Both the position numbers and the translations under genes were made by a program. From positions 1 through 45,673 of the IMG/VR virus record IMGVR_UViG_3300033067_001965: a stretch of 45,673 nucleotides of DNA, one strand, 5' to 3'. Shown here in pieces: positions 1 through 45,673 of the stretch. Source of the DNA: a virus (Duplodnaviria; Caudoviricetes). The notes under the pieces are model-generated. The model was not told where the DNA came from. It saw only the letters and a program-made list of their open reading frames with translations, and made no database searches. The number at the start of each line of letters is the position of its first letter. The first letter of the stretch is position 1.

Positions 1-69
1 ATTGACCGCATCCGTGAGGCTGGCTACGAAAAGGAAGCCGACAGGCTCACCAAGATCCTTGGTATGTGA
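1..69 (+). CDS. 3' end of a gene truncated by the window edge
   Basis: Frame 1 reads IDRIREAGYEKEADRLTKILGM to a TGA at 67-69, followed by a palindrome copy as at other gene junctions. Confidence 0.6.
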   Translation: MDRIREAGYEKEADRLTKILGM

Positions 70-125
70 CCCGCTCCAGGCAGCGCCCGCGCGGGCGCTG
101 CCTTTCTCTAACGCAAGGTGAAACG

Positions 126-974
126 ATGCTCGACTTGTCGCACGCTCCGAAGGATGCCAGAATCCAATCGTCCGCCCTGGGCGGGTGGGCTGTCGTCAAC
201 GCGGATTGTCTCTCCGATCCCTCGAAACAGAACCTTGACTACCCCAGTGATGCGGACCTATTTTTCTCCGATCCGCCCTACAACTTCGGGCTGGATTACG
301 GAGACGAGTTTGACGATAGCGTCTCCCGCCACCTTTACCGGGGTTGGCTTGACCGATTGATTTTCGCGGGCGCGGCAAGGCTCATGCCGGGTGGCGCGTT
401 TTGGATCTTACTCCCGGCCGAACACGCCGCGCATGCATTCGTGTACCTGGAGAAAGCGGACTTACTCTTTCGTAACTGGGTGGTCTGGCACGAAACCTTT
501 GGCGTCCAGACTTCAAGGAAGTTCGCGCGGTGTTCCCGACACTTGCTCTACTTTGTCAAGCAACACCCGGCCAGCGCCCGCGCGGGCGCTGGCAAGGCTC
601 CGGCTGCCTACTTTGACCCGACACACATTAAGGTTCAGAGCGTTCGGCAGATGATCGGAGACAAGCGGGCGAAACCGGGCGGCAAGATCCCTGGGGACGT
701 GTGGGAGATTCCCAGGGTGGCCGGTACGCACGCGGAGCGCTGCAAGGAAGTTCCGACGCAACTTCCGGAGGAGCTTTTGCGGCGGGTGGTCTTGTCCACA
801 TGCCCGCCCGCCGGGAAGGTTCTTGAGTTCTGCGCGGGTAGCGGGAGCCTGGGGCGGGTGTGTGTGGAGAACGGCCGCGCCTACGAAGGGTGGGAGATCT
901 CGCCGGTGTTTGCGGACGTTGCCGCGCGCCGAATCCGTGAACGCGAAATGGAACTTTTTGAGGGGAAGAAATGA
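126..974 (+). CDS. DNA N4-cytosine/N6-adenine methyltransferase (beta class)
   Basis: Catalytic SDPPY motif near the N-terminus and SAM-binding VLEFCAGSGS near the C-terminus. The ATG at 126 follows the recurrent AACGCAAGGTG RBS motif. Confidence 0.92.
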   Translation: MLDLSHAPKDARIQSSALGGWAVVNADCLSDPSKQNLDYPSDADLFFSDPPYNFGLDYGDEFDDSVSRHLYRGWLDRLIFAGAARLMPGGAFWILLPAEHAAHAFVYLEKADLLFRNWVVWHETFGVQTSRKFARCSRHLLYFVKQHPASARAGAGKAPAAYFDPTHIKVQSVRQMIGDKRAKPGGKIPGDVWEIPRVAGTHAERCKEVPTQLPEELLRRVVLSTCPPAGKVLEFCAGSGSLGRVCVENGRAYEGWEISPVFADVAARRIREREMELFEGKK

Positions 975-1477
975 AGTGCCAATTTATCGGCTGCGGTGCG
1001 ACCTGGAAGCGGGAGCGCGGCAAGGGCAAGGGGTCAAGGTACTGTGCGGCGCACTTCGGTTGCCGGAGGAACCCAAGCACAAAGATCCCTCCGGAGGTTC
1101 GTGAGGCGCAGTCGCTTTGCGAGTGTGGCAAGCCGCTTTACTTGCTCAAGAACGGCCGCAAGAGCAAGCGTTGTAAGGATTGCAACGGGGCGCTCAAGAG
1201 CTATGCGGTTTCCCGAATCTCCGCCAAGAGAAAGGGGGAGTGCCTGTACGGTTGCTGCCCCCTCGATGCCGTCATGATGCCCTGGAGCAAGCGGGCGGTG
1301 TACTGCGCCGAACACGCCACGAAGTATTACGAACTACGCAAGCGATACAGGGCTGGCAAGCCCCCAGGCAAGCGCGGCCCGAAGAAACGCGCTGCGGTTG
1401 GTGAAGCCGTGACGGACCATCCGCCGGGAGATCTCGGACAAGTCAGCGGGCCTGAACTCCACGAAGACTCGGCTTGA
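971..1477 (+). CDS. Cys/His-rich basic protein, probably zinc-binding
   Basis: Multiple CxxxxC, CxC, CxxC and YCAxH motifs. ATGA coupling to the methyltransferase stop. Confidence 0.7.
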   Translation: MKCQFIGCGATWKRERGKGKGSRYCAAHFGCRRNPSTKIPPEVREAQSLCECGKPLYLLKNGRKSKRCKDCNGALKSYAVSRISAKRKGECLYGCCPLDAVMMPWSKRAVYCAEHATKYYELRKRYRAGKPPGKRGPKKRAAVGEAVTDHPPGDLGQVSGPELHEDSA

Positions 1478-1648
1478 GTTGAGCGCCCGCGCGGGCGCTT
1501 CCAACCCCGGTGGCATGGCCCGCACACAGTCCATTATTGTTGTTCGGTAACTCTGCCCTGGGATCTCGGACGCTGCCGTGAGCATCGCGCGGAGATCCTG
1601 GGAGACGTGAAGAATAACGCCAACTTCGCCGTTTGGTCTGGGTCTCAT
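1334..1648 (-). CDS. Tandem ribbon-helix-helix (Arc/CopG-like) DNA-binding protein
   Basis: Two RHH-like units: VILHVSQDLRAML...SYRTTIMDCV and VFVEFRPADLSEISRRM...TNRSAFLRAAL. It has its own upstream promoter. Confidence 0.6.
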   Translation of the reverse strand: MRPRPNGEVGVILHVSQDLRAMLTAASEIPGQSYRTTIMDCVRAMPPGLEAPARALNSSRVFVEFRPADLSEISRRMVRHGFTNRSAFLRAALAWGLASPVSLA

Positions 1649-1670
1649 AAAGCCTCATTCGGGCCTTGAA

Positions 1671-1716
1671 ATTGTAGGGAATTGGGCTTGACCCGTCAAC
1701 GGGGATTCTGTAATAT
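1671..1716. promoter_or_regulatory. Overlapping divergent sigma70-type promoters
   Basis: Plus strand TTGACC(1688)-17 nt-TAATAT(1711). Minus strand TTGACG(1699)-17 nt-TACAAT(1676). The two -35 boxes form the inverted repeat TTGACccGTCAA. Confidence 0.7.
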
Positions 1717-1757
1717 AGGGAGCGTACCAATCAATGCTCCAGGGGACAGGGGGACTT

Positions 1758-1991
1758 ATGAGAATTGACCAATCGGCGTTCGTCGGCATGGCATCGTCCC
1801 GCCCGTCTGGGACAACGTTCTTTCGCTCCGGCGAAGCCGCCACACTCTACATGCGTGTTGAGCCTGGGGCGGGCGAGTTCACGATTCCGGTCGGATCGGT
1901 GGCAGCCGTCAACGTCAACACCGGAGCCGTGACGGTGTTCGCGGACACAGCGGTTACCTTCCGAGAATTCCAGGCGGTTCCGGTCGGTTGA
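1758..1991 (+). CDS. Hypothetical protein
   Basis: ORF with a G-rich RBS downstream of the rightward promoter. Confidence 0.6.
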   Translation: MRIDQSAFVGMASSRPSGTTFFRSGEAATLYMRVEPGAGEFTIPVGSVAAVNVNTGAVTVFADTAVTFREFQAVPVG

Positions 1992-1998
1992 CGGGCAT

Positions 1999-2075
1999 TC
2001 TGCCGTAGCTCAGTGGAAACGAGCGCCACAGACTCAGCACTGTGGAGGGCGTTGGTTCGATCCCAACCGGCAGAA
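1999..2075 (+). tRNA. tRNA-like gene with an aberrant anticodon arm, isotype undetermined
   Basis: Acceptor TCTGCCG/CGGCAGA, T8A9, D-arm GCTC-AGTGGAAAC-GAGC, T-arm GTTGG-TTCGATC-CCAAC. The anticodon arm has a 6-bp stem CCACAG/CTGTGG and an 8-nt loop ACTCAGCA. No encoded CCA. Confidence 0.7.
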
Positions 2076-2187
2076 CTGGCCAAAGGCGAATGACTCGCCA
2101 ATGCGTTCCCGATTGCCGGAACCCCGGATGATCGGTCGGGATTCGCTGGCCTTTCCCGGCCCCGCCCGTTGCGGGTTACCGGGATTA

Positions 2188-2229
2188 TTGGGTGATTGGC
2201 CCAGGCTGGTTCGACTCCAGCCCACCCAA
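2188..2229 (+). ncRNA. tRNA minihelix-like element (acceptor stem plus T-arm only)
   Basis: TTGGGTG/CACCCAA stem enclosing GCTGG-TTCGACT-CCAGC. Only about 10 nt lie where the D and anticodon arms would be. Confidence 0.5.
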
Positions 2230-2299
2230 CTGGCGAGCGCCCGCGCGGGCGCGGCGTGAGAGGTCTAACCCGTTTCCGTCCTTGACGGGCGGGCGCTCG

Positions 2300-2535
2300 C
2301 CACCCGGACTATCAAACTAGCTGTTGTGCGGCGTTACGCCGCGCTTGCCAATGCCCTCCACTGCCAACAACGGTAGCGCATGTTCGGGCGGTCAGTTGAC
2401 TGGCCTCCCGAACTGGCGAGTTAGGTAAGTAGTTACCGGGTCTCGTCACGATGGCGAAACGCCAAGTGACGAACAATCCCGCGTGCCTTACGGTTCTCCA
2501 CTGCCGCAAGGTTTAACCGGGATTTTTTTTTCTTC
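2300..2535 (+). ncRNA. Candidate structured non-coding RNA
   Basis: Dense hairpins: GCGGCG-tta-CGCCGC, GTTCGGG...CCCGAAC, TCGTCAC..TGGC-GAAA-GCCA..GTGACGA style GNRA loop and CC-GCAA-GG. The region ends in a T run and has no convincing ORF. Confidence 0.45.
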
Positions 2536-2552
2536 CTCACACTGGTGTATCA

Positions 2553-2918
2553 ATGATCCGACTGCTTGCGATCCTGTCTTTCGTCGTCTCCCTGGGTGTG
2601 CTGGCTTCGGCGCAGCCACCGCCCGTTCCGACCGAATGCACTCCGCTTCTGGTGACCAACCCCAAGAACGGGGATACGGTCTCGGGTACTGACTTCAAGG
2701 CTTCCGGGGTTTACGATCCCGCGACGATCAAGGAGAAGATTTTCGTTGTCGTCTTTGACGACAAGAAAAACGTCATCCTGGAGGAAGAGACCGTCAAAGA
2801 CCCCGAGACGGGTACATGGTCGTATCAGGGGAAGGGGTCAATCGGAACCGGGAAATCCGTCGTCAAGGCTTGGCAACGGATGGTGATTTCCCCAGCCGTG
2901 TCCATCACCCTGGAGTGA
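2553..2918 (+). CDS. Exported protein, Ig-like beta-sandwich
   Basis: Signal peptide ending ASA-Q and a beta-rich pattern (VTNPKNGDTV...GTWSY). Confidence 0.7.
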   Translation: MIRLLAILSFVVSLGVLASAQPPPVPTECTPLLVTNPKNGDTVSGTDFKASGVYDPATIKEKIFVVVFDDKKNVILEEETVKDPETGTWSYQGKGSIGTGKSVVKAWQRMVISPAVSITLE

Positions 2919-2926
2919 TTCATTTC

Positions 2927-3027
2927 GGCAGGACAGGTAACACTGTAGGCGGAAGTAATGAACCCGCTAAGCAGTGGTAGCGTGTCTCATTAGCTCGCTA
3001 CTGGCGGTTCAACTCCGCCCCCTGCCA
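2927..3027 (+). ncRNA. tRNA-like element with a non-canonical body
   Basis: Acceptor GGCAGG/CCTGCC-A and T-arm GGCGG-TTCAACT-CCGCC. Internal helices CACTG/CAGTG and GTAGCG/CGCTAC replace the D and anticodon arms. Confidence 0.5.
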
Positions 3028-3244
3028 TTGGGCTGGCCCCCCGTCCGCTCTCCCAGGCGGCAAAATGCCGGTTAAGGCGCGAGTACCGACAACGTGGCGT
3101 CAAACCGCGTCAGCAAAGCCGGAGTCTTTTCCCTTGCGCTCCGGTGCTTTGTGTTCCGGGTGGTGACGGATCTAAGGGGACAGTGCTAGCGCCCGCGCGG
3201 GCGCTGCCCCCATCACCATTACAATCCAACACAGGGGTTCGCCA

Positions 3245-3685
3245 ATGGCATCGTTCCCAGGGCAGGAGCAAATCGGCTTTGCTGAAGCGCTCAACGAGCA
3301 AGCTTTCCAGACACTTAGTTTCTTACTGTCGGAAGGCTGGAAGGTGATGCAAATTCCCAGTCAACAGCAATTCGCGCCCGGTACACCGGCCGGAGATCTT
3401 GAACAGCGCCTGCGCGATGTGATCGTAGCACAGAACCACACGATCACGGTACTTCGTGACGAGCTTAACGCGATCCGCCCGCGCCACGGTGACGCAATGG
3501 TTTCAGGGTGCGCCCCTGACTGTTGCTCGGAAGCGAAACCGGCTCCGACATCGAAGCGAGAAATCGCTCTCCTGGAGCTTGTCTCATCCCTGGCGAGCCG
3601 CATTGAGAAGCAACACCAGATTTTAGCGGCCCGCGCCGAGCGATCCGCGACGATCAAAGAAGGGGTATACGGTACTCACGTCTGA
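3245..3685 (+). CDS. Hypothetical coiled-coil protein
   Basis: 146-aa ORF flanked by palindrome copies. Confidence 0.65.
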   Translation: MASFPGQEQIGFAEALNEQAFQTLSFLLSEGWKVMQIPSQQQFAPGTPAGDLEQRLRDVIVAQNHTITVLRDELNAIRPRHGDAMVSGCAPDCCSEAKPAPTSKREIALLELVSSLASRIEKQHQILAARAERSATIKEGVYGTHV

Positions 3686-3734
3686 GCTTGCGACCTTCCG
3701 CGCCCGCGCGGGCGCGGGACACTTCCAGGACTAT

Positions 3735-3828
3735 TTCCAAAAAACTTTCCAAATCGCATTGACGCCCGGAATGCCGGGTGTATCATTACGTTGTCGAGCC
3801 AACCCAACCCCAAACGCAAGGTGCAAAG
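3735..3828 (+). promoter_or_regulatory. Early promoter/RBS cassette, copy A
   Basis: A-tract, TTGACG(3759)-16 nt-TATCAT(3781), then AACCCCAAACGCAAGGTG before the ATG. Close copy at 45370-45461. Confidence 0.8.
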
Positions 3829-3960
3829 ATGTTCGCGGCAATCATGTTCACGATCTCAACGACAGGCTTCCTGATTTGCGGCCAGTTCTGGACGGCTGCA
3901 ATCATGGCGAACGCGGCGGTTATCGCCTGGGGAAATGTCGAAACCAAGCGAACCAAGTGA
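3829..3960 (+). CDS. Small membrane protein
   Basis: 43 aa with two hydrophobic stretches, directly after the cassette RBS. Confidence 0.55.
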   Translation: MFAAIMFTISTTGFLICGQFWTAAIMANAAVIAWGNVETKRTK

Positions 3961-3992
3961 CCAATTATTAACCATCTAACGCAAGGTGCCTC

Positions 3993-4694
3993 ATGTCCCG
4001 TAACCTCCAAGCCCACTGGTTGACCTACGACATTCCGCAGCGTAGCGGAATCCGGAACCCGTCGCGGTTCCTGCGCCGCCGAGCGTTCCGCCCGAATAAA
4101 AGCGTGTGGGTGGTATGCAAGGCAGATATCCCCTACAACCTGATTGCGGAGATGAAAGAAAAAGGCGCGAGTGTGTATTGTATCGAATTTGCCGCCCACG
4201 AAAATGACAACCTTGTCGCGCTGGCCATCGCGAGCGTCAAGCGTGACATCATGGAAAAGATCGCGGCCACCCGCCGGATCGTAGCCCAGGCGCAGCGCCG
4301 TGAGCGGGAAGCGATGGACAACGTAGAGTTGAGCGGGGATGAGCGCCGGGAACTGGTAGACTCGCTCCGCGCCCGTGCCAGGACGCAAATTCGCTCCGCG
4401 CGGGCGCTCATGAAAGATCTCCGCGAGTGCTGCGAACGGTTCGGGGTGAGCGAATCGGCGGTTGATCTCGGCGGAGCGCTGGGAGCCGTCAACGCAATCC
4501 AGGAGACGATTGCGGTTAGGGCGCGGGCGGTGCGGAAGGCTGTCGCCAAGATCAAAGAAACCCGCCAGGGAAGCCAGGATGACGCGATCATGGCAGCCCT
4601 GATGTCGGACGCCATGCCCCAGGACATCGCGGCCGATTACCTGGAGGACACGGGGCGCGATGCCTCAGAGCTTCGGGAAGCGTTCGGAAAGTGA
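3993..4694 (+). CDS. Hypothetical protein with an alpha/beta N-terminus and helical C-terminus
   Basis: 233-aa ORF preceded by AACGCAAGGTG. Confidence 0.75.
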   Translation: MSRNLQAHWLTYDIPQRSGIRNPSRFLRRRAFRPNKSVWVVCKADIPYNLIAEMKEKGASVYCIEFAAHENDNLVALAIASVKRDIMEKIAATRRIVAQAQRREREAMDNVELSGDERRELVDSLRARARTQIRSARALMKDLRECCERFGVSESAVDLGGALGAVNAIQETIAVRARAVRKAVAKIKETRQGSQDDAIMAALMSDAMPQDIAADYLEDTGRDASELREAFGK

Positions 4695-4749
4695 TTTCAA
4701 GAAAACTACGGAGAGGACGGATCAAGAACACGCGATGACCGGTAAAGAC

Positions 4750-4779
4750 AAAGCCCCCTGGAGATCTCCAGGGGGCTTT
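4750..4779. terminator. Bidirectional intrinsic terminator
   Basis: Perfect 30-bp palindrome AAAGCCCCCTGGAGATCTCCAGGGGGCTTT between convergent transcription units. Confidence 0.8.
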
Positions 4780-4797
4780 CTGTTGGCGGTGGCGATG

Positions 4798-5445
4798 TCA
4801 CCCAGCGAACAACGTCGGGCCGCTGGGAGTGTGCGCGACGATCACAAACGCACCGCCTGCGGGAAGCACATCGAAGGACACGGGAACCTCATCCCCGAAC
4901 AGTGCAATGATTGACAGAATGAACTTCACAATCTCTTCCTTGTGATCCCACATCCATTTTAAGAAGTCCTGGAACGCACCACCGACCGGCGCGCCCAGGG
5001 ACTTTGCACCGCCGAAGATTGTATCATCCGAGATCCGGGAGACAAGCTCCTTTGCCTGGGAGCGGGTCACCTTGACAACCTTACCATCCGGCCGCTTGAT
5101 CCCGTCGCGGACTAGACGCCACTCCGCAGCCGAGCGCATCGAGTCAAGGATAATTGCCCTCCGGAGATTGCCGATCCCGAAGCCGACAACTTCCGCCCCG
5201 TCAACGCTCTTGGGTGCGGCAACCGGCGCGGCAGCCGCCTGGGGCTGGATGACGTAAGCCGATCCGTTCCAGACGCCAACCTTGCCATCCGAGAACGTGT
5301 GAACGTTCCCAAGCGGGCCAGCCTGCGCGGTCTGGGGCTGGAGGAAGCACCGACCGTTGACGCATACCGTCCCCTGGGCACTGGCTTCCGCTCCAAGTGC
5401 CAGGAGAGCGATAGCGGCCACCAGCTTTGTGAATTGATCAATCAT
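4798..5445 (-). CDS. Exported or membrane-associated protein
   Basis: Signal peptide, CVNGRC motif and an amphipathic helix near the C-terminus. Confidence 0.75.
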   Translation of the reverse strand: MIDQFTKLVAAIALLALGAEASAQGTVCVNGRCFLQPQTAQAGPLGNVHTFSDGKVGVWNGSAYVIQPQAAAAPVAAPKSVDGAEVVGFGIGNLRRAIILDSMRSAAEWRLVRDGIKRPDGKVVKVTRSQAKELVSRISDDTIFGGAKSLGAPVGGAFQDFLKWMWDHKEEIVKFILSIIALFGDEVPVSFDVLPAGGAFVIVAHTPSGPTLFAG

Positions 5446-5513
5446 GAATCGGACTCCATTCTAACACTGGAAAGAAGGTGGCAGCGCCCGCGCGGGCGCT
5501 GCCAATCTATCGG

Positions 5514-5993
5514 TCAAGACCAATTCAGCTTTTTAGGCTGGGCAGCTTTGGCCTTTTTTGTTGCTCTCTCAACAGCAATGTCGATCTCATCTCCAGTCGA
5601 TGACTCGTGACACGGGATAGCGGTTTCGGCGTACATGCGGCCACCGACCGGGTAGAACACAACGGCCGTACCGGTCTTGTAGTCTCCAAGCTCCGCCACG
5701 GATAGCTCGTGTGCGCCGACTGTCCGCTTGACGGCTGGACATCCGACGTAGACCACAACGGGCTTCCCGTCCCGCAAGCTCTCGTCTCTGGCCTGTGCCC
5801 AGTCGGTCACCAGAGTTCTCGGGGCGGGAGCCTTGGCGACTTGTACGGCAAACGGAGTGGACAGGACTTTCGCCTTTGACAAGGCTAGGGCCACTTTCAC
5901 CTTTTCAGATTCGGTGGCCCCGCTGTGGTCTGGAACCTGCGCGAAGACCGTAGCACAGGTAAAGGACATGAAAGCGCAGACAAGCCGCAACAT
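5514..5993 (-). CDS. Exported protein, possibly a degenerate thioredoxin-like fold
   Basis: Signal peptide. DWAQARDESLRDGKPVVVYVG resembles the start of a thioredoxin-like domain but lacks CxxC. Confidence 0.6.
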   Translation of the reverse strand: MLRLVCAFMSFTCATVFAQVPDHSGATESEKVKVALALSKAKVLSTPFAVQVAKAPAPRTLVTDWAQARDESLRDGKPVVVYVGCPAVKRTVGAHELSVAELGDYKTGTAVVFYPVGGRMYAETAIPCHESSTGDEIDIAVERATKKAKAAQPKKLNWS

Positions 5994-6026
5994 TGCAAGC
6001 CCTCTATTGGGTTCTGGGCGATGGTT

Positions 6027-7187
6027 TCAGGGAGCAAGGGCATTGTAGTTACTTCTGTCCACTATTGCCAGCCTTGAATCATTAATTCCGAACCTCTTTT
6101 GAGGCTCCGCCATGGCCCAGTCAAGCGGCTTTCGCTCGAAACCCCCGATGCCATCGAACACCCAGGAATCACCCGCGTCAAGGATGCGTTGCATGGTCTG
6201 TTCAACGCACCAGAATGATCCTGAGGGCGGGTCTCCGGCTCCCTTCGGGCCACCTACCCAGTTCTCACCCCAGGAGTTCATAATACAAAACAGGTAGCCG
6301 CGCGTCGGGTGTTTCGCGTAGCCGATCAAGTGCATTTGGTGCGCCCACGTTCCTGACGCCCGCAAACACCCGTCTTGATCTCGGACGTATGGCCCGCGAT
6401 TCCCAAACCCGACGTTGCTTGCGATGGTGACGGAGAAGCCGTTAGCCAGGGCGCGGCGAACGTCTTCGGTTGTCCGGACCAGAGTCACGGAATTGGTCTT
6501 GTGCTTGGCGCACTCTTCCTTGATGTCTGCCGGAACCCCGGAGTCGCCCATTCGTCGGCATGTGGCTTGACTGTAGCTCGACAGGTCTACCGTCGCGTAT
6601 TTCTGGCGCGGCGCGAAACCGTATTTCTGGGCGGCTTGCGCGACACTGGAGCCGGTCGCGCCGTCAGACCCGCGCAGGACTCCACCCAGGACATCGACGC
6701 GGGCCAGACCGTACAAAGGCTCCGTCGCAAGCTCCCAGTAGTCCGGCGCGGGCTTCATCGCCTTTTTCGCCGTTACAATCCGAACGCAAAGTTGAATTCG
6801 GCCAGCCCCGACGCCACCGAAAGCCGTACACGATCCGACCGAACCTTGATCAAGCGTCGGCAGGTAGGAGCCAGTTGCCGCCTTGCAAATCTCCCACTGG
6901 AAAATCTTGTCGGGAAGGTTCGCATCGGCACCGGCCGGAGGCTGGGCGAATGTTGGGAACTGGAGGGTGGCGGCAAACTTGCGCACTTCCTCCGGCCGGT
7001 CTTCCCACCCCATCGGGCCAGGCGCGGCCGGTTGTGACTCAATGACAGGCGGTGGCGGGATCGGCTTCCCGTCACGAAGCGCGACGTACACGGTAACCGC
7101 CCACCCCGAGAGCGTCACCATTAGCGCGATGTAGTGCCAGTTACGGGCCAGCCACCCGGCCGGTTGCGGCGTCGGTGTCGGTTCCAT
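6027..7187 (-). CDS. Membrane-anchored papain-family (C1) cysteine peptidase
   Basis: DQGSVGSCTAF (Gln/Cys), AHQMHLIGY (His), MNSWGENW (Asn), and an N-terminal TM helix. Confidence 0.9.
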   Translation of the reverse strand: MEPTPTPQPAGWLARNWHYIALMVTLSGWAVTVYVALRDGKPIPPPPVIESQPAAPGPMGWEDRPEEVRKFAATLQFPTFAQPPAGADANLPDKIFQWEICKAATGSYLPTLDQGSVGSCTAFGGVGAGRIQLCVRIVTAKKAMKPAPDYWELATEPLYGLARVDVLGGVLRGSDGATGSSVAQAAQKYGFAPRQKYATVDLSSYSQATCRRMGDSGVPADIKEECAKHKTNSVTLVRTTEDVRRALANGFSVTIASNVGFGNRGPYVRDQDGCLRASGTWAHQMHLIGYAKHPTRGYLFCIMNSWGENWVGGPKGAGDPPSGSFWCVEQTMQRILDAGDSWVFDGIGGFERKPLDWAMAEPQKRFGINDSRLAIVDRSNYNALAP

Positions 7188-7245
7188 TCTCCCCCTCCGA
7201 AGGTTTTACGTTGGTTAGAAGTCGCGCCCGCGCGGGCGCGACTGG

Positions 7246-7938
7246 TCACTTACCGGCCGCGAGCGTCACGGCATCGGCAACGCGAACGTAGGCAAGGGCA
7301 ATCTTGGTGCGAACGTCATCGGTTAGAACGTCCGCCTCCTCATCGACGATGGCCGCAATCTCTTTCGCGATCCGGGTACGGGTGGCCTGGAGCCTCACGG
7401 TTCCGTCTGGGGACTTTAGCAGACTGTCGCGCGTCTTGATGTAAACGTCGTTTAACTGTTTTGCAGTGACGTAAGCCGTGTCCTTTGACTCATTGGCCAT
7501 CGTGTAGAGGAGCGTCCCAAGCTGCCGGATGTCCGTAGCGCTCGCCTTGTCCGCGAGCATTGCCGCTTTGAGATCCACAACAAGGGGGTTGATAACGGGC
7601 GGTTTCGGGTCGGGTGGCGTCGGCCCCGGCGCGGGGTCTCCTACGACGATCCGAAACAGGCGGAAGCTTTTTTCTCCCACGAAGGCGAGACGGTACTCCG
7701 CTGCCTTTGCTGCCGACAGGTTGACCGTTTTCCCGTCCGCACAGGAAGCCACGTCTAGACCGGAGTCGATGGCCACCCAACGACCGGGCGCGGGGGATTG
7801 AAGGGACAAGATGCGGCCAACCGGAGTCTTGAACTCCTTCCAGGTGACCGGAGCTTGCGGCGGAACCTCCGTGATGTCGTCTTCCCCGATGGAGAGGGGT
7901 ACAGCGAGCATCAAGAAGGCTACAGATAGGGATTGCAT
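7246..7938 (-). CDS. Exported protein with a Pro-rich linker
   Basis: Hydrophobic leader, beta domain, PAPGPTPPDPKPP linker and a helical C-terminal domain. Confidence 0.75.
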   Translation of the reverse strand: MQSLSVAFLMLAVPLSIGEDDITEVPPQAPVTWKEFKTPVGRILSLQSPAPGRWVAIDSGLDVASCADGKTVNLSAAKAAEYRLAFVGEKSFRLFRIVVGDPAPGPTPPDPKPPVINPLVVDLKAAMLADKASATDIRQLGTLLYTMANESKDTAYVTAKQLNDVYIKTRDSLLKSPDGTVRLQATRTRIAKEIAAIVDEEADVLTDDVRTKIALAYVRVADAVTLAAGK

Positions 7939-8000
7939 CGTCTTAGCTCCCTACGGGGTGAGTGTGAACATGTGTATTGTACTAGAAATCCCTGCAATTT

Positions 8001-8204
8001 CTAGCTCTGTTGCTCGGGAATCCATCCAGGACAACTGGGGCATGCGTGAAGTGTCAAGCTTGCGCCTGAGACGCCACATTGAAATTCTCGCCAGCCCTCA
8101 AAAAGCGGAAGGTCATCTTCCCCCGAGAGGGCATAGGGAACCGCGTCCCGGTTGTGGCACTCGGGGTTGTCGCAAGTGATGATCCTAACAAGCTTGTATG
8201 ACAT
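8001..8204 (-). CDS. Small Zn-ribbon-like protein
   Basis: CDNPEC...HACPSC motifs and a GAGG RBS. Confidence 0.6.
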   Translation of the reverse strand: MSYKLVRIITCDNPECHNRDAVPYALSGEDDLPLFEGWREFQCGVSGASLTLHACPSCPGWIPEQQS

Positions 8205-8245
8205 GCTAACCTCTGTTTGTGGATATCGCGCCCGCGCGGGCGCGA

Positions 8246-8707
8246 TCACTTGGAGCGGAGACGGACCACTTGAGCCTTGCGCGGCTTGCTGCCCTTATCG
8301 GGGGTGGCAAGCGGCGTGTACGTCCCCCATCCGGTTCCCTTGGATGGGAACTCCAGCTTGAGAACATTGTGAACGTACCGGCCTGGGTACATGGTTTGAA
8401 TCATGCCTTCCGCGATTGTCAGGGAGCAACCGTTGTAGCTGTAGAGCGCCCCTGAGAGGAAGCGGACGAACAGGCGCGGGAAGTAGGTTTCCCCCTCTCC
8501 CCAGTGCCACCAGATTTCCTGGACGTTGGTTGACGCCATCGTAATCGGGAAGCCCGCAATGAGCGTGTTCTCGTTGTGGGTGGGCGCGCGGCCTTGAAGC
8601 TCGGGGATGAGCGGGTTTCCGTCCCTGTCGAGCGGAACCCCGCTCGGGGTCATCCACTCGCCGGAGTTGGGAACCGGCGTTGCTTCCGGAACGTCGTCAT
8701 TGAACAT
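8246..8707 (-). CDS. KTSC domain protein
   Basis: STNVQEI...LFVRFLSGALYSY...GRYVHNVLK matches the KTSC pattern. Confidence 0.75.
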   Translation of the reverse strand: MFNDDVPEATPVPNSGEWMTPSGVPLDRDGNPLIPELQGRAPTHNENTLIAGFPITMASTNVQEIWWHWGEGETYFPRLFVRFLSGALYSYNGCSLTIAEGMIQTMYPGRYVHNVLKLEFPSKGTGWGTYTPLATPDKGSKPRKAQVVRLRSK

Positions 8708-9281
8708 CGTGACTACCCCCGGACCAGATTACTAGGATGTCATCGGGGCGGTTCTTCCATGACCGGAGATCTCGGATCTCTCCCCCAGGGCGCAGGGCAA
8801 CAAGCTCCTCCGCCCATTCCAAGTGCTGTACGTCCTCGATGATGTAGATTCCGCCAGGAGCAAGCATCGGCCACAGGTTGTTGAGTGTGGCCGCTTGATC
8901 GTCTTTCCAGTGGCTTCCGTCGTCGATGATAATCGAGAACTGGACACCGGCAATCATTTCGCAATGTTCGGGGATTGTGGTGTCGCAGCAAAAAGCGTGC
9001 GCGAGCTTCTTTCGCTCGCCCGTCTTCCTGGAGGGATCGTTGTTGAACCTCCTGACTAGCTCGGGGTCTTTCTCCGCCCCAAAGACAACGGCATTTGGGA
9101 AATAACTTTCCCAAGCCAGTAGCGAGTTTCCGTTGAGTACCCCAACCTCCAGGATGGTGAGGAGATCCATGCGGCGAGGGCGGAATAGTTGTTCATAAAT
9201 CATTCCGTAGCTGTGCGCCGTGTCCTTGTCGCTGCCGAAGCGGGTCAAGACTTCCCCGCACAGGTTGCTGTTGTGTTCCAC
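8697..9281 (-). CDS. Class I SAM-dependent methyltransferase (sugar O-methyltransferase-like)
   Basis: SDK..HSY...YE, ILEVGV..G.SL..W..YFP, IIIDDGSH and GGIYIIED motifs. GTG start with a GGGAG RBS. Confidence 0.85.
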   Translation of the reverse strand: MEHNSNLCGEVLTRFGSDKDTAHSYGMIYEQLFRPRRMDLLTILEVGVLNGNSLLAWESYFPNAVVFGAEKDPELVRRFNNDPSRKTGERKKLAHAFCCDTTIPEHCEMIAGVQFSIIIDDGSHWKDDQAATLNNLWPMLAPGGIYIIEDVQHLEWAEELVALRPGGEIRDLRSWKNRPDDILVIWSGGSHDVQ

Positions 9282-9318
9282 TGTGATGACTCCCTTTCTG
9301 CGCCCGCGCGGGCGCTGG

Positions 9319-9963
9319 TTACCTAACCCTCTTGTAGATCGTCCACCAGTCGGGCGATGACTTGAACACCGTTTCACAAATTCCGTCCAGATACCTTACG
9401 GCGTCCTGGGTGGTGTCCCAATTCACGTCATCAAAAATCAGGTAGCCGCCCACCCGGAGCCGGTCGTACCATGTGATAGCATCTTGGAAGGATCTTGTAA
9501 CCGAATGGTTCCCGTCAATGTGGACGTAATCGAGCGATTGCGACTCAAACAGCGAAGCGGCGCACGCCGAAGGGGTACGGAGGATGGCCGCGTGATCCCC
9601 TAGCCCGTAGTGCTGGATGTGCGACAGCGCCCGCGCGTGAAGGTCTTCCCAGGGGACGTGAAGACCCCAATCGTTATGGTTCGCGCGGTCCTCGAATCCC
9701 TCAACCTGCCGCTTGGCATTGTACGGGTCAATGCCGACAATGAACGGGTTGAGGCAGTTCATATCCGTGATGACTGTCTTCTTGCTCGCCAGGGCGAAAG
9801 CCGCCGGGATAAGTGAGCGACCGGCAAAAACGCCGATCTCTACGCACCGGTTGATTTCTGGGTGCGTGCAAATCTCTACGATCTTCTGCGCCTTGTCCTC
9901 GGTACACCACCCGTCACTTTCGCGACAATAGAAGTCGCGCACCTTGTCCATGATCTCTGTCAT
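9319..9963 (-). CDS. Class I SAM-dependent methyltransferase (Methyltransf_24-like)
   Basis: VEIGVFAGRS, LDYVHIDGNH and GGYLIFDD motifs. Confidence 0.85.
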   Translation of the reverse strand: MTEIMDKVRDFYCRESDGWCTEDKAQKIVEICTHPEINRCVEIGVFAGRSLIPAAFALASKKTVITDMNCLNPFIVGIDPYNAKRQVEGFEDRANHNDWGLHVPWEDLHARALSHIQHYGLGDHAAILRTPSACAASLFESQSLDYVHIDGNHSVTRSFQDAITWYDRLRVGGYLIFDDVNWDTTQDAVRYLDGICETVFKSSPDWWTIYKRVR

Positions 9964-11084
9964 ACATGCACCATGAGGTTGGAAATTTCGTCGTGGGAAA
10001 ACTCGCCAAGAAGGATCTCGCTGTCTTGGTGGCCCGCACTGACGAACCAAGTTCCGTTCTCCAGGAACGCGCCGCACGGGTAGATGACGGTCTTGTCCGG
10101 GGTGACGTTCGCGCCGTCGGTCCTGGCGTCGGCTGCCCACACGCTCCCAGGGGTCATGCGCGTGATTCGCTCGGGGCCGAACTCATACACGCCCGTTGAA
10201 TAGGTGTAGTGGTTGCCGTCCCGCCGGTAGCCGTGGAACCAGTGCCACCACAGGTTTTCACCAACCTTGACGGGCGGCGCGCCGCCCCGAATCTCCCAGC
10301 CCTGCATTGACAGCGCCCGCGCGGGCGCTGTTCTCAACTCGCCGTTGCCGCCTGGGTGGAACGTGAACCGCTGAAACGGGCTTGAGCGATAGATTATGTC
10401 CAGTCCGGAGCCTGTGTCATACGGCATCCAGTTCTTTTCGATGCGCGACAGCTTGACCCCAGGAACACTTTCGAGCGTCCACTCTGAAAGCGGCAGCGCC
10501 CCCGATTGATCGGCCGCGATCCCAGGAACAGAAATGACTTGTCTGGTGTGGAGATCTCCGGAGACAATGGATAGACCGGCATATATCATGCCAAGCCTAC
10601 CATTTGCCAGAAATAAACGCGGGTCTTCCGCGCCGCATGAGACGCTAGGCACCGCCGGTTTGTACAGGTACGAAGCCAAAACCTCGAACGTGTCCGACAG
10701 GTTGGCAATACGAACGCTCGGCGCGTCTTCCCCGAGACCGTACCACCCGGATCGGTACGCCATGAGAAGCTTCCCCATGTGCCGAATCACGGAGCCGTTG
10801 AATACCCTTTGGCCTGGGAGAGTTGACGGAGCTACGATCCTGCGCACGCGATCCGGCGCGGCAATGGTGTAGTCGCGGCAGAAAGACCCGCAGCCCTTGC
10901 ACGAACAAACGATTTCACCAAGGGGCTTGTGAGGGCTGCCACACTTGACCCACTGCTTGACGGGGCTTTCCCCTGGGGGTGGCGCGCTGGGGCTGCCGCG
11001 CTCGATGCACAGTGGCAGCGCCCGCGCGGGCGCGGATGGTGAAGTGTTCGGCGCGGCCGCGCCGATAAGGGGGAGCTTTTTCAT
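9960..11084 (-). CDS. GH130/GH43-like five-bladed beta-propeller with an N-terminal Cys-rich segment
   Basis: FNGSV, EDPRLF, EKNWMP, IRGGAPP and VIYPCGA motifs. Confidence 0.7.
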   Translation of the reverse strand: MKKLPLIGAAAPNTSPSAPARALPLCIERGSPSAPPPGESPVKQWVKCGSPHKPLGEIVCSCKGCGSFCRDYTIAAPDRVRRIVAPSTLPGQRVFNGSVIRHMGKLLMAYRSGWYGLGEDAPSVRIANLSDTFEVLASYLYKPAVPSVSCGAEDPRLFLANGRLGMIYAGLSIVSGDLHTRQVISVPGIAADQSGALPLSEWTLESVPGVKLSRIEKNWMPYDTGSGLDIIYRSSPFQRFTFHPGGNGELRTAPARALSMQGWEIRGGAPPVKVGENLWWHWFHGYRRDGNHYTYSTGVYEFGPERITRMTPGSVWAADARTDGANVTPDKTVIYPCGAFLENGTWFVSAGHQDSEILLGEFSHDEISNLMVHV

Positions 11085-11095
11085 TGATGCGACTC

Positions 11096-13732
11096 TCAGC
11101 TAAACGAATCCTGGATTCCGAACCAGTCGTATCCACCGGCCCCGAACGCGGCGTTAAAGGTTGTGGTTGTCGTGAGATCCTTGTACCCGTCCGCGTAGTA
11201 TTGCCGCGTCGTGTGCGCGAACGTAAAGTCAACGTCTAGCGCGTTCCCGGCCGTGAAGCCGTTGCCGTTGAGCGTCCCGGCGCTCGTCTGCTTGACCAAA
11301 GAGAACGCGCCGTGCGCGTACTCGCTCGATACGTTGGTGGTTGGCGACGATCCGCAGTAGGGCTGCGAATTGGAGCCGAATGCGTCGGAGCCTACGTCAT
11401 GGGAAAGGTTCGCCAGACACTTATATTCCATCACACCGGCGATTATCCCGAAATACGCACTGCCGCTGTACTGTATCTTGATCTCAACCGTTCCGCCCGT
11501 CACGGCTGCCGCTGTCGCTCCGGCAAAGGTCATAATGTCTTGATCGCAATCACCCAGGTTGCCGCCGCGCTCGCGTATGAACGCCAGGGACGCGCCGGAG
11601 CAAGTTGCCGAGACGATGCTAAACGAGTTGGCCGTGCTTACCACGTCTCCGAAGCACGCGACCGATACGACGATGACGGAGCCAGCGTCAAAGTTCAACC
11701 CCGTGATTGTCGCGGTGGCCGTACCACTCGGACCAGTCGCCACACTGGAAGCCGCCGCGCCGTGCGCGACTGCCGCCTTGGTACACCCGCCACCGGTACA
11801 CGCGGCTTCACACGCGGCAAGTGTCGAATACGTCCCGGTTCCGTCCCCAGGATCGACACAGGACGCGCCCACACAGTTGTACGTTGCGCCAACCGCGCCG
11901 CATACCCCGGTGAACGGTACGGCATCGAATCGGACGCCACCCACGCGGGTCTTGATGCTGAACGTGACAGCCGCCGAGTCAACCGCAAGGGTCTCTTGGT
12001 TGTAGTACACCCCGCACGCATACGCGATCCCGGCCGATCCCGTTACCGGACAGGAGACGGCCCCCCAGAAGTTCGGGCAAGGCCCGCCGATGGCTTCCCC
12101 GAGACAGATACCCGTGTTCCACTGGGTCGGGTCGCAACAGTTGATGAACCCGCCCGCGATGGTCACCCCAGGAAGGGAGATGGGGGCTTGGAACTGCCAC
12201 CCGTAGTAATCGCGAGTCGTCCACTCGGCAATGGCGTACACGCCACCGGAGGGGATCGCGGAGCATGGCCCGCCAAACTCCTGGGTGTTGTCCGCTGTGA
12301 TGTGTACGCACAGGTACTTTGGCCAAGTGTGGCCAAGACAGGTAATTGTCTCCGTGTGGTCGATGCACGCGGCAAGGCAATCAGAAATATTCGTGTAGGC
12401 TCCCCCGACAACCTCCGAACACGCACCCGCGTTGCACTCGAAACCCGTCTCCGGCGTGCAACAGTCGCCTGGGTTCGTCACGCACACCGTTTCCCCGGTG
12501 GCTACGCTTGTCGTCTCCACGGAGAGGGCTACGTCTGTCACCACCCCCGAAGTCTTCGTTACCGTGAGGCAACAGTTGCTCACGGCGCTGTTGTTGTTGA
12601 CCGGGATGTATCCCCAAAGGTTGCGGTCTGAGATCTCGCGGCGTAAAACTCTTGTCACGCAACCTTGCCGCCCTGGGAGTTGCACCCATTCGACTACATC
12701 ATCAAGCCCGCAAATTCCCACGTCCAAAAAACCGCGATAGGTCGCTTCGGTCCTTGACAGTCCCCATAGGTAATAGTCGGTTGCCGCCTGAACCGCGTAA
12801 GCGTCACGGCTGGCATGGGCGCTCGATGCGTCCATGTCCGCGATCACTTGACCGATCCACCCAGGAGCGCCCGCGCGGGCGCTGTAGTCAGACAGGGACA
12901 ATCCGGCGAGCGTCTTATTGATGACGTTGGTAGCCGATCCCGTGAACACAACCGCGACGGCTTCCGGGATCGACTGCGCGACCATTTGGAGCGTCGCGCG
13001 GCCACCCGACAGGATCAAGTCCCCGTATGTGGCGTCTCGGGTCTCGTCGGCAGCAAGCGCGGTCGCTGGCAACTGAACGGTAGATGACCCGTCCAGATTG
13101 CGAACGTACCGACAGCCGCAAGAGCGGATCGCGGCATCCAGGATGGGGCAGATGGGGCGGTAGCCCAGCGCCCACCGCGAAGCCGTTGGCGCGCCGTATG
13201 CCGTCGCGATTGCGGGGAGTGATCCGGTATCGGCAATCTGTGCCTGGAGGGAGCCAATCAACCCGAGCCAGGACGTGATACCCGCTTCCGGTGGGCAAGT
13301 CCCGCTCTGTTGGTTCTGCCACCACCTTCGGTCTACAAGGGTGATGTAGAACGCACCAAGCCCATCCCGGTCGGAGATGTAGCGCGGGGCCATCATCCAC
13401 ATATCCGCCGACAGTGTGCGGATGCCGTCCGACCAAACAAGAGTTTTTTCGGCCGGAGCCGATCCCATCGCGGAGAAGATCGCTTCAAGTTGCCGCTGTG
13501 TGACGACGGTATGAAACGTAGCCCACCGGCTCACATCGGTTGGCCACTGGAGAACCCCCAGGCGCGGCGGCTCCCGCCTGGGCGGGTACGGGATCGGTAG
13601 GTAGTCGATGCCGGAAGAGAGGTGCGCCGGGTAGTCGAATTCCTGGATGCGGAAATCGTGATAGTACCCGGCAAGAACGTCTTGCGCCCCGTCCGCTGGG
13701 GAGATGTCAACGCCAGCGTATGTAAATGGCAT
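11096..13732 (-). CDS. Large tail/baseplate or receptor-binding protein, Cys-rich
   Basis: Distal position in the tail operon, hub-like N-terminal part, Cys-rich middle and beta-rich G/S/T C-terminal part. Confidence 0.65.
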   Translation of the reverse strand: MPFTYAGVDISPADGAQDVLAGYYHDFRIQEFDYPAHLSSGIDYLPIPYPPRREPPRLGVLQWPTDVSRWATFHTVVTQRQLEAIFSAMGSAPAEKTLVWSDGIRTLSADMWMMAPRYISDRDGLGAFYITLVDRRWWQNQQSGTCPPEAGITSWLGLIGSLQAQIADTGSLPAIATAYGAPTASRWALGYRPICPILDAAIRSCGCRYVRNLDGSSTVQLPATALAADETRDATYGDLILSGGRATLQMVAQSIPEAVAVVFTGSATNVINKTLAGLSLSDYSARAGAPGWIGQVIADMDASSAHASRDAYAVQAATDYYLWGLSRTEATYRGFLDVGICGLDDVVEWVQLPGRQGCVTRVLRREISDRNLWGYIPVNNNSAVSNCCLTVTKTSGVVTDVALSVETTSVATGETVCVTNPGDCCTPETGFECNAGACSEVVGGAYTNISDCLAACIDHTETITCLGHTWPKYLCVHITADNTQEFGGPCSAIPSGGVYAIAEWTTRDYYGWQFQAPISLPGVTIAGGFINCCDPTQWNTGICLGEAIGGPCPNFWGAVSCPVTGSAGIAYACGVYYNQETLAVDSAAVTFSIKTRVGGVRFDAVPFTGVCGAVGATYNCVGASCVDPGDGTGTYSTLAACEAACTGGGCTKAAVAHGAAASSVATGPSGTATATITGLNFDAGSVIVVSVACFGDVVSTANSFSIVSATCSGASLAFIRERGGNLGDCDQDIMTFAGATAAAVTGGTVEIKIQYSGSAYFGIIAGVMEYKCLANLSHDVGSDAFGSNSQPYCGSSPTTNVSSEYAHGAFSLVKQTSAGTLNGNGFTAGNALDVDFTFAHTTRQYYADGYKDLTTTTTFNAAFGAGGYDWFGIQDSFS

Positions 13733-13766
13733 GATGAGACCCCGGTTGCCGCGCCCGCGCGGGCGC

Positions 13767-14342
13767 TTACGTCATTAGTAGAGTCATCTTGGCTTCAAAA
13801 ACCATCGTGGCAATTGACCATGCCGTTGACTGCCTCCCGGCCCCCACGAACTTCTTGGTACGCATTTGGATCGGTGAGACCAACCGGCATTGCTCACGCA
13901 AGTAAGAGCTTGTCGGCGTCAACGTCACCGGAGCCGTCCAGCCCTGGAATGCGGAAACACATTGGTTTATGAGGGACATTATACCAAGTGTGGAATCGCT
14001 GTAAAGCTGCGATGCCCTTAATTCTTGATCCGGCTGGAGTCTGGTAAATACGCCAATCTTGATGCGGGTATCAAAGCCCGTCCCGTCACTGGTACGCGCC
14101 CCAGGGATGCCGAGATATCCCGATACCAACCCTTGCCAGACCGGGAGATCTAGTATCCAGATGGCGACGAACCGATCCGCAGACGGGGCTTCCAGATGAT
14201 CGTTTTCTTCCGCAAGCGTAAGGAAAACACAGTCAGGCGGTATGGTCGTTGGCGGATTCGATGCGATGGAAGCTTTTGCATAGGTTTCCACCAGTGCGCA
14301 AAAGTCCGGGAGCGAAATAGGGGTAACGCCGAAGTTCATCAT
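13767..14342 (-). CDS. Putative tail completion/terminator-like virion protein
   Basis: Size, beta-rich pattern and position in the tail operon. Confidence 0.45.
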   Translation of the reverse strand: MMNFGVTPISLPDFCALVETYAKASIASNPPTTIPPDCVFLTLAEENDHLEAPSADRFVAIWILDLPVWQGLVSGYLGIPGARTSDGTGFDTRIKIGVFTRLQPDQELRASQLYSDSTLGIMSLINQCVSAFQGWTAPVTLTPTSSYLREQCRLVSPIQMRTKKFVGAGRQSTAWSIATMVFEAKMTLLMT

Positions 14343-14374
14343 TGAGCCTCACGCGCCCGCGCGGGCGCTTTCTA

Positions 14375-15751
14375 TCAAGTCGTGATCTTCGTATCGGCCT
14401 GTGTCGGTGTGGCCGATGACGGAAGGATAATGTTGTAGTTCGTGGTCATGCCGAACAGACGATCCATGAGAGCTTGGAATGTGGCGAGGTAGCTCACCCC
14501 GCCCCGGTCGTTGGTCGTAGTCAGGCTGAACGCATCATTGAGGGCAAACGGAGTAGCGCCGGAGAATATCACGGCGTTCGGGCCAAGGTTCCCTTGCGTC
14601 GTCCGCGCGGGCGCGCAGGCGATGTACGAAAGAATCACGTCATGGGTGGTTAGTGCCGTGGACATCCGGAACCGCAGATGCACGGCCGAAGGAAGAACCT
14701 CCGGGAGCCGAAAAACGAACTGGTGCGCGACGAACGAACTCGTCACGGTGTTCATGTTGATCGTCGTGCTATTGGCCGTACCCTTCTGGTCATTGATGAC
14801 GGTTCCGGAGCCGTCCACAACCTCAATTGTCAACACGCCCGCACCCGGCGCGCCTCCGACGTTTTTCAGGTAGAAGTTGACGTGATACGGGGTCAGTGCC
14901 GATAGCTCGACTGTGCTTCCCGTGCTGTCATTGAATACTTGGTCAAGCGTCTGGTTAAGTCCGAGACCCGCGACGAATTCCACGGCATACGAACCGGCAT
15001 ATGTGGTAGCCGTTCGCAGGATGCCGGTTCCCCAGGTGGCGTTACTCGTCCAGCCCGTTGGCGCGGCAAGGGCACTCGTCCATGTGCTAAACGCCCCGTT
15101 GTTCAGGACGTTGCCGGTAGAGGATTGGTTCTGCGCTGCCGAGATCGCAATCGAGCTACCCGACATATTGGAGCCGGTCGGGAAGTTGTAATCCCAGACG
15201 TTCCCGGCCGTTTGCCTCTGCCCCAGGATGGAGAATTGCTCCTGCCCCGCAGTCGCGCCACCAGTGTAGCTGTCCTGGGTACAGCGAATGTACATGACCT
15301 CCGCGACACAGTTCTGACAGGTTCGCCCGTCACCCCGGATCGTAGAGACCGACACAAGACCCGTACCCGTGTTCGTCACGGTTGGCCACGCGGCCACGGT
15401 CGCGCCAACCGTACAGGTCTTTACCGTGTCACCACTGGAGAGCATGGATTGATAAAGGTACTGGAGCGCGCCGGGAACGCTCGTGATCGTCGGGTTGTCT
15501 GCCTTGACGTAGTATAGGAGCGTCGGCGCGGCCATCGCTGATACGATGGAGATACCCGAGTTGATAGCCGTAATACTAGCGGCTTCGCCCTGGACGAGCG
15601 AAGCGTATTCCGGGGTAACCGGGATCGCGGCAAGCGACGTAATGAGCGCGTCCTCTAGCGTCTTGATGGCGGATTGGTCGCCAGCCAGGACGTAGGGAAT
15701 GTGGCCGATCTTGCCGAGCGCAGTAAACAGGCTGTTGCAGTTGACTGACAT
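14375..15751 (-). CDS. Virion structural protein with a carbohydrate-binding-like domain
   Basis: NVLNNGAFSTW...PTGW resembles a CBM start. T/G/S-rich. Confidence 0.6.
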   Translation of the reverse strand: MSVNCNSLFTALGKIGHIPYVLAGDQSAIKTLEDALITSLAAIPVTPEYASLVQGEAASITAINSGISIVSAMAAPTLLYYVKADNPTITSVPGALQYLYQSMLSSGDTVKTCTVGATVAAWPTVTNTGTGLVSVSTIRGDGRTCQNCVAEVMYIRCTQDSYTGGATAGQEQFSILGQRQTAGNVWDYNFPTGSNMSGSSIAISAAQNQSSTGNVLNNGAFSTWTSALAAPTGWTSNATWGTGILRTATTYAGSYAVEFVAGLGLNQTLDQVFNDSTGSTVELSALTPYHVNFYLKNVGGAPGAGVLTIEVVDGSGTVINDQKGTANSTTINMNTVTSSFVAHQFVFRLPEVLPSAVHLRFRMSTALTTHDVILSYIACAPARTTQGNLGPNAVIFSGATPFALNDAFSLTTTNDRGGVSYLATFQALMDRLFGMTTNYNIILPSSATPTQADTKITT

Positions 15752-15791
15752 TTGTTATTCCGATCAAGTTACACGCGCCCGCGCGGGCGCG

Positions 15792-17774
15792 TTACGGACC
15801 AGCCGGAGGCGGTGCGTAATCCGGTCCTGGCGGGAAGTTCGGCATGCCACCGGCAAGGACGCCACCCGGTTGGTACAAGAAGCTCAGTTCCCCCGCCACC
15901 CCTGGGGCGGTTCCCGATTGGTCCGAGAACCCCAGCCCACCCCCAAATGCTCCAGGGATGAATAGATTGTTAATCGCAAGGTCCGGGGAGTCAAGGTTGA
16001 CTTTGTTCACAAACGGGTTAGATCCTTCCTGCGCCGCCGGGTTGTTCCCGGTAGCCAGAGACGCGGCAGTCTGGGAGAAGAACCCGCCACCGGTGTTGGC
16101 TACCCCGGTTCGGATCTCGTCCGTTACCATCGGTGGCGTCGTCGTGGACATCTTCCACTTGGCGAAGTCCACAATGGAGTAAACGTAGTACCCCGCCATC
16201 ATGTATATGAGGGCTGTTCCATCGGCGTTGGGGATCGCTTGTGACGCCACGGTTGAGCCGCCCAATCCCACTAGGTTCGGGTCGCTCGGGGTGAACTCCG
16301 GGAGCTTGGGGGGCGCGCCCTGGCGGGACGCCACCCAGTTGACAATCATTTGGGAGATGCCGCCGGATACCTGGACGGTCTCCGTTGCGGTCGGGCTGTT
16401 CCCAGCGCCGGTAGCTGGCATCTGGACTAGCCCCAGGTCCGTCGTCGTCGCGGTCTCAATTTCGTACCAGTCGTAGGGCGGGTCAACCGGATCGTAGTTC
16501 GGTTCCGAGAAAGGCGGGAGCGGGACGGTTGACAAGTTCACTTCTGCCGGTCGCCACGCGCCGGTTGACATCGACGTATTGAACGGCTGGGGGTACGTCC
16601 CGCCGGTCTTTAGCTCAACTTCCGTACCGTCGCACAAGCACGGGTCATTGAAGAGAGCCGCCAGGAGACCGGCCAGCCTGGAGCGTGTCGGGGGAGCGAT
16701 ACCCGGCTTGTTGCTCCCAAGTCCTGCGGTCTCAACACCGGCGCTCGGCATGATCGAAAGCGGAGCGGCCGGAGCCGTGATCCCAAGCGCGGCGGCAGCC
16801 GCCGCGAAGCCCGTGGCAAAAGCGCCCGTCGTATTGAAACCGCGCGTCTGCATGGGCGGCAGGATGCAAGACATGGAAGCCCGCACCGCCGGTTTGCCTA
16901 GACAGTCTTCCTCAAAGCTTCCCGTGATGATCGGAACGTAGTTGTTACTGGTTCCCGCGTTAAAGATCCCTTCCGCAACGAGCTTGGAGTAGCACATTGA
17001 GATAGCGCGCGTCAGAAGGTCTTTGCGACTCGTCCCCTTGCGGCCGGTCAGACCGACGACAACGGAGCCGACGCGGTTGACGCCACCCTTGGTAACGTCA
17101 ACGCGATACTTCATATCTGCGGTGGTTGCCGGGTAGGGCGGGAGCCGGTCGTATTCTTGATCCGTGAATGCGAAATCAAGCTCCATGCCATCCGGGGAGA
17201 GCGTGTACTCGGCGCGCTCCCTCTTGTAGTCGGCAAGTAGGGGCGGAGTCGCCAGCCCACGGTATGTATCCGCCGACGTGAGAAGGTCCGTCCTCACAAT
17301 GAGCTTGCCGCGCGTCGTGATCGTTGAGAACTGGTCTCCGTCAAAGGATTCTGATTGCGTCCACCGGAGCGATACAATCGGGTCTCGCGGGTTACATGTA
17401 TCGTCACAGTCTACAAGCTCAACCACGAAACCATGCTCTACAATAAACGTACCGTTCGTGATCACGTTCGGAATCGTCACCGGAAGCGGCGTCGGCCCCT
17501 TGTTGGCGTCAATGTTCCCGCACGATACCACCAGCGAACCACTTGTGTAGCTACAAGCCCTGCGCGGCGTCGTAAGAGCGTCCTTGACGCCCTGGAGGAA
17601 CGCTCCGGAGTCTTGCGAAATGCTCGAAACATCGGCAGCCAAGAACCCTTGAACGCGGATGGTGTACTTGGTGCGGATCTTGTCTGTGTTCGTGGGGTCT
17701 CGGACTTCCTCAACCTTGAAAATCAAGGTTCGGCAGTCTGTTAATCTCACGTTGTTGTAAACGTAGATACTCAT
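15792..17774 (-). CDS. Putative tail/baseplate structural protein
   Basis: 660-aa ORF directly downstream of the tape-measure-like gene. Confidence 0.55.
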   Translation of the reverse strand: MSIYVYNNVRLTDCRTLIFKVEEVRDPTNTDKIRTKYTIRVQGFLAADVSSISQDSGAFLQGVKDALTTPRRACSYTSGSLVVSCGNIDANKGPTPLPVTIPNVITNGTFIVEHGFVVELVDCDDTCNPRDPIVSLRWTQSESFDGDQFSTITTRGKLIVRTDLLTSADTYRGLATPPLLADYKRERAEYTLSPDGMELDFAFTDQEYDRLPPYPATTADMKYRVDVTKGGVNRVGSVVVGLTGRKGTSRKDLLTRAISMCYSKLVAEGIFNAGTSNNYVPIITGSFEEDCLGKPAVRASMSCILPPMQTRGFNTTGAFATGFAAAAAALGITAPAAPLSIMPSAGVETAGLGSNKPGIAPPTRSRLAGLLAALFNDPCLCDGTEVELKTGGTYPQPFNTSMSTGAWRPAEVNLSTVPLPPFSEPNYDPVDPPYDWYEIETATTTDLGLVQMPATGAGNSPTATETVQVSGGISQMIVNWVASRQGAPPKLPEFTPSDPNLVGLGGSTVASQAIPNADGTALIYMMAGYYVYSIVDFAKWKMSTTTPPMVTDEIRTGVANTGGGFFSQTAASLATGNNPAAQEGSNPFVNKVNLDSPDLAINNLFIPGAFGGGLGFSDQSGTAPGVAGELSFLYQPGGVLAGGMPNFPPGPDYAPPPAGP

Positions 17775-17816
17775 CTATCCCCCATCCCCCATCCCGCGCC
17801 CGCGCGGGCGCGACTG

Positions 17817-18752
17817 TCACGGGCCACCGATCCCCAGCCGCCCTGGAGGAGCCGCGCCGATCGGACCAGCAACGCCGAACTTGGCAGCCGCCGCGCGTGC
17901 CTTTTCCATCATGCCTTTTGCCTCTCGCTCGATGCGATCCATTTCCCTTTGTACGTCTGGCATCATGCCAACGATGCCCTCCGGTGTGGGCTTCTCGTCA
18001 GACAAGACGCCCAGGAAGCGGCCAATGGAGTTGACGCTCTCCAGGACTTCGGAGAGAGCGTCATTGAGGAATGAGAGGACGTTGTTAACCGCGTTATCGA
18101 ATGCGTCGGAGATCGGCCGCGCGGCGTCCCTGCGCCTGGCGTCACTCTCCATCAAGCGGCCGGTTGAGGCTGCCGTGTTCGCTGCCGTCTGCCGATCCCG
18201 CGCGGCGTCCCGGAATTCCTTCTCCGCGAAAATCGCGGCCATCTGCCCCGAGTATTCCGCAAGCCGCTTTTTGCTATCCAGGGCGGCAGCCGTCCAAGCA
18301 CCAACCGCCTTGTTAGCCTCCACGAAGCCGGTGACGATCCCGGCAATGGCACCAATCGCGCCACCGGCAACACCCGCCACCCGTCCGAGACTGGCCGCGC
18401 CCGAGCGAGACGCGCCCGCCAAGCGGCCGGTTGCTAACCCAACCTTGCGGCCGATCCTCCGGCCGGTTCTCGCCCTGGCGCGAACGCTCTGGACGAACCG
18501 CCCTATTCTCGTCTTGGCAAGCGGCTGGGCTTGAGCCTGCGCCCGCGCGGGCGCGCCCGCTTGCTGGCCGCTAGCCGCAACAGCCGCCGCGATTGCCTGG
18601 GCGCTGGTGGCCGGAGCCACTGACGCGATCTTTTGCGTGTCAACAAGTATCTGGGTGACGTTTGCGGAGATCGCGGCAATGCCCTGTGCCTGGAGTGAGG
18701 CAAGACCGGTTAGCTTTTGAAGCTCTCGGAGTACATCGTTATTGGTTGCCAT
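17817..18752 (-). CDS. Short tape-measure-like protein
   Basis: Ala/Gly-rich and helical with a hydrophobic GAIGAIAGIV segment. Follows the tail tube and chaperone genes. Confidence 0.6.
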   Translation of the reverse strand: MATNNDVLRELQKLTGLASLQAQGIAAISANVTQILVDTQKIASVAPATSAQAIAAAVAASGQQAGAPARAQAQAQPLAKTRIGRFVQSVRARARTGRRIGRKVGLATGRLAGASRSGAASLGRVAGVAGGAIGAIAGIVTGFVEANKAVGAWTAAALDSKKRLAEYSGQMAAIFAEKEFRDAARDRQTAANTAASTGRLMESDARRRDAARPISDAFDNAVNNVLSFLNDALSEVLESVNSIGRFLGVLSDEKPTPEGIVGMMPDVQREMDRIEREAKGMMEKARAAAAKFGVAGPIGAAPPGRLGIGGP

Positions 18753-18918
18753 GTACGTTAATCCTGATGGCTTCAAATACCGGCCGGAGGGCTTCCAAGA
18801 AACTTGCCACTCGGGTAGCTACGATGTCCTTGCGGCTCCACCACAGACCGCAATAGATTCGGTACGGTATCCCTGCCGGAAGCACTACCCCGCTTGCGGC
18901 AAGGTCTGAAAAAGCCCC
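18739..18918 (-). CDS. Putative -1 frameshift extension of the tail assembly chaperone (gpGT-like)
   Basis: An open -1 frame from GGG CTT TTT CAG fills the gap to, and overlaps, the tape-measure start. Confidence 0.5.
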   Translation of the reverse strand, partial: GAFSDLAASGVVLPAGIPYRIYCGLWWSRKDIVATRVASFLEALRPVFEAIRINVHGNQ

Positions 18919-19274
18919 GCGTCTCGCGCCATCGCATCCATCATAACTTTGTAGCCGCACAGAACCCCGATAACTTCCGCGTCGGTCAATCCGCCCTTTG
19001 TCTCACCTAACTCCTTGATGCCAAAGGCTTTGCGCGTTGCACTGACGAGCTTGTCAATGGCTTCGGCGTGCTGACTCGTGATCGAATCACGAAGCGGACC
19101 CGGCGGAACCTCCGTCTCCGGTGTGGTCAGTGTCTCAATGAGTTCGGGGTAGTTCGGGCAAAGCGACTCCAGGGCGCGGCCAACCTGGATGGGATCGCGA
19201 CGGACGTAGCGCGACCCGTCAAAGAACTGGTAGATGTGCCGCTTGCGACGGCTGAACCAACTGAATAAGCCCAT
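18885..19274 (-). CDS. Tail assembly chaperone (gpG-like)
   Basis: 129-aa helical ORF between the tail tube and tape measure genes. Confidence 0.55.
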   Translation of the reverse strand: MGLFSWFSRRKRHIYQFFDGSRYVRRDPIQVGRALESLCPNYPELIETLTTPETEVPPGPLRDSITSQHAEAIDKLVSATRKAFGIKELGETKGGLTDAEVIGVLCGYKVMMDAMARDAGLFQTLPQAG

Positions 19275-19307
19275 GATGAAAACTCCAGCGCCCGCGCGGG
19301 CGCTATG

Positions 19308-19820
19308 TTACGAAAGCGTGCGTGTGAATAACGGCGTGTCCTTGCCGCTTGTTGTCGAGACCGCAGCCCACGGGAAAGCGTACCAAGAGAGCATGTACGG
19401 GTTCGCCTTGGTCGCTAGCTTGGTTCCATGCCCCGGCCGCAACAGGCACTTGGAAAAACTCCAGGGAGTGTTAAGCGGCGCGGCAATTGCTACGCGGATC
19501 AAGTACCCTCCGTTGCCGAACACAAGTCCCGGAGTGTTGATTCCCCCGAGCGTTGTACGGTCGCCACGGTTGATAACCTTGGCAAAGATGGCCGAATCCA
19601 TCGCGATCATCGGCGCGCGGATGTTGGCGTCCATGCCAAAATCCTGGAAGTCGTGGGGAACCATCGGGCCGAAGATGTCCGTAAAGATCTCGCCCTTTTT
19701 CTCCTGGATGTCCGTATCTACCCCGTCCTGGGTGTACCCCAGGAGTTCCAGCGCGCCCGCCGATCCCGTGCCAACGTACACGAGAGCGGAGCCGTTGACG
19801 GTAAAGCTGTCGATGGCCAC
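19308..19820 (-). CDS. Major tail (tube) protein
   Basis: LGYTQDGV...DIFG pattern typical of tail tube N-termini, plus size and position. Confidence 0.65.
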   Translation of the reverse strand: MAIDSFTVNGSALVYVGTGSAGALELLGYTQDGVDTDIQEKKGEIFTDIFGPMVPHDFQDFGMDANIRAPMIAMDSAIFAKVINRGDRTTLGGINTPGLVFGNGGYLIRVAIAAPLNTPWSFSKCLLRPGHGTKLATKANPYMLSWYAFPWAAVSTTSGKDTPLFTRTLS

Positions 19821-19830
19821 GTTTCAGCCC

Positions 19831-20091
19831 TCATGTATACGGATTTGGGATCGGTACTGACTTCTCGGCAGGTGTGCCAATGTCGGTAACCCACTCCAGA
19901 ACCATTGCCGTTTGGTCGATGTCCGAAACGACCGTAACGGACGGGTCATCCTTGCTGGGGACGCTCTCATAACTCCAGTGCCGAACGTGTCCGGCGAGCA
20001 TTTCCTCAACCTGGGACTTGTCACCCAGCTTGTACAGAAATACCGTCTTGCGGCCACGGTAGGAGATCCGAAGCGTTCCGCCCTTACTCAT
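19831..20091 (-). CDS. Hypothetical protein (neck region)
   Basis: ATGA-coupled to the upstream adaptor gene. Confidence 0.6.
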   Translation of the reverse strand: MSKGGTLRISYRGRKTVFLYKLGDKSQVEEMLAGHVRHWSYESVPSKDDPSVTVVSDIDQTAMVLEWVTDIGTPAEKSVPIPNPYT

Positions 20092-20714
20092 GACATATCC
20101 GGCCGGTTGGGGAGCGAGTTACTTCCGTAGGTCGGGAACAGTCTCGCGCACCGCCGAACGATGTTCGGGGTGAACAGCGTGTCTGGCTGCGCCTGAACCA
20201 CATGGGCAAGCCCCGCGTCGGCGCTCTCCTCGAAAGAGAAGATGGCTTCGCCCTTGGCGAGCTTGTCCAGAAGCTCAAGCGTCTGCTTGACGCCAGGGAG
20301 GTTGTCCACGTTAGCCGCCATTGGCCGCTTGCGGCTGGCGAGCGTGTAGTAGGCGAGATCGCAGCACATCTGGATAGCAAGCTCGCCACCCGAGACGATG
20401 AATCCACTATCCCCGGTCGTTGCGACAAGGTTGATGATGTCACACGGCTGGTAGCGCTTGCCTACCTGGGCTTCCGCCAGGATGCGACCCGTGGCGCGCA
20501 TCAGTTGCCGGTAAATGATGATCCCGTATGCGTTACTCGTGTTGGACATCTGCGCCACGGTCGGGCGCGGGTCGCTGCCGTCACGAACGAAGTCCGCAAT
20601 CTCGTCAGGGCTGTGGTAGGTGAACAAATCGGCAGCAAGCGCGAACGGCTTACACGCTGCTTTTGGCGTGAGCGTCGTTTGCGTCGTGCAATCGCAATCT
20701 TGCTCGGCTGCCAT
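20088..20714 (-). CDS. Head-tail adaptor, Mu gp36/DUF1320-like
   Basis: ATGRI...RY...CCDLAYYTL...LELLDKLAKG pattern. Confidence 0.7.
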   Translation of the reverse strand: MAAEQDCDCTTQTTLTPKAACKPFALAADLFTYHSPDEIADFVRDGSDPRPTVAQMSNTSNAYGIIIYRQLMRATGRILAEAQVGKRYQPCDIINLVATTGDSGFIVSGGELAIQMCCDLAYYTLASRKRPMAANVDNLPGVKQTLELLDKLAKGEAIFSFEESADAGLAHVVQAQPDTLFTPNIVRRCARLFPTYGSNSLPNRPDMS

Positions 20715-20742
20715 GATGCACCTTTCGCGCCCGCGCGGGCGC

Positions 20743-21531
20743 TCAGAAGTTCAACCCAGCCAGAAGGCCAAGCGACCTTTGTATTGTCGCAACATTCGTG
20801 CTTCCTTGCTGCGCTGTGTATATTGCCCAACCGTACATCCTGCCGTTGTACGGTTCCGAGTTAGACGTATTAATCCCGATCCTGGATAGGGACGCCGTGA
20901 ACGTATCCGCAGACGTGTCGGCGTCCCCCGTCCCGTCCGTCGCGCCGTTGCGATAGTAGTTAGACGCTCCGCTATTGGCGTAGTCGAGACCCGAGACGAA
21001 TTCAGTGTTTAGCGTCAAGGAAGTATTTGCGGCGTTCCAGTTGTACGCACCTTCCTTGCCACCCTGGGGCTTTGTAGTTCCCCCGTCCGGAGTCTTGAAC
21101 TTCTGCGCTCCGTTTGGCCCGCAGATGAAAACCGAAGTCCCTCCGAATGAAGCAATCCGCCCAGCAACGTGTACTGAGAGCGGCTTGCATGCCGGGCCAG
21201 AGAATGTATAGCCGTCGTTGGAGCCGTCGTAATTCAGATACCAAAGACCGGCCGAAGTTGTCAGGAGAGCGCGCGTTGTGGTTCCGATTGCGACGTAATC
21301 AAATCCCCCGAGAGCGTCCGTGATGACGTGAACGGGGTCTGTGTTGGCGACAGCCGGGATCGTCTTACCGGCATCCTGCCAAAGATTCCCGGCCGCACGA
21401 GCCGCCGCAATATCGACGTAAGAGAAGAACCCGGAGAACGATGCCGGATTGAACGAAACTGACGGTAGGTAACCGTGTCCGTTCGGGTCTCCTGGGGGGA
21501 TCAAAACCCCGTTACGCTTGCGCCCGTTCAA
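20743..21531 (-). CDS. LamG/concanavalin-like virion accessory protein
   Basis: YDGSND...YYRNG...RIG...YNGRMYGWAIY lectin-fold pattern. Confidence 0.6.
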   Translation of the reverse strand: MNGRKRNGVLIPPGDPNGHGYLPSVSFNPASFSGFFSYVDIAAARAAGNLWQDAGKTIPAVANTDPVHVITDALGGFDYVAIGTTTRALLTTSAGLWYLNYDGSNDGYTFSGPACKPLSVHVAGRIASFGGTSVFICGPNGAQKFKTPDGGTTKPQGGKEGAYNWNAANTSLTLNTEFVSGLDYANSGASNYYRNGATDGTGDADTSADTFTASLSRIGINTSNSEPYNGRMYGWAIYTAQQGSTNVATIQRSLGLLAGLNF

Positions 21532-21839
21532 GAGTCGTATTCCTCCACAACCCCGACAACTTGCGTGCCACTGGCGACAATCCCGTAGATTGCCGACTGG
21601 TTGTAGAACGTGAACGAAGCCCCTGCCGTACCTGGGAGTAGAACCCCCTTGCCGGTCGTGATCGTGTTATCCGTGTACAGGTAGACGGCAGTGGTGCCGT
21701 GATTGACAACCGTAAGGCTGCCGCGCGCCGCCCTGGCTGCCGCAATGATGATGCCGCCAGCCGTAGCGGGTACGGTTACCTGCGAGATGTCGCAAGAGTT
21801 GTTTGCGCCCGCCGCGTTCTTGGGGTACTGGTACGGCAT
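21528..21839 (-). CDS. Small beta-rich head accessory protein
   Basis: R.SLTVVNHGTTAVYL...G..LPG...IYGI pattern, downstream of the capsid gene. Confidence 0.55.
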   Translation of the reverse strand: MPYQYPKNAAGANNSCDISQVTVPATAGGIIIAAARAARGSLTVVNHGTTAVYLYTDNTITTGKGVLLPGTAGASFTFYNQSAIYGIVASGTQVVGVVEEYDS

Positions 21840-21910
21840 TGGGAAACCCTAACTTTCGCTTGGAAGTAAACGCGCCCGCGCGGGCGCGTTGGGAGTCTCG
21901 CAACGCATAG

Positions 21911-21938
21911 GGCTTGCGGGGCATCACTCCCGCAAGCC
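21911..21938 (-). terminator. Hairpin downstream of the major capsid gene
   Basis: GGCTTGCGGG-N8-CCCGCAAGCC about 20 nt after the capsid stop. The U-tract is weak. Confidence 0.5.
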
Positions 21939-21957
21939 TTGCCCGCGCGGGCGTTTC

Positions 21958-23457
21958 TCAGGTGAGACCGGTGAGCAAGTAGCCCGTCTGCGGCGCTTGG
22001 TTCTGGGCGGTGTAGTCCTCCACCACCCGGCCAACCTGCCGCCGGTTGTCCGCGTCGTTCTTCTGTTCCGTCGTCATCTGTTCGTAGAACCGATAACAGA
22101 CAGTCGAGAAGTCGAGCGATTGCTCGCCCTCGGACGAGATCCCGCGCGGCTTGCTCGTGATCGCCCCGTAGCCCTGTGCCCAAACGTAGCTCCGGGTGGT
22201 GCTGGGCTGGCTGGCCACGTTGCCCGGTTTCGGGGTGGTTACCACGATGGCGTTTTCCACGGTCAGGGCGAGACCGTAGAGGTACGGCGCGAGACCGTAC
22301 CGGCGGTTGGGGTTCCGCCAATCCGTGATGGCCGCGAGCGCGTCAGGCGAACCCTGGATGTACTGCTTGTACTCATAGCTCCTGGCGATGCCCCGAGCTT
22401 CCTGGGGGTTGAGCGTGAACTGAAGCGCGTCTTCATCCGAGACGATCCCGCCGCTTGCTTGCTCGATGGCAATACAGGCGGTGTTCAAGTCCGTCTGGAT
22501 GTAGTTGTTGGTGTTGCTCGCGGCGTTCGTCCACTGGCCGCTTGCCGCGCTGTAGTTCGTACCCCAAGAACCCGTCCAGTTGGCCGAAGTGGTCAACAGG
22601 GTGTACGCAAGCATGGTCCGAACGGTCATTGCCTTTGCCGCCATCATCGCGGCATGCTCGGCAAGGATCGCCCAGCTTGCTTGGTCAACGCTCTTGCTGC
22701 CGAGCGAGAACGGGAAAGCGTAGCGAACGGTCTTGTACGGGTTGAACCCGAAAGCCTGTCGCTCCTGCCGCCCACCCGGCGCGTCCGCCGAGTCTTCCCA
22801 CAGGTAGTCGTAAATCGAGACCACCCGGTAGGGATCGTCACCCGAGAGCGTCAGGTAGTACCCTTGATCCGTCTTGACCGTCAGGTCTCGGATGTACCGG
22901 TTGACCCGGAAGAACGACGGGTTACGGGTGTACTTGATGATCGTTCCGGTAGCCTCAAAGCTCGGAACGTAGGTGTTGCTGCCCTGGGGGTATCCCTGGA
23001 GGGGCCACGTCGCGTACATGGTCGGCGCTGACACCAGCGCTTGCATGTAGTTGACCCCAGGGAGCCGGTTGTACGCATAGCTCGGACGAGCGTAAGGCAC
23101 GATGCCCAGCCCGCGGCGCGGCGTGTATGCGTCAATCTGGGATTGGGTCATCCCACGCGCCGCGTAGCCCGTTGGCGGGCCATTCGGGGCCATGTACTGA
23201 GTGAGTTGGTTCCCCCAGCCGGAGTTCAAATCCGGGTGGCCATCCTGGTTTGGGTCACCCGTGTACTGCCACGGCATCGGGGCTTGCCGCATTTCGTAGT
23301 TGACGGCAGCCTCACGAGCCTGCCAATCCCGGTTGGCCATGCGGCTGCCGAGATTGGGGTTCGGTGCGGGAAGGATCGGCCCCGCGAACTGACGCGGTGC
23401 GACGTTTGCGGCCTGGAACGTGTCACCCAAGCCGAGCGAAGCGCGAGACGGTAACAT
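21958..23457 (-). CDS. Major capsid protein with an ~150-aa low-complexity N-terminal extension
   Basis: Position after the scaffold and decoration genes. The ~340-aa core ends in a typical GYLLTG capsid C-terminus. Confidence 0.75.
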   Translation of the reverse strand: MLPSRASLGLGDTFQAANVAPRQFAGPILPAPNPNLGSRMANRDWQAREAAVNYEMRQAPMPWQYTGDPNQDGHPDLNSGWGNQLTQYMAPNGPPTGYAARGMTQSQIDAYTPRRGLGIVPYARPSYAYNRLPGVNYMQALVSAPTMYATWPLQGYPQGSNTYVPSFEATGTIIKYTRNPSFFRVNRYIRDLTVKTDQGYYLTLSGDDPYRVVSIYDYLWEDSADAPGGRQERQAFGFNPYKTVRYAFPFSLGSKSVDQASWAILAEHAAMMAAKAMTVRTMLAYTLLTTSANWTGSWGTNYSAASGQWTNAASNTNNYIQTDLNTACIAIEQASGGIVSDEDALQFTLNPQEARGIARSYEYKQYIQGSPDALAAITDWRNPNRRYGLAPYLYGLALTVENAIVVTTPKPGNVASQPSTTRSYVWAQGYGAITSKPRGISSEGEQSLDFSTVCYRFYEQMTTEQKNDADNRRQVGRVVEDYTAQNQAPQTGYLLTGLT

Positions 23458-23541
23458 AATAGCCTCTGTCAGAGCGCCCGCGCGGGCGCGGCTTACCCGG
23501 TTGAAAAATGATCCTAAAGCGGTTGGGCGAACTTGGTTTGA

Positions 23542-24006
23542 TTAGCTACCCGTGGGCATCCAGGGGAACGGGTCAACCACCACGTTGCACGATTGCCCCG
23601 AGTTTGCGAACGAAAGCGCGATTGCAACAACCCACTGGTTCCAGGGGCCGAACGGACTCGCCTTTTTCATGTAGCCGGAGTCGCTGGAGATCCCGAAGTC
23701 TCCCGGCTTGATTTGCCCGCCAAAGTTGGGGTCAACGTCCCAAAGACACTTGCGGTTGATCCCGTAGACGGGAACCGCGAAGTTGTAGGCGCTGGAAGTG
23801 CTGGTAGCACTCGCCAGGAGCAAGGGGCCAGTGGTCTGGCCGTAGGTGCCCGGAGCCTGCGCAGAACCCTGGGGTGTGATCCCAATACACGGGGAGTTCG
23901 CGCTACCCAGGTAGCACTGTTTTTGGTTCGCCGTGTCTAGCTTGATCGCGCGACAAGAGTAGATGTCGCCCGATGGCCAGAACGTGTAGTCGAAATCCTC
24001 ATCCAT
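23542..24006 (-). CDS. Capsid decoration/cement-like protein
   Basis: Small beta protein between scaffold and capsid, with GQIKPGD...SDSSG...AIAL. Confidence 0.55.
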   Translation of the reverse strand: MDEDFDYTFWPSGDIYSCRAIKLDTANQKQCYLGSANSPCIGITPQGSAQAPGTYGQTTGPLLLASATSTSSAYNFAVPVYGINRKCLWDVDPNFGGQIKPGDFGISSDSGYMKKASPFGPWNQWVVAIALSFANSGQSCNVVVDPFPWMPTGS

Positions 24007-24067
24007 TGTAACGCTCCAACCATCGGGCGAAAGGGGAAGTTAAAGCGCCCGCGCGGGCGCTCGCGGT

Positions 24068-25789
24068 TTAGCCGGAGAAACCGAAGTTTGACGGGTGGGG
24101 AAGCCGGTTGGCAACCTGCGCCTGGGGATCGTAGCCGTACCCCGGTTGGCTCGTCATGTACTGCGGGACGCCAGCCGGGGGAGCGTAGCCGTTGGCCTGG
24201 GGCTGGCCGTAGTGCGTCGGAGCGCCGCCACCACGGGCGTAATGCTCGAACGGGACACCGGTTTGAGATTCGGCCCGAAGCGCGGCTTGCATCTCGTCTT
24301 TGGTCATCGGCCGCTGTTGGCTGCCGCCCGCCAGGAACGGCGTCGGGTCGCCAAGCTGAGGGGGAACCGCCGATGTCGGAACCTGTTGGTAGTGGGTCGC
24401 GATGTGCTGGATGTAAGCCGCACGCTCGCCACCGGATTTCTTCTTGAGTTCCGAGAACTCATACTCACCAACCGGGAAGCCCTGCATGGCCAGCCCGTTG
24501 ATGGCTTCGGCGCAGGCGGCTGTGTCCGCTTGATCGCGTTCGTACATCAGCACTTGGTTGGCCTGGGTCAACTGTTGAAGCTGGTAGTTGACTTGCGACA
24601 AGTGCGCGGCGTACCCGACCGGCAGACCGCTGATGGTGGTGGCCCCAGGAGCGGTTGCCGGGTCAAGGCGGGAGTAGCCCATTCGGTTCATCGTCGGCGG
24701 CTGGTTCAGTTGCCCTGGGAAGCCGCCGGAGCCGCCGAAGTCGTCTTCATAGCCAAGCGGCTGGCCACAGTGCGGGCAAACCTCACCACCGCCCCCACCG
24801 CCACCCATTCCCATGCCACCGGCCTGGGGCATGCCGCCACCCTCTTGGCCGTAAGCGTAGTTGGATCGCTGGGGCTGTCCGAAGCTGCCTTGGTTGTGCT
24901 GGTGACCGATGTTCGGCCGCTGATGACCGCCACGGTTGCCGCCCGCGCCCCAGGTGCCGTAGTTGGCTGGCGGAGTCTCGGGGGTGAACCCCGGAGGTAC
25001 GGCCGGATACTGGCCACCAGCAACCTGCGGGTAGCCGTATGCGACCGGCTGCGCCTGCGCGGGCGCGAACGGGTTGACCGGCTGCGCGGCGTAGTGGACG
25101 GGCTGCGGTTGCGGCGGTGCAACTTGCGGGTACTGCGGTTGCGCGCCGGGAGCGGCGGCAAACGGGACTTGACCACTCGGGTAGTATTGCGGGAACATTT
25201 CTTCAGCCCCTAAGAGTAGGTGATACCCGAGCGGGCGCTCACCACGGTTTGAGTAATGGACAGCGCCGTCATGACCACGGGTGTAGGCGACTACCCCGAG
25301 ATCTAGATAGGGATCTCGGGTCAAGAGCGCAACACCCGTGATTTGCTCTTGGTCATCGTAGTATTCGGCAGACCGGTACAGGTAGTTTTTCCTGTGCGGT
25401 GCGTATGCGGGATCAAGCCACTCGTCACAGACCACCGCTAGCTCTTGCTGCGGGCCGAACGGCTGTACCCGCGCGTTGCGATAGACCCCGGATACTGGCG
25501 GTTGCTCCGTCTCGGACTTCCCCGGCTCGGTGTGGCCAATGGTCATGCGAACGGGAACGCCACCGCGTTCCATTTGTTGCATCTTGGCCGCGATCCGGTA
25601 GAGCTTGGGGACATCGACGACAATGAGTTTTCCGGTGTTCGGGTCAACCCGTTGGTGCGGCTTGAAGACGGGAACACCCGGCTTGATGACCCATTGGCGC
25701 GGGTCATTGAGCCTTTGCGTGAACTCTTGGGTGGCGTCGTGATGTTGATACATGGCTGGCGTCAGAGTGAGCCAACCGGCAAGGGGCAT
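24068..25789 (-). CDS. Prohead protease (Mu gpI-like) fused to scaffold
   Basis: IGHT...YRSAEYY...ITGVALL N-terminal domain followed by P/Q/G/Y-rich and coiled-coil regions. Confidence 0.7.
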   Translation of the reverse strand: MPLAGWLTLTPAMYQHHDATQEFTQRLNDPRQWVIKPGVPVFKPHQRVDPNTGKLIVVDVPKLYRIAAKMQQMERGGVPVRMTIGHTEPGKSETEQPPVSGVYRNARVQPFGPQQELAVVCDEWLDPAYAPHRKNYLYRSAEYYDDQEQITGVALLTRDPYLDLGVVAYTRGHDGAVHYSNRGERPLGYHLLLGAEEMFPQYYPSGQVPFAAAPGAQPQYPQVAPPQPQPVHYAAQPVNPFAPAQAQPVAYGYPQVAGGQYPAVPPGFTPETPPANYGTWGAGGNRGGHQRPNIGHQHNQGSFGQPQRSNYAYGQEGGGMPQAGGMGMGGGGGGGEVCPHCGQPLGYEDDFGGSGGFPGQLNQPPTMNRMGYSRLDPATAPGATTISGLPVGYAAHLSQVNYQLQQLTQANQVLMYERDQADTAACAEAINGLAMQGFPVGEYEFSELKKKSGGERAAYIQHIATHYQQVPTSAVPPQLGDPTPFLAGGSQQRPMTKDEMQAALRAESQTGVPFEHYARGGGAPTHYGQPQANGYAPPAGVPQYMTSQPGYGYDPQAQVANRLPHPSNFGFSG

Positions 25790-25864
25790 GTGCGCAACCG
25801 GCGGAACGCATAGCGCCCTTGCCGGTCATATCGGAGGGGATCAATCCCCCGATTGCTCTAAGGT

Positions 25865-25893
25865 AATGTACCAAAGCACACTAAACGAGTCAA
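25865..25893 (-). promoter_or_regulatory. Promoter for the head genes
   Basis: TTGACT-17 nt-TACATT with an A-rich upstream element. Confidence 0.55.
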
Positions 25894-25924
25894 CAAGAAC
25901 TTTTTGGTGAATTCGTGGATTTTC

Positions 25925-26767
25925 TCAAAAAGCGCCCGCGCGGGCGCTTTGTCGCATCGACTTCTGTTGGAACATATGAGCCATGTTTGCGGCCACTTGC
26001 CGAACGTCAACGGCGTTGTACATTCCGAATGATGCCAGAATGCCATTGGTCAGAGCAAGGTAAGCTTCGGCCGCTTGCATGAAGTCCAGGCTACCCGAGT
26101 ACCGGCTCGCCTGGGTGGGCTGTCCGGTAATCCGACGCTTCGCCCATGAGATAGCTTTACCCAGGATCTTCGTTCCGACGTTCAGGGCAAGGTGCGCGCT
26201 TACCCCGGTGGCGTCCTTGAGCGGGTCATAGGTGGCGTGTTCGGTGTTTCCGAAGCTCGGGTTATAGCCGATCTTCTGGAGGTCTTCCGGCCCCTCGAAA
26301 ATGGTTGTCCAGATGTTCAGGATTTGCGGCGCACGCATGGCCACGTCATACATGACCCGACGCGCGGCCGTTGCCGCTACATTGGTCGCATGCGCGACAG
26401 CTTGCGCCGCCCCCTTGACGCGCCCGCGCGGGCGCTTTTGCTTACTGGCTGACCCTCCAGAGGAAGCCCCTGGAGACGGGGCAAACTGGCCAGCGTTTCC
26501 GGGTTGACCCCGTGGGTGATCGGAGGGGTTGAAATCTGCGTAGACGGAGCGAGTAAAGCCGATCGCATATCCGCGATTGCTTGCTCGGTTTCTTCGGCGC
26601 TTGCCAGTCGATACCGGTTTGGTCGTCGCAGTGGGCACATAGGTATTACTACCTCCAGGATATCCCATGTATTGAGAATTCACAACTGGCTCTGAAATGC
26701 GCGCATCGCCGTGCATTCCGTTTGGGCCGGGAATTCTAATCTGAAACAGATCTTTTAGGAAGGCCAT
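25925..26767 (-). CDS. Putative internal or minor head protein
   Basis: Lies between portal and protease. Carries FNPSDHPRGQPGNAGQF and GYPGGSNTYVP motifs shared with the portal and capsid. Confidence 0.6.
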   Translation of the reverse strand: MAFLKDLFQIRIPGPNGMHGDARISEPVVNSQYMGYPGGSNTYVPTATTKPVSTGKRRRNRASNRGYAIGFTRSVYADFNPSDHPRGQPGNAGQFAPSPGASSGGSASKQKRPRGRVKGAAQAVAHATNVAATAARRVMYDVAMRAPQILNIWTTIFEGPEDLQKIGYNPSFGNTEHATYDPLKDATGVSAHLALNVGTKILGKAISWAKRRITGQPTQASRYSGSLDFMQAAEAYLALTNGILASFGMYNAVDVRQVAANMAHMFQQKSMRQSARAGAF

Positions 26768-29316
26768 AGCCCTAGATCCATGAAGAATTTTGATGCGTTC
26801 GGGAACTTCTGGGCAACGTCCTGCGGGTTCGCTTCCGGGTCGTATACCAGACGGCAGAACTCAGCGAATCCCTCTTTTGGATTCGTCCTGGCGTAGCTGG
26901 ATAATGGCGACTCTGGAGTGTCGATATCCATAGCATTCGCCATCGACCATTCATGAGACATTGATAGCTCATGATTTGGCCCGTCTATGGCGTGCCCTAG
27001 CTCGTGCGCGTAAACCCCAGTTGAGTCGGGGTCATCATTTCCATCTAGAACTAACTCGCCAGCGCCGGGATTCCAGAAACCGCTAATCGTTGCCGCGCCG
27101 GACCATACTCGGGCTATCAAATCCCCGTGCGTTGGGTCAACACCAACAGCTTGAGCCAGGGCTACAAACTCGTCTCCAACCTCACTGTAATCGGTCTTGA
27201 AGTTGAACGATTTTACATTTTGTGCGATCCTATCGACGGCAGCAGACGGCATCTTGTGCATTGCCTGCCTGATACTCTGCCTCATGTTCCTTGCAGTAGC
27301 ATGGTCAATCCCGGCCGATTGCATCTGTGCATCCGCAAACGAAGCAACCTGATCGTGGGCCGGCGTCCTGCCTTTATTCATCTTAGGATAAGACTGAGAA
27401 GTCTTTGCGGATCGTGCCGATCCTGATTTCTGGGATCTATTCTCCCGCGTCTTTGCGACTCGGTTTGCCGGTCTGCCTGACGGATTACCGGCAGCTTGGG
27501 CGCGAGATTTCGGTTGCCATCCAATCGGTACACTTCCGCCTTGACCCTTTGGGGCAAACCACCCAGCGTTACTAGGATGCCCCCGTGGATGCTTGCTTGC
27601 GTCCCATGCGTACCAATTCAAACCATCGAAGTAACTAATCATCCCGGTTTGGGATCTGTGGAACATTGTTGGCCCGCGCCCGCGCGGGCGCTGTGGCACT
27701 CGGTTCATTGTTGGATTGTTATTGTGGCTACCAATACCCGGCCTCGCTGGTAGCTGCGGACGTTGCATCCGAGTAGATGGCCCACCCATGCCTTGCCCTG
27801 GCTGCGGACCACCGGGAGCGCCGCCCATTCCCCCCATACCAGGAGCGCCACCCATTCCAGGAGCGCCACCCGGAGGCATCACCGGTTGAAGTCCCAGAAC
27901 CTCATCACCCGGTTCCGGTCGCGAGTATCCGCCCGCTTCGCGGAACTCGTCTGCCTTGATGGGGCAACCGGCCTGGATGAGCTTTACCCCGGCCTCAACC
28001 TTCTTTGTCTTCTCCGGGTCTGGGAGCAACGACTTGAACCGAACGGGGAAATCGGCCCAGGGATAGTTGTACTTCTTGACGACTGATAGGTAGTCGTCGG
28101 TCATTGTCGAGTCGAGCGCGCCCGCCGACGCCACAAGGATTTCGTCCTTGGTGGCCATCGCCATAGCCACCCGCCCCGAGTCGCCAAGTCCGCCCTTGGT
28201 GTCTCCCCCGTCGCCCATCACTTGGCCCGTGATGAGTACCTTGATGTGGCGGTCAAAGTAGTTGCTAACGAGTTCATGCAGCGCCTTAAGCCCGCTCTCA
28301 TTCATCTTGATTTGTTCGACGGGGGGATAGTTGCTCCCCTTCTGGCGCGGGCAAAGGATCACGGCTTTGCCGATGACCCGGTTGGCGTTAATGGTCTGTT
28401 GCTTGAAGTCCGCGTTATTGCCGCTCTCATAATTGAAAACGAGCAAATCCATTTGCCCAACCGACTGCATGTAGGCGAGCATCCAGGTAAGCGCGTCGGT
28501 GCGGATGGCGTATTGCCAGTAGACCAGACCCCGCAAGCCAAGACCCTGGACACTACCGGCAAGCTCACCCTCGAAAAAGTCGGCCTTCTGGATGAGCCAT
28601 TGGTGAATGGCGTAGCGATCCCTCCAGAACGGCTTTTGCAACACCAGCGCCATGCCGCCCCGGTCAGTGGCCCGAATGTCTCCCTCTGGCCCGACCGAAG
28701 CGCCGTGCTGGGCGTACCAACCGGCCGTTGCCGAGTCAATAAGGATTGCGGGAACTCCGTCAAAGGTGAACTGGATGGAATCGCCGTGTACCGGTGTCCA
28801 CTCCTTCCCGATTGCCCAGGCTCCGCCGATTTCCTTGTCTCGCTTGAGCCGCCACTGAACACCGCCACGACCCCACCACTCGCCCATGAGGAGCGCCCTG
28901 CGAAACTGGTCGAATCGCTTGATTCGCTGTGTGATCTTGGTGAGACCGTCAAGGACTTGCTTTTGGTGCGGGTCTTGCGGGTTATCAACTTCAAGCTGCC
29001 ACTTGCGGTTGATCGTCGGCGTCCATCGCTCCTCAAGTTGCCCCAGGATGAAGCCGTCGCGCAGCATGCTACGCGCGTTCTGGATGCTGTCCCGCATCGC
29101 TTCATCAAAGCGATACGAATATACTCGGGTAACCGCGTTCACGACTTGGGAGAAGTCCCGCGCCGGGGGGACGAGGAAGCCGTCTTTACCCAGGATCGGC
29201 GTACCGTCAGGGAGCCGCATTTGCGTCGGCGGAACCTGGAGGGGTTGACCCGGCCTGTGAACCTGGAAGCCCTGTAGGTCGCCAGGGTTGTACATGCTAT
29301 CGTTCCAAGCTGGCAT
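26755..29316 (-). CDS. Portal protein (Mu gp29/DUF935-like) fused to a C-terminal HExxH zinc metallopeptidase domain
   Basis: G.GLR..VYW and IKVLITGQ portal motifs, a G/P/M linker, then YAHELGHAID...SSYARTNPKEGFAE. Confidence 0.8.
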   Translation of the reverse strand: MPAWNDSMYNPGDLQGFQVHRPGQPLQVPPTQMRLPDGTPILGKDGFLVPPARDFSQVVNAVTRVYSYRFDEAMRDSIQNARSMLRDGFILGQLEERWTPTINRKWQLEVDNPQDPHQKQVLDGLTKITQRIKRFDQFRRALLMGEWWGRGGVQWRLKRDKEIGGAWAIGKEWTPVHGDSIQFTFDGVPAILIDSATAGWYAQHGASVGPEGDIRATDRGGMALVLQKPFWRDRYAIHQWLIQKADFFEGELAGSVQGLGLRGLVYWQYAIRTDALTWMLAYMQSVGQMDLLVFNYESGNNADFKQQTINANRVIGKAVILCPRQKGSNYPPVEQIKMNESGLKALHELVSNYFDRHIKVLITGQVMGDGGDTKGGLGDSGRVAMAMATKDEILVASAGALDSTMTDDYLSVVKKYNYPWADFPVRFKSLLPDPEKTKKVEAGVKLIQAGCPIKADEFREAGGYSRPEPGDEVLGLQPVMPPGGAPGMGGAPGMGGMGGAPGGPQPGQGMGGPSTRMQRPQLPARPGIGSHNNNPTMNRVPQRPRGRGPTMFHRSQTGMISYFDGLNWYAWDASKHPRGHPSNAGWFAPKGQGGSVPIGWQPKSRAQAAGNPSGRPANRVAKTRENRSQKSGSARSAKTSQSYPKMNKGRTPAHDQVASFADAQMQSAGIDHATARNMRQSIRQAMHKMPSAAVDRIAQNVKSFNFKTDYSEVGDEFVALAQAVGVDPTHGDLIARVWSGAATISGFWNPGAGELVLDGNDDPDSTGVYAHELGHAIDGPNHELSMSHEWSMANAMDIDTPESPLSSYARTNPKEGFAEFCRLVYDPEANPQDVAQKFPNASKFFMDLGLWPS

Positions 29317-29377
29317 TGTCTAACCCCTGTTGAAGTGCTGCCGCGCCCGCGCGGGCGCGGCAGGTGTGCGTTTTCGC

Positions 29378-29857
29378 TCAGTTCTTTGACTTGCGCTCAA
29401 CCACTGTTGCCGACGCGGGCGGCTTCTCCGGCGCTGCGGGGAGCGGCGCGGGCGGATCGGCAACCGTGCCAGGAAGGTGGCCCGCAAGGTGCCGAAGGTT
29501 CTCGGGTAGCTCCGCAGCCGTCTTGGGTTTTCGGGCCTGGGGCAATGGCGGTTCAACGTAGCGAGTCACGTCCGATTGTTGCTGCTGTTGGGGCAGGACA
29601 ATGACGGCATCCGGGCTAATCCCGGAAGCTGCCGCCTGGAGGATACCGGCCGCGTAGTTGATGTGCCACCCCGCGTTTGACGGAGGGGCCATCGGCGTGA
29701 TACCCGAGAACGCCAGTGCCAGTTGACGCAAGCCAACCGCGACATTAAGGCACTCTTGCGCCAGTTGCGCCGGATCGGTCAAGTCCAGCCCTGGGGAGCC
29801 GATGGCCCCAGGGCTATTGCGCGGTGGCGTCTGCGGGAGACTGTGGTTTGGTTGCAT
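29378..29857 (-). CDS. Hypothetical Pro-rich protein
   Basis: ATG with an AAGGAG RBS. Confidence 0.6.
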   Translation of the reverse strand: MQPNHSLPQTPPRNSPGAIGSPGLDLTDPAQLAQECLNVAVGLRQLALAFSGITPMAPPSNAGWHINYAAGILQAAASGISPDAVIVLPQQQQQSDVTRYVEPPLPQARKPKTAAELPENLRHLAGHLPGTVADPPAPLPAAPEKPPASATVVERKSKN

Positions 29858-30443
29858 GTAATGACTCCTTCCCGGCAAGGTTACCCACGGGCGCGCCGGG
29901 CCGCTCCCCGAGAGGTTCAAGCATGTTGCCAGCGCTCTGGAGGGCGCTGGCAACAAATGCCACTTGGTTCGGCTTCAAGGTGACGCGGCCGTTCTGGAAC
30001 CGCGCCAGGTACGCGCCGAGATCTCGGCAGTCGTTCGAGACGGACGCCACTTGACGCATCGTGAACTTGCCAGCCGTCAGCACTTCGCGTTCGGGCGGCT
30101 CGAATGCCGGAAGCTCGCGGCCGTTGTGTTCACTCTGGTTACCGGTGATGACCGCGCCCATGAGCGCGGACTCGTCACGGGCTGGCGGTTCGCTACTCGC
30201 CGGTCGCTGTTCGTGTGCGACCAAAACACGCTCCCAGGCATCCCCCGTCCACTTGAACATATGCATACGAATGATGTTCAAGCCAGCGTTGACGATGGAC
30301 GCCAGGACGTTTCGGAACGTGTTCTCATCCGCGCCGTAGCTCTTACCGTCGTCAGTGTAAATCGACCATGCGGCAGACCCAACCTTGGGTTGTTCGGCCC
30401 CCAGTGTGCTGGGGTGTTCGTGGGCGTTCTTGGGATCGTTCAT
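29814..30443 (-). CDS. Hypothetical protein
   Basis: 209-aa ORF with an AAGGAG RBS. Confidence 0.65.
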   Translation of the reverse strand: MNDPKNAHEHPSTLGAEQPKVGSAAWSIYTDDGKSYGADENTFRNVLASIVNAGLNIIRMHMFKWTGDAWERVLVAHEQRPASSEPPARDESALMGAVITGNQSEHNGRELPAFEPPEREVLTAGKFTMRQVASVSNDCRDLGAYLARFQNGRVTLKPNQVAFVASALQSAGNMLEPLGERPGAPVGNLAGKESLHATKPQSPADATAQ

Positions 30444-30504
30444 GTGATGACTCCTTGAATGTGGCCAAGCCGCGCCCGCGCGGGCGCGGCGTTTGGGGGA
30501 TATT

Positions 30505-32559
30505 TTACTCTAGCCTGATTCCCGTGGCAATATCAGTGTCGCGGATTGTGTGCAAACGCACGTTAGATTCGCGGTTGTCCATCTGACGGGTAACCCATTC
30601 GTCTGACAGGATCTTGAGCGTACAGTGCGTGTCATCAACCCCGAGCGCGAGTAGCCACTGACCGGCAGCGTACACGGCACCACCCGGCCACACCACCCCG
30701 TTCTTAATCACCTTCTCCCCCGGTCCTGGGGCGGTTGGCCAGATGATCGGCACGGGGGTTTGACGGATGACACGGTAGGGCTTCCGCTCCTCGAAATCCA
30801 GCGCGCCAACCGTGTAGATATTTCCCGAATTCTTTTTCAAGCATCCGTGAAAGAACATGCGGAAATATCCGTCACGGCGAACCGGACAGGCTCCGCCACG
30901 GATGACGCCACCCGCCCAGGGGAGCGGGTTCGGGGTCTTGTGGACATCGGGGCCATCGAACACGATGTGAGACGGAGACCACTGGTATCCAATCTTAATT
31001 GCAGTGTCAACCGAATCGTCCCAACTCACGAACGGCATCCAGTTTTTTTCGTAGGCGCTACCCACTGGCGACTTGTATACCTGTGTCGCTTCGATGCGCT
31101 TGAGATCCCGCGAGAACATCACCATGCCCATTGATACCGTCTTCGCGGGGTAGCCGTTGGGGATGGAGACCATTGCGGCCAACCGCCACTCAACAACCTT
31201 CTCCCCGCTGGCGATGTCGTCAACCACGAACGGCGCGTAGAACGCTCGCGGGTCTTCCATGCGAGTGACTTCCGTCATGTTCGATCCACACGAGCTAATC
31301 GGCCGCACGCTCCACGTACCTTCCCAGTCTTTCGGGTCAAGTGTCGCGCCCGCGCGGGCGCTGTTCTTGAGTTCCCACACACCAATCTTGGAGTGTCCCC
31401 AGCCGTCACGGGTCAAGAGAATGAGACTGTCTCCAACGCGACAGATTGACGGGTTGAAATGCCCTTCCGGGAGCGGCAAGCGGTCCCGGGGCTGCGGGCT
31501 GGCCGGTAGCGCGTTACGCTCCGTGCAAAACTTGCAGTCGATCACGGGGAATCCGCTTACGGCCGTGTTCGCCTTGTCCGGTACGTCCCGGTGGTGGCAC
31601 AGCGCGCCGTACCTCCCGCACATGGACGTTGGAATGTTGCGCCCGCTCGGCCCGTGTACGGCAACCTCTTGCGTGATCTCACCCCGGTACATGCAGCCGT
31701 AGGGGTCAAGCACGGAGAGCGTAGCTTGCGCGTCCTTCCACTGCTGTTCCGGGTCTTGGCTTCCCGTGCGGGCGCTGGCAAGCTCGCTTTCGGTGGCCGC
31801 AAGTCCTGGAGTCGTTGGCCTGGGTGCGTCGGAAACGTCGATACAGGACGGTTCCCATTCGGGCTTGCCACTGTCGGAAAGCCCGTCAGCGTATGCGTAG
31901 GTGCGCTGTCGGACGAGTGACGGCAGGTACGCGCCCCATTTGATGATACCCGGCCGTAGCACACGCTCGAATAGCTGTTGATCCATGTTTTTTTCGGCCA
32001 CGGTCATACAGTTGGACATTGCCCACAGTCCCGACGATCCGCGCCGGAGGTTGAGAGCGTAAGCGTGCGTGCCGAACGGGTAGTCAAGGTGGCAATACGG
32101 GCTGTCCGGACCACCGACGCGACCGCTGACTTTGTTCCAAACCGCCGGTTCTTGCTCGGCAAGACCCAGGAAGAGAAGATCCCAGTTCTTCTGCCGCTCC
32201 GTGAATCCGTCGATGATGTCACACACCCGATTTGCGTAGTCGCTCGGCAAGCTCACGTCATCCTCGAACACGATCACCACGTCTGAGCCGTGGCTGATAT
32301 TCTTCTGTTCCTCCAGCAAGTGTTGCCAGAGCGCCCAGTGGGTCATGTTGAGCGCGACGTGTCCCGGTTCGATCCGTTTCCCCGCGTCGTATTCCTTGGT
32401 GGTCTCAATGCCCCAAGTTTTGCCGTGGAACGCTCGCCAGAACCGCCAGTCGAGAACGTACTTGCCCAGTGGTGTCGAGTCGCGAACCGCGTTCAAATGC
32501 TCGGCACACTTTACCTTGCGGTCGGGTAGCTCGTCACAGGCAATTACATAGTGTCGCAT
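30505..32559 (-). CDS. GT25-like glycosyltransferase fused to a Cys-rich linker and a GH130-like beta-propeller
   Basis: H..LW..L, VIVFEDDV, WDLLFLG and GTHAYAL, followed by FNPSI, EDPR, EKNWMPF, IRGG and VVWPGGA. Confidence 0.8.
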   Translation of the reverse strand: MRHYVIACDELPDRKVKCAEHLNAVRDSTPLGKYVLDWRFWRAFHGKTWGIETTKEYDAGKRIEPGHVALNMTHWALWQHLLEEQKNISHGSDVVIVFEDDVSLPSDYANRVCDIIDGFTERQKNWDLLFLGLAEQEPAVWNKVSGRVGGPDSPYCHLDYPFGTHAYALNLRRGSSGLWAMSNCMTVAEKNMDQQLFERVLRPGIIKWGAYLPSLVRQRTYAYADGLSDSGKPEWEPSCIDVSDAPRPTTPGLAATESELASARTGSQDPEQQWKDAQATLSVLDPYGCMYRGEITQEVAVHGPSGRNIPTSMCGRYGALCHHRDVPDKANTAVSGFPVIDCKFCTERNALPASPQPRDRLPLPEGHFNPSICRVGDSLILLTRDGWGHSKIGVWELKNSARAGATLDPKDWEGTWSVRPISSCGSNMTEVTRMEDPRAFYAPFVVDDIASGEKVVEWRLAAMVSIPNGYPAKTVSMGMVMFSRDLKRIEATQVYKSPVGSAYEKNWMPFVSWDDSVDTAIKIGYQWSPSHIVFDGPDVHKTPNPLPWAGGVIRGGACPVRRDGYFRMFFHGCLKKNSGNIYTVGALDFEERKPYRVIRQTPVPIIWPTAPGPGEKVIKNGVVWPGGAVYAAGQWLLALGVDDTHCTLKILSDEWVTRQMDNRESNVRLHTIRDTDIATGIRLE

Positions 32560-32579
32560 TAGATAGACTCCGGTTAGTG

Positions 32580-35051
32580 TTACAGTGGCTTTCGCGCCCG
32601 CGCGGGCGCTGGTACTCTCTCGGGTGTTTGACTGCCAACCGCCCATGATGTACGGCTTGACGTGTCCCCCAGTACGGCCGTCATCATGGTGGTTGATTTG
32701 TAGTGTGAGATTACGAATGCGTCGGCGTCGTCTGGGCTGCGCCGCAACCGCTTCTTGAAGTCCTTCTTGCTCTCTACGCGGGTACGGCCAACAAGAACCT
32801 GATAGCTCGGGGCAAGTAGCTGGAAGCGGAGGCGCGTGAGAACGTCTCCGCTGAGGCGCGAAACGTCAATGCATCCGCACCGCGCCAAGTCGCGGGCGTT
32901 GAACCACATCTCTGAGCGCCGGTCGGTGTAGTGCTGGGGATCGTCGGCGCGCTCGCTGACGATTAGACCCATCCAGTTCCACCCGTCGTTGAGTGAGTAC
33001 ACACCAACCCCAGGCCCGTCCATTTCGATGATCGTTAGCACTTCCTCCGGCCGAAGCGGTGGCCGGTCATCGGTGGCCAGGGAGTTGTAGTATTGTGCGT
33101 AGGTCTCGGACAACATGCGGATGTGTTCGGCGGTGCGATTGGGTAGCCAACCGTTCCGGTACTCATGGTGTACGGAGACTCCCCCGATGCGAACATGAAA
33201 GCAACTGTCATCGTCACCATAGGTAGCGACATCAACCCCGATGGTGACTCCGCTCCCGCGCTGCCACTCGGCATAGAGGTTTCCCCGTGGGTTGGTCATT
33301 GCGGCCCATTCAAGTTCGCTGAAGATGGTATCTACGCCCGACGTTGGGCGTAGACCCATCGCGCGGCACTTGAACAGCGGCCCCGGTCTTATCCAGGTTC
33401 CTCCCCCAATGTACCCGCTTCCGTGACAGCGCGGACAAGGGCAATCCCCGGACAGTGCTGGTACGCCTCCGGCATGTCCTTGCTCTCCACTCGGACAATC
33501 AGTTTCGGGTTGAACCCGTCCAGCATCAGCCGTTCCATCTTGCACAGCGCCGATGAAAGATTGCTCACTTCCTCCGCGATCCCCGCTTGCTTGCTCTGTA
33601 CCCGGTAGCCCTTGACGTTCTCCACTCGGGGGAACCAGTTCATTGTCGCTTCCGTTTGCATCGTCCACAGCCGAAACGGAACGTACCGGCTCATCATGTG
33701 GGCGCACGATACCCGGAACTCCTGGAGATCCGCCGATTCCCAGACCTGGAGTTCCCCCGCCCGATCCTCCCACTCGAATCGGCAGGGCTGAATCTGGTAG
33801 GTCTTGACCGGGTTGACCGCTTCCAGGGACATCGGCCCTGGGAAGTGTTGCACCACCCCGTTGAGACAGTCCTCCGCGCTGATGTGCTTCTCGGTCAGCA
33901 TCTCCGCGAATCGCTTCGTTACGTCCATCATGGACATTTGGAACTTGGTCGCAAAGTGATACCAGTGGAGTTTCCAGGTTCTCGCGTGGACGAATGTCAT
34001 CGTGTGGAGGAACCCGCGCCGACAGGATTCCTCCGTCTTCGGCGCTTGGCCTTCCGCCTTCAGCCACTTTTTCAACCGGTCTTTCTCGCTCATGATCCCG
34101 TTCCTTCTCTCTGGGTGTTGAGGCGTCAGCCTCAGTGATGGATTGGGGGTCTCCCCCAATCCCCGCGCCCGCGCGGGCGCAGTCAGGGCACTCTAGACGC
34201 GGAGGAAATTCCACGTCTGATTCCAGGCGGTCTGCCGCGTGGGGAACCGGTGTAGTCCAGTCCTGTACCCACTGCCGAACCATCGGCAGCGTAACGGCCG
34301 ATGGGATGGGCGCAGGTTTCCCAAGTAGCTGCGCCCGGATGTTTGGATGGTTGAGTGAAGATAGCGTGTGTAGCTTCCACTTGGGGCTACCGTCCGGGTT
34401 ACAGGCTAGATCCTCAATGTAGCTCTGTGAGGATGTGGTTAGCGGGTTGCCGACGACAAGGACCGCGTGCCCTTGGTCCGGCTGGTACATCGTATCTAAG
34501 CTTGTCCAATAGTGCGAGTCTATGCCCTCGGATTCATCGAAGACAAAAAGCATGTACGCGCGGTGGCGACCGTGAAAACTTTCGCTTTTGCGCGCCGTGT
34601 ACCCCTTTGCCCAGTGTTCGGGGCTGGAGTACATCTCTGGCGCTCGCGGGCCAGAGAAATTACTCGGCAGGTTCGCGCGGATGCGTTGGAGCCGTATTTC
34701 CGTCCACAGCAAGTCTATCACGTCCCGTTCCGTGGGCGCGGTGGTGATGATAACCCCAGGGTCTCGGGTATCCCACCACCAGTTGACGATTGCCGCGCAG
34801 ACGGACGTTTTGCCGACACTGTGGCCGCTGTTCACCTTGACGCGGCCCGGCATGTCTGCCGCGATCTTGGCTTGATCCTCCGTAAGCGTCATCTTGAGTA
34901 CATTGGCAATGTAACCAAGGGGATCATCCCGGTACACTTTGGCGATGTCGTCCGACTGGGGCCTTGTGACGTATTCGGCAATGGCGCGGAGCGGCAGCCG
35001 CTTCCGCAGCGCCCTGGCAATCGCCCGTGCAAGCCCGTTACTCTCGCCCAT
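32580..35051 (-). CDS. terL: Terminase large subunit with an ~265-aa insertion
   Basis: Walker A SGHSVGKT, Walker B FVFDESE, coupling motif VGNP, and nuclease motifs IGVDVATYGDD and SPDDADA. Confidence 0.92.
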   Translation of the reverse strand: MGESNGLARAIARALRKRLPLRAIAEYVTRPQSDDIAKVYRDDPLGYIANVLKMTLTEDQAKIAADMPGRVKVNSGHSVGKTSVCAAIVNWWWDTRDPGVIITTAPTERDVIDLLWTEIRLQRIRANLPSNFSGPRAPEMYSSPEHWAKGYTARKSESFHGRHRAYMLFVFDESEGIDSHYWTSLDTMYQPDQGHAVLVVGNPLTTSSQSYIEDLACNPDGSPKWKLHTLSSLNHPNIRAQLLGKPAPIPSAVTLPMVRQWVQDWTTPVPHAADRLESDVEFPPRLECPDCARAGAGIGGDPQSITEADASTPREKERDHERERPVEKVAEGGRPSAEDGGILSARVPPHDDIRPRENLETPLVSLCDQVPNVHDGRNEAIRGDADREAHQRGGLSQRGGATLPRADVPGSGQPGQDLPDSALPIRVGGSGGGTPGLGIGGSPGVPGIVRPHDEPVRSVSAVDDANGSDNELVPPSGERQGLPGTEQASGDRGGSEQSFIGAVQDGTADAGRVQPETDCPSGEQGHAGGVPALSGDCPCPRCHGSGYIGGGTWIRPGPLFKCRAMGLRPTSGVDTIFSELEWAAMTNPRGNLYAEWQRGSGVTIGVDVATYGDDDSCFHVRIGGVSVHHEYRNGWLPNRTAEHIRMLSETYAQYYNSLATDDRPPLRPEEVLTIIEMDGPGVGVYSLNDGWNWMGLIVSERADDPQHYTDRRSEMWFNARDLARCGCIDVSRLSGDVLTRLRFQLLAPSYQVLVGRTRVESKKDFKKRLRRSPDDADAFVISHYKSTTMMTAVLGDTSSRTSWAVGSQTPERVPAPARARKPL
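33389..34093 (-). CDS. Nested 234-aa protein in an alternative frame inside terL
   Basis: AGAAGGA RBS plus ATG. Globular-protein composition, whereas the terL frame here is low-complexity. Confidence 0.65.
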   Translation of the reverse strand: MSEKDRLKKWLKAEGQAPKTEESCRRGFLHTMTFVHARTWKLHWYHFATKFQMSMMDVTKRFAEMLTEKHISAEDCLNGVVQHFPGPMSLEAVNPVKTYQIQPCRFEWEDRAGELQVWESADLQEFRVSCAHMMSRYVPFRLWTMQTEATMNWFPRVENVKGYRVQSKQAGIAEEVSNLSSALCKMERLMLDGFNPKLIVRVESKDMPEAYQHCPGIALVRAVTEAGTLGEEPG

Positions 35052-35052
35052 A

Positions 35053-35421
35053 TCAGAGCGCCCGCGCGGGCGCTTCCTCTGTCGTTCGTTTGACCCGGTT
35101 ATTGATTCCCCGTAACCCGAGCTTGGAGATCTTGACCAGCACGGCTTTCGGGGTTCGGTTCAGGGCGCGGGCAATCAGGCACACTTTGACTTTGCCCACG
35201 TTCTGACGCATGTACTCCGTCTCCTGCGCCGTCCATCTCCTTTGCGTGAGCTTGATCTCGTGTCGCCTGCGCGCGTGATGCGCCGCGTTGTAGACGGCGT
35301 TCTCGCTGGCCCCCGTTCTCCTGGCGATGTCCCTAACCAGCCTCTTGCGGTCGCATCGCCGTAAGTCGGGGTCAATCACCCCCAGGAGATCGAAGTAGTT
35401 CCGCCCGTCCCTCCAGTTCAC
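35053..35421 (-). CDS. Myb/HTH-like DNA-binding protein
   Basis: RRWTAQETEYM...IARALNRTPKAV. GTGA coupling to the upstream gene. Confidence 0.7.
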   Translation of the reverse strand: MNWRDGRNYFDLLGVIDPDLRRCDRKRLVRDIARRTGASENAVYNAAHHARRRHEIKLTQRRWTAQETEYMRQNVGKVKVCLIARALNRTPKAVLVKISKLGLRGINNRVKRTTEEAPARAL

Positions 35422-35891
35422 ACGCAAATTCTTGGTGGTAGCGGGATCTCCACTCCCACGATCCGCCACAGGTGAAGCGCCGTTGAGTGATCCCTCACAT
35501 ACTGACTCTCTGGCGGGTGGTACTGGATGACGCATTCTTCCGGCTCCCACAGAAGTTCTTTGACAAAGCACATTTCAAGCCACGTCGGACAGGTTCCGGC
35601 GCTCACGGATGCGTGTTCAAAGACCGGTGGCGGGAGTACCGTGCCTGGGGGGAAGTCCTTCCATTTCTCCTCTAGGCTCTTGAGAATCGCGGGGTTGGCT
35701 TTGGCCGCAATCGCCAAGATGTCGGCGCGGGGCTTCTCCACAGGCTCAAACCAATCCCGCCCGTCGCTTGCAATGATATTGAGCGTGCGAGACAGGACGG
35801 GGCACAGAACCTTGAAGTGTCCATACGGGCCAGTTCCGGGTTGACCGGTCACCCGGCCGCGCTCCAGAACGTCTGAGAGAACCTTACGCAT
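35418..35891 (-). CDS. Conserved phage protein of unknown function
   Basis: EHASVS..CPTW.EMCFVK...IQYHPP..Y...H..LHLW motif, which I recall as common in phages. Confidence 0.75.
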   Translation of the reverse strand: MRKVLSDVLERGRVTGQPGTGPYGHFKVLCPVLSRTLNIIASDGRDWFEPVEKPRADILAIAAKANPAILKSLEEKWKDFPPGTVLPPPVFEHASVSAGTCPTWLEMCFVKELLWEPEECVIQYHPPESQYVRDHSTALHLWRIVGVEIPLPPRICV

Positions 35892-35947
35892 GATAGACTC
35901 CAGGGGTTGGGTGAGACAGCGCCCGCGCGGGCGCTGTCCATTGATGC

Positions 35948-36190
35948 TCAAGCAATCGGCTGGATTTCCGAAAACCGCTCCGTCTCCGGGTTGAACCAAA
36001 CAACTCCAGTAACAAAGTCACCATCGTAGCTGTACCCGCCCATCGCGTAGGCGATACACCCGGACCACCCAAGCGGCGGGTTGGCATAGGCACAAGTAGA
36101 CCATGCCTTTCCCAGTGTGTAGAAGTGCGTCATGTGCATCGGGTGTGCGTCGTGATACAGCTTAACTACGCGATCTTGTGAAGCAACCAT
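35948..36190 (-). CDS. Hypothetical protein
   Basis: Preceded by AACCCCAAACGCAAGGTG. Confidence 0.65.
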   Translation of the reverse strand: MVASQDRVVKLYHDAHPMHMTHFYTLGKAWSTCAYANPPLGWSGCIAYAMGGYSYDGDFVTGVVWFNPETERFSEIQPIA

Positions 36191-36257
36191 TTTTCACCTT
36201 GCGTTTGGGGTTAGGTTGGAGGAGACAGCGCCCGCGCGGGCGCTGTCTGGGTGTTGT

Positions 36258-36455
36258 TCAGAGCGTCACGTCATCCAGGTTCGCCCAGCCTTGCGGGATC
36301 GCTGGTTCTTCTGAAACACAGTTGATCGTTTCCGCTCCCGCGATCATCCACTGTTCCAGGGTACAAACCGCCATCAACTCCTCACGGGTAATGATGCCGC
36401 GCTTGCACTGTGCGATACGGGCCTGGAGTTCCGCGTTGTTCTGAATCATCTTCAT
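36258..36455 (-). CDS. Hypothetical protein
   Basis: First gene after promoter cassette B. Confidence 0.65.
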   Translation of the reverse strand: MKMIQNNAELQARIAQCKRGIITREELMAVCTLEQWMIAGAETINCVSEEPAIPQGWANLDDVTL

Positions 36456-36565
36456 CGTGTCACCTTGCGTTTGGGGTTTCGTCGCGTCAGGCTCGTTTGC
36501 CTGACACTGGAATAATACCCCCGTCCGCGCGGATGTCAACACGAATTGGAAAAGTTTTTCGGATT
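36456..36565 (-). promoter_or_regulatory. Early promoter/stem-loop/RBS cassette, copy B
   Basis: TTGACA(36539)-16 nt-TATTAT(36517), hairpin GTCAGGC/GCCTGAC, then GCGACGAAACCCCAAACGCAAGGTGACACG-ATG. Confidence 0.85.
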
Positions 36566-37266
36566 TAGTTTTCGCTCCGGAAATCGGTCCTGTCCCTGGG
36601 TACTCGCCTCTCGGGTGGCAAGATCTCCAGGAGCTTACGCGCGGCCGCTTGCTCCGCCCGCTCTGCCGCGATCTTCGCCAGGGCTTCCGGCATCTGTCCG
36701 GAAAGCTCCTTCGTGATTTCGCGTTGCAGGTAAGGCGGCAACTGGTTCAACAACTCTTCCAGTGGCGTCGGGTCTTTGAGTAGACCGAAGTGTTTCAGCA
36801 TCTTGTCAAGAGCCTGGAGCTTGTCGTAGAACTTGTATTCCACAACCGATTCCGTTACCGTCACGGAGTCTTCCCCGTTCTCGCGCGTTACCGTCCGCTG
36901 ACGCATCACCTTTGTTGAGGCAATGGCCCGCCGCGCGTTCATGCCGATCCTGTGAATGGGCAAGAGGCAGCCGTTTTCGTCCACAAGCTCCAGGGGATCG
37001 GCAAACGCGATCCTGGCAAGCTCCATTAGTGCCCTGTCGGACGAAAGCCGCGTCCGTGCTTTTTGGTCCGCGCCCTCTTTCGCCAGGGCTTCCCGGATTG
37101 CCGGGTTGTTCTTGAGTAGGACACGCGCCGCGTTGTAAGCGCTCTGCCGCGTCACCCCTGGGTACGCTTCCATGTAAGCGCGCGTGCGCTGACCGTGGAA
37201 CAGGAGCCGTTCAATAAAGGTCTGCCACTCCCGGCGGAGCGGCTTCGGTTGCTTTGTCTTTGCCAT
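36565..37266 (-). CDS. terS: Terminase small subunit
   Basis: TRAYMEAYP...A...A..LL..P.I, ELARIAFAD and DKLQALDKMLKHFG motifs. Confidence 0.85.
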   Translation of the reverse strand: MAKTKQPKPLRREWQTFIERLLFHGQRTRAYMEAYPGVTRQSAYNAARVLLKNNPAIREALAKEGADQKARTRLSSDRALMELARIAFADPLELVDENGCLLPIHRIGMNARRAIASTKVMRQRTVTRENGEDSVTVTESVVEYKFYDKLQALDKMLKHFGLLKDPTPLEELLNQLPPYLQREITKELSGQMPEALAKIAAERAEQAAARKLLEILPPERRVPRDRTDFRSEN

Positions 37267-37334
37267 GTCCTTGACTCCAAACAGTCGGGCGGTTGGCATT
37301 GTAGCACGCGCCCGCGCGGGCGCGTAGCTGATTT

Positions 37335-37730
37335 TTAAGGGAAGACCCAATTTGTAGGGATCGTCATAACCCCCAGGCGGGTGGCAAGCCGGTGCATGAT
37401 TTGAGCCGCCGAGAGACTAAGCGAATCCCCGGATGAGAGTTCCACCGGGTTAATCTCAACGGCAGCATGGGGCAACTGGGCAAGCCACCATTTGACGCTC
37501 GCAGCCGTCATGATTTGGGAAATGGGAACAGCGAGCTTACCGTCATCCGTTCCGCTCTCAATGATGTCGTATAGACTTCGGAGGTTCGGCCCGATGCTGA
37601 ACCGGTAAACGTAGACTTCGCTATCCGGCTTCCTGGGATCGGCCAAACACTCGTCAATACGAATCAGGATCTTGGCGGGCGGGAAGCTGTTGGAAAATGG
37701 AACGTCCGTCAGTGTGTTTTCGCTTTGCAT
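37335..37730 (-). CDS. Hypothetical protein
   Basis: AGGAG RBS, flanked by palindrome copies. Confidence 0.65.
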   Translation of the reverse strand: MQSENTLTDVPFSNSFPPAKILIRIDECLADPRKPDSEVYVYRFSIGPNLRSLYDIIESGTDDGKLAVPISQIMTAASVKWWLAQLPHAAVEINPVELSSGDSLSLSAAQIMHRLATRLGVMTIPTNWVFP

Positions 37731-37779
37731 GTCCGAGACTCCTGGAGAGCGCCCGCGCGGGCGCGATGATTGTGGTTTG

Positions 37780-38169
37780 TTAGACGTTGGTTATTACGAT
37801 GATCGTCTTACGGTCTCCCCGGATAACAACCGGTTGCGGTGCGTCCAGGTACTCTTGGCTGTCGTCGTGGATCGCTCCGCATTTTGTCAGGCTGTCGTGT
37901 AGCGTCTTCGTGAGGTTGTGCGGGTCTGGCATGCGGCCACGGCTGCCGACGACAACGGTGATCTCCACCCGACGCTTGACCCGCTCCGCCCTGGGGACGC
38001 TCGCAAGCCTGATGTGATGACCGACGACAAAATCACATGCTTCCTTGACGCTCTTTCGCCGGTACGGGTGCGTTGTCAGGAGCTTGTTGACGCTCGGCGG
38101 GTTCCAGCCGGGTATCGTAATTGTCCAGGATGTCTGAGAGTTCGTTCCGGTACTTTCGGACGCGATCAT
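37780..38169 (-). CDS. rusA: RusA-family Holliday junction resolvase
   Basis: PPSVN...DPHNLTK.L.DSL...G.I.DDS. Confidence 0.8.
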   Translation of the reverse strand: MIASESTGTNSQTSWTITIPGWNPPSVNKLLTTHPYRRKSVKEACDFVVGHHIRLASVPRAERVKRRVEITVVVGSRGRMPDPHNLTKTLHDSLTKCGAIHDDSQEYLDAPQPVVIRGDRKTIIVITNV

Positions 38170-38422
38170 TTTGCGCTGCCGTTAGGGGTTTGGTTGGTTC
38201 AACTCTGAGGTTACCGTGTTCGTGGTAGATAAGGCAGCCTTGCCCCAGGAGTTCCCGGTAAAGCCTCCGAGCGTTGGCCGCGCGAACGCGGCGCTCGGCT
38301 ATCACCAAGAGGGCTTCTGTTATCGCCGGTCCTAGCGTCAGCGCGAGCGTGTCGCGCTCGTCCTTTTCGATTTGCGCGGCTACCTGTGGGTCAAAGTCCG
38401 TCGCGATCTCGTCTCCGTTCAT
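38033..38422 (-). CDS. Protein with a TubC_N-like docking domain
   Basis: LLGQGCLIYHEHGNLRV...VRKYRNEL pattern. Confidence 0.5.
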   Translation of the reverse strand: MNGDEIATDFDPQVAAQIEKDERDTLALTLGPAITEALLVIAERRVRAANARRLYRELLGQGCLIYHEHGNLRVEPTKPLTAAQNDRVRKYRNELSDILDNYDTRLEPAERQQAPDNAPVPAKERQGSM

Positions 38423-38609
38423 GCTCTGCCCTCCGGCTGGCGATTCCCAGGAGTTCAAGACAGGCGGAAAACCAGATGGCTGCCGCCACAGCGTACACCG
38501 ATGCGGAAAGGTAGCTTTCGGTGGATACCGACAGGGCGGCAAGGGCAAGCCCCGCGCCGCATGTGATCACACAGCAAAAGATAGCGATCTTTATGCTTAG
38601 TCCTGCCAT
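38391..38609 (-). CDS. Small two-TM membrane protein
   Basis: Two hydrophobic segments and a basic tail. Confidence 0.55.
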   Translation of the reverse strand: MAGLSIKIAIFCCVITCGAGLALAALSVSTESYLSASVYAVAAAIWFSACLELLGIASRRAEHERRRDRDGL

Positions 38610-38767
38610 TTGTCCCGCCTTTCGCGTTCCGCAATAAAATCGGCCGCAAGGTCAAAAACAAAGCATCCCAGAAAGGCTGCAAGGGCTGCCGGGTACTTCT
38701 CCGCGAAGCACAGCGCAACGAGCGCGATACCCATACCAATCGAAACGAAACGGCAGATGGTTTCCAT
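38597..38767 (-). CDS. Small two-TM membrane protein (56 aa, absent from the ORF track), probably leaderless
   Basis: METICRFVSIGMGIALVALCFAEKYPAALAAFLGCFVFDLAADFIAERERRDKWQD. The ATG lies 5 nt after TATAAT. Confidence 0.6.
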   Translation of the reverse strand: METICRFVSIGMGIALVALCFAEKYPAALAAFLGCFVFDLAADFIAERERRDKWQD

Positions 38768-38772
38768 AGTAG

Positions 38773-38800
38773 ATTATAGGGATTGGGTTAAGGTTGTCAA
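38773..38800 (-). promoter_or_regulatory. Consensus sigma70 promoter
   Basis: TTGACA-16 nt-TATAAT. Confidence 0.75.
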
Positions 38801-38804
38801 GGGA

Positions 38805-39086
38805 TTACTTGGGTGGCCACGGCTCCAGGACAGCCACCCGGAGCGGCGCGGCGCGGGTCTCGCGGATCTTCCTCATAAGCCCGTTCTCGTCCCGCTCAAA
38901 CTGCATGTGCGCGTCGGTGTAGTACCTCTCTAGCTCGCCGGTCTCCGTGTCGCACCACAGCACGAACATGACCCGTTGCCCGAACGCATCGAACGTGTGG
39001 CAATGCGACCCTGGGAACGGCTCACTATCCGGGATGCACTCGTCTTCCGAGTACAGCGAGTTCATGCGCCTGGCGTCGTATCGCAT
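38805..39086 (-). CDS. Hypothetical protein
   Basis: ORF overlapping the end of the upstream gene, with an AGGTG RBS. Confidence 0.6.
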   Translation of the reverse strand: MRYDARRMNSLYSEDECIPDSEPFPGSHCHTFDAFGQRVMFVLWCDTETGELERYYTDAHMQFERDENGLMRKIRETRAAPLRVAVLEPWPPK

Positions 39087-39529
39087 GTGTCACCTATGAA
39101 CAGTGGCAGTTTTTCCCATTCATGCTCACCCTCAACACAAAGGTAAGCAGTTTCCTGGGGCAACATCCGCTTGACTTGCTCGATGTGGCCCGTGGGCTTT
39201 AGCCCGTACATCTTCCTTCCGGCAGACTGCGCCCGATCCCGTACCCGGCAATACAGCGCGAAGCGGATTGCCGCTAGCTCGCTCGCGGCGTGTGCGGTCT
39301 CCGCTTCGGTTGCCTGTCTCTCATATGCCTTGTAGAAGTCGCTCCCGGTGTAGTACGCCAGGACTTCGTTTTTCCGCCTGCGCAAGTGAGGCATGAGGCT
39401 CTTTACTGCGCTGTCCTTGCCCTTGGTGTTGACGAGCGTAGTTTTCCCGTCTTCCACCTTCACGCGGATTGCGTGCCTGTCCATGAAAGCTACGATCTCT
39501 TCAATGTCCCAACTTCGCATCGTGTCCAT
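39062..39529 (-). CDS. Protein with an N-terminal TubC_N-like domain
   Basis: MDRHAIRVKVEDGK...LRRRKNEVL pattern. Confidence 0.55.
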   Translation of the reverse strand: MDTMRSWDIEEIVAFMDRHAIRVKVEDGKTTLVNTKGKDSAVKSLMPHLRRRKNEVLAYYTGSDFYKAYERQATEAETAHAASELAAIRFALYCRVRDRAQSAGRKMYGLKPTGHIEQVKRMLPQETAYLCVEGEHEWEKLPLFIGDTCDTTPGA

Positions 39530-39598
39530 GATGGCACCTATGAAGACAGCGCCCGCGCGGGCGCTGTCTGGAGGTTGTCAATGTGCTGCCCTGTCCCG

Positions 39599-40735
39599 TC
39601 ACTCGGCGGAAGCGTCCTTGGTATTGTCCTTGCTGCCCTCGAATGACTTTTCGGCGGCAAGCCCCTTCATCGTGTCTTCAAGATCCTGGAACGCATCCAG
39701 GAGCCGCCCCAGGACCGTCAGGCGGTGCTGACCAAACTCGTCTGTCTGGATGTCAAAGCCGAACTTCTCTAAGCTGGCGCGAGCGTGCGGCGCGAGATCC
39801 GCACGGGTCAAGCTCGATTCGACCAACCGCGCCAGGTTGCCGACGATCCCACGGGTAACTTTGGGAAGACCCGTATCAGAGATCTTGGCGATTTGCGCGG
39901 CCCGCGCTTCGGCTTCCACTTGCTCCGGGGTCTTTCCGTCCGCGTTCGCGGCGCTCGTGGGCTTGTCGGCCCCTTCCGTCAAGCTCGGGTCATCCGCCAC
40001 GGGCGCGGCGGCTTCCTTTGTCACCTTCACGAGCTTGCCACCCCGGAGGGATTGCCCGCGCTCCTCCAGGGCACGCCACAGCGCCCCAGTCGAAGCCCCC
40101 ACCGCAGCCGCCGCGGCGCGCTGACCGCCCACCTTGCAGACTTCCGCGAGAAGGTCCGCATCATCCAGGAGCGTATTGATCGCCTTGCGAACGTCCCTGT
40201 CGGTGCGGGTCTTCCCGTGTGCGGCGTTCTGGCGCAGCGCCCATTTCTTCGCTTCCCTTTCCGTCATCTTCCAAACGATGACCGGAACGTCCTTGATCTT
40301 CGCCTTTTCGTAAGCCGCACCGCGATTGAACCCCGAGAAGACAACCTTCTTGACCCCGGTGTCTGCGACGTAGAGCGGCGGGAAGACCACCCCATCGGTC
40401 ATGAGTTCCGCGTATCTCGTCGCGGTGTCTTCGTTGACCAGTTCCGCGCGCATCTGGTACGCGCCGTCAAAGGTCAATTCCTTCCACGGCAACACCAGAT
40501 GCTCGCCACCCTCCGGGCACTCGGCGCGGGAGATCGTGTCTTCCTTCTTGCCGCCCTTCTTGCCGCCCTTGGCAGCTTCGGCCGGTTGCTCCGTGGCGTC
40601 GGTCTTGGTTTCCCGGATCTCAACCGGGAACGGGTTCGCATCGCTACCCGCGTTCACCAAGCTAAACGTCTCGTTGCCGTCGATGACTTCGTTTTGCACG
40701 TTCGATTCCTTGTTGTTCTTTTTCGACTTCGCCAT
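39599..40735 (-). CDS. ParB/Srx-like N-terminal domain protein with an HTH
   Basis: YQMR...YAELM..G..FPPL.V...VFSGFNR.AA...N..HG, followed by the HTH-like QRAAAAAVGASTGAL. Confidence 0.8.
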   Translation of the reverse strand: MAKSKKNNKESNVQNEVIDGNETFSLVNAGSDANPFPVEIRETKTDATEQPAEAAKGGKKGGKKEDTISRAECPEGGEHLVLPWKELTFDGAYQMRAELVNEDTATRYAELMTDGVVFPPLYVADTGVKKVVFSGFNRGAAYEKAKIKDVPVIVWKMTEREAKKWALRQNAAHGKTRTDRDVRKAINTLLDDADLLAEVCKVGGQRAAAAAVGASTGALWRALEERGQSLRGGKLVKVTKEAAAPVADDPSLTEGADKPTSAANADGKTPEQVEAEARAAQIAKISDTGLPKVTRGIVGNLARLVESSLTRADLAPHARASLEKFGFDIQTDEFGQHRLTVLGRLLDAFQDLEDTMKGLAAEKSFEGSKDNTKDASAE

Positions 40736-40817
40736 GATTAGGACTCCGCTTGTTGGGCTTTCGCCCGGCTCGGGTGGCGGCTGGCGAAGTTGCCAGCCGC
40801 GTTGGTCTTGTGAGGTA

Positions 40818-40845
40818 ATACTACACCCGTCGGCGCGGGTGTCAA
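40818..40845 (-). promoter_or_regulatory. Promoter of the ParB-like gene with an inverted repeat in the spacer
   Basis: TTGACA-16 nt-TAGTAT, CACCCG...CGGGTG inverted repeat, and a 5' UTR hairpin at 40777-40800. Confidence 0.7.
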
Positions 40846-40907
40846 GTTTTTTCTAAAAGTTTTCCGTTTTGACTTCGGCTTGAACTTCCGCGCCCGCGCG
40901 GGCGCGG

Positions 40908-41588
40908 CTACTCGCTGGACTTGGAAAGCTCGGCAATCCAGTCATCCAGGGCAACGAAGCACTCGCGCACAACCGCCTTGGGGATTTCGTAGTTGCTGAC
41001 GTTGGAGGGGATGCCGTGCTTTGCCAGGAGGCGCGTCCGGATCTCGCCGGATGGCTGCTTGCTCTTGGCCGCAACCGTATCCAGGAGGCCGATAAGCCTC
41101 TTACCCATTTCCGTTCCGCACGCGATCCAATCCGGGTGTGTCGCGAACAGGGGCAGCTTTGGCGGCTCCTTGATGACTGCCTTTCCGTCGATGATCTCAC
41201 AGAGCGCGGATAGTTGCGGGCGGATCTTCTCCAGATACCAGCCCACCCCGAACCGCGCGGCCGCGAACCTGAAAGCCGTGACATAGGAGCGGTCATACGT
41301 CTTGTTGTCGCCAATCGGCTCCCCGATGCCCACCCGGTAGACTCGCTCGCCACCGAACCAAATTCCAAGCTGGCAGTGGGCTTGCCCGGTGGGAAGTAGG
41401 CTGTAGTCTTCCGTCCACCCGCCGATTGTCAGAACCTCATTGAGCCGCGCCCGGATCGCTCCAGGGACAATGGAGGGGTTGACGTAGTACATGTGCTTAC
41501 CCGGCACTGGCGTACCTACGCTCCAGATGATTTCTCGCGGGGTAAACGGTTGCTCAAGCTTCTGTTGGATCTCTTCCACTTTCGCCAT
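40908..41588 (-). CDS. Rad52/Rad22 (Sak)-like single-strand annealing protein
   Basis: L.QPF...EI.W...YV....I..RLNEV...GW...C.L.I...AF..AA..FGVG.YL. Confidence 0.82.
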   Translation of the reverse strand: MAKVEEIQQKLEQPFTPREIIWSVGTPVPGKHMYYVNPSIVPGAIRARLNEVLTIGGWTEDYSLLPTGQAHCQLGIWFGGERVYRVGIGEPIGDNKTYDRSYVTAFRFAAARFGVGWYLEKIRPQLSALCEIIDGKAVIKEPPKLPLFATHPDWIACGTEMGKRLIGLLDTVAAKSKQPSGEIRTRLLAKHGIPSNVSNYEIPKAVVRECFVALDDWIAELSKSSE

Positions 41589-41653
41589 GATCTAGACTCC
41601 TGTTTGGGGTTAAGGGAGCCGCGCCCGCGCGGGCGCGGCCATTTGAACAGATA

Positions 41654-41923
41654 TCAGGTTGAGCAATACCCGCCACAGTTCCCGCATGTGGACTCGTCCC
41701 ATTTGGAACGCCGACACTTGTCAAAGTAGTAGCGCGGCCCGTCGTAATCCTTCTGGTACTCCCAACCGTCGTCCCATAGTTGATCCATACCCAGGGTTTC
41801 AAGACCCCAGGAAGAACGATACGGGTTGTCCTTCTTGCTCTTCCCGTCGCGCCTGGCTTGCCTCCCTTCCTCAAACTCCGGAGGGGGTAGAGAAGTCTTA
41901 GCACTCTTTTCGATGTCGGCCAT
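41654..41923 (-). CDS. Rmf-like small protein with a C-terminal Cys cluster
   Basis: FEEGRQARRDGKSKKDNPY...LWDDGW resembles the RMF motif G..AG..G.S...CPY...W..GW. Confidence 0.55.
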   Translation of the reverse strand: MADIEKSAKTSLPPPEFEEGRQARRDGKSKKDNPYRSSWGLETLGMDQLWDDGWEYQKDYDGPRYYFDKCRRSKWDESTCGNCGGYCST

Positions 41924-41988
41924 TTAATTGCCCCCTTGATAAGTTAGAGAGGTATCGGCCGCGCCCGCGCGGGCGCGGCCGATACGGG

Positions 41989-42267
41989 TCACATATTCGG
42001 GTTAGCTCGCTCGACTGCCGCAACTAGTGCGGCTTCGTGCGTGATCTCTTCTTGCAGCCGGAGAAGGTAGGTCTTGACGCAAGCCAACTTTTTGGCGTCC
42101 CAGTGCTGGCACACCCTGCCGTCCTCCAGGGCGGCAATGATGTAGTCAAGGTCGCTGAACACCAAAAACCCTTCGTGAGCGTACAGCGGGTTCGCTTCGG
42201 CGTGATACTCCGCGATGTAGGTCTTAAGGCTCCGGCTGTAAACGGCTTTGATGGCTTGGCAGTTCAT
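41989..42267 (-). CDS. Hypothetical protein
   Basis: First gene after promoter cassette C. Confidence 0.65.
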   Translation of the reverse strand: MNCQAIKAVYSRSLKTYIAEYHAEANPLYAHEGFLVFSDLDYIIAALEDGRVCQHWDAKKLACVKTYLLRLQEEITHEAALVAAVERANPNM

Positions 42268-42380
42268 CGTGTCACCTTGCGTTTGGGGTTTCGTCGCGTC
42301 GGGTAACTCGCCCGACACTGGAATAATACTCCCGGCTGCGCTGGTGTCAACACGAATTGGGAAAGTTTTTCCGAATTCCT
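42268..42380 (-). promoter_or_regulatory. Early promoter/stem-loop/RBS cassette, copy C
   Basis: TTGACA(42350)-16 nt-TATTAT(42328), hairpin GTCGGG/CCCGAC, and an RBS block identical to copy B. Confidence 0.85.
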
Positions 42381-42384
42381 TTTT

Positions 42385-42837
42385 TCAGTGCGCCCGCGCG
42401 GGCGCTGGAAATTCCTCCGTGTCGCTCGGACTTCGGCTGTTGAGGATCGACCAAATGAGCGCGGCCAGTTGCGGGCGGGTGGTGTCCAGTTCCGTATCAT
42501 CCCACCAATTCAGAAAGTACCGGCAACCGGCCGGTTCCCCTACCAACTGGTCACACTCAAACGTGAGTTGCGCGAAACGCTCCTCCAGGTCTCCCACCTT
42601 GTTGACACCGTAACCCCTCCAAATCGCGTAACAGGCCGCGTCCGCAGCCGTCACGGTTTCGTCGGCGTTTGCCGGTGTGGGTTTCGGGAGGCAGCCCACA
42701 CCGCGCACGATTGTTTCGTCCTTGGCCTCCAGCGCGTTCACCAGTGCCAGGAGAGCGGTCGTTGACAGTTGAGGCGCGATCCCGTCTCGGAAAACTCGTT
42801 GCCAGGGCAACAGTTCCTTTTGAGTCGTCACAAGCAT
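42385..42837 (-). CDS. Conserved hypothetical protein resembling a Gemmataceae family
   Basis: WQRVFRDGIAPQLST...GEPAGCRYFLNWWDDT. Family assignment is from recall and needs a BLAST check. Confidence 0.65.
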   Translation of the reverse strand: MLVTTQKELLPWQRVFRDGIAPQLSTTALLALVNALEAKDETIVRGVGCLPKPTPANADETVTAADAACYAIWRGYGVNKVGDLEERFAQLTFECDQLVGEPAGCRYFLNWWDDTELDTTRPQLAALIWSILNSRSPSDTEEFPAPARAH

Positions 42838-42982
42838 TTGAGGCTCCCTATAGTTTGGGTGACACTGTACTTTACACGCGCCAGGCGAACGGAGCAAGCG
42901 AAGTAGAAAAGTTTTTTGGGTTTGACATGGCTCCGGGATGGTGGTAAATACTCCCTGCCCAACCACCAACCCCAGAGGTTTC

Positions 42983-43243
42983 ATGTTTGAAGTAACGAGT
43001 TCCGAAGTGCTGGAGTACCCGAACGCCACAGGCGGGACGTGTTTCCTGTGGTCCGTGGAAGTGGAGTCTATCGACGCCAAACGCGCGGCGCGAAACGGAG
43101 AACTGTACTACCTGTCACTGGACGGCATCCAGCCCACAGAGGTCGGGGCGCGGCTGGCCATTGCCGGAGCTATCCGCCGGATCGCCAGAGACCTAGAAGC
43201 TTGCGGCTGGAAGCTCCTGGGAACCCAAGTAAGCGCGGGCTAG
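42983..43243 (+). CDS. Hypothetical protein
   Basis: GAGG RBS and an upstream TTGACA at 42922. Confidence 0.6.
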   Translation: MFEVTSSEVLEYPNATGGTCFLWSVEVESIDAKRAARNGELYYLSLDGIQPTEVGARLAIAGAIRRIARDLEACGWKLLGTQVSAG

Positions 43244-43666
43244 GTCTTCCCTCATGGTGCGACGGGCCAGCGCCAGCGCGTCGCACCATGACATATCAGA
43301 CCCCTCGGACATGATCGCCGCGCGCTCCTCCACTTCCGCCGCGTCAAGCTCGATGCACTCAACGTAACTTGCTACCTGGAACTCCGGAGCGTCCCAGGGC
43401 GCGGGCTGCAACCGCTCCAGGATGTCTGGAGCGTAGCTCCGCAGATAGCCCGCCATCTTGACGGCTTCAATCGACGCGGTTGGTCCCCTCATCTCAAGAC
43501 CCGTCCCGTGCAAGAGGAACGTAACGCCGATGTTCGCACACTGATACAAGAAGTCGCTTACATTGCGTGGGGCGCGCATGTTGGGCACTGGGCTTGGGGG
43601 ATGCCCCTTGTCGGGGCGAACGATGATCCTGACTCCTGATTCGATCACTTCACACCATCCATTCAT
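43193..43666 (-). CDS. Protein with a TubC_N-like domain and an EERAAIM motif
   Basis: CANIGVTFLLHGTGLEMRGP...LRSYAPDILERL and EERAAIM...W.DA..LA. Confidence 0.6.
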   Translation of the reverse strand: MNGWCEVIESGVRIIVRPDKGHPPSPVPNMRAPRNVSDFLYQCANIGVTFLLHGTGLEMRGPTASIEAVKMAGYLRSYAPDILERLQPAPWDAPEFQVASYVECIELDAAEVEERAAIMSEGSDMSWCDALALARRTMREDLARAYLGSQELPAASF

Positions 43667-44067
43667 CTAGGAAAAGTCTTCCCTGTAACGCAATTCCCTA
43701 TCTTGCAATTGCCGCGCCGCAATTCCGGAATTGTTACGGTAAAGATGCACTTTGAGTTCTCCAGGTTCGCGCCCGCGCGGGCGCGAACCCTGTTTGTGAT
43801 TGGACACTTAGTTTCTGGAGTCTCTGGCGACCATACGAAAAAGGGGTAGTACAACAGAGTGTACTACCCCTAGCCCTGGGATGTCGCCCAATCACCCGCA
43901 GGGTTTACGCTCCCGGCGCGCCGCAGTGACAACGCGCCGGGTGGCCTTGCCCCTGGAGGACAGGCAAGGCTCTGTGTTTCGGCTCCGGGTATTTCGGGGA
44001 ACTCCCGGCGGTACAGCCCACCCGCACCGCCGGGAGCGTCCAACCACCGAAAACCCCAACACTGGCC

Positions 44068-44095
44068 AGTATAGGGCTACTGGAGATCCTGTCAA
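44068..44095 (-). promoter_or_regulatory. Sigma70-type promoter in the long non-coding region
   Basis: TTGACA-16 nt-TATACT. Confidence 0.6.
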
Positions 44096-44213
44096 CCCGA
44101 GACCGGCGAATTTCCCGGAAATTCTGGAAATCCCTTGAATCGGCCGGAAGACGTGATAAAAAGAAATGGTCCGGGGTCATCGGCCTGCAAGCCTACCCGG
44201 ACCATAAGCAATG

Positions 44214-44258
44214 GGGTGTACACGGGAATACTACCCATCTGTATTCCCGTGTACACCC
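44214..44258. repeat. 18-bp perfect inverted repeat
   Basis: GGGTGTACACGGGAATAC-N9-GTATTCCCGTGTACACCC. Confidence 0.9.
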
Positions 44259-44853
44259 ACGTTTTGAAAAAATCTTGCAGAAATTCCCCGCACAGGGAGC
44301 GGGGGACGTGTTCCACCCGAGCGTTACCGTGCGCGGTTCGGGTGCGCTGTAGCGCCCGCGCGGGGCGCTAGTATCCGACTACCCTACACCACGGAACCGT
44401 CAAATCGGCCTGGAGGGATCGGATATCAACCGCCAACCCCCGTTCCTGACGACTCCTTAAAACGGGAAACTGGTTGAGCGGCTGGCAGGATGAAAATCCC
44501 GGATGCCAGCACAAAATACCGGGATCGTGTCGCTCCTCCCAGGTTATACGGGATGGTCTCACGGCTCCTCTTGCAACCAATGCCGGAGGAGTCGATATGC
44601 GCAGCCGTCCCGATTACCGGGATGGTTTGGGATTCACTGGAAGGTTACGACTCATGACGTGTGCGGCGGAGCAATGGTTAAAGCTCGCAAGAAGCTCCCA
44701 GGTTGAGTTATAACGGCCGATGCCGCACACGGGAAGCAAAAACAACCCCTAAGCGATCCTGGCGCAAATACGGGCTTAGGGCAAAAAGCGTGCCTTGTGT
44801 AACAAAGTTCCTGGAATCTTGCCAAGCGCCCGCGCGGGCGCAGAAGGGGAGTC

Positions 44854-45111
44854 ATGAACATCGACGACATTTCTGATGAAGCGGTGGTGTCCCTGGGGCT
44901 GTTGCTCGCCGGGAGAGAATACGTCATCGGGGTGGATAGCTCTAGCCTGTGCGTTGTGTGCGTTGACGGGCTGGCGCGGTGGATCGGAGACGAGCTAGAC
45001 GAGCTTTTCGCCTGCGGGCTGGTCTCGGAAGTCTCGGGGAGCATCCAGGTTGCCGAGAACGCGGGCTACTGGCACGAAAAGCTTTGCAAGAAAAGGAGAC
45101 TGGTCAAGTGA
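44854..45111 (+). CDS. Hypothetical protein, possibly winged-helix-like
   Basis: GGGGAG RBS and LDELFACGLV. Confidence 0.6.
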   Translation: MNIDDISDEAVVSLGLLLAGREYVIGVDSSSLCVVCVDGLARWIGDELDELFACGLVSEVSGSIQVAENAGYWHEKLCKKRRLVK

Positions 45112-45374
45112 GTACCCTACTCGGACTTGTGCCCCTGGAGATGTGGAGAGTATTGCGACCCAGCCCGACTACTGGGCAAATCTGGTTTCGGCAACAACTC
45201 CTCAGAGAAGCCTACAACAACCCCGACGCGCCCGCGCGGGCGCGGATGACCCGAGACGACATCCGGCGGGAATACTGGCTACTCTCCAGGGAAGTGGCGC
45301 AGACAGAGTTCAGGCTCTGCGCCCGCCGCATCTGCCGGGAACACTACCGGGATCTCCGCCGGAACTCTTTTTAA
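45108..45374 (+). CDS. Hypothetical protein
   Basis: AAGGAG RBS and GTGA coupling. Confidence 0.6.
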   Translation: MSTLLGLVPLEMWRVLRPSPTTGQIWFRQQLLREAYNNPDAPARARMTRDDIRREYWLLSREVAQTEFRLCARRICREHYRDLRRNSF

Positions 45375-45461
45375 GAAAACTTCCGAAATCGTGTTGACAT
45401 CCGGCGCGCCGGGTGTATTATTCCCTTGTCGAGCTAACCAACCCCAAACGCAAGGTGATGT
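45370..45461 (+). promoter_or_regulatory. Early promoter/RBS cassette, copy D
   Basis: TTGACA(45394)-16 nt-TATTAT(45416), then TTGTCGAGC..AACCCCAAACGCAAGGTG. Confidence 0.85.
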
Positions 45462-45673
45462 ATGATGACCGCACGCGGAACCAAGACCACCACCGGCAAC
45501 TTCTCCGCAACTGTCAAAGCCCTGTTGAAGTTCCCGACCGAAGCCAAGTTGTTCAAGAGCTTCAAGAACGTAATCGTCAAGCCCACCGAAACCGTGTCCC
45601 TGGGCGATGGCGTTTGGGACGGGGGAACGCGGTCGATGTTTTATATCATGTGCTTCTACAAGACCGATAACGT
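45462..45673 (+). CDS. 5' part of a gene truncated by the window edge
   Basis: MMTARGTKTTTGNFSATVKALL... stays open to the end of the window, after the cassette RBS. Confidence 0.65.
   Translation, partial: MMTARGTKTTTGNFSATVKALLKFPTEAKLFKSFKNVIVKPTETVSLGDGVWDGGTRSMFYIMCFYKTDN

Follow-up and report, generated by a model that had tools for sequence, protein, structure and literature searches.

Forty-four evenly spaced copies of one palindrome in a phage genome as candidate sites for loading a ParB-family protein that the phage encodes

We propose that a ParB-family protein of 378 aa, encoded by the phage itself at 39599–40735 on the minus strand, loads at the 44 identical 16-bp palindromes distributed along the DNA of a planctomycete-type phage (45,673 nt, the whole of which is called the window here); we would put the probability of this reading at roughly 60%. 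The original prediction, made before the present analysis, had listed protein loading sites among several candidate roles, and the co-occurrence of palindrome lattices with ParB genes, together with covariation of the palindrome word and the protein, now allows a candidate reader to be named. The packaging, ejection and anti-defence roles on the same list are not supported, no finding pointing that way.

Results

The perfect palindrome occurs in 44 exact copies, first to last from 83 to 45243, with gaps of 309–2021 bp (mean 1050, CV 0.45), a recount identical to the earlier figures. Near matches are limited to a single copy with one mismatch (25051–25066, within the gene at 24068–25789, where it divides a gap of 1887 bp) and a single copy with two (14599). 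By chance, 0.21 matches at up to two mismatches would be expected from dinucleotide shuffles, and an order-3 Markov model gives 0.0003 exact copies. Uniform placement matched the observed minimum gap, maximum gap or CV in none of 100,000 draws. When the 31 intergenic copies were held fixed and the 13 coding copies randomised within coding sequence, a maximum gap of 2021 bp or less had a probability of 2e-5 and the observed CV was reached in 0 of 50,000 draws; a null drawing on all 52 gene junctions was also unable to reproduce the spacing. Gene length therefore does not explain the spacing, and the failure of these gene-structure nulls (p ~2e-5) supports the earlier claim of selection on both the DNA word and its spacing. 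Decayed copies are almost absent, which, like the gap-filling pattern (p 2e-5), points to purifying selection. An assembly artefact, raised earlier as a possible refutation, is unlikely because Logan contigs of run X1, which may be the window's own sample, cross up to six copies in one 6-kb piece.

By our own gene calls the majority of copies lie at gene junctions, as had been claimed, and 28 of the 38 junction gaps of at least 16 bp contain one. The intergenic copies are at 83–98, 1483–1498, 2237–2252, 3189–3204, 3700–3715, 5484–5499, 7224–7239, 8228–8243 (if the ATG start is 8204), 9300–9315 (if the start is 9281), 13751–13766, 14353–14368, 15775–15790, 17796–17811, 19288–19303, 20727–20742, 21872–21887 (after the presumed capsid gene), 23474–23489 (before it), 24045–24060, 29343–29358, 30472–30487, 35919–35934, 36228–36243, 37308–37323 (ahead of terS), 37749–37764, 39549–39564 (34 bp past the ParB gene stop), 40890–40905 (154 bp ahead of the ParB gene start), 41621–41636 and 41961–41976 (at least eight more pairs in its arms), followed by 43769–43784, 44826–44841 and 45228–45243 in a stretch with no called gene (43667–45461).

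The 13 coding copies are slightly fewer than the ~15 first estimated, and all three reading frames stand (six APARA, five ARAGA, two RPRGR). They are at 574–589 in a DNA methyltransferase gene (ARAGA); 10313–10328 and, near the N-terminus, 11018–11033 in the gene at 9960–11084 (both APARA); 12867–12882 in an 878-aa gene; 18539–18554 in an Ala/Gln-rich linker of the gene at 17817–18752 (APARA); 25932–25947 (final codons, ARAGA) and 26420–26435 (RPRGR) in the gene at 25925–26767; 27676–27691 in a linker of the portal gene that does not align (RPRGR); 31346–31361 in a GT25-like gene; 32594–32609 (final codons, APARA) and 34165–34180 in terL, the latter with a nested ORF downstream; 35058–35073 in the final codons of a helix-turn-helix (HTH) gene ending at 35053 (APARA); and 42390–42405 in the final codons of the gene at 42385–42984 (APARA). 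Nine copies lie well inside genes, and every gene above 2 kb (4/4) holds one, as predicted. For eight of the 13, deleting that single copy would make a gap exceeding the 2021-bp maximum. The idea that coding copies are lineage-specific insertions holds at 31346, which belongs to an eight-residue insertion relative to the homologue in G001, and at 34165, where a lineage-specific insertion has its 5' edge, but fails at 12867, where the copy overwrites codons that align gap-free to two homologues.

A copy also stands 38–44 bp upstream of the -35 element at four of the ten promoter-like sites checked, the ParB gene's own included: a sigma-70-type site before that gene (40818–40845, minus strand; copy 40890, 44 bp), one at 42323–42350 (minus; copy 42390, 39 bp), one ahead of the head genes (25865–25893, minus; copy 25932, 38 bp) and one at 3759–3786 (plus; copy 3700, 43 bp).

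Across 151 planctomycete genomes the palindrome does not behave as a host repeat of the REP/HIP type. Equal abundance in the host chromosome had been named as a refutation; 10 of these genomes hold one to three copies and none more. The three closest capsid relatives, G001, G002 and G003 (capsid 58–64%), had neither a ParB match nor a lattice in the 104 kb, 100 of 102 kb and 119 kb covered, respectively.

The candidate reader is predicted to have a disordered N-terminus, a ParB-N domain (~aa 78–171), an HTH (~193–225) and a helical C-terminal domain. Its GxxR motif is intact as GFNR, with arginine 138 conserved in at least 90% of 30 homologues. A profile search matched Myxococcus ParB; the Pfam ParB_N score is 16.4, under the curated 26.3. 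The AF2 model (pLDDT 78.7) matches ParB, Noc and KorB chains over ~145–155 columns (E 8e-7 to 2e-4), the top matches being ParB and Noc. Its gene has recombination and replication genes as neighbours. In the window, which may be incomplete, no ParA was found (none of 59 ORFs matches the family, and a six-frame search gave no convincing Walker A gene), nor a KorA/TrbA-like clamp-locking partner, and the protein carries no LG(R/K)GL ParA-binding motif.

Homologues of this ParB in planctomycete genomes are located in prophage-like islands with palindrome lattices of their own. A clear dispersed palindrome was present in 12 of 41 stretches around ParB matches (14 by raw score), against 0 of 20 random host stretches (Fisher p 0.006, treating related ParB stretches as independent). 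These lattices are confined: 22 of 23 copies within 46 kb in G206, 43 of 44 within 49 kb in G187, 20 of 23 in two islands in G205, 49 of 50 in three islands in G314, and 46 of 51 on three phage contigs in G004. An integrase gene marks island edges in G206, G187, G205 C288 and G314. In an all-against-all comparison ParB was the only gene family common to all eight lattice elements, its presence being partly by construction as most of them were found via ParB. Word likeness followed ParB identity (Mantel rho 0.61, p 0.0008, 11 elements). The words of G205, G192 and G206 have 14 of 16 letters as in the window, yet these elements have no capsid or terL match to it, and G004, with capsid at 57% and terL at 55%, has only 12 of 16 letters in common; the G187 word has 10. 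From these sequence comparisons, palindrome spelling appears to track ParB kinship and not capsid.

The association is incomplete in both directions. A clear lattice is absent from 29 of the 41 ParB stretches, including five to six from the 15-row clade to which the window belongs, several of them on short contigs, and G159, with a full-length ParB next to terL. A word-first search of 252 genomes found, among the matches listed (582 further matches lie outside them), clusters in three ParB genomes already known and a chromosome-wide scatter of 33 copies without ParB in G211. A viral fragment likewise found by its word (G316, 18% complete, 15 copies) showed no ParB, and a four-copy cluster in G192 C60 has only a partial A1 match, on an unrelated-looking protein. 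Strict evenness holds for the window but for only one of six sister lattices tested (p 0.024; the other five no more even than random, p 0.09–0.85).

The flanks and arms of the copies are also non-random. The outward flanking base of the 88 half-sites is T in 42, G in 41, A in 5 and C in none. GGCGCC is avoided genome-wide (0 observed, ~33 expected), which explains the absence of C and does not account for the scarcity of A; the flank rule noted earlier (A/C left, T/G right) is thus a real bias that partly reflects ordinary restriction-site avoidance. Arms with at least three extra pairs beyond the 16 bp are found in 16 of 44 copies against 2.3 expected from half-site preference, with a similar excess in four of five sister sets, and the mean extension is 2.3 pairs in intergenic and 0.9 in coding copies. 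A protein dimer would not require extended arms, an observation that runs counter to the loading-site reading.

It is improbable, we think, that the element acts instead as a stem-loop in RNA or single-stranded DNA, mainly at gene ends, as a processing, stability, pausing or recombination signal with which ParB merely co-travels. The arm lengths, the occupied junction gaps and the folding of four chosen intergenic copies (z -4 to -6.5) are what such a signal would give, but for three coding copies and one intergenic copy the fold is barely, if at all, better than that of shuffled sequence (z -1.8 to +0.9), all 44 copies have the same letters in the stem and the would-be loop, compensatory changes are absent, and the loop is itself palindromic. 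Template switching at palindromes can lengthen arms without selection, and the tracking of ParB kinship by the word would be left unexplained. Intrinsic terminators (a hairpin then a U-run at gene ends) were rejected, only six of the 44 copies being terminator-like on either strand in three scans.

Discussion

In the loading-site reading, the ParB-family protein would bind each palindrome as a dimer, and the bound dimer would close into a nucleotide-gated sliding clamp, presumably using CTP, and then spread, leaving no part of the genome more than ~1 kb from a loading site. Coding copies may have been retained because long genes would otherwise be unloaded stretches. The nucleotide choice of such clamps is not predictable from sequence (PMC12704722). 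ParB spreading is reported over 10–15 kb (PMC12409273), a range at which a canonical clamp would need far fewer sites than one per kb.

As for output, we tentatively favour KorB-like control of transcription across the genome after infection or induction, at a little short of even odds, because of the recombination and replication neighbourhood, the lack of a ParA and the upstream copies at four of ten promoter-like sites. Somewhat weaker as a candidate is a physical coat by which replicating phage DNA would be condensed, separated or shielded, and an output other than these two seems unlikely.

parS sites are few, clustered and ParA-dependent, and NBS sites are dispersed. A ParABS partition system is rejected, given no ParA, no LG(R/K)GL motif and 44 evenly spread sites against few clustered parS. 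The combination of a 16-bp palindrome and a predicted ParB-type HTH reader resembles both parS/ParB and Noc/NBS, and Noc functions without ParA (PMC12704722).

KorB/OB of the IncP-1 plasmid RK2, as described in the cited sections, has twelve palindromic sites in ~60 kb, from a few bp to more than 1 kb from promoters (PMC11790492, PMC13768133). The likeness lies in palindromic sites dispersed round a mobile replicon and rare elsewhere, and in one ParB-family protein of the same replicon with a predicted N-terminal nucleotide (ParB-N) fold, GxxR, HTH and C-terminal domain, whose model matches KorB chains 8qa8 and 8qa9. Unlike that plasmid system, the present one belongs to phage and prophage-like elements, is drawn from sequence and a predicted model, has 44 invariant, evenly spaced sites in 46 kb (~5x denser) and shows neither a ParA/IncC nor a KorA-like partner in the possibly incomplete window. 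BisD/bisS of ICEclc, a ParB-like clamp on an integrated mobile element with palindromic loading sites and distant gene control (PMC12409273), offers an analogy for a candidate clamp loading at palindromes on an integrated-type element; as reported there it has two bisS sites, a fused activator domain, the partner BisC and an upstream ParA, unlike the window.

The original prediction did not recognise the palindrome as a described element, yet the kind has precedent. The nearest in print, within the cited literature, is that of the Cluster O mycobacteriophages, with more than 30 invariant 17-bp dyad repeats per genome, intergenic and within genes, absent from the host and of unknown reader in the cited sections, where Corndog gp90, ParB-like, is among the candidate DNA binders (PMC4351075). 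Both sets exceed 30 invariant dyad sites in intergenic and coding DNA, and ours is rare in the 151 planctomycete genomes. The Cluster O repeats have 7-bp arms, a variable 3-bp spacer and a higher density towards one end, whereas the word here is different, fixed and evenly spaced. No homologous reader appeared: tblastn of the phage ParB against 50,697 phage records gave two weak matches, neither a named mycobacteriophage. The cited sections make no ParB link, whereas here the word covaries with ParB across elements, and the Cluster O authors thought a role in genome stability improbable for the ParB-like protein of those phages (PMC4351075).

A different reader, either another phage regulator or a recruited host nucleoid, repair or replication factor, is about as improbable as the stem-loop. 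The HTH gene ending at 35053, the many ParB loci that have no lattice and the GC-rich CGCG-type centre that most words have in common, which could reflect a common host reader, speak for it; no family besides ParB is in all eight elements, the 16-mer is scarce in the 151 genomes, and the words differ between elements of related hosts while following the phage ParB.

Still less probable are recombination linkers for cassette swaps, or a selfish mini-repeat that gene conversion would have spread, for which no reader would be necessary. Such elements would sit mostly at gene boundaries and could adjoin or constitute insertions, as at the terL copy and the eight-codon copy, and inter-repeat deletions are reported in Cluster O (PMC4351075), but the nine copies well inside genes, one of them overwriting collinear codons, and the signs of purifying selection argue against this, and the ParB link would stay unexplained.

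A stoperator-like lysogeny system, in which the protein would block transcription at each junction and so keep the integrated prophage silent, is very improbable: sister lattices cover integrated elements, and the stoperators of Cluster A phages (more than 20 per genome in L5) also occupy short intergenic spaces, but these are asymmetric 13-mers oriented with transcription and bound by a monomer unrelated to ParB (PMC9283540), on which ground we reject that identity for a perfect palindrome, and the neighbours of the ParB gene are recombination and replication genes, a separate CI-like repressor is encoded nearby in G004, and no integrase was found in the possibly incomplete window.

Returning to ParB loading, a broader view, which we regard as doubtful, is that a ParA-free ParB clamp and a private, co-evolving per-kb palindrome code build phage-specific chromatin in planctomycete phages and satellites; the protein coat would mark the phage DNA as self and condense, shield or sort it in the host. 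Genome-wide phage palindromes have been a curiosity without explanation since the Cluster O report, and phage orphan ParB proteins are mostly without a known target. In the planctomycete family, proteins and words come as matched pairs of several spellings, some of them in integrated prophages of contiguous genomes, which allow binding, nucleotide use and specificity swaps to be tested together, and orthogonal pairs would be useful for labelling DNA as well. If the coat reading is true, a small phage would have a novel means of organising or protecting its entire chromosome; if the chromatin reading is true, the ParB switch would gain a third use next to segregation and promoter control, and the orphan lattices of palindromes in many phages, those of Cluster O among them, would be accounted for.

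Palindrome copies, spacing and coding sites

In the single 45,673-bp contig of the record (G+C = 59.8%), all 44 exact copies of the 16-bp palindrome were found where the original prediction had located them, with gaps of 309–2021 bp (CV 0.45), together with one copy carrying one mismatch and another carrying two; when up to two mismatches are allowed, shuffled versions of the window give 0.21 matches as the chance level. The claim of non-random spacing also held up, none of 100,000 uniform placements equalling the observed gaps, and no base from the first to the last copy is farther than 1010 bp from a site. Matching Logan contigs each span several copies, which argues against an assembly artefact. 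In both matching sequencing runs, X1, which may be the window's own sample, and X2, 9 extra bases relative to the window are present at position 18572.

By our 53 gene calls, with start codons picked by hand, 31 copies are intergenic, in keeping with the predicted preference for gene junctions, and 13 are coding, fewer than the approximately 15 predicted. Copies occupy 28 of the 38 junction gaps of at least 16 bp. If only the intergenic copies were counted, gaps of 4451, 5298 and 5447 bp would appear, all three of which are closed by coding copies; with coding copies placed at random, the probability of a maximum gap of 2021 bp or less is 2e-5. The peptides PARA, ARAG and PRGR in the called genes are encoded by the exact palindrome in 13 of 13 cases. 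Alignment to homologues covered 11 of the 13 coding copies: copy 31346 belongs to an 8-residue insertion relative to the G001 homologue, copy 34165 starts a lineage-specific terL insertion, and copy 12867 replaces codons collinear with those of homologues; most of the others fall where linkers or ends align poorly or not at all. The lattice is real and selected.

The terL gene, 32580–35051 (−), carries an insertion of ~265 codons that four homologues lack and that has a CxxC motif on either side. Inside it, a different frame contains a 234-aa ORF at 33389–34093 (−) whose codon signature is normal (GC3 of 0.78 versus 0.43 in the terL frame), and the terL frame stays open throughout (chance 0.0004 by synonymous resampling). 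From these sequence features the ORF appears to be a dual-coded nested gene of no known family, and an Atlas search with it gave no usable match. The Atlas leads for the 233-aa product of 3993–4694 (+), all with scores <0.9, are viral clusters whose fold is PaaX/Cas2-like or ChrB-N.

Host and occurrence of the word elsewhere

Window homologues indicate planctomycetes: a member of the ParB cluster is named Urbifossiella sp. (Gemmataceae), and the single capsid match in genome_contigs is a Planctomycetia MAG. The 16-mer occurs in 10 of 151 genomes around this MAG, with 1–3 copies each, which argues against a generic host repeat. Exact 16-mers were found in 95 IMG/VR stretches, with no lattice and at most two per contig among the 80 matches listed. 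Another MAG carries three exact copies in a 640-bp stretch at the end of a contig (L152, G008:C136:5713–6354), in and near a terS-like gene adjoining a primase-like AAA gene, and no ParB match was found in that MAG. As a separate matter, 6-bp palindromes are strongly avoided in the whole window and in the capsid relative G001; with the 16-mers masked, the window lacks 23 of the 64, among them GGCGCC and GGATCC, which each occur 0 times versus 33 and 24 expected. Such avoidance suggests that the host has numerous restriction systems.

A candidate reader

The gene at 39599–40735 (−) gave weak ParB-like matches in family searches. The glycine and arginine of GxxR are kept in a 30-sequence alignment of its homologues, the profile of this family matches Myxococcus ParB structures, and the AF2 model, with a ParB-N domain, a helix-turn-helix and a helical C-terminal domain, resembles ParB, Noc and KorB structures. 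No ParA gene was found in the window and no ParA-binding motif in the protein. Copies of the 16-mer flank the gene, one 154 bp upstream of the start codon and the other 34 bp downstream of the stop codon. The ParB query found no matches in viral_contigs, and the cultured-phage and plasmid collections gave weak ParB-N matches only.

Relatives found by capsid

We take the gene at 21958–23457 to be the capsid gene from gene order and size, as it has no family match. Over parts of it (22237–22831), run X2 contains short contigs of a diverged relative at depth 23–39. Neither a ParB family member nor a lattice was seen in the three closest capsid relatives (IMG/VR, 102–119 kb) or in five more capsid-found stretches (18–40 kb). 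A lattice is also missing from two G046 copies in which the ParB is short and without its C-terminal domain. A repeat near the G060 capsid gene was rejected as a host-wide REP-like element with 56 copies. MAG G004 came up through its capsid alone; on three phage contigs it carries a sister 12-mer (20, 14 and 12 copies) that keeps the same central 8 letters as the window word; its other 7.85 Mb contain 5 copies, and one of the three contigs bears a ParB homologue.

Sister lattices in ParB-bearing islands

ParB profile matches were found in 33 of the 252 genomes of the planctomycete family containing G004. Among 41 ParB-centred stretches of 2–20 kb, 14 scored at least 4 dispersed palindromes, 12 of them clearly, and none of 20 random host stretches scored above 3. 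Set aside before counting were three CRISPR arrays (L184, L186, L196), a double-hairpin repeat that is REP-like by eye (L181) and four copies of a GC-only 12-mer (L183). Nine of the 52 ParB matches fell outside the set, and the two examined later were G187, with a lattice, and G192 C60, with 4 copies.

The sister words are sharply confined to their islands (22/23 copies in G206, 20/23 in G205, 49/50 in G314, 43/44 in G187), and all 11 copies of the G192 word lie on two contigs. Integrase genes mark island edges in G206, G187, G205 C288 and G314, and terminase and portal genes are present in G206, G192, G187 and G004. Islands in G205 and G314 are smaller and satellite-like in appearance; on G314:C1 (L222–L224, L176, L182) three ParB-bearing islands have in common an 18-bp palindrome, as dense as one copy in 650 bp, with terS- and integrase-like genes and no capsid gene found. 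No viral lattice was found with the G206-type 16-mer, which occurs in 62 stretches and at most twice per contig. The G187-type word gave two multi-copy viral records; one of them, a 47.6-kb provirus, is apparently the G187 element and not an independent case.

ParB is the sole family common to all 8 elements in an all-against-all comparison; most lattices were discovered via ParB, and the word-first viral fragment G316, 18% complete, has no ParB. In the ParB tree, a single 15-row clade (support 94/76, not starred) unites the window protein with elements that have the CCCGCGCGGG centre, and the recognition helices of their ParB proteins start with a common S-x-G. Word likeness tracks ParB identity (rho 0.61, p 0.0008, inflated by kin pairs) and runs opposite in trend to capsid and terL likeness. 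ParB is not sufficient for a lattice, because 29 of the 41 stretches have ParB without a clear one. Five of six sister sets are no more even than random; even spacing is special to the window genome.

Interpretation

We consider the lattice very likely to be a ParB-family protein-site system, and put the probability that the ParB protein reads the palindrome at about 0.8. A hairpin or cruciform would be an alternative; palindrome arms run past the 16-mer more than expected by chance, which counts for it, and template switching at palindromes may be another source of extended arms. The window palindromes do not belong with stoperators, REP/HIP repeats or terminators, nor the system with ParABS.

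By analogy with KorB, ParB and Noc (PMC11790492, PMC13768133, PMC12704722), a dimer of the ParB protein would bind the 16-mer, close in a nucleotide-gated manner and slide as a clamp along phage DNA; clamp loading that covers the genome is, in our estimate, somewhat more likely than not. ParB spreading is reported to span 10–15 kb (PMC12409273), and site density here exceeds what this needs, so the clamp may slide little, or occupancy itself may matter. An Erf-like annealing gene precedes the ParB gene in the window, G206 and G192, helicase genes come after it in G187 and G004, and G004 carries its own CI-like repressor; from this arrangement we infer that the protein would act once infection or induction has begun, rather than during lysogeny.

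A copy lies 38–44 bp upstream of the −35 in 4 of 10 promoter-like sites (hand-picked from scans, a post-hoc count). As the putative output, we rank transcription control slightly ahead of a physical coat. Four near-identical sigma-70-type promoters, at 45394 (+) and at 42350, 40845 and 36539 (−), share an A-rich stretch upstream and a spacer that is GC-rich and partly inverted, possibly a second operator for another regulator.

Among known systems, the window lattice would work like KorB/OB, with denser sites and no ParA. Cluster O phages provide a printed precedent for the palindrome pattern, with no reader given (PMC4351075); that paper also places methyl- and glycosyltransferases near head genes, as in the window, where two methyltransferase-24 genes, a GH130-like gene and a GT25-like gene (8697–11084 and 30505–32559 (−)) flank structural genes. 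Literature searches, with most subscription journals outside reach, found no paper tying a phage lattice to a ParB protein. What the window newly brings is a matched series of words and proteins, together with their sharp confinement to integrated elements.

Follow-up and report, generated by a model that had tools for sequence, protein, structure and literature searches.

Analysis of the window, by which we mean the whole 45,673-nt stretch of viral DNA, uncovered a terminase large subunit gene (terL) with a long in-frame insert, along with a second open reading frame (ORF) that lies wholly inside terL in another frame and with its own start, the arrangement that defines a nested gene overlap (Table 1). 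The identity of terL is backed by a match of its protein to phrog_2 (E 1e-15) and by structure comparison, and the virus record, which is 69% complete, holds a single copy of the gene. The TerL motifs are intact despite the insert; GHSVGKT and MLFVFDE are presumably Walker A and Walker B, respectively. No sigma-70-like promoter was found in positions 32400–35300.

Table 1. Features of the terL locus, in window coordinates.
Feature	Position	Strand	Evidence or remark
Terminase small subunit ORF, upstream of terL	36565..37350	-	PF03592, E 8e-17
terL, terminase large subunit, 823 aa, single open frame	32580..35051	-	PHROG and structure matches
TerL ATPase domain up to EFPP	34200..35051	-	
GHSVGKT, presumed Walker A	34826-34806	-	
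MLFVFDE, presumed Walker B	34553-34533	-	
In-frame insert, TerL residues 285-548, 264 codons, putative ATPase lid	33408..34199	-	alignment to relatives
CPDC, first half of predicted zinc site, residues 288-291	34179..34190	-	putative zinc ligand
16-bp palindrome GCGCCCGCGCGGGCGC, reads ARAGA in terL frame	34165..34180	.	
10-bp hairpin, middle of three adjacent hairpins in inner-gene leader	34140..34162	-	z -3.1
10-nt direct repeat, 5' copy, forming the 5' arm of the hairpin	34151..34160	-	
Third leader hairpin	34134-34119	-	
AAGGA, ribosome-binding-site-like, 8 nt before inner ATG	34102..34106	-	
terL-frame loop, 247 codons between brackets, predicted disordered	33438..34178	-	
Nested cargo ORF, 234 aa, +1 frame, ATG 34093 to TAA 33389	33389..34093	-	
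CPRCHGSG, second half of predicted zinc site, residues 539-546	33414..33437	-	motif
10-nt direct repeat, 3' copy, 750 nt downstream, in terL frame	33401..33410	-	
TerL nuclease domain, ~residues 572-790	32682..33338	-	8dkr_B, Z 22.9, rmsd 2.3, 196 aligned

Position and integrity of the insert

The ends of the insert were defined against relatives that read E[WF]PP-GSG-xW at this point, with xRPGP next, and this alignment, which the initial annotation had called for, places it at TerL residues 285–548 (34199..33408, 792 nt). Its 264 codons agree with the roughly 265 described at the outset, but the site itself had been put between the ATPase and the nuclease-proximal part. The P74-26 ATPase domain (residues 3–253) aligns to residues 41–569 of our TerL model (Z 20.9, rmsd 3.2, 216 aligned), and the insert therefore lies inside the ATPase domain and not in a linker to the nuclease. 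It precedes the last helix of that domain, in a region taken to be the lid, which is described as capping the terminase active site and as a proposed deliverer of force (PMC5389665, PMC5727402).

As first noted, the motifs CPDC and CPRCHGSG bracket a low-complexity stretch of TerL, 247 codons apart, and the loop between them is rich in G, P, A, D, and R (43 G, 26 P, and one aromatic residue). The TerL model, built with 117 aligned rows, has 485 residues at pLDDT ≥ 90, the loop (308–527) at pLDDT < 50, and short strands (286–287, 547–548, and 553–556) flanking the bracket on both sides. From motif and spacing, the four invariant cysteines are predicted to bind zinc. The second half fits the DnaJ-type CxxCxGxG motif and the first, CPDCARAG, lacks the xGxG tail; a DnaJ-type zinc finger, with two CxxCxGxG repeats per zinc, was rejected because only one half fits. 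The nearest family match for the cysteine motif is anti-TRAP RtpA (NF058604; E 0.74, below cut-off). A complex prediction of the two flanks with zinc scored 0.16 against a mark of 0.32, which is evidence neither way.

The insert does not appear to be an artifact. One 5,959-bp contig spans the whole of terL with two differences, both outside the insert; a 453-bp contig from a second sample is identical inside the insert; and the ORF is found again on a further contig of 1,172 bp, where a single change upstream of it was read as silent in terL. The record is metagenome-derived and of low depth, and the spanning contig may be its source, which together would favor a misassembly or chimera. Against these points stand the lack of joints or indels in the contig comparison across terL, the agreement of the second sample inside the insert, the independent 1,172-bp contig, and the recurrence of the same architecture in unrelated records, which leave this explanation with scarcely any probability.

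Self-removing elements were sought at several levels, and the initial impression that intein and intron hallmarks are missing was borne out by Pfam, Rfam, and the end residues. Inteins begin with C, S, or T and end with (H)N followed by C, S, or T. The insert runs RLE...GYI and contains no Hint domain and no Pfam match at E up to 1, and Rfam returned 0 matches to a group I/II ribozyme core at E up to 5 in positions 32000–36000. No integrase match was found for the insert region, and the 10-nt repeat has its 5' copy inside the bracket and no counterpart in a second long-loop locus (L015, below), so that an excising integrated element of the HE-PICI type was rejected. A related proposal has the loop excised or clipped as protein after full translation of TerL, the zinc site holding the halves together. 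A long disordered loop would presumably be sensitive to proteases, and inteins do occur at other sites of this TerL family (P0078, P0093, and P0104, with PF14528). Excision at the protein level nonetheless has only a slight chance of being correct, since this site shows neither a Hint domain nor the end residues of an intein, and the loops of different lineages have no sequence in common.

The 16-bp palindrome was examined as a possible insert-specific signal and rejected, as its copy in the insert is one of 44 exact copies genome-wide. It is absent from all 22 foreign loci checked. A palindrome copy and a hairpin are indeed present in the insert, as the initial annotation reported, but the insert does not begin with the palindrome: it starts at 34199, and the palindrome follows the first CxxC.

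Recurrence of the cysteine bracket in related terminases

The same CxxC...CxxC bracket was found at the same site in 6 of 119 relatives (from the best 120 of 165 matches listed, window included), a sample of proteins pre-selected for an open frame, in which split versions would be missed. Scoring 8,000 candidates with a junction profile recovered five further bracketed proteins, and a DNA-pattern scan recovered a fragment, L011, with the bracket and a 10-residue loop. In a 117-row alignment, 103 rows have 2–4 residues at this site, four have 9–12 residues without cysteines, and ten have the cysteine bracket. Besides that of L011, loop lengths are 16, 45, 57–101, 80, and 247 aa, and the smallest inserts comprise only 27 and 33 codons. 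In DNA-level searches, two related-locus searches returned nothing and a third returned four loci, one with the insert, and true terL junctions made up 1/1, 2/11, 1/5, 1/1 (a known record again), and 0/3 of the matches in successive pattern scans, the other matches being mostly chance. One contig-edge fragment (L012) was excluded from further counts.

Twelve TerL proteins from five lineages, together with L011, retain the four cysteines and their distances to the flanks, and the loop between the cysteines varies freely. The spacing from PP to Cys is 3 in all 12 proteins, and that from Cys to W is 10 in 11 of them. Loops of different lineages share no sequence. The junction DNA of the window, L015, and L011 differs at synonymous positions; therefore, the protein motif is what is kept.

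A tree was built from 32 rows, comprising the 12 with the bracket and 20 chosen relatives. On it, the bracket falls into at least five lineages of TerL and requires five changes, and a single clade of bracketed TerLs is rejected (p-AU 4e-13). Two bracketed proteins, P0046 and P0111, have sisters without the insert at 84% and 88% identity, whose flanks are near-identical up to the junction, indicating that gain or loss of the module is quick and precise.

The nested reading frame and its cargo

The initial annotation had described a 234-aa ORF on the same strand in another frame with its own ribosome-binding site (RBS), both frames staying open for more than 700 nt. This holds: terL is open over 823 codons, and the nested ORF (34093–33389) occupies the +1 frame behind AAGGA, which is a weak RBS. 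It starts approximately 28 codons into the loop, and 218 of its codons fall in the loop, the remainder, stop included, lying over conserved terL.

Codon use distinguishes the two frames. By codon position, GC content is 0.58/0.40/0.78 in the inner frame, with a codon score of +0.21 that falls within the range of 30 genes of the same genome (0.10–0.38), and 0.79/0.57/0.42 in the terL frame of the loop, with a score of -0.10. In a scan of 18 long genes, a stop-free alternative frame outscored the annotated one in this loop alone. Since codon use favors the inner frame, the inner frame appears to be the original gene and the terL-frame loop peptide a by-product, and the earlier description of the gene as overprinted had the direction wrong. 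A second ground for rejecting overprinting, in which a new ORF arises by substitutions in the existing coding DNA of an outer gene, as described in PMC8227390, is that this DNA was inserted: 113 of 119 relatives (from the best 120 of 165 matches listed) lack it.

Stops have been purged from the terL frame across the whole loop. When the nested protein was redrawn with synonymous codons, the terL frame stayed open in 14 of 20,000 redraws, with a mean of 6.7 stops expected; this figure alone overstates the case because the window was noticed for being open, and the recurrence carries the rest. No T-ending codon occurs at the 34 stop-making sites, compared with 14 at the 116 other sites (p=0.04). 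The reverse test carries little weight, as redraws of the loop peptide left the +1 frame open in 2,281 of 20,000 cases (11%).

The purged stops bear on the alternative offered at the outset, removal or bypass of the insert. In the form weighed here, the insert would be lost from the RNA or hopped by the ribosome, by way of the 5' hairpins and the 10-nt repeat, to give a TerL of normal length. A skipped insert would not need to lose stops, and removal or bypass is thus the less likely course. Bypass in T4 gene 60 involves matching take-off and landing codons, a take-off hairpin, a stop right after take-off, and a gap of ~50 nt. In the window, three adjacent hairpins (z -3.1) precede the inner gene, and the 10-nt repeat is exact, in frame, and near both ends of the insert, a coincidence that 22 of 20,000 randomly drawn pairs of sequence windows also showed, the windows having been chosen post hoc. 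A GGA codon in both copies, placed at the hairpin top in the 5' copy, matches the take-off and landing feature of bypass of the gene 60 type. However, no stop follows the take-off codon, the gap is 750 nt, and a hop would drop the second CxxC and leave the first without a partner; there is no such repeat at the L015 junctions and no Rfam match at E up to 5, and the smallest inserts are only 27 and 33 codons long. We consider removal or hopping very unlikely.

The nested protein was searched separately, as the initial annotation had proposed. Of 184 candidates one matched, the protein itself, and among 1.84 billion representatives only the protein itself and one further match were returned, the latter a 44-aa match in a 3,249-aa protein that was rejected as repeat-driven. 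Pfam, PHROGs, NCBIfam, PADLOC, Atlas, and 50,697 phage records yielded no match, and neither the record of the window nor four related records contain a second copy. In Pfam, PHROGs, and NCBIfam the inner ORF likewise did not match HNH, GIY-YIG, LAGLIDADG, or similar domains; a novel nuclease fold is possible. The likeliest role of the cargo is that of a late-expressed accessory protein. The globular look first ascribed to the protein could not be shown, its single-sequence model having a pLDDT of 35. Language-model recognition of the protein was 2394, a value reached by 91 of 100 real and 9 of 100 shuffled proteins. Any measure of selection on the cargo protein depends on homologues, and their absence counts against the reading favored below. 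A nested ORF with neither homologues nor expression, under selection in the terL frame only, had been named as what would speak against a gene; homologues are indeed lacking, which goes halfway toward that refutation.

Long loops with known DNA comprise two cases only, the window and L003/L015. In the latter, GAGGAG and an ATG stand just after the first CxxC and open a 119-aa +1 ORF that ends in conserved terL. Its cargo is unrelated to that of the window: a likeness noticed by eye failed on comparison (best E 3.5), and searches with the L015 cargo returned itself only, with DUF7542 (E 0.05) below cut-off. The open terL frame of L015 is within chance (4,925 of 20,000 redraws), GC3 is lower in its inner frame (0.77) than in its terL body (0.96), and its cargo carries a 153-nt internal repeat.

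A site able to encode GGAG and ATG in the +1 frame lies 5–7 residues past the first CxxC in 9 of the 12 bracketed proteins, compared with 7–17% in shuffles, although the nine are all eight members of one clade plus P0046, i.e., two lineages only. By the same rule P0111 has no near match, P0038 has none, and the window's own start is missed. Within the clade, core changes are more radical than those in the TerL body (mean BLOSUM -0.67 vs. 0.07), and first-position-only changes number 22 of 43 vs. 115 of 327 in the TerL body, a difference that is not significant (Fisher p=0.27, single-base classes). The cargoes of this clade are very small, which is of note with regard to a homing-endonuclease cargo.

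These observations allow a further explanation to be weighed, in which the loop is read through and tolerated and the inner ORF is only a relic, dead or silent, of coding DNA that landed in the permissive site and has since lost both expression and selection. It would account for the lack of a homologue in any search, the weak AAGGA, the 11% of redraws with an open +1 frame, the non-significant clade substitution test, and the low pLDDT of the nested protein. It sits poorly with an inner codon score in the range of real genes, with language-model recognition at the level of real proteins, and with a start signal that all eight clade members retain though their residues there differ; a useless 247-aa loop, in addition, should shrink. 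A relic is unlikely on balance.

Proposed mechanism and comparison with known systems

The reading we favor, at a probability of roughly 70%, is that the insert is read through as a disordered loop tied by a predicted zinc site and that the cargo gene is translated from its own +1 start. The initial proposal of a gene in a zinc-clamped loop that lets TerL still fold thus gained support from the conserved cysteines and their spacing, the model, and the purged stops, the clamp itself being predicted. The process could begin with a small zinc ribbon, with a loop of 10–16 aa as in L011 and P0038, capping the WPP-GSG-xW hairpin. A single zinc would tie CPDC and CPRC at the tip of a β-hairpin in the ATPase lid, and because the zinc closes the loop, its length and sequence would be irrelevant to TerL folding. 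A gene that landed there would be tolerated if its length were a multiple of three and it held no terL-frame stop. Selection on TerL would then keep the loop frame open and remove frameshifts, shielding the cargo, which would be co-expressed on the message of the packaging gene from its own RBS. Between terL alleles the module would come and go, the most likely route being recombination at the WPP and RPGP codons, which are conserved.

A bolder possibility, put forward tentatively, is a mobile cassette clamped by zinc, with the split CxxC...CxxCxGxG protein motif as its sole constant part. It would enter terL repeatedly and precisely at the WPP/RPGP hairpin, would be rendered harmless through protein folding and not through splicing, and would carry swappable genes shielded from frameshifts by the essential frame. 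If true, the cassette would be a third route, besides introns and inteins, for harmless insertion of DNA into an essential gene.

The closest parallel to a looped-out gene of this kind is a synthetic one, overlapping alternate-frame insertion (OAFI), in which an inner gene with an RBS is placed in a tolerant loop (10.1101/2024.11.07.622342). The terL case resembles that design, as described there, in having an inner gene with its own RBS, no outer-frame stops, and an insertion-tolerant outer loop: loops of 10–247 aa occupy one site, the loop is at pLDDT < 50, and the inner gene is free of outer-frame stops and has its own RBS (the weak AAGGA in the window). It differs from the engineered version in being natural, in residing in an essential motor, in its predicted zinc clamp, in the opposite frame offset, and in having several cargoes. 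The main text of the OAFI paper, so far as it was available, names no natural case of such a build. A natural alternate-frame insertion is the best reading of the locus, as a nested overlap for which we found no earlier description; the literature covered, with subscription papers mostly outside its scope, held no description of a nested gene or zinc-clamped insert in terL. If true, OAFI, described to date as a synthetic design, would have a counterpart in nature, and a gene overlap would have arisen by insertion instead of overprinting. With loops of 10, 16, 45, 57–101, and 247 aa at a single site across five lineages, the origin and lengthening of an overlap can be tested directly.

Other systems share single traits with this one. 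In phiX174, gene E likewise lies wholly within gene D, and disorder in one frame is described as easing the double constraint (PMC8227390). Unlike in overprinting, the terL DNA is an insertion with an original-looking inner frame and with cargoes that vary from lineage to lineage. In terL, inteins, group I/II introns, and helper-embedded satellites (PMC10111431) also place foreign DNA at a fixed site while the enzyme stays functional. These elements remove themselves from protein, RNA, or DNA, whereas the insert described here likely stays in place, looped out as the protein folds. A defining feature is missing in each of the cases weighed, namely intein, Rfam intron, bypass of the gene 60 type, and excising satellite.

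The lid site of the packaging motor, in a part proposed in PMC5389665 to deliver force, would tolerate large inserts, and "low-complexity inserts" of phage enzymes can conceal unannotated genes. A CxxCxGxG-type motif inserted in a phage enzyme is also known from the HMO-2011-type DNA polymerase, which has a partial DnaJ zinc domain (PMC9038755); the available text of that report does not mention cargo. Compared with that polymerase as described there, the two halves in terL stand 10–247 residues apart, xGxG occurs only in the second, the distribution is patchy, and the insert holds a second gene.

A repeated palindrome and a direct repeat in terL

The palindrome GCGCCCGCGCGGGCGC occurs as 44 exact copies that span positions 83-45243 of the window, and these are evenly spaced (on average 1,050 nt apart, with gaps of at most 2,021 nt and a CV of 0.45), an evenness matched by none of 10,000 random placements. 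Many copies lie directly upstream of start codons, while some are found inside genes, in frame. The palindrome was not found in the 22 foreign loci examined. It is likely a protein-binding or protection site, and the ParB-like protein or the methylase encoded in the window might be connected with it.

Within the frame of the terminase large subunit gene (terL), an exact 10-nt direct repeat is present at 34151-34160 and 33401-33410, with the copies 750 nt apart. The 3′ arm of the hairpin at 34140-34162 could alternatively pair with the downstream copy.

Insertions and possible loop growth in TerL relatives

Three relatives (P0079, P0112, and P0073) contain short, cysteine-free insertions of 9-12 aa at the same hairpin as the predicted zinc bracket (the CxxC pair flanking the insert), a further sign that this site is permissive. 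Among the eight bracket-bearing relatives of the clade, loop length ranges from 57 to 101 aa. In the long-loop relative L015, the nested cargo ORF (L015:4878-5237) contains an internal repeat of 153 nt, which suggests that it grew through in-frame duplication.

Large intein-like inserts were also observed at other TerL sites in P0111, P0128, P0069, P0078, P0093, and P0104. In P0111 and P0128 the insert adjoins Walker A, and the zinc bracket is also present.

Other genes of the window

Further genes of the window with their matches
Feature	Position	Strand	Match
N6/N4 DNA methylase	66-974	+	E 7e-28
Papain-family protease	6027-7187	-	E 4e-5
Second GH130-like protein, glycan-related	9960-11084	-	E 5e-10
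Portal protein, long C-terminal extension	26755-29316	-	PF06074, E 3e-23
Glycan-related 713-aa ORF directly after terL	30505-32646	-	GT25 and GH130, weak
DUF7694 protein	35418-35891	-	E 4e-20
ParB-like protein	39599-40735	-	ParB-N, weak, E 0.009

The portal extension ends in a weak PF07737 match, below the cut-off (E 0.04), which possibly marks a fused metallopeptidase-like domain.
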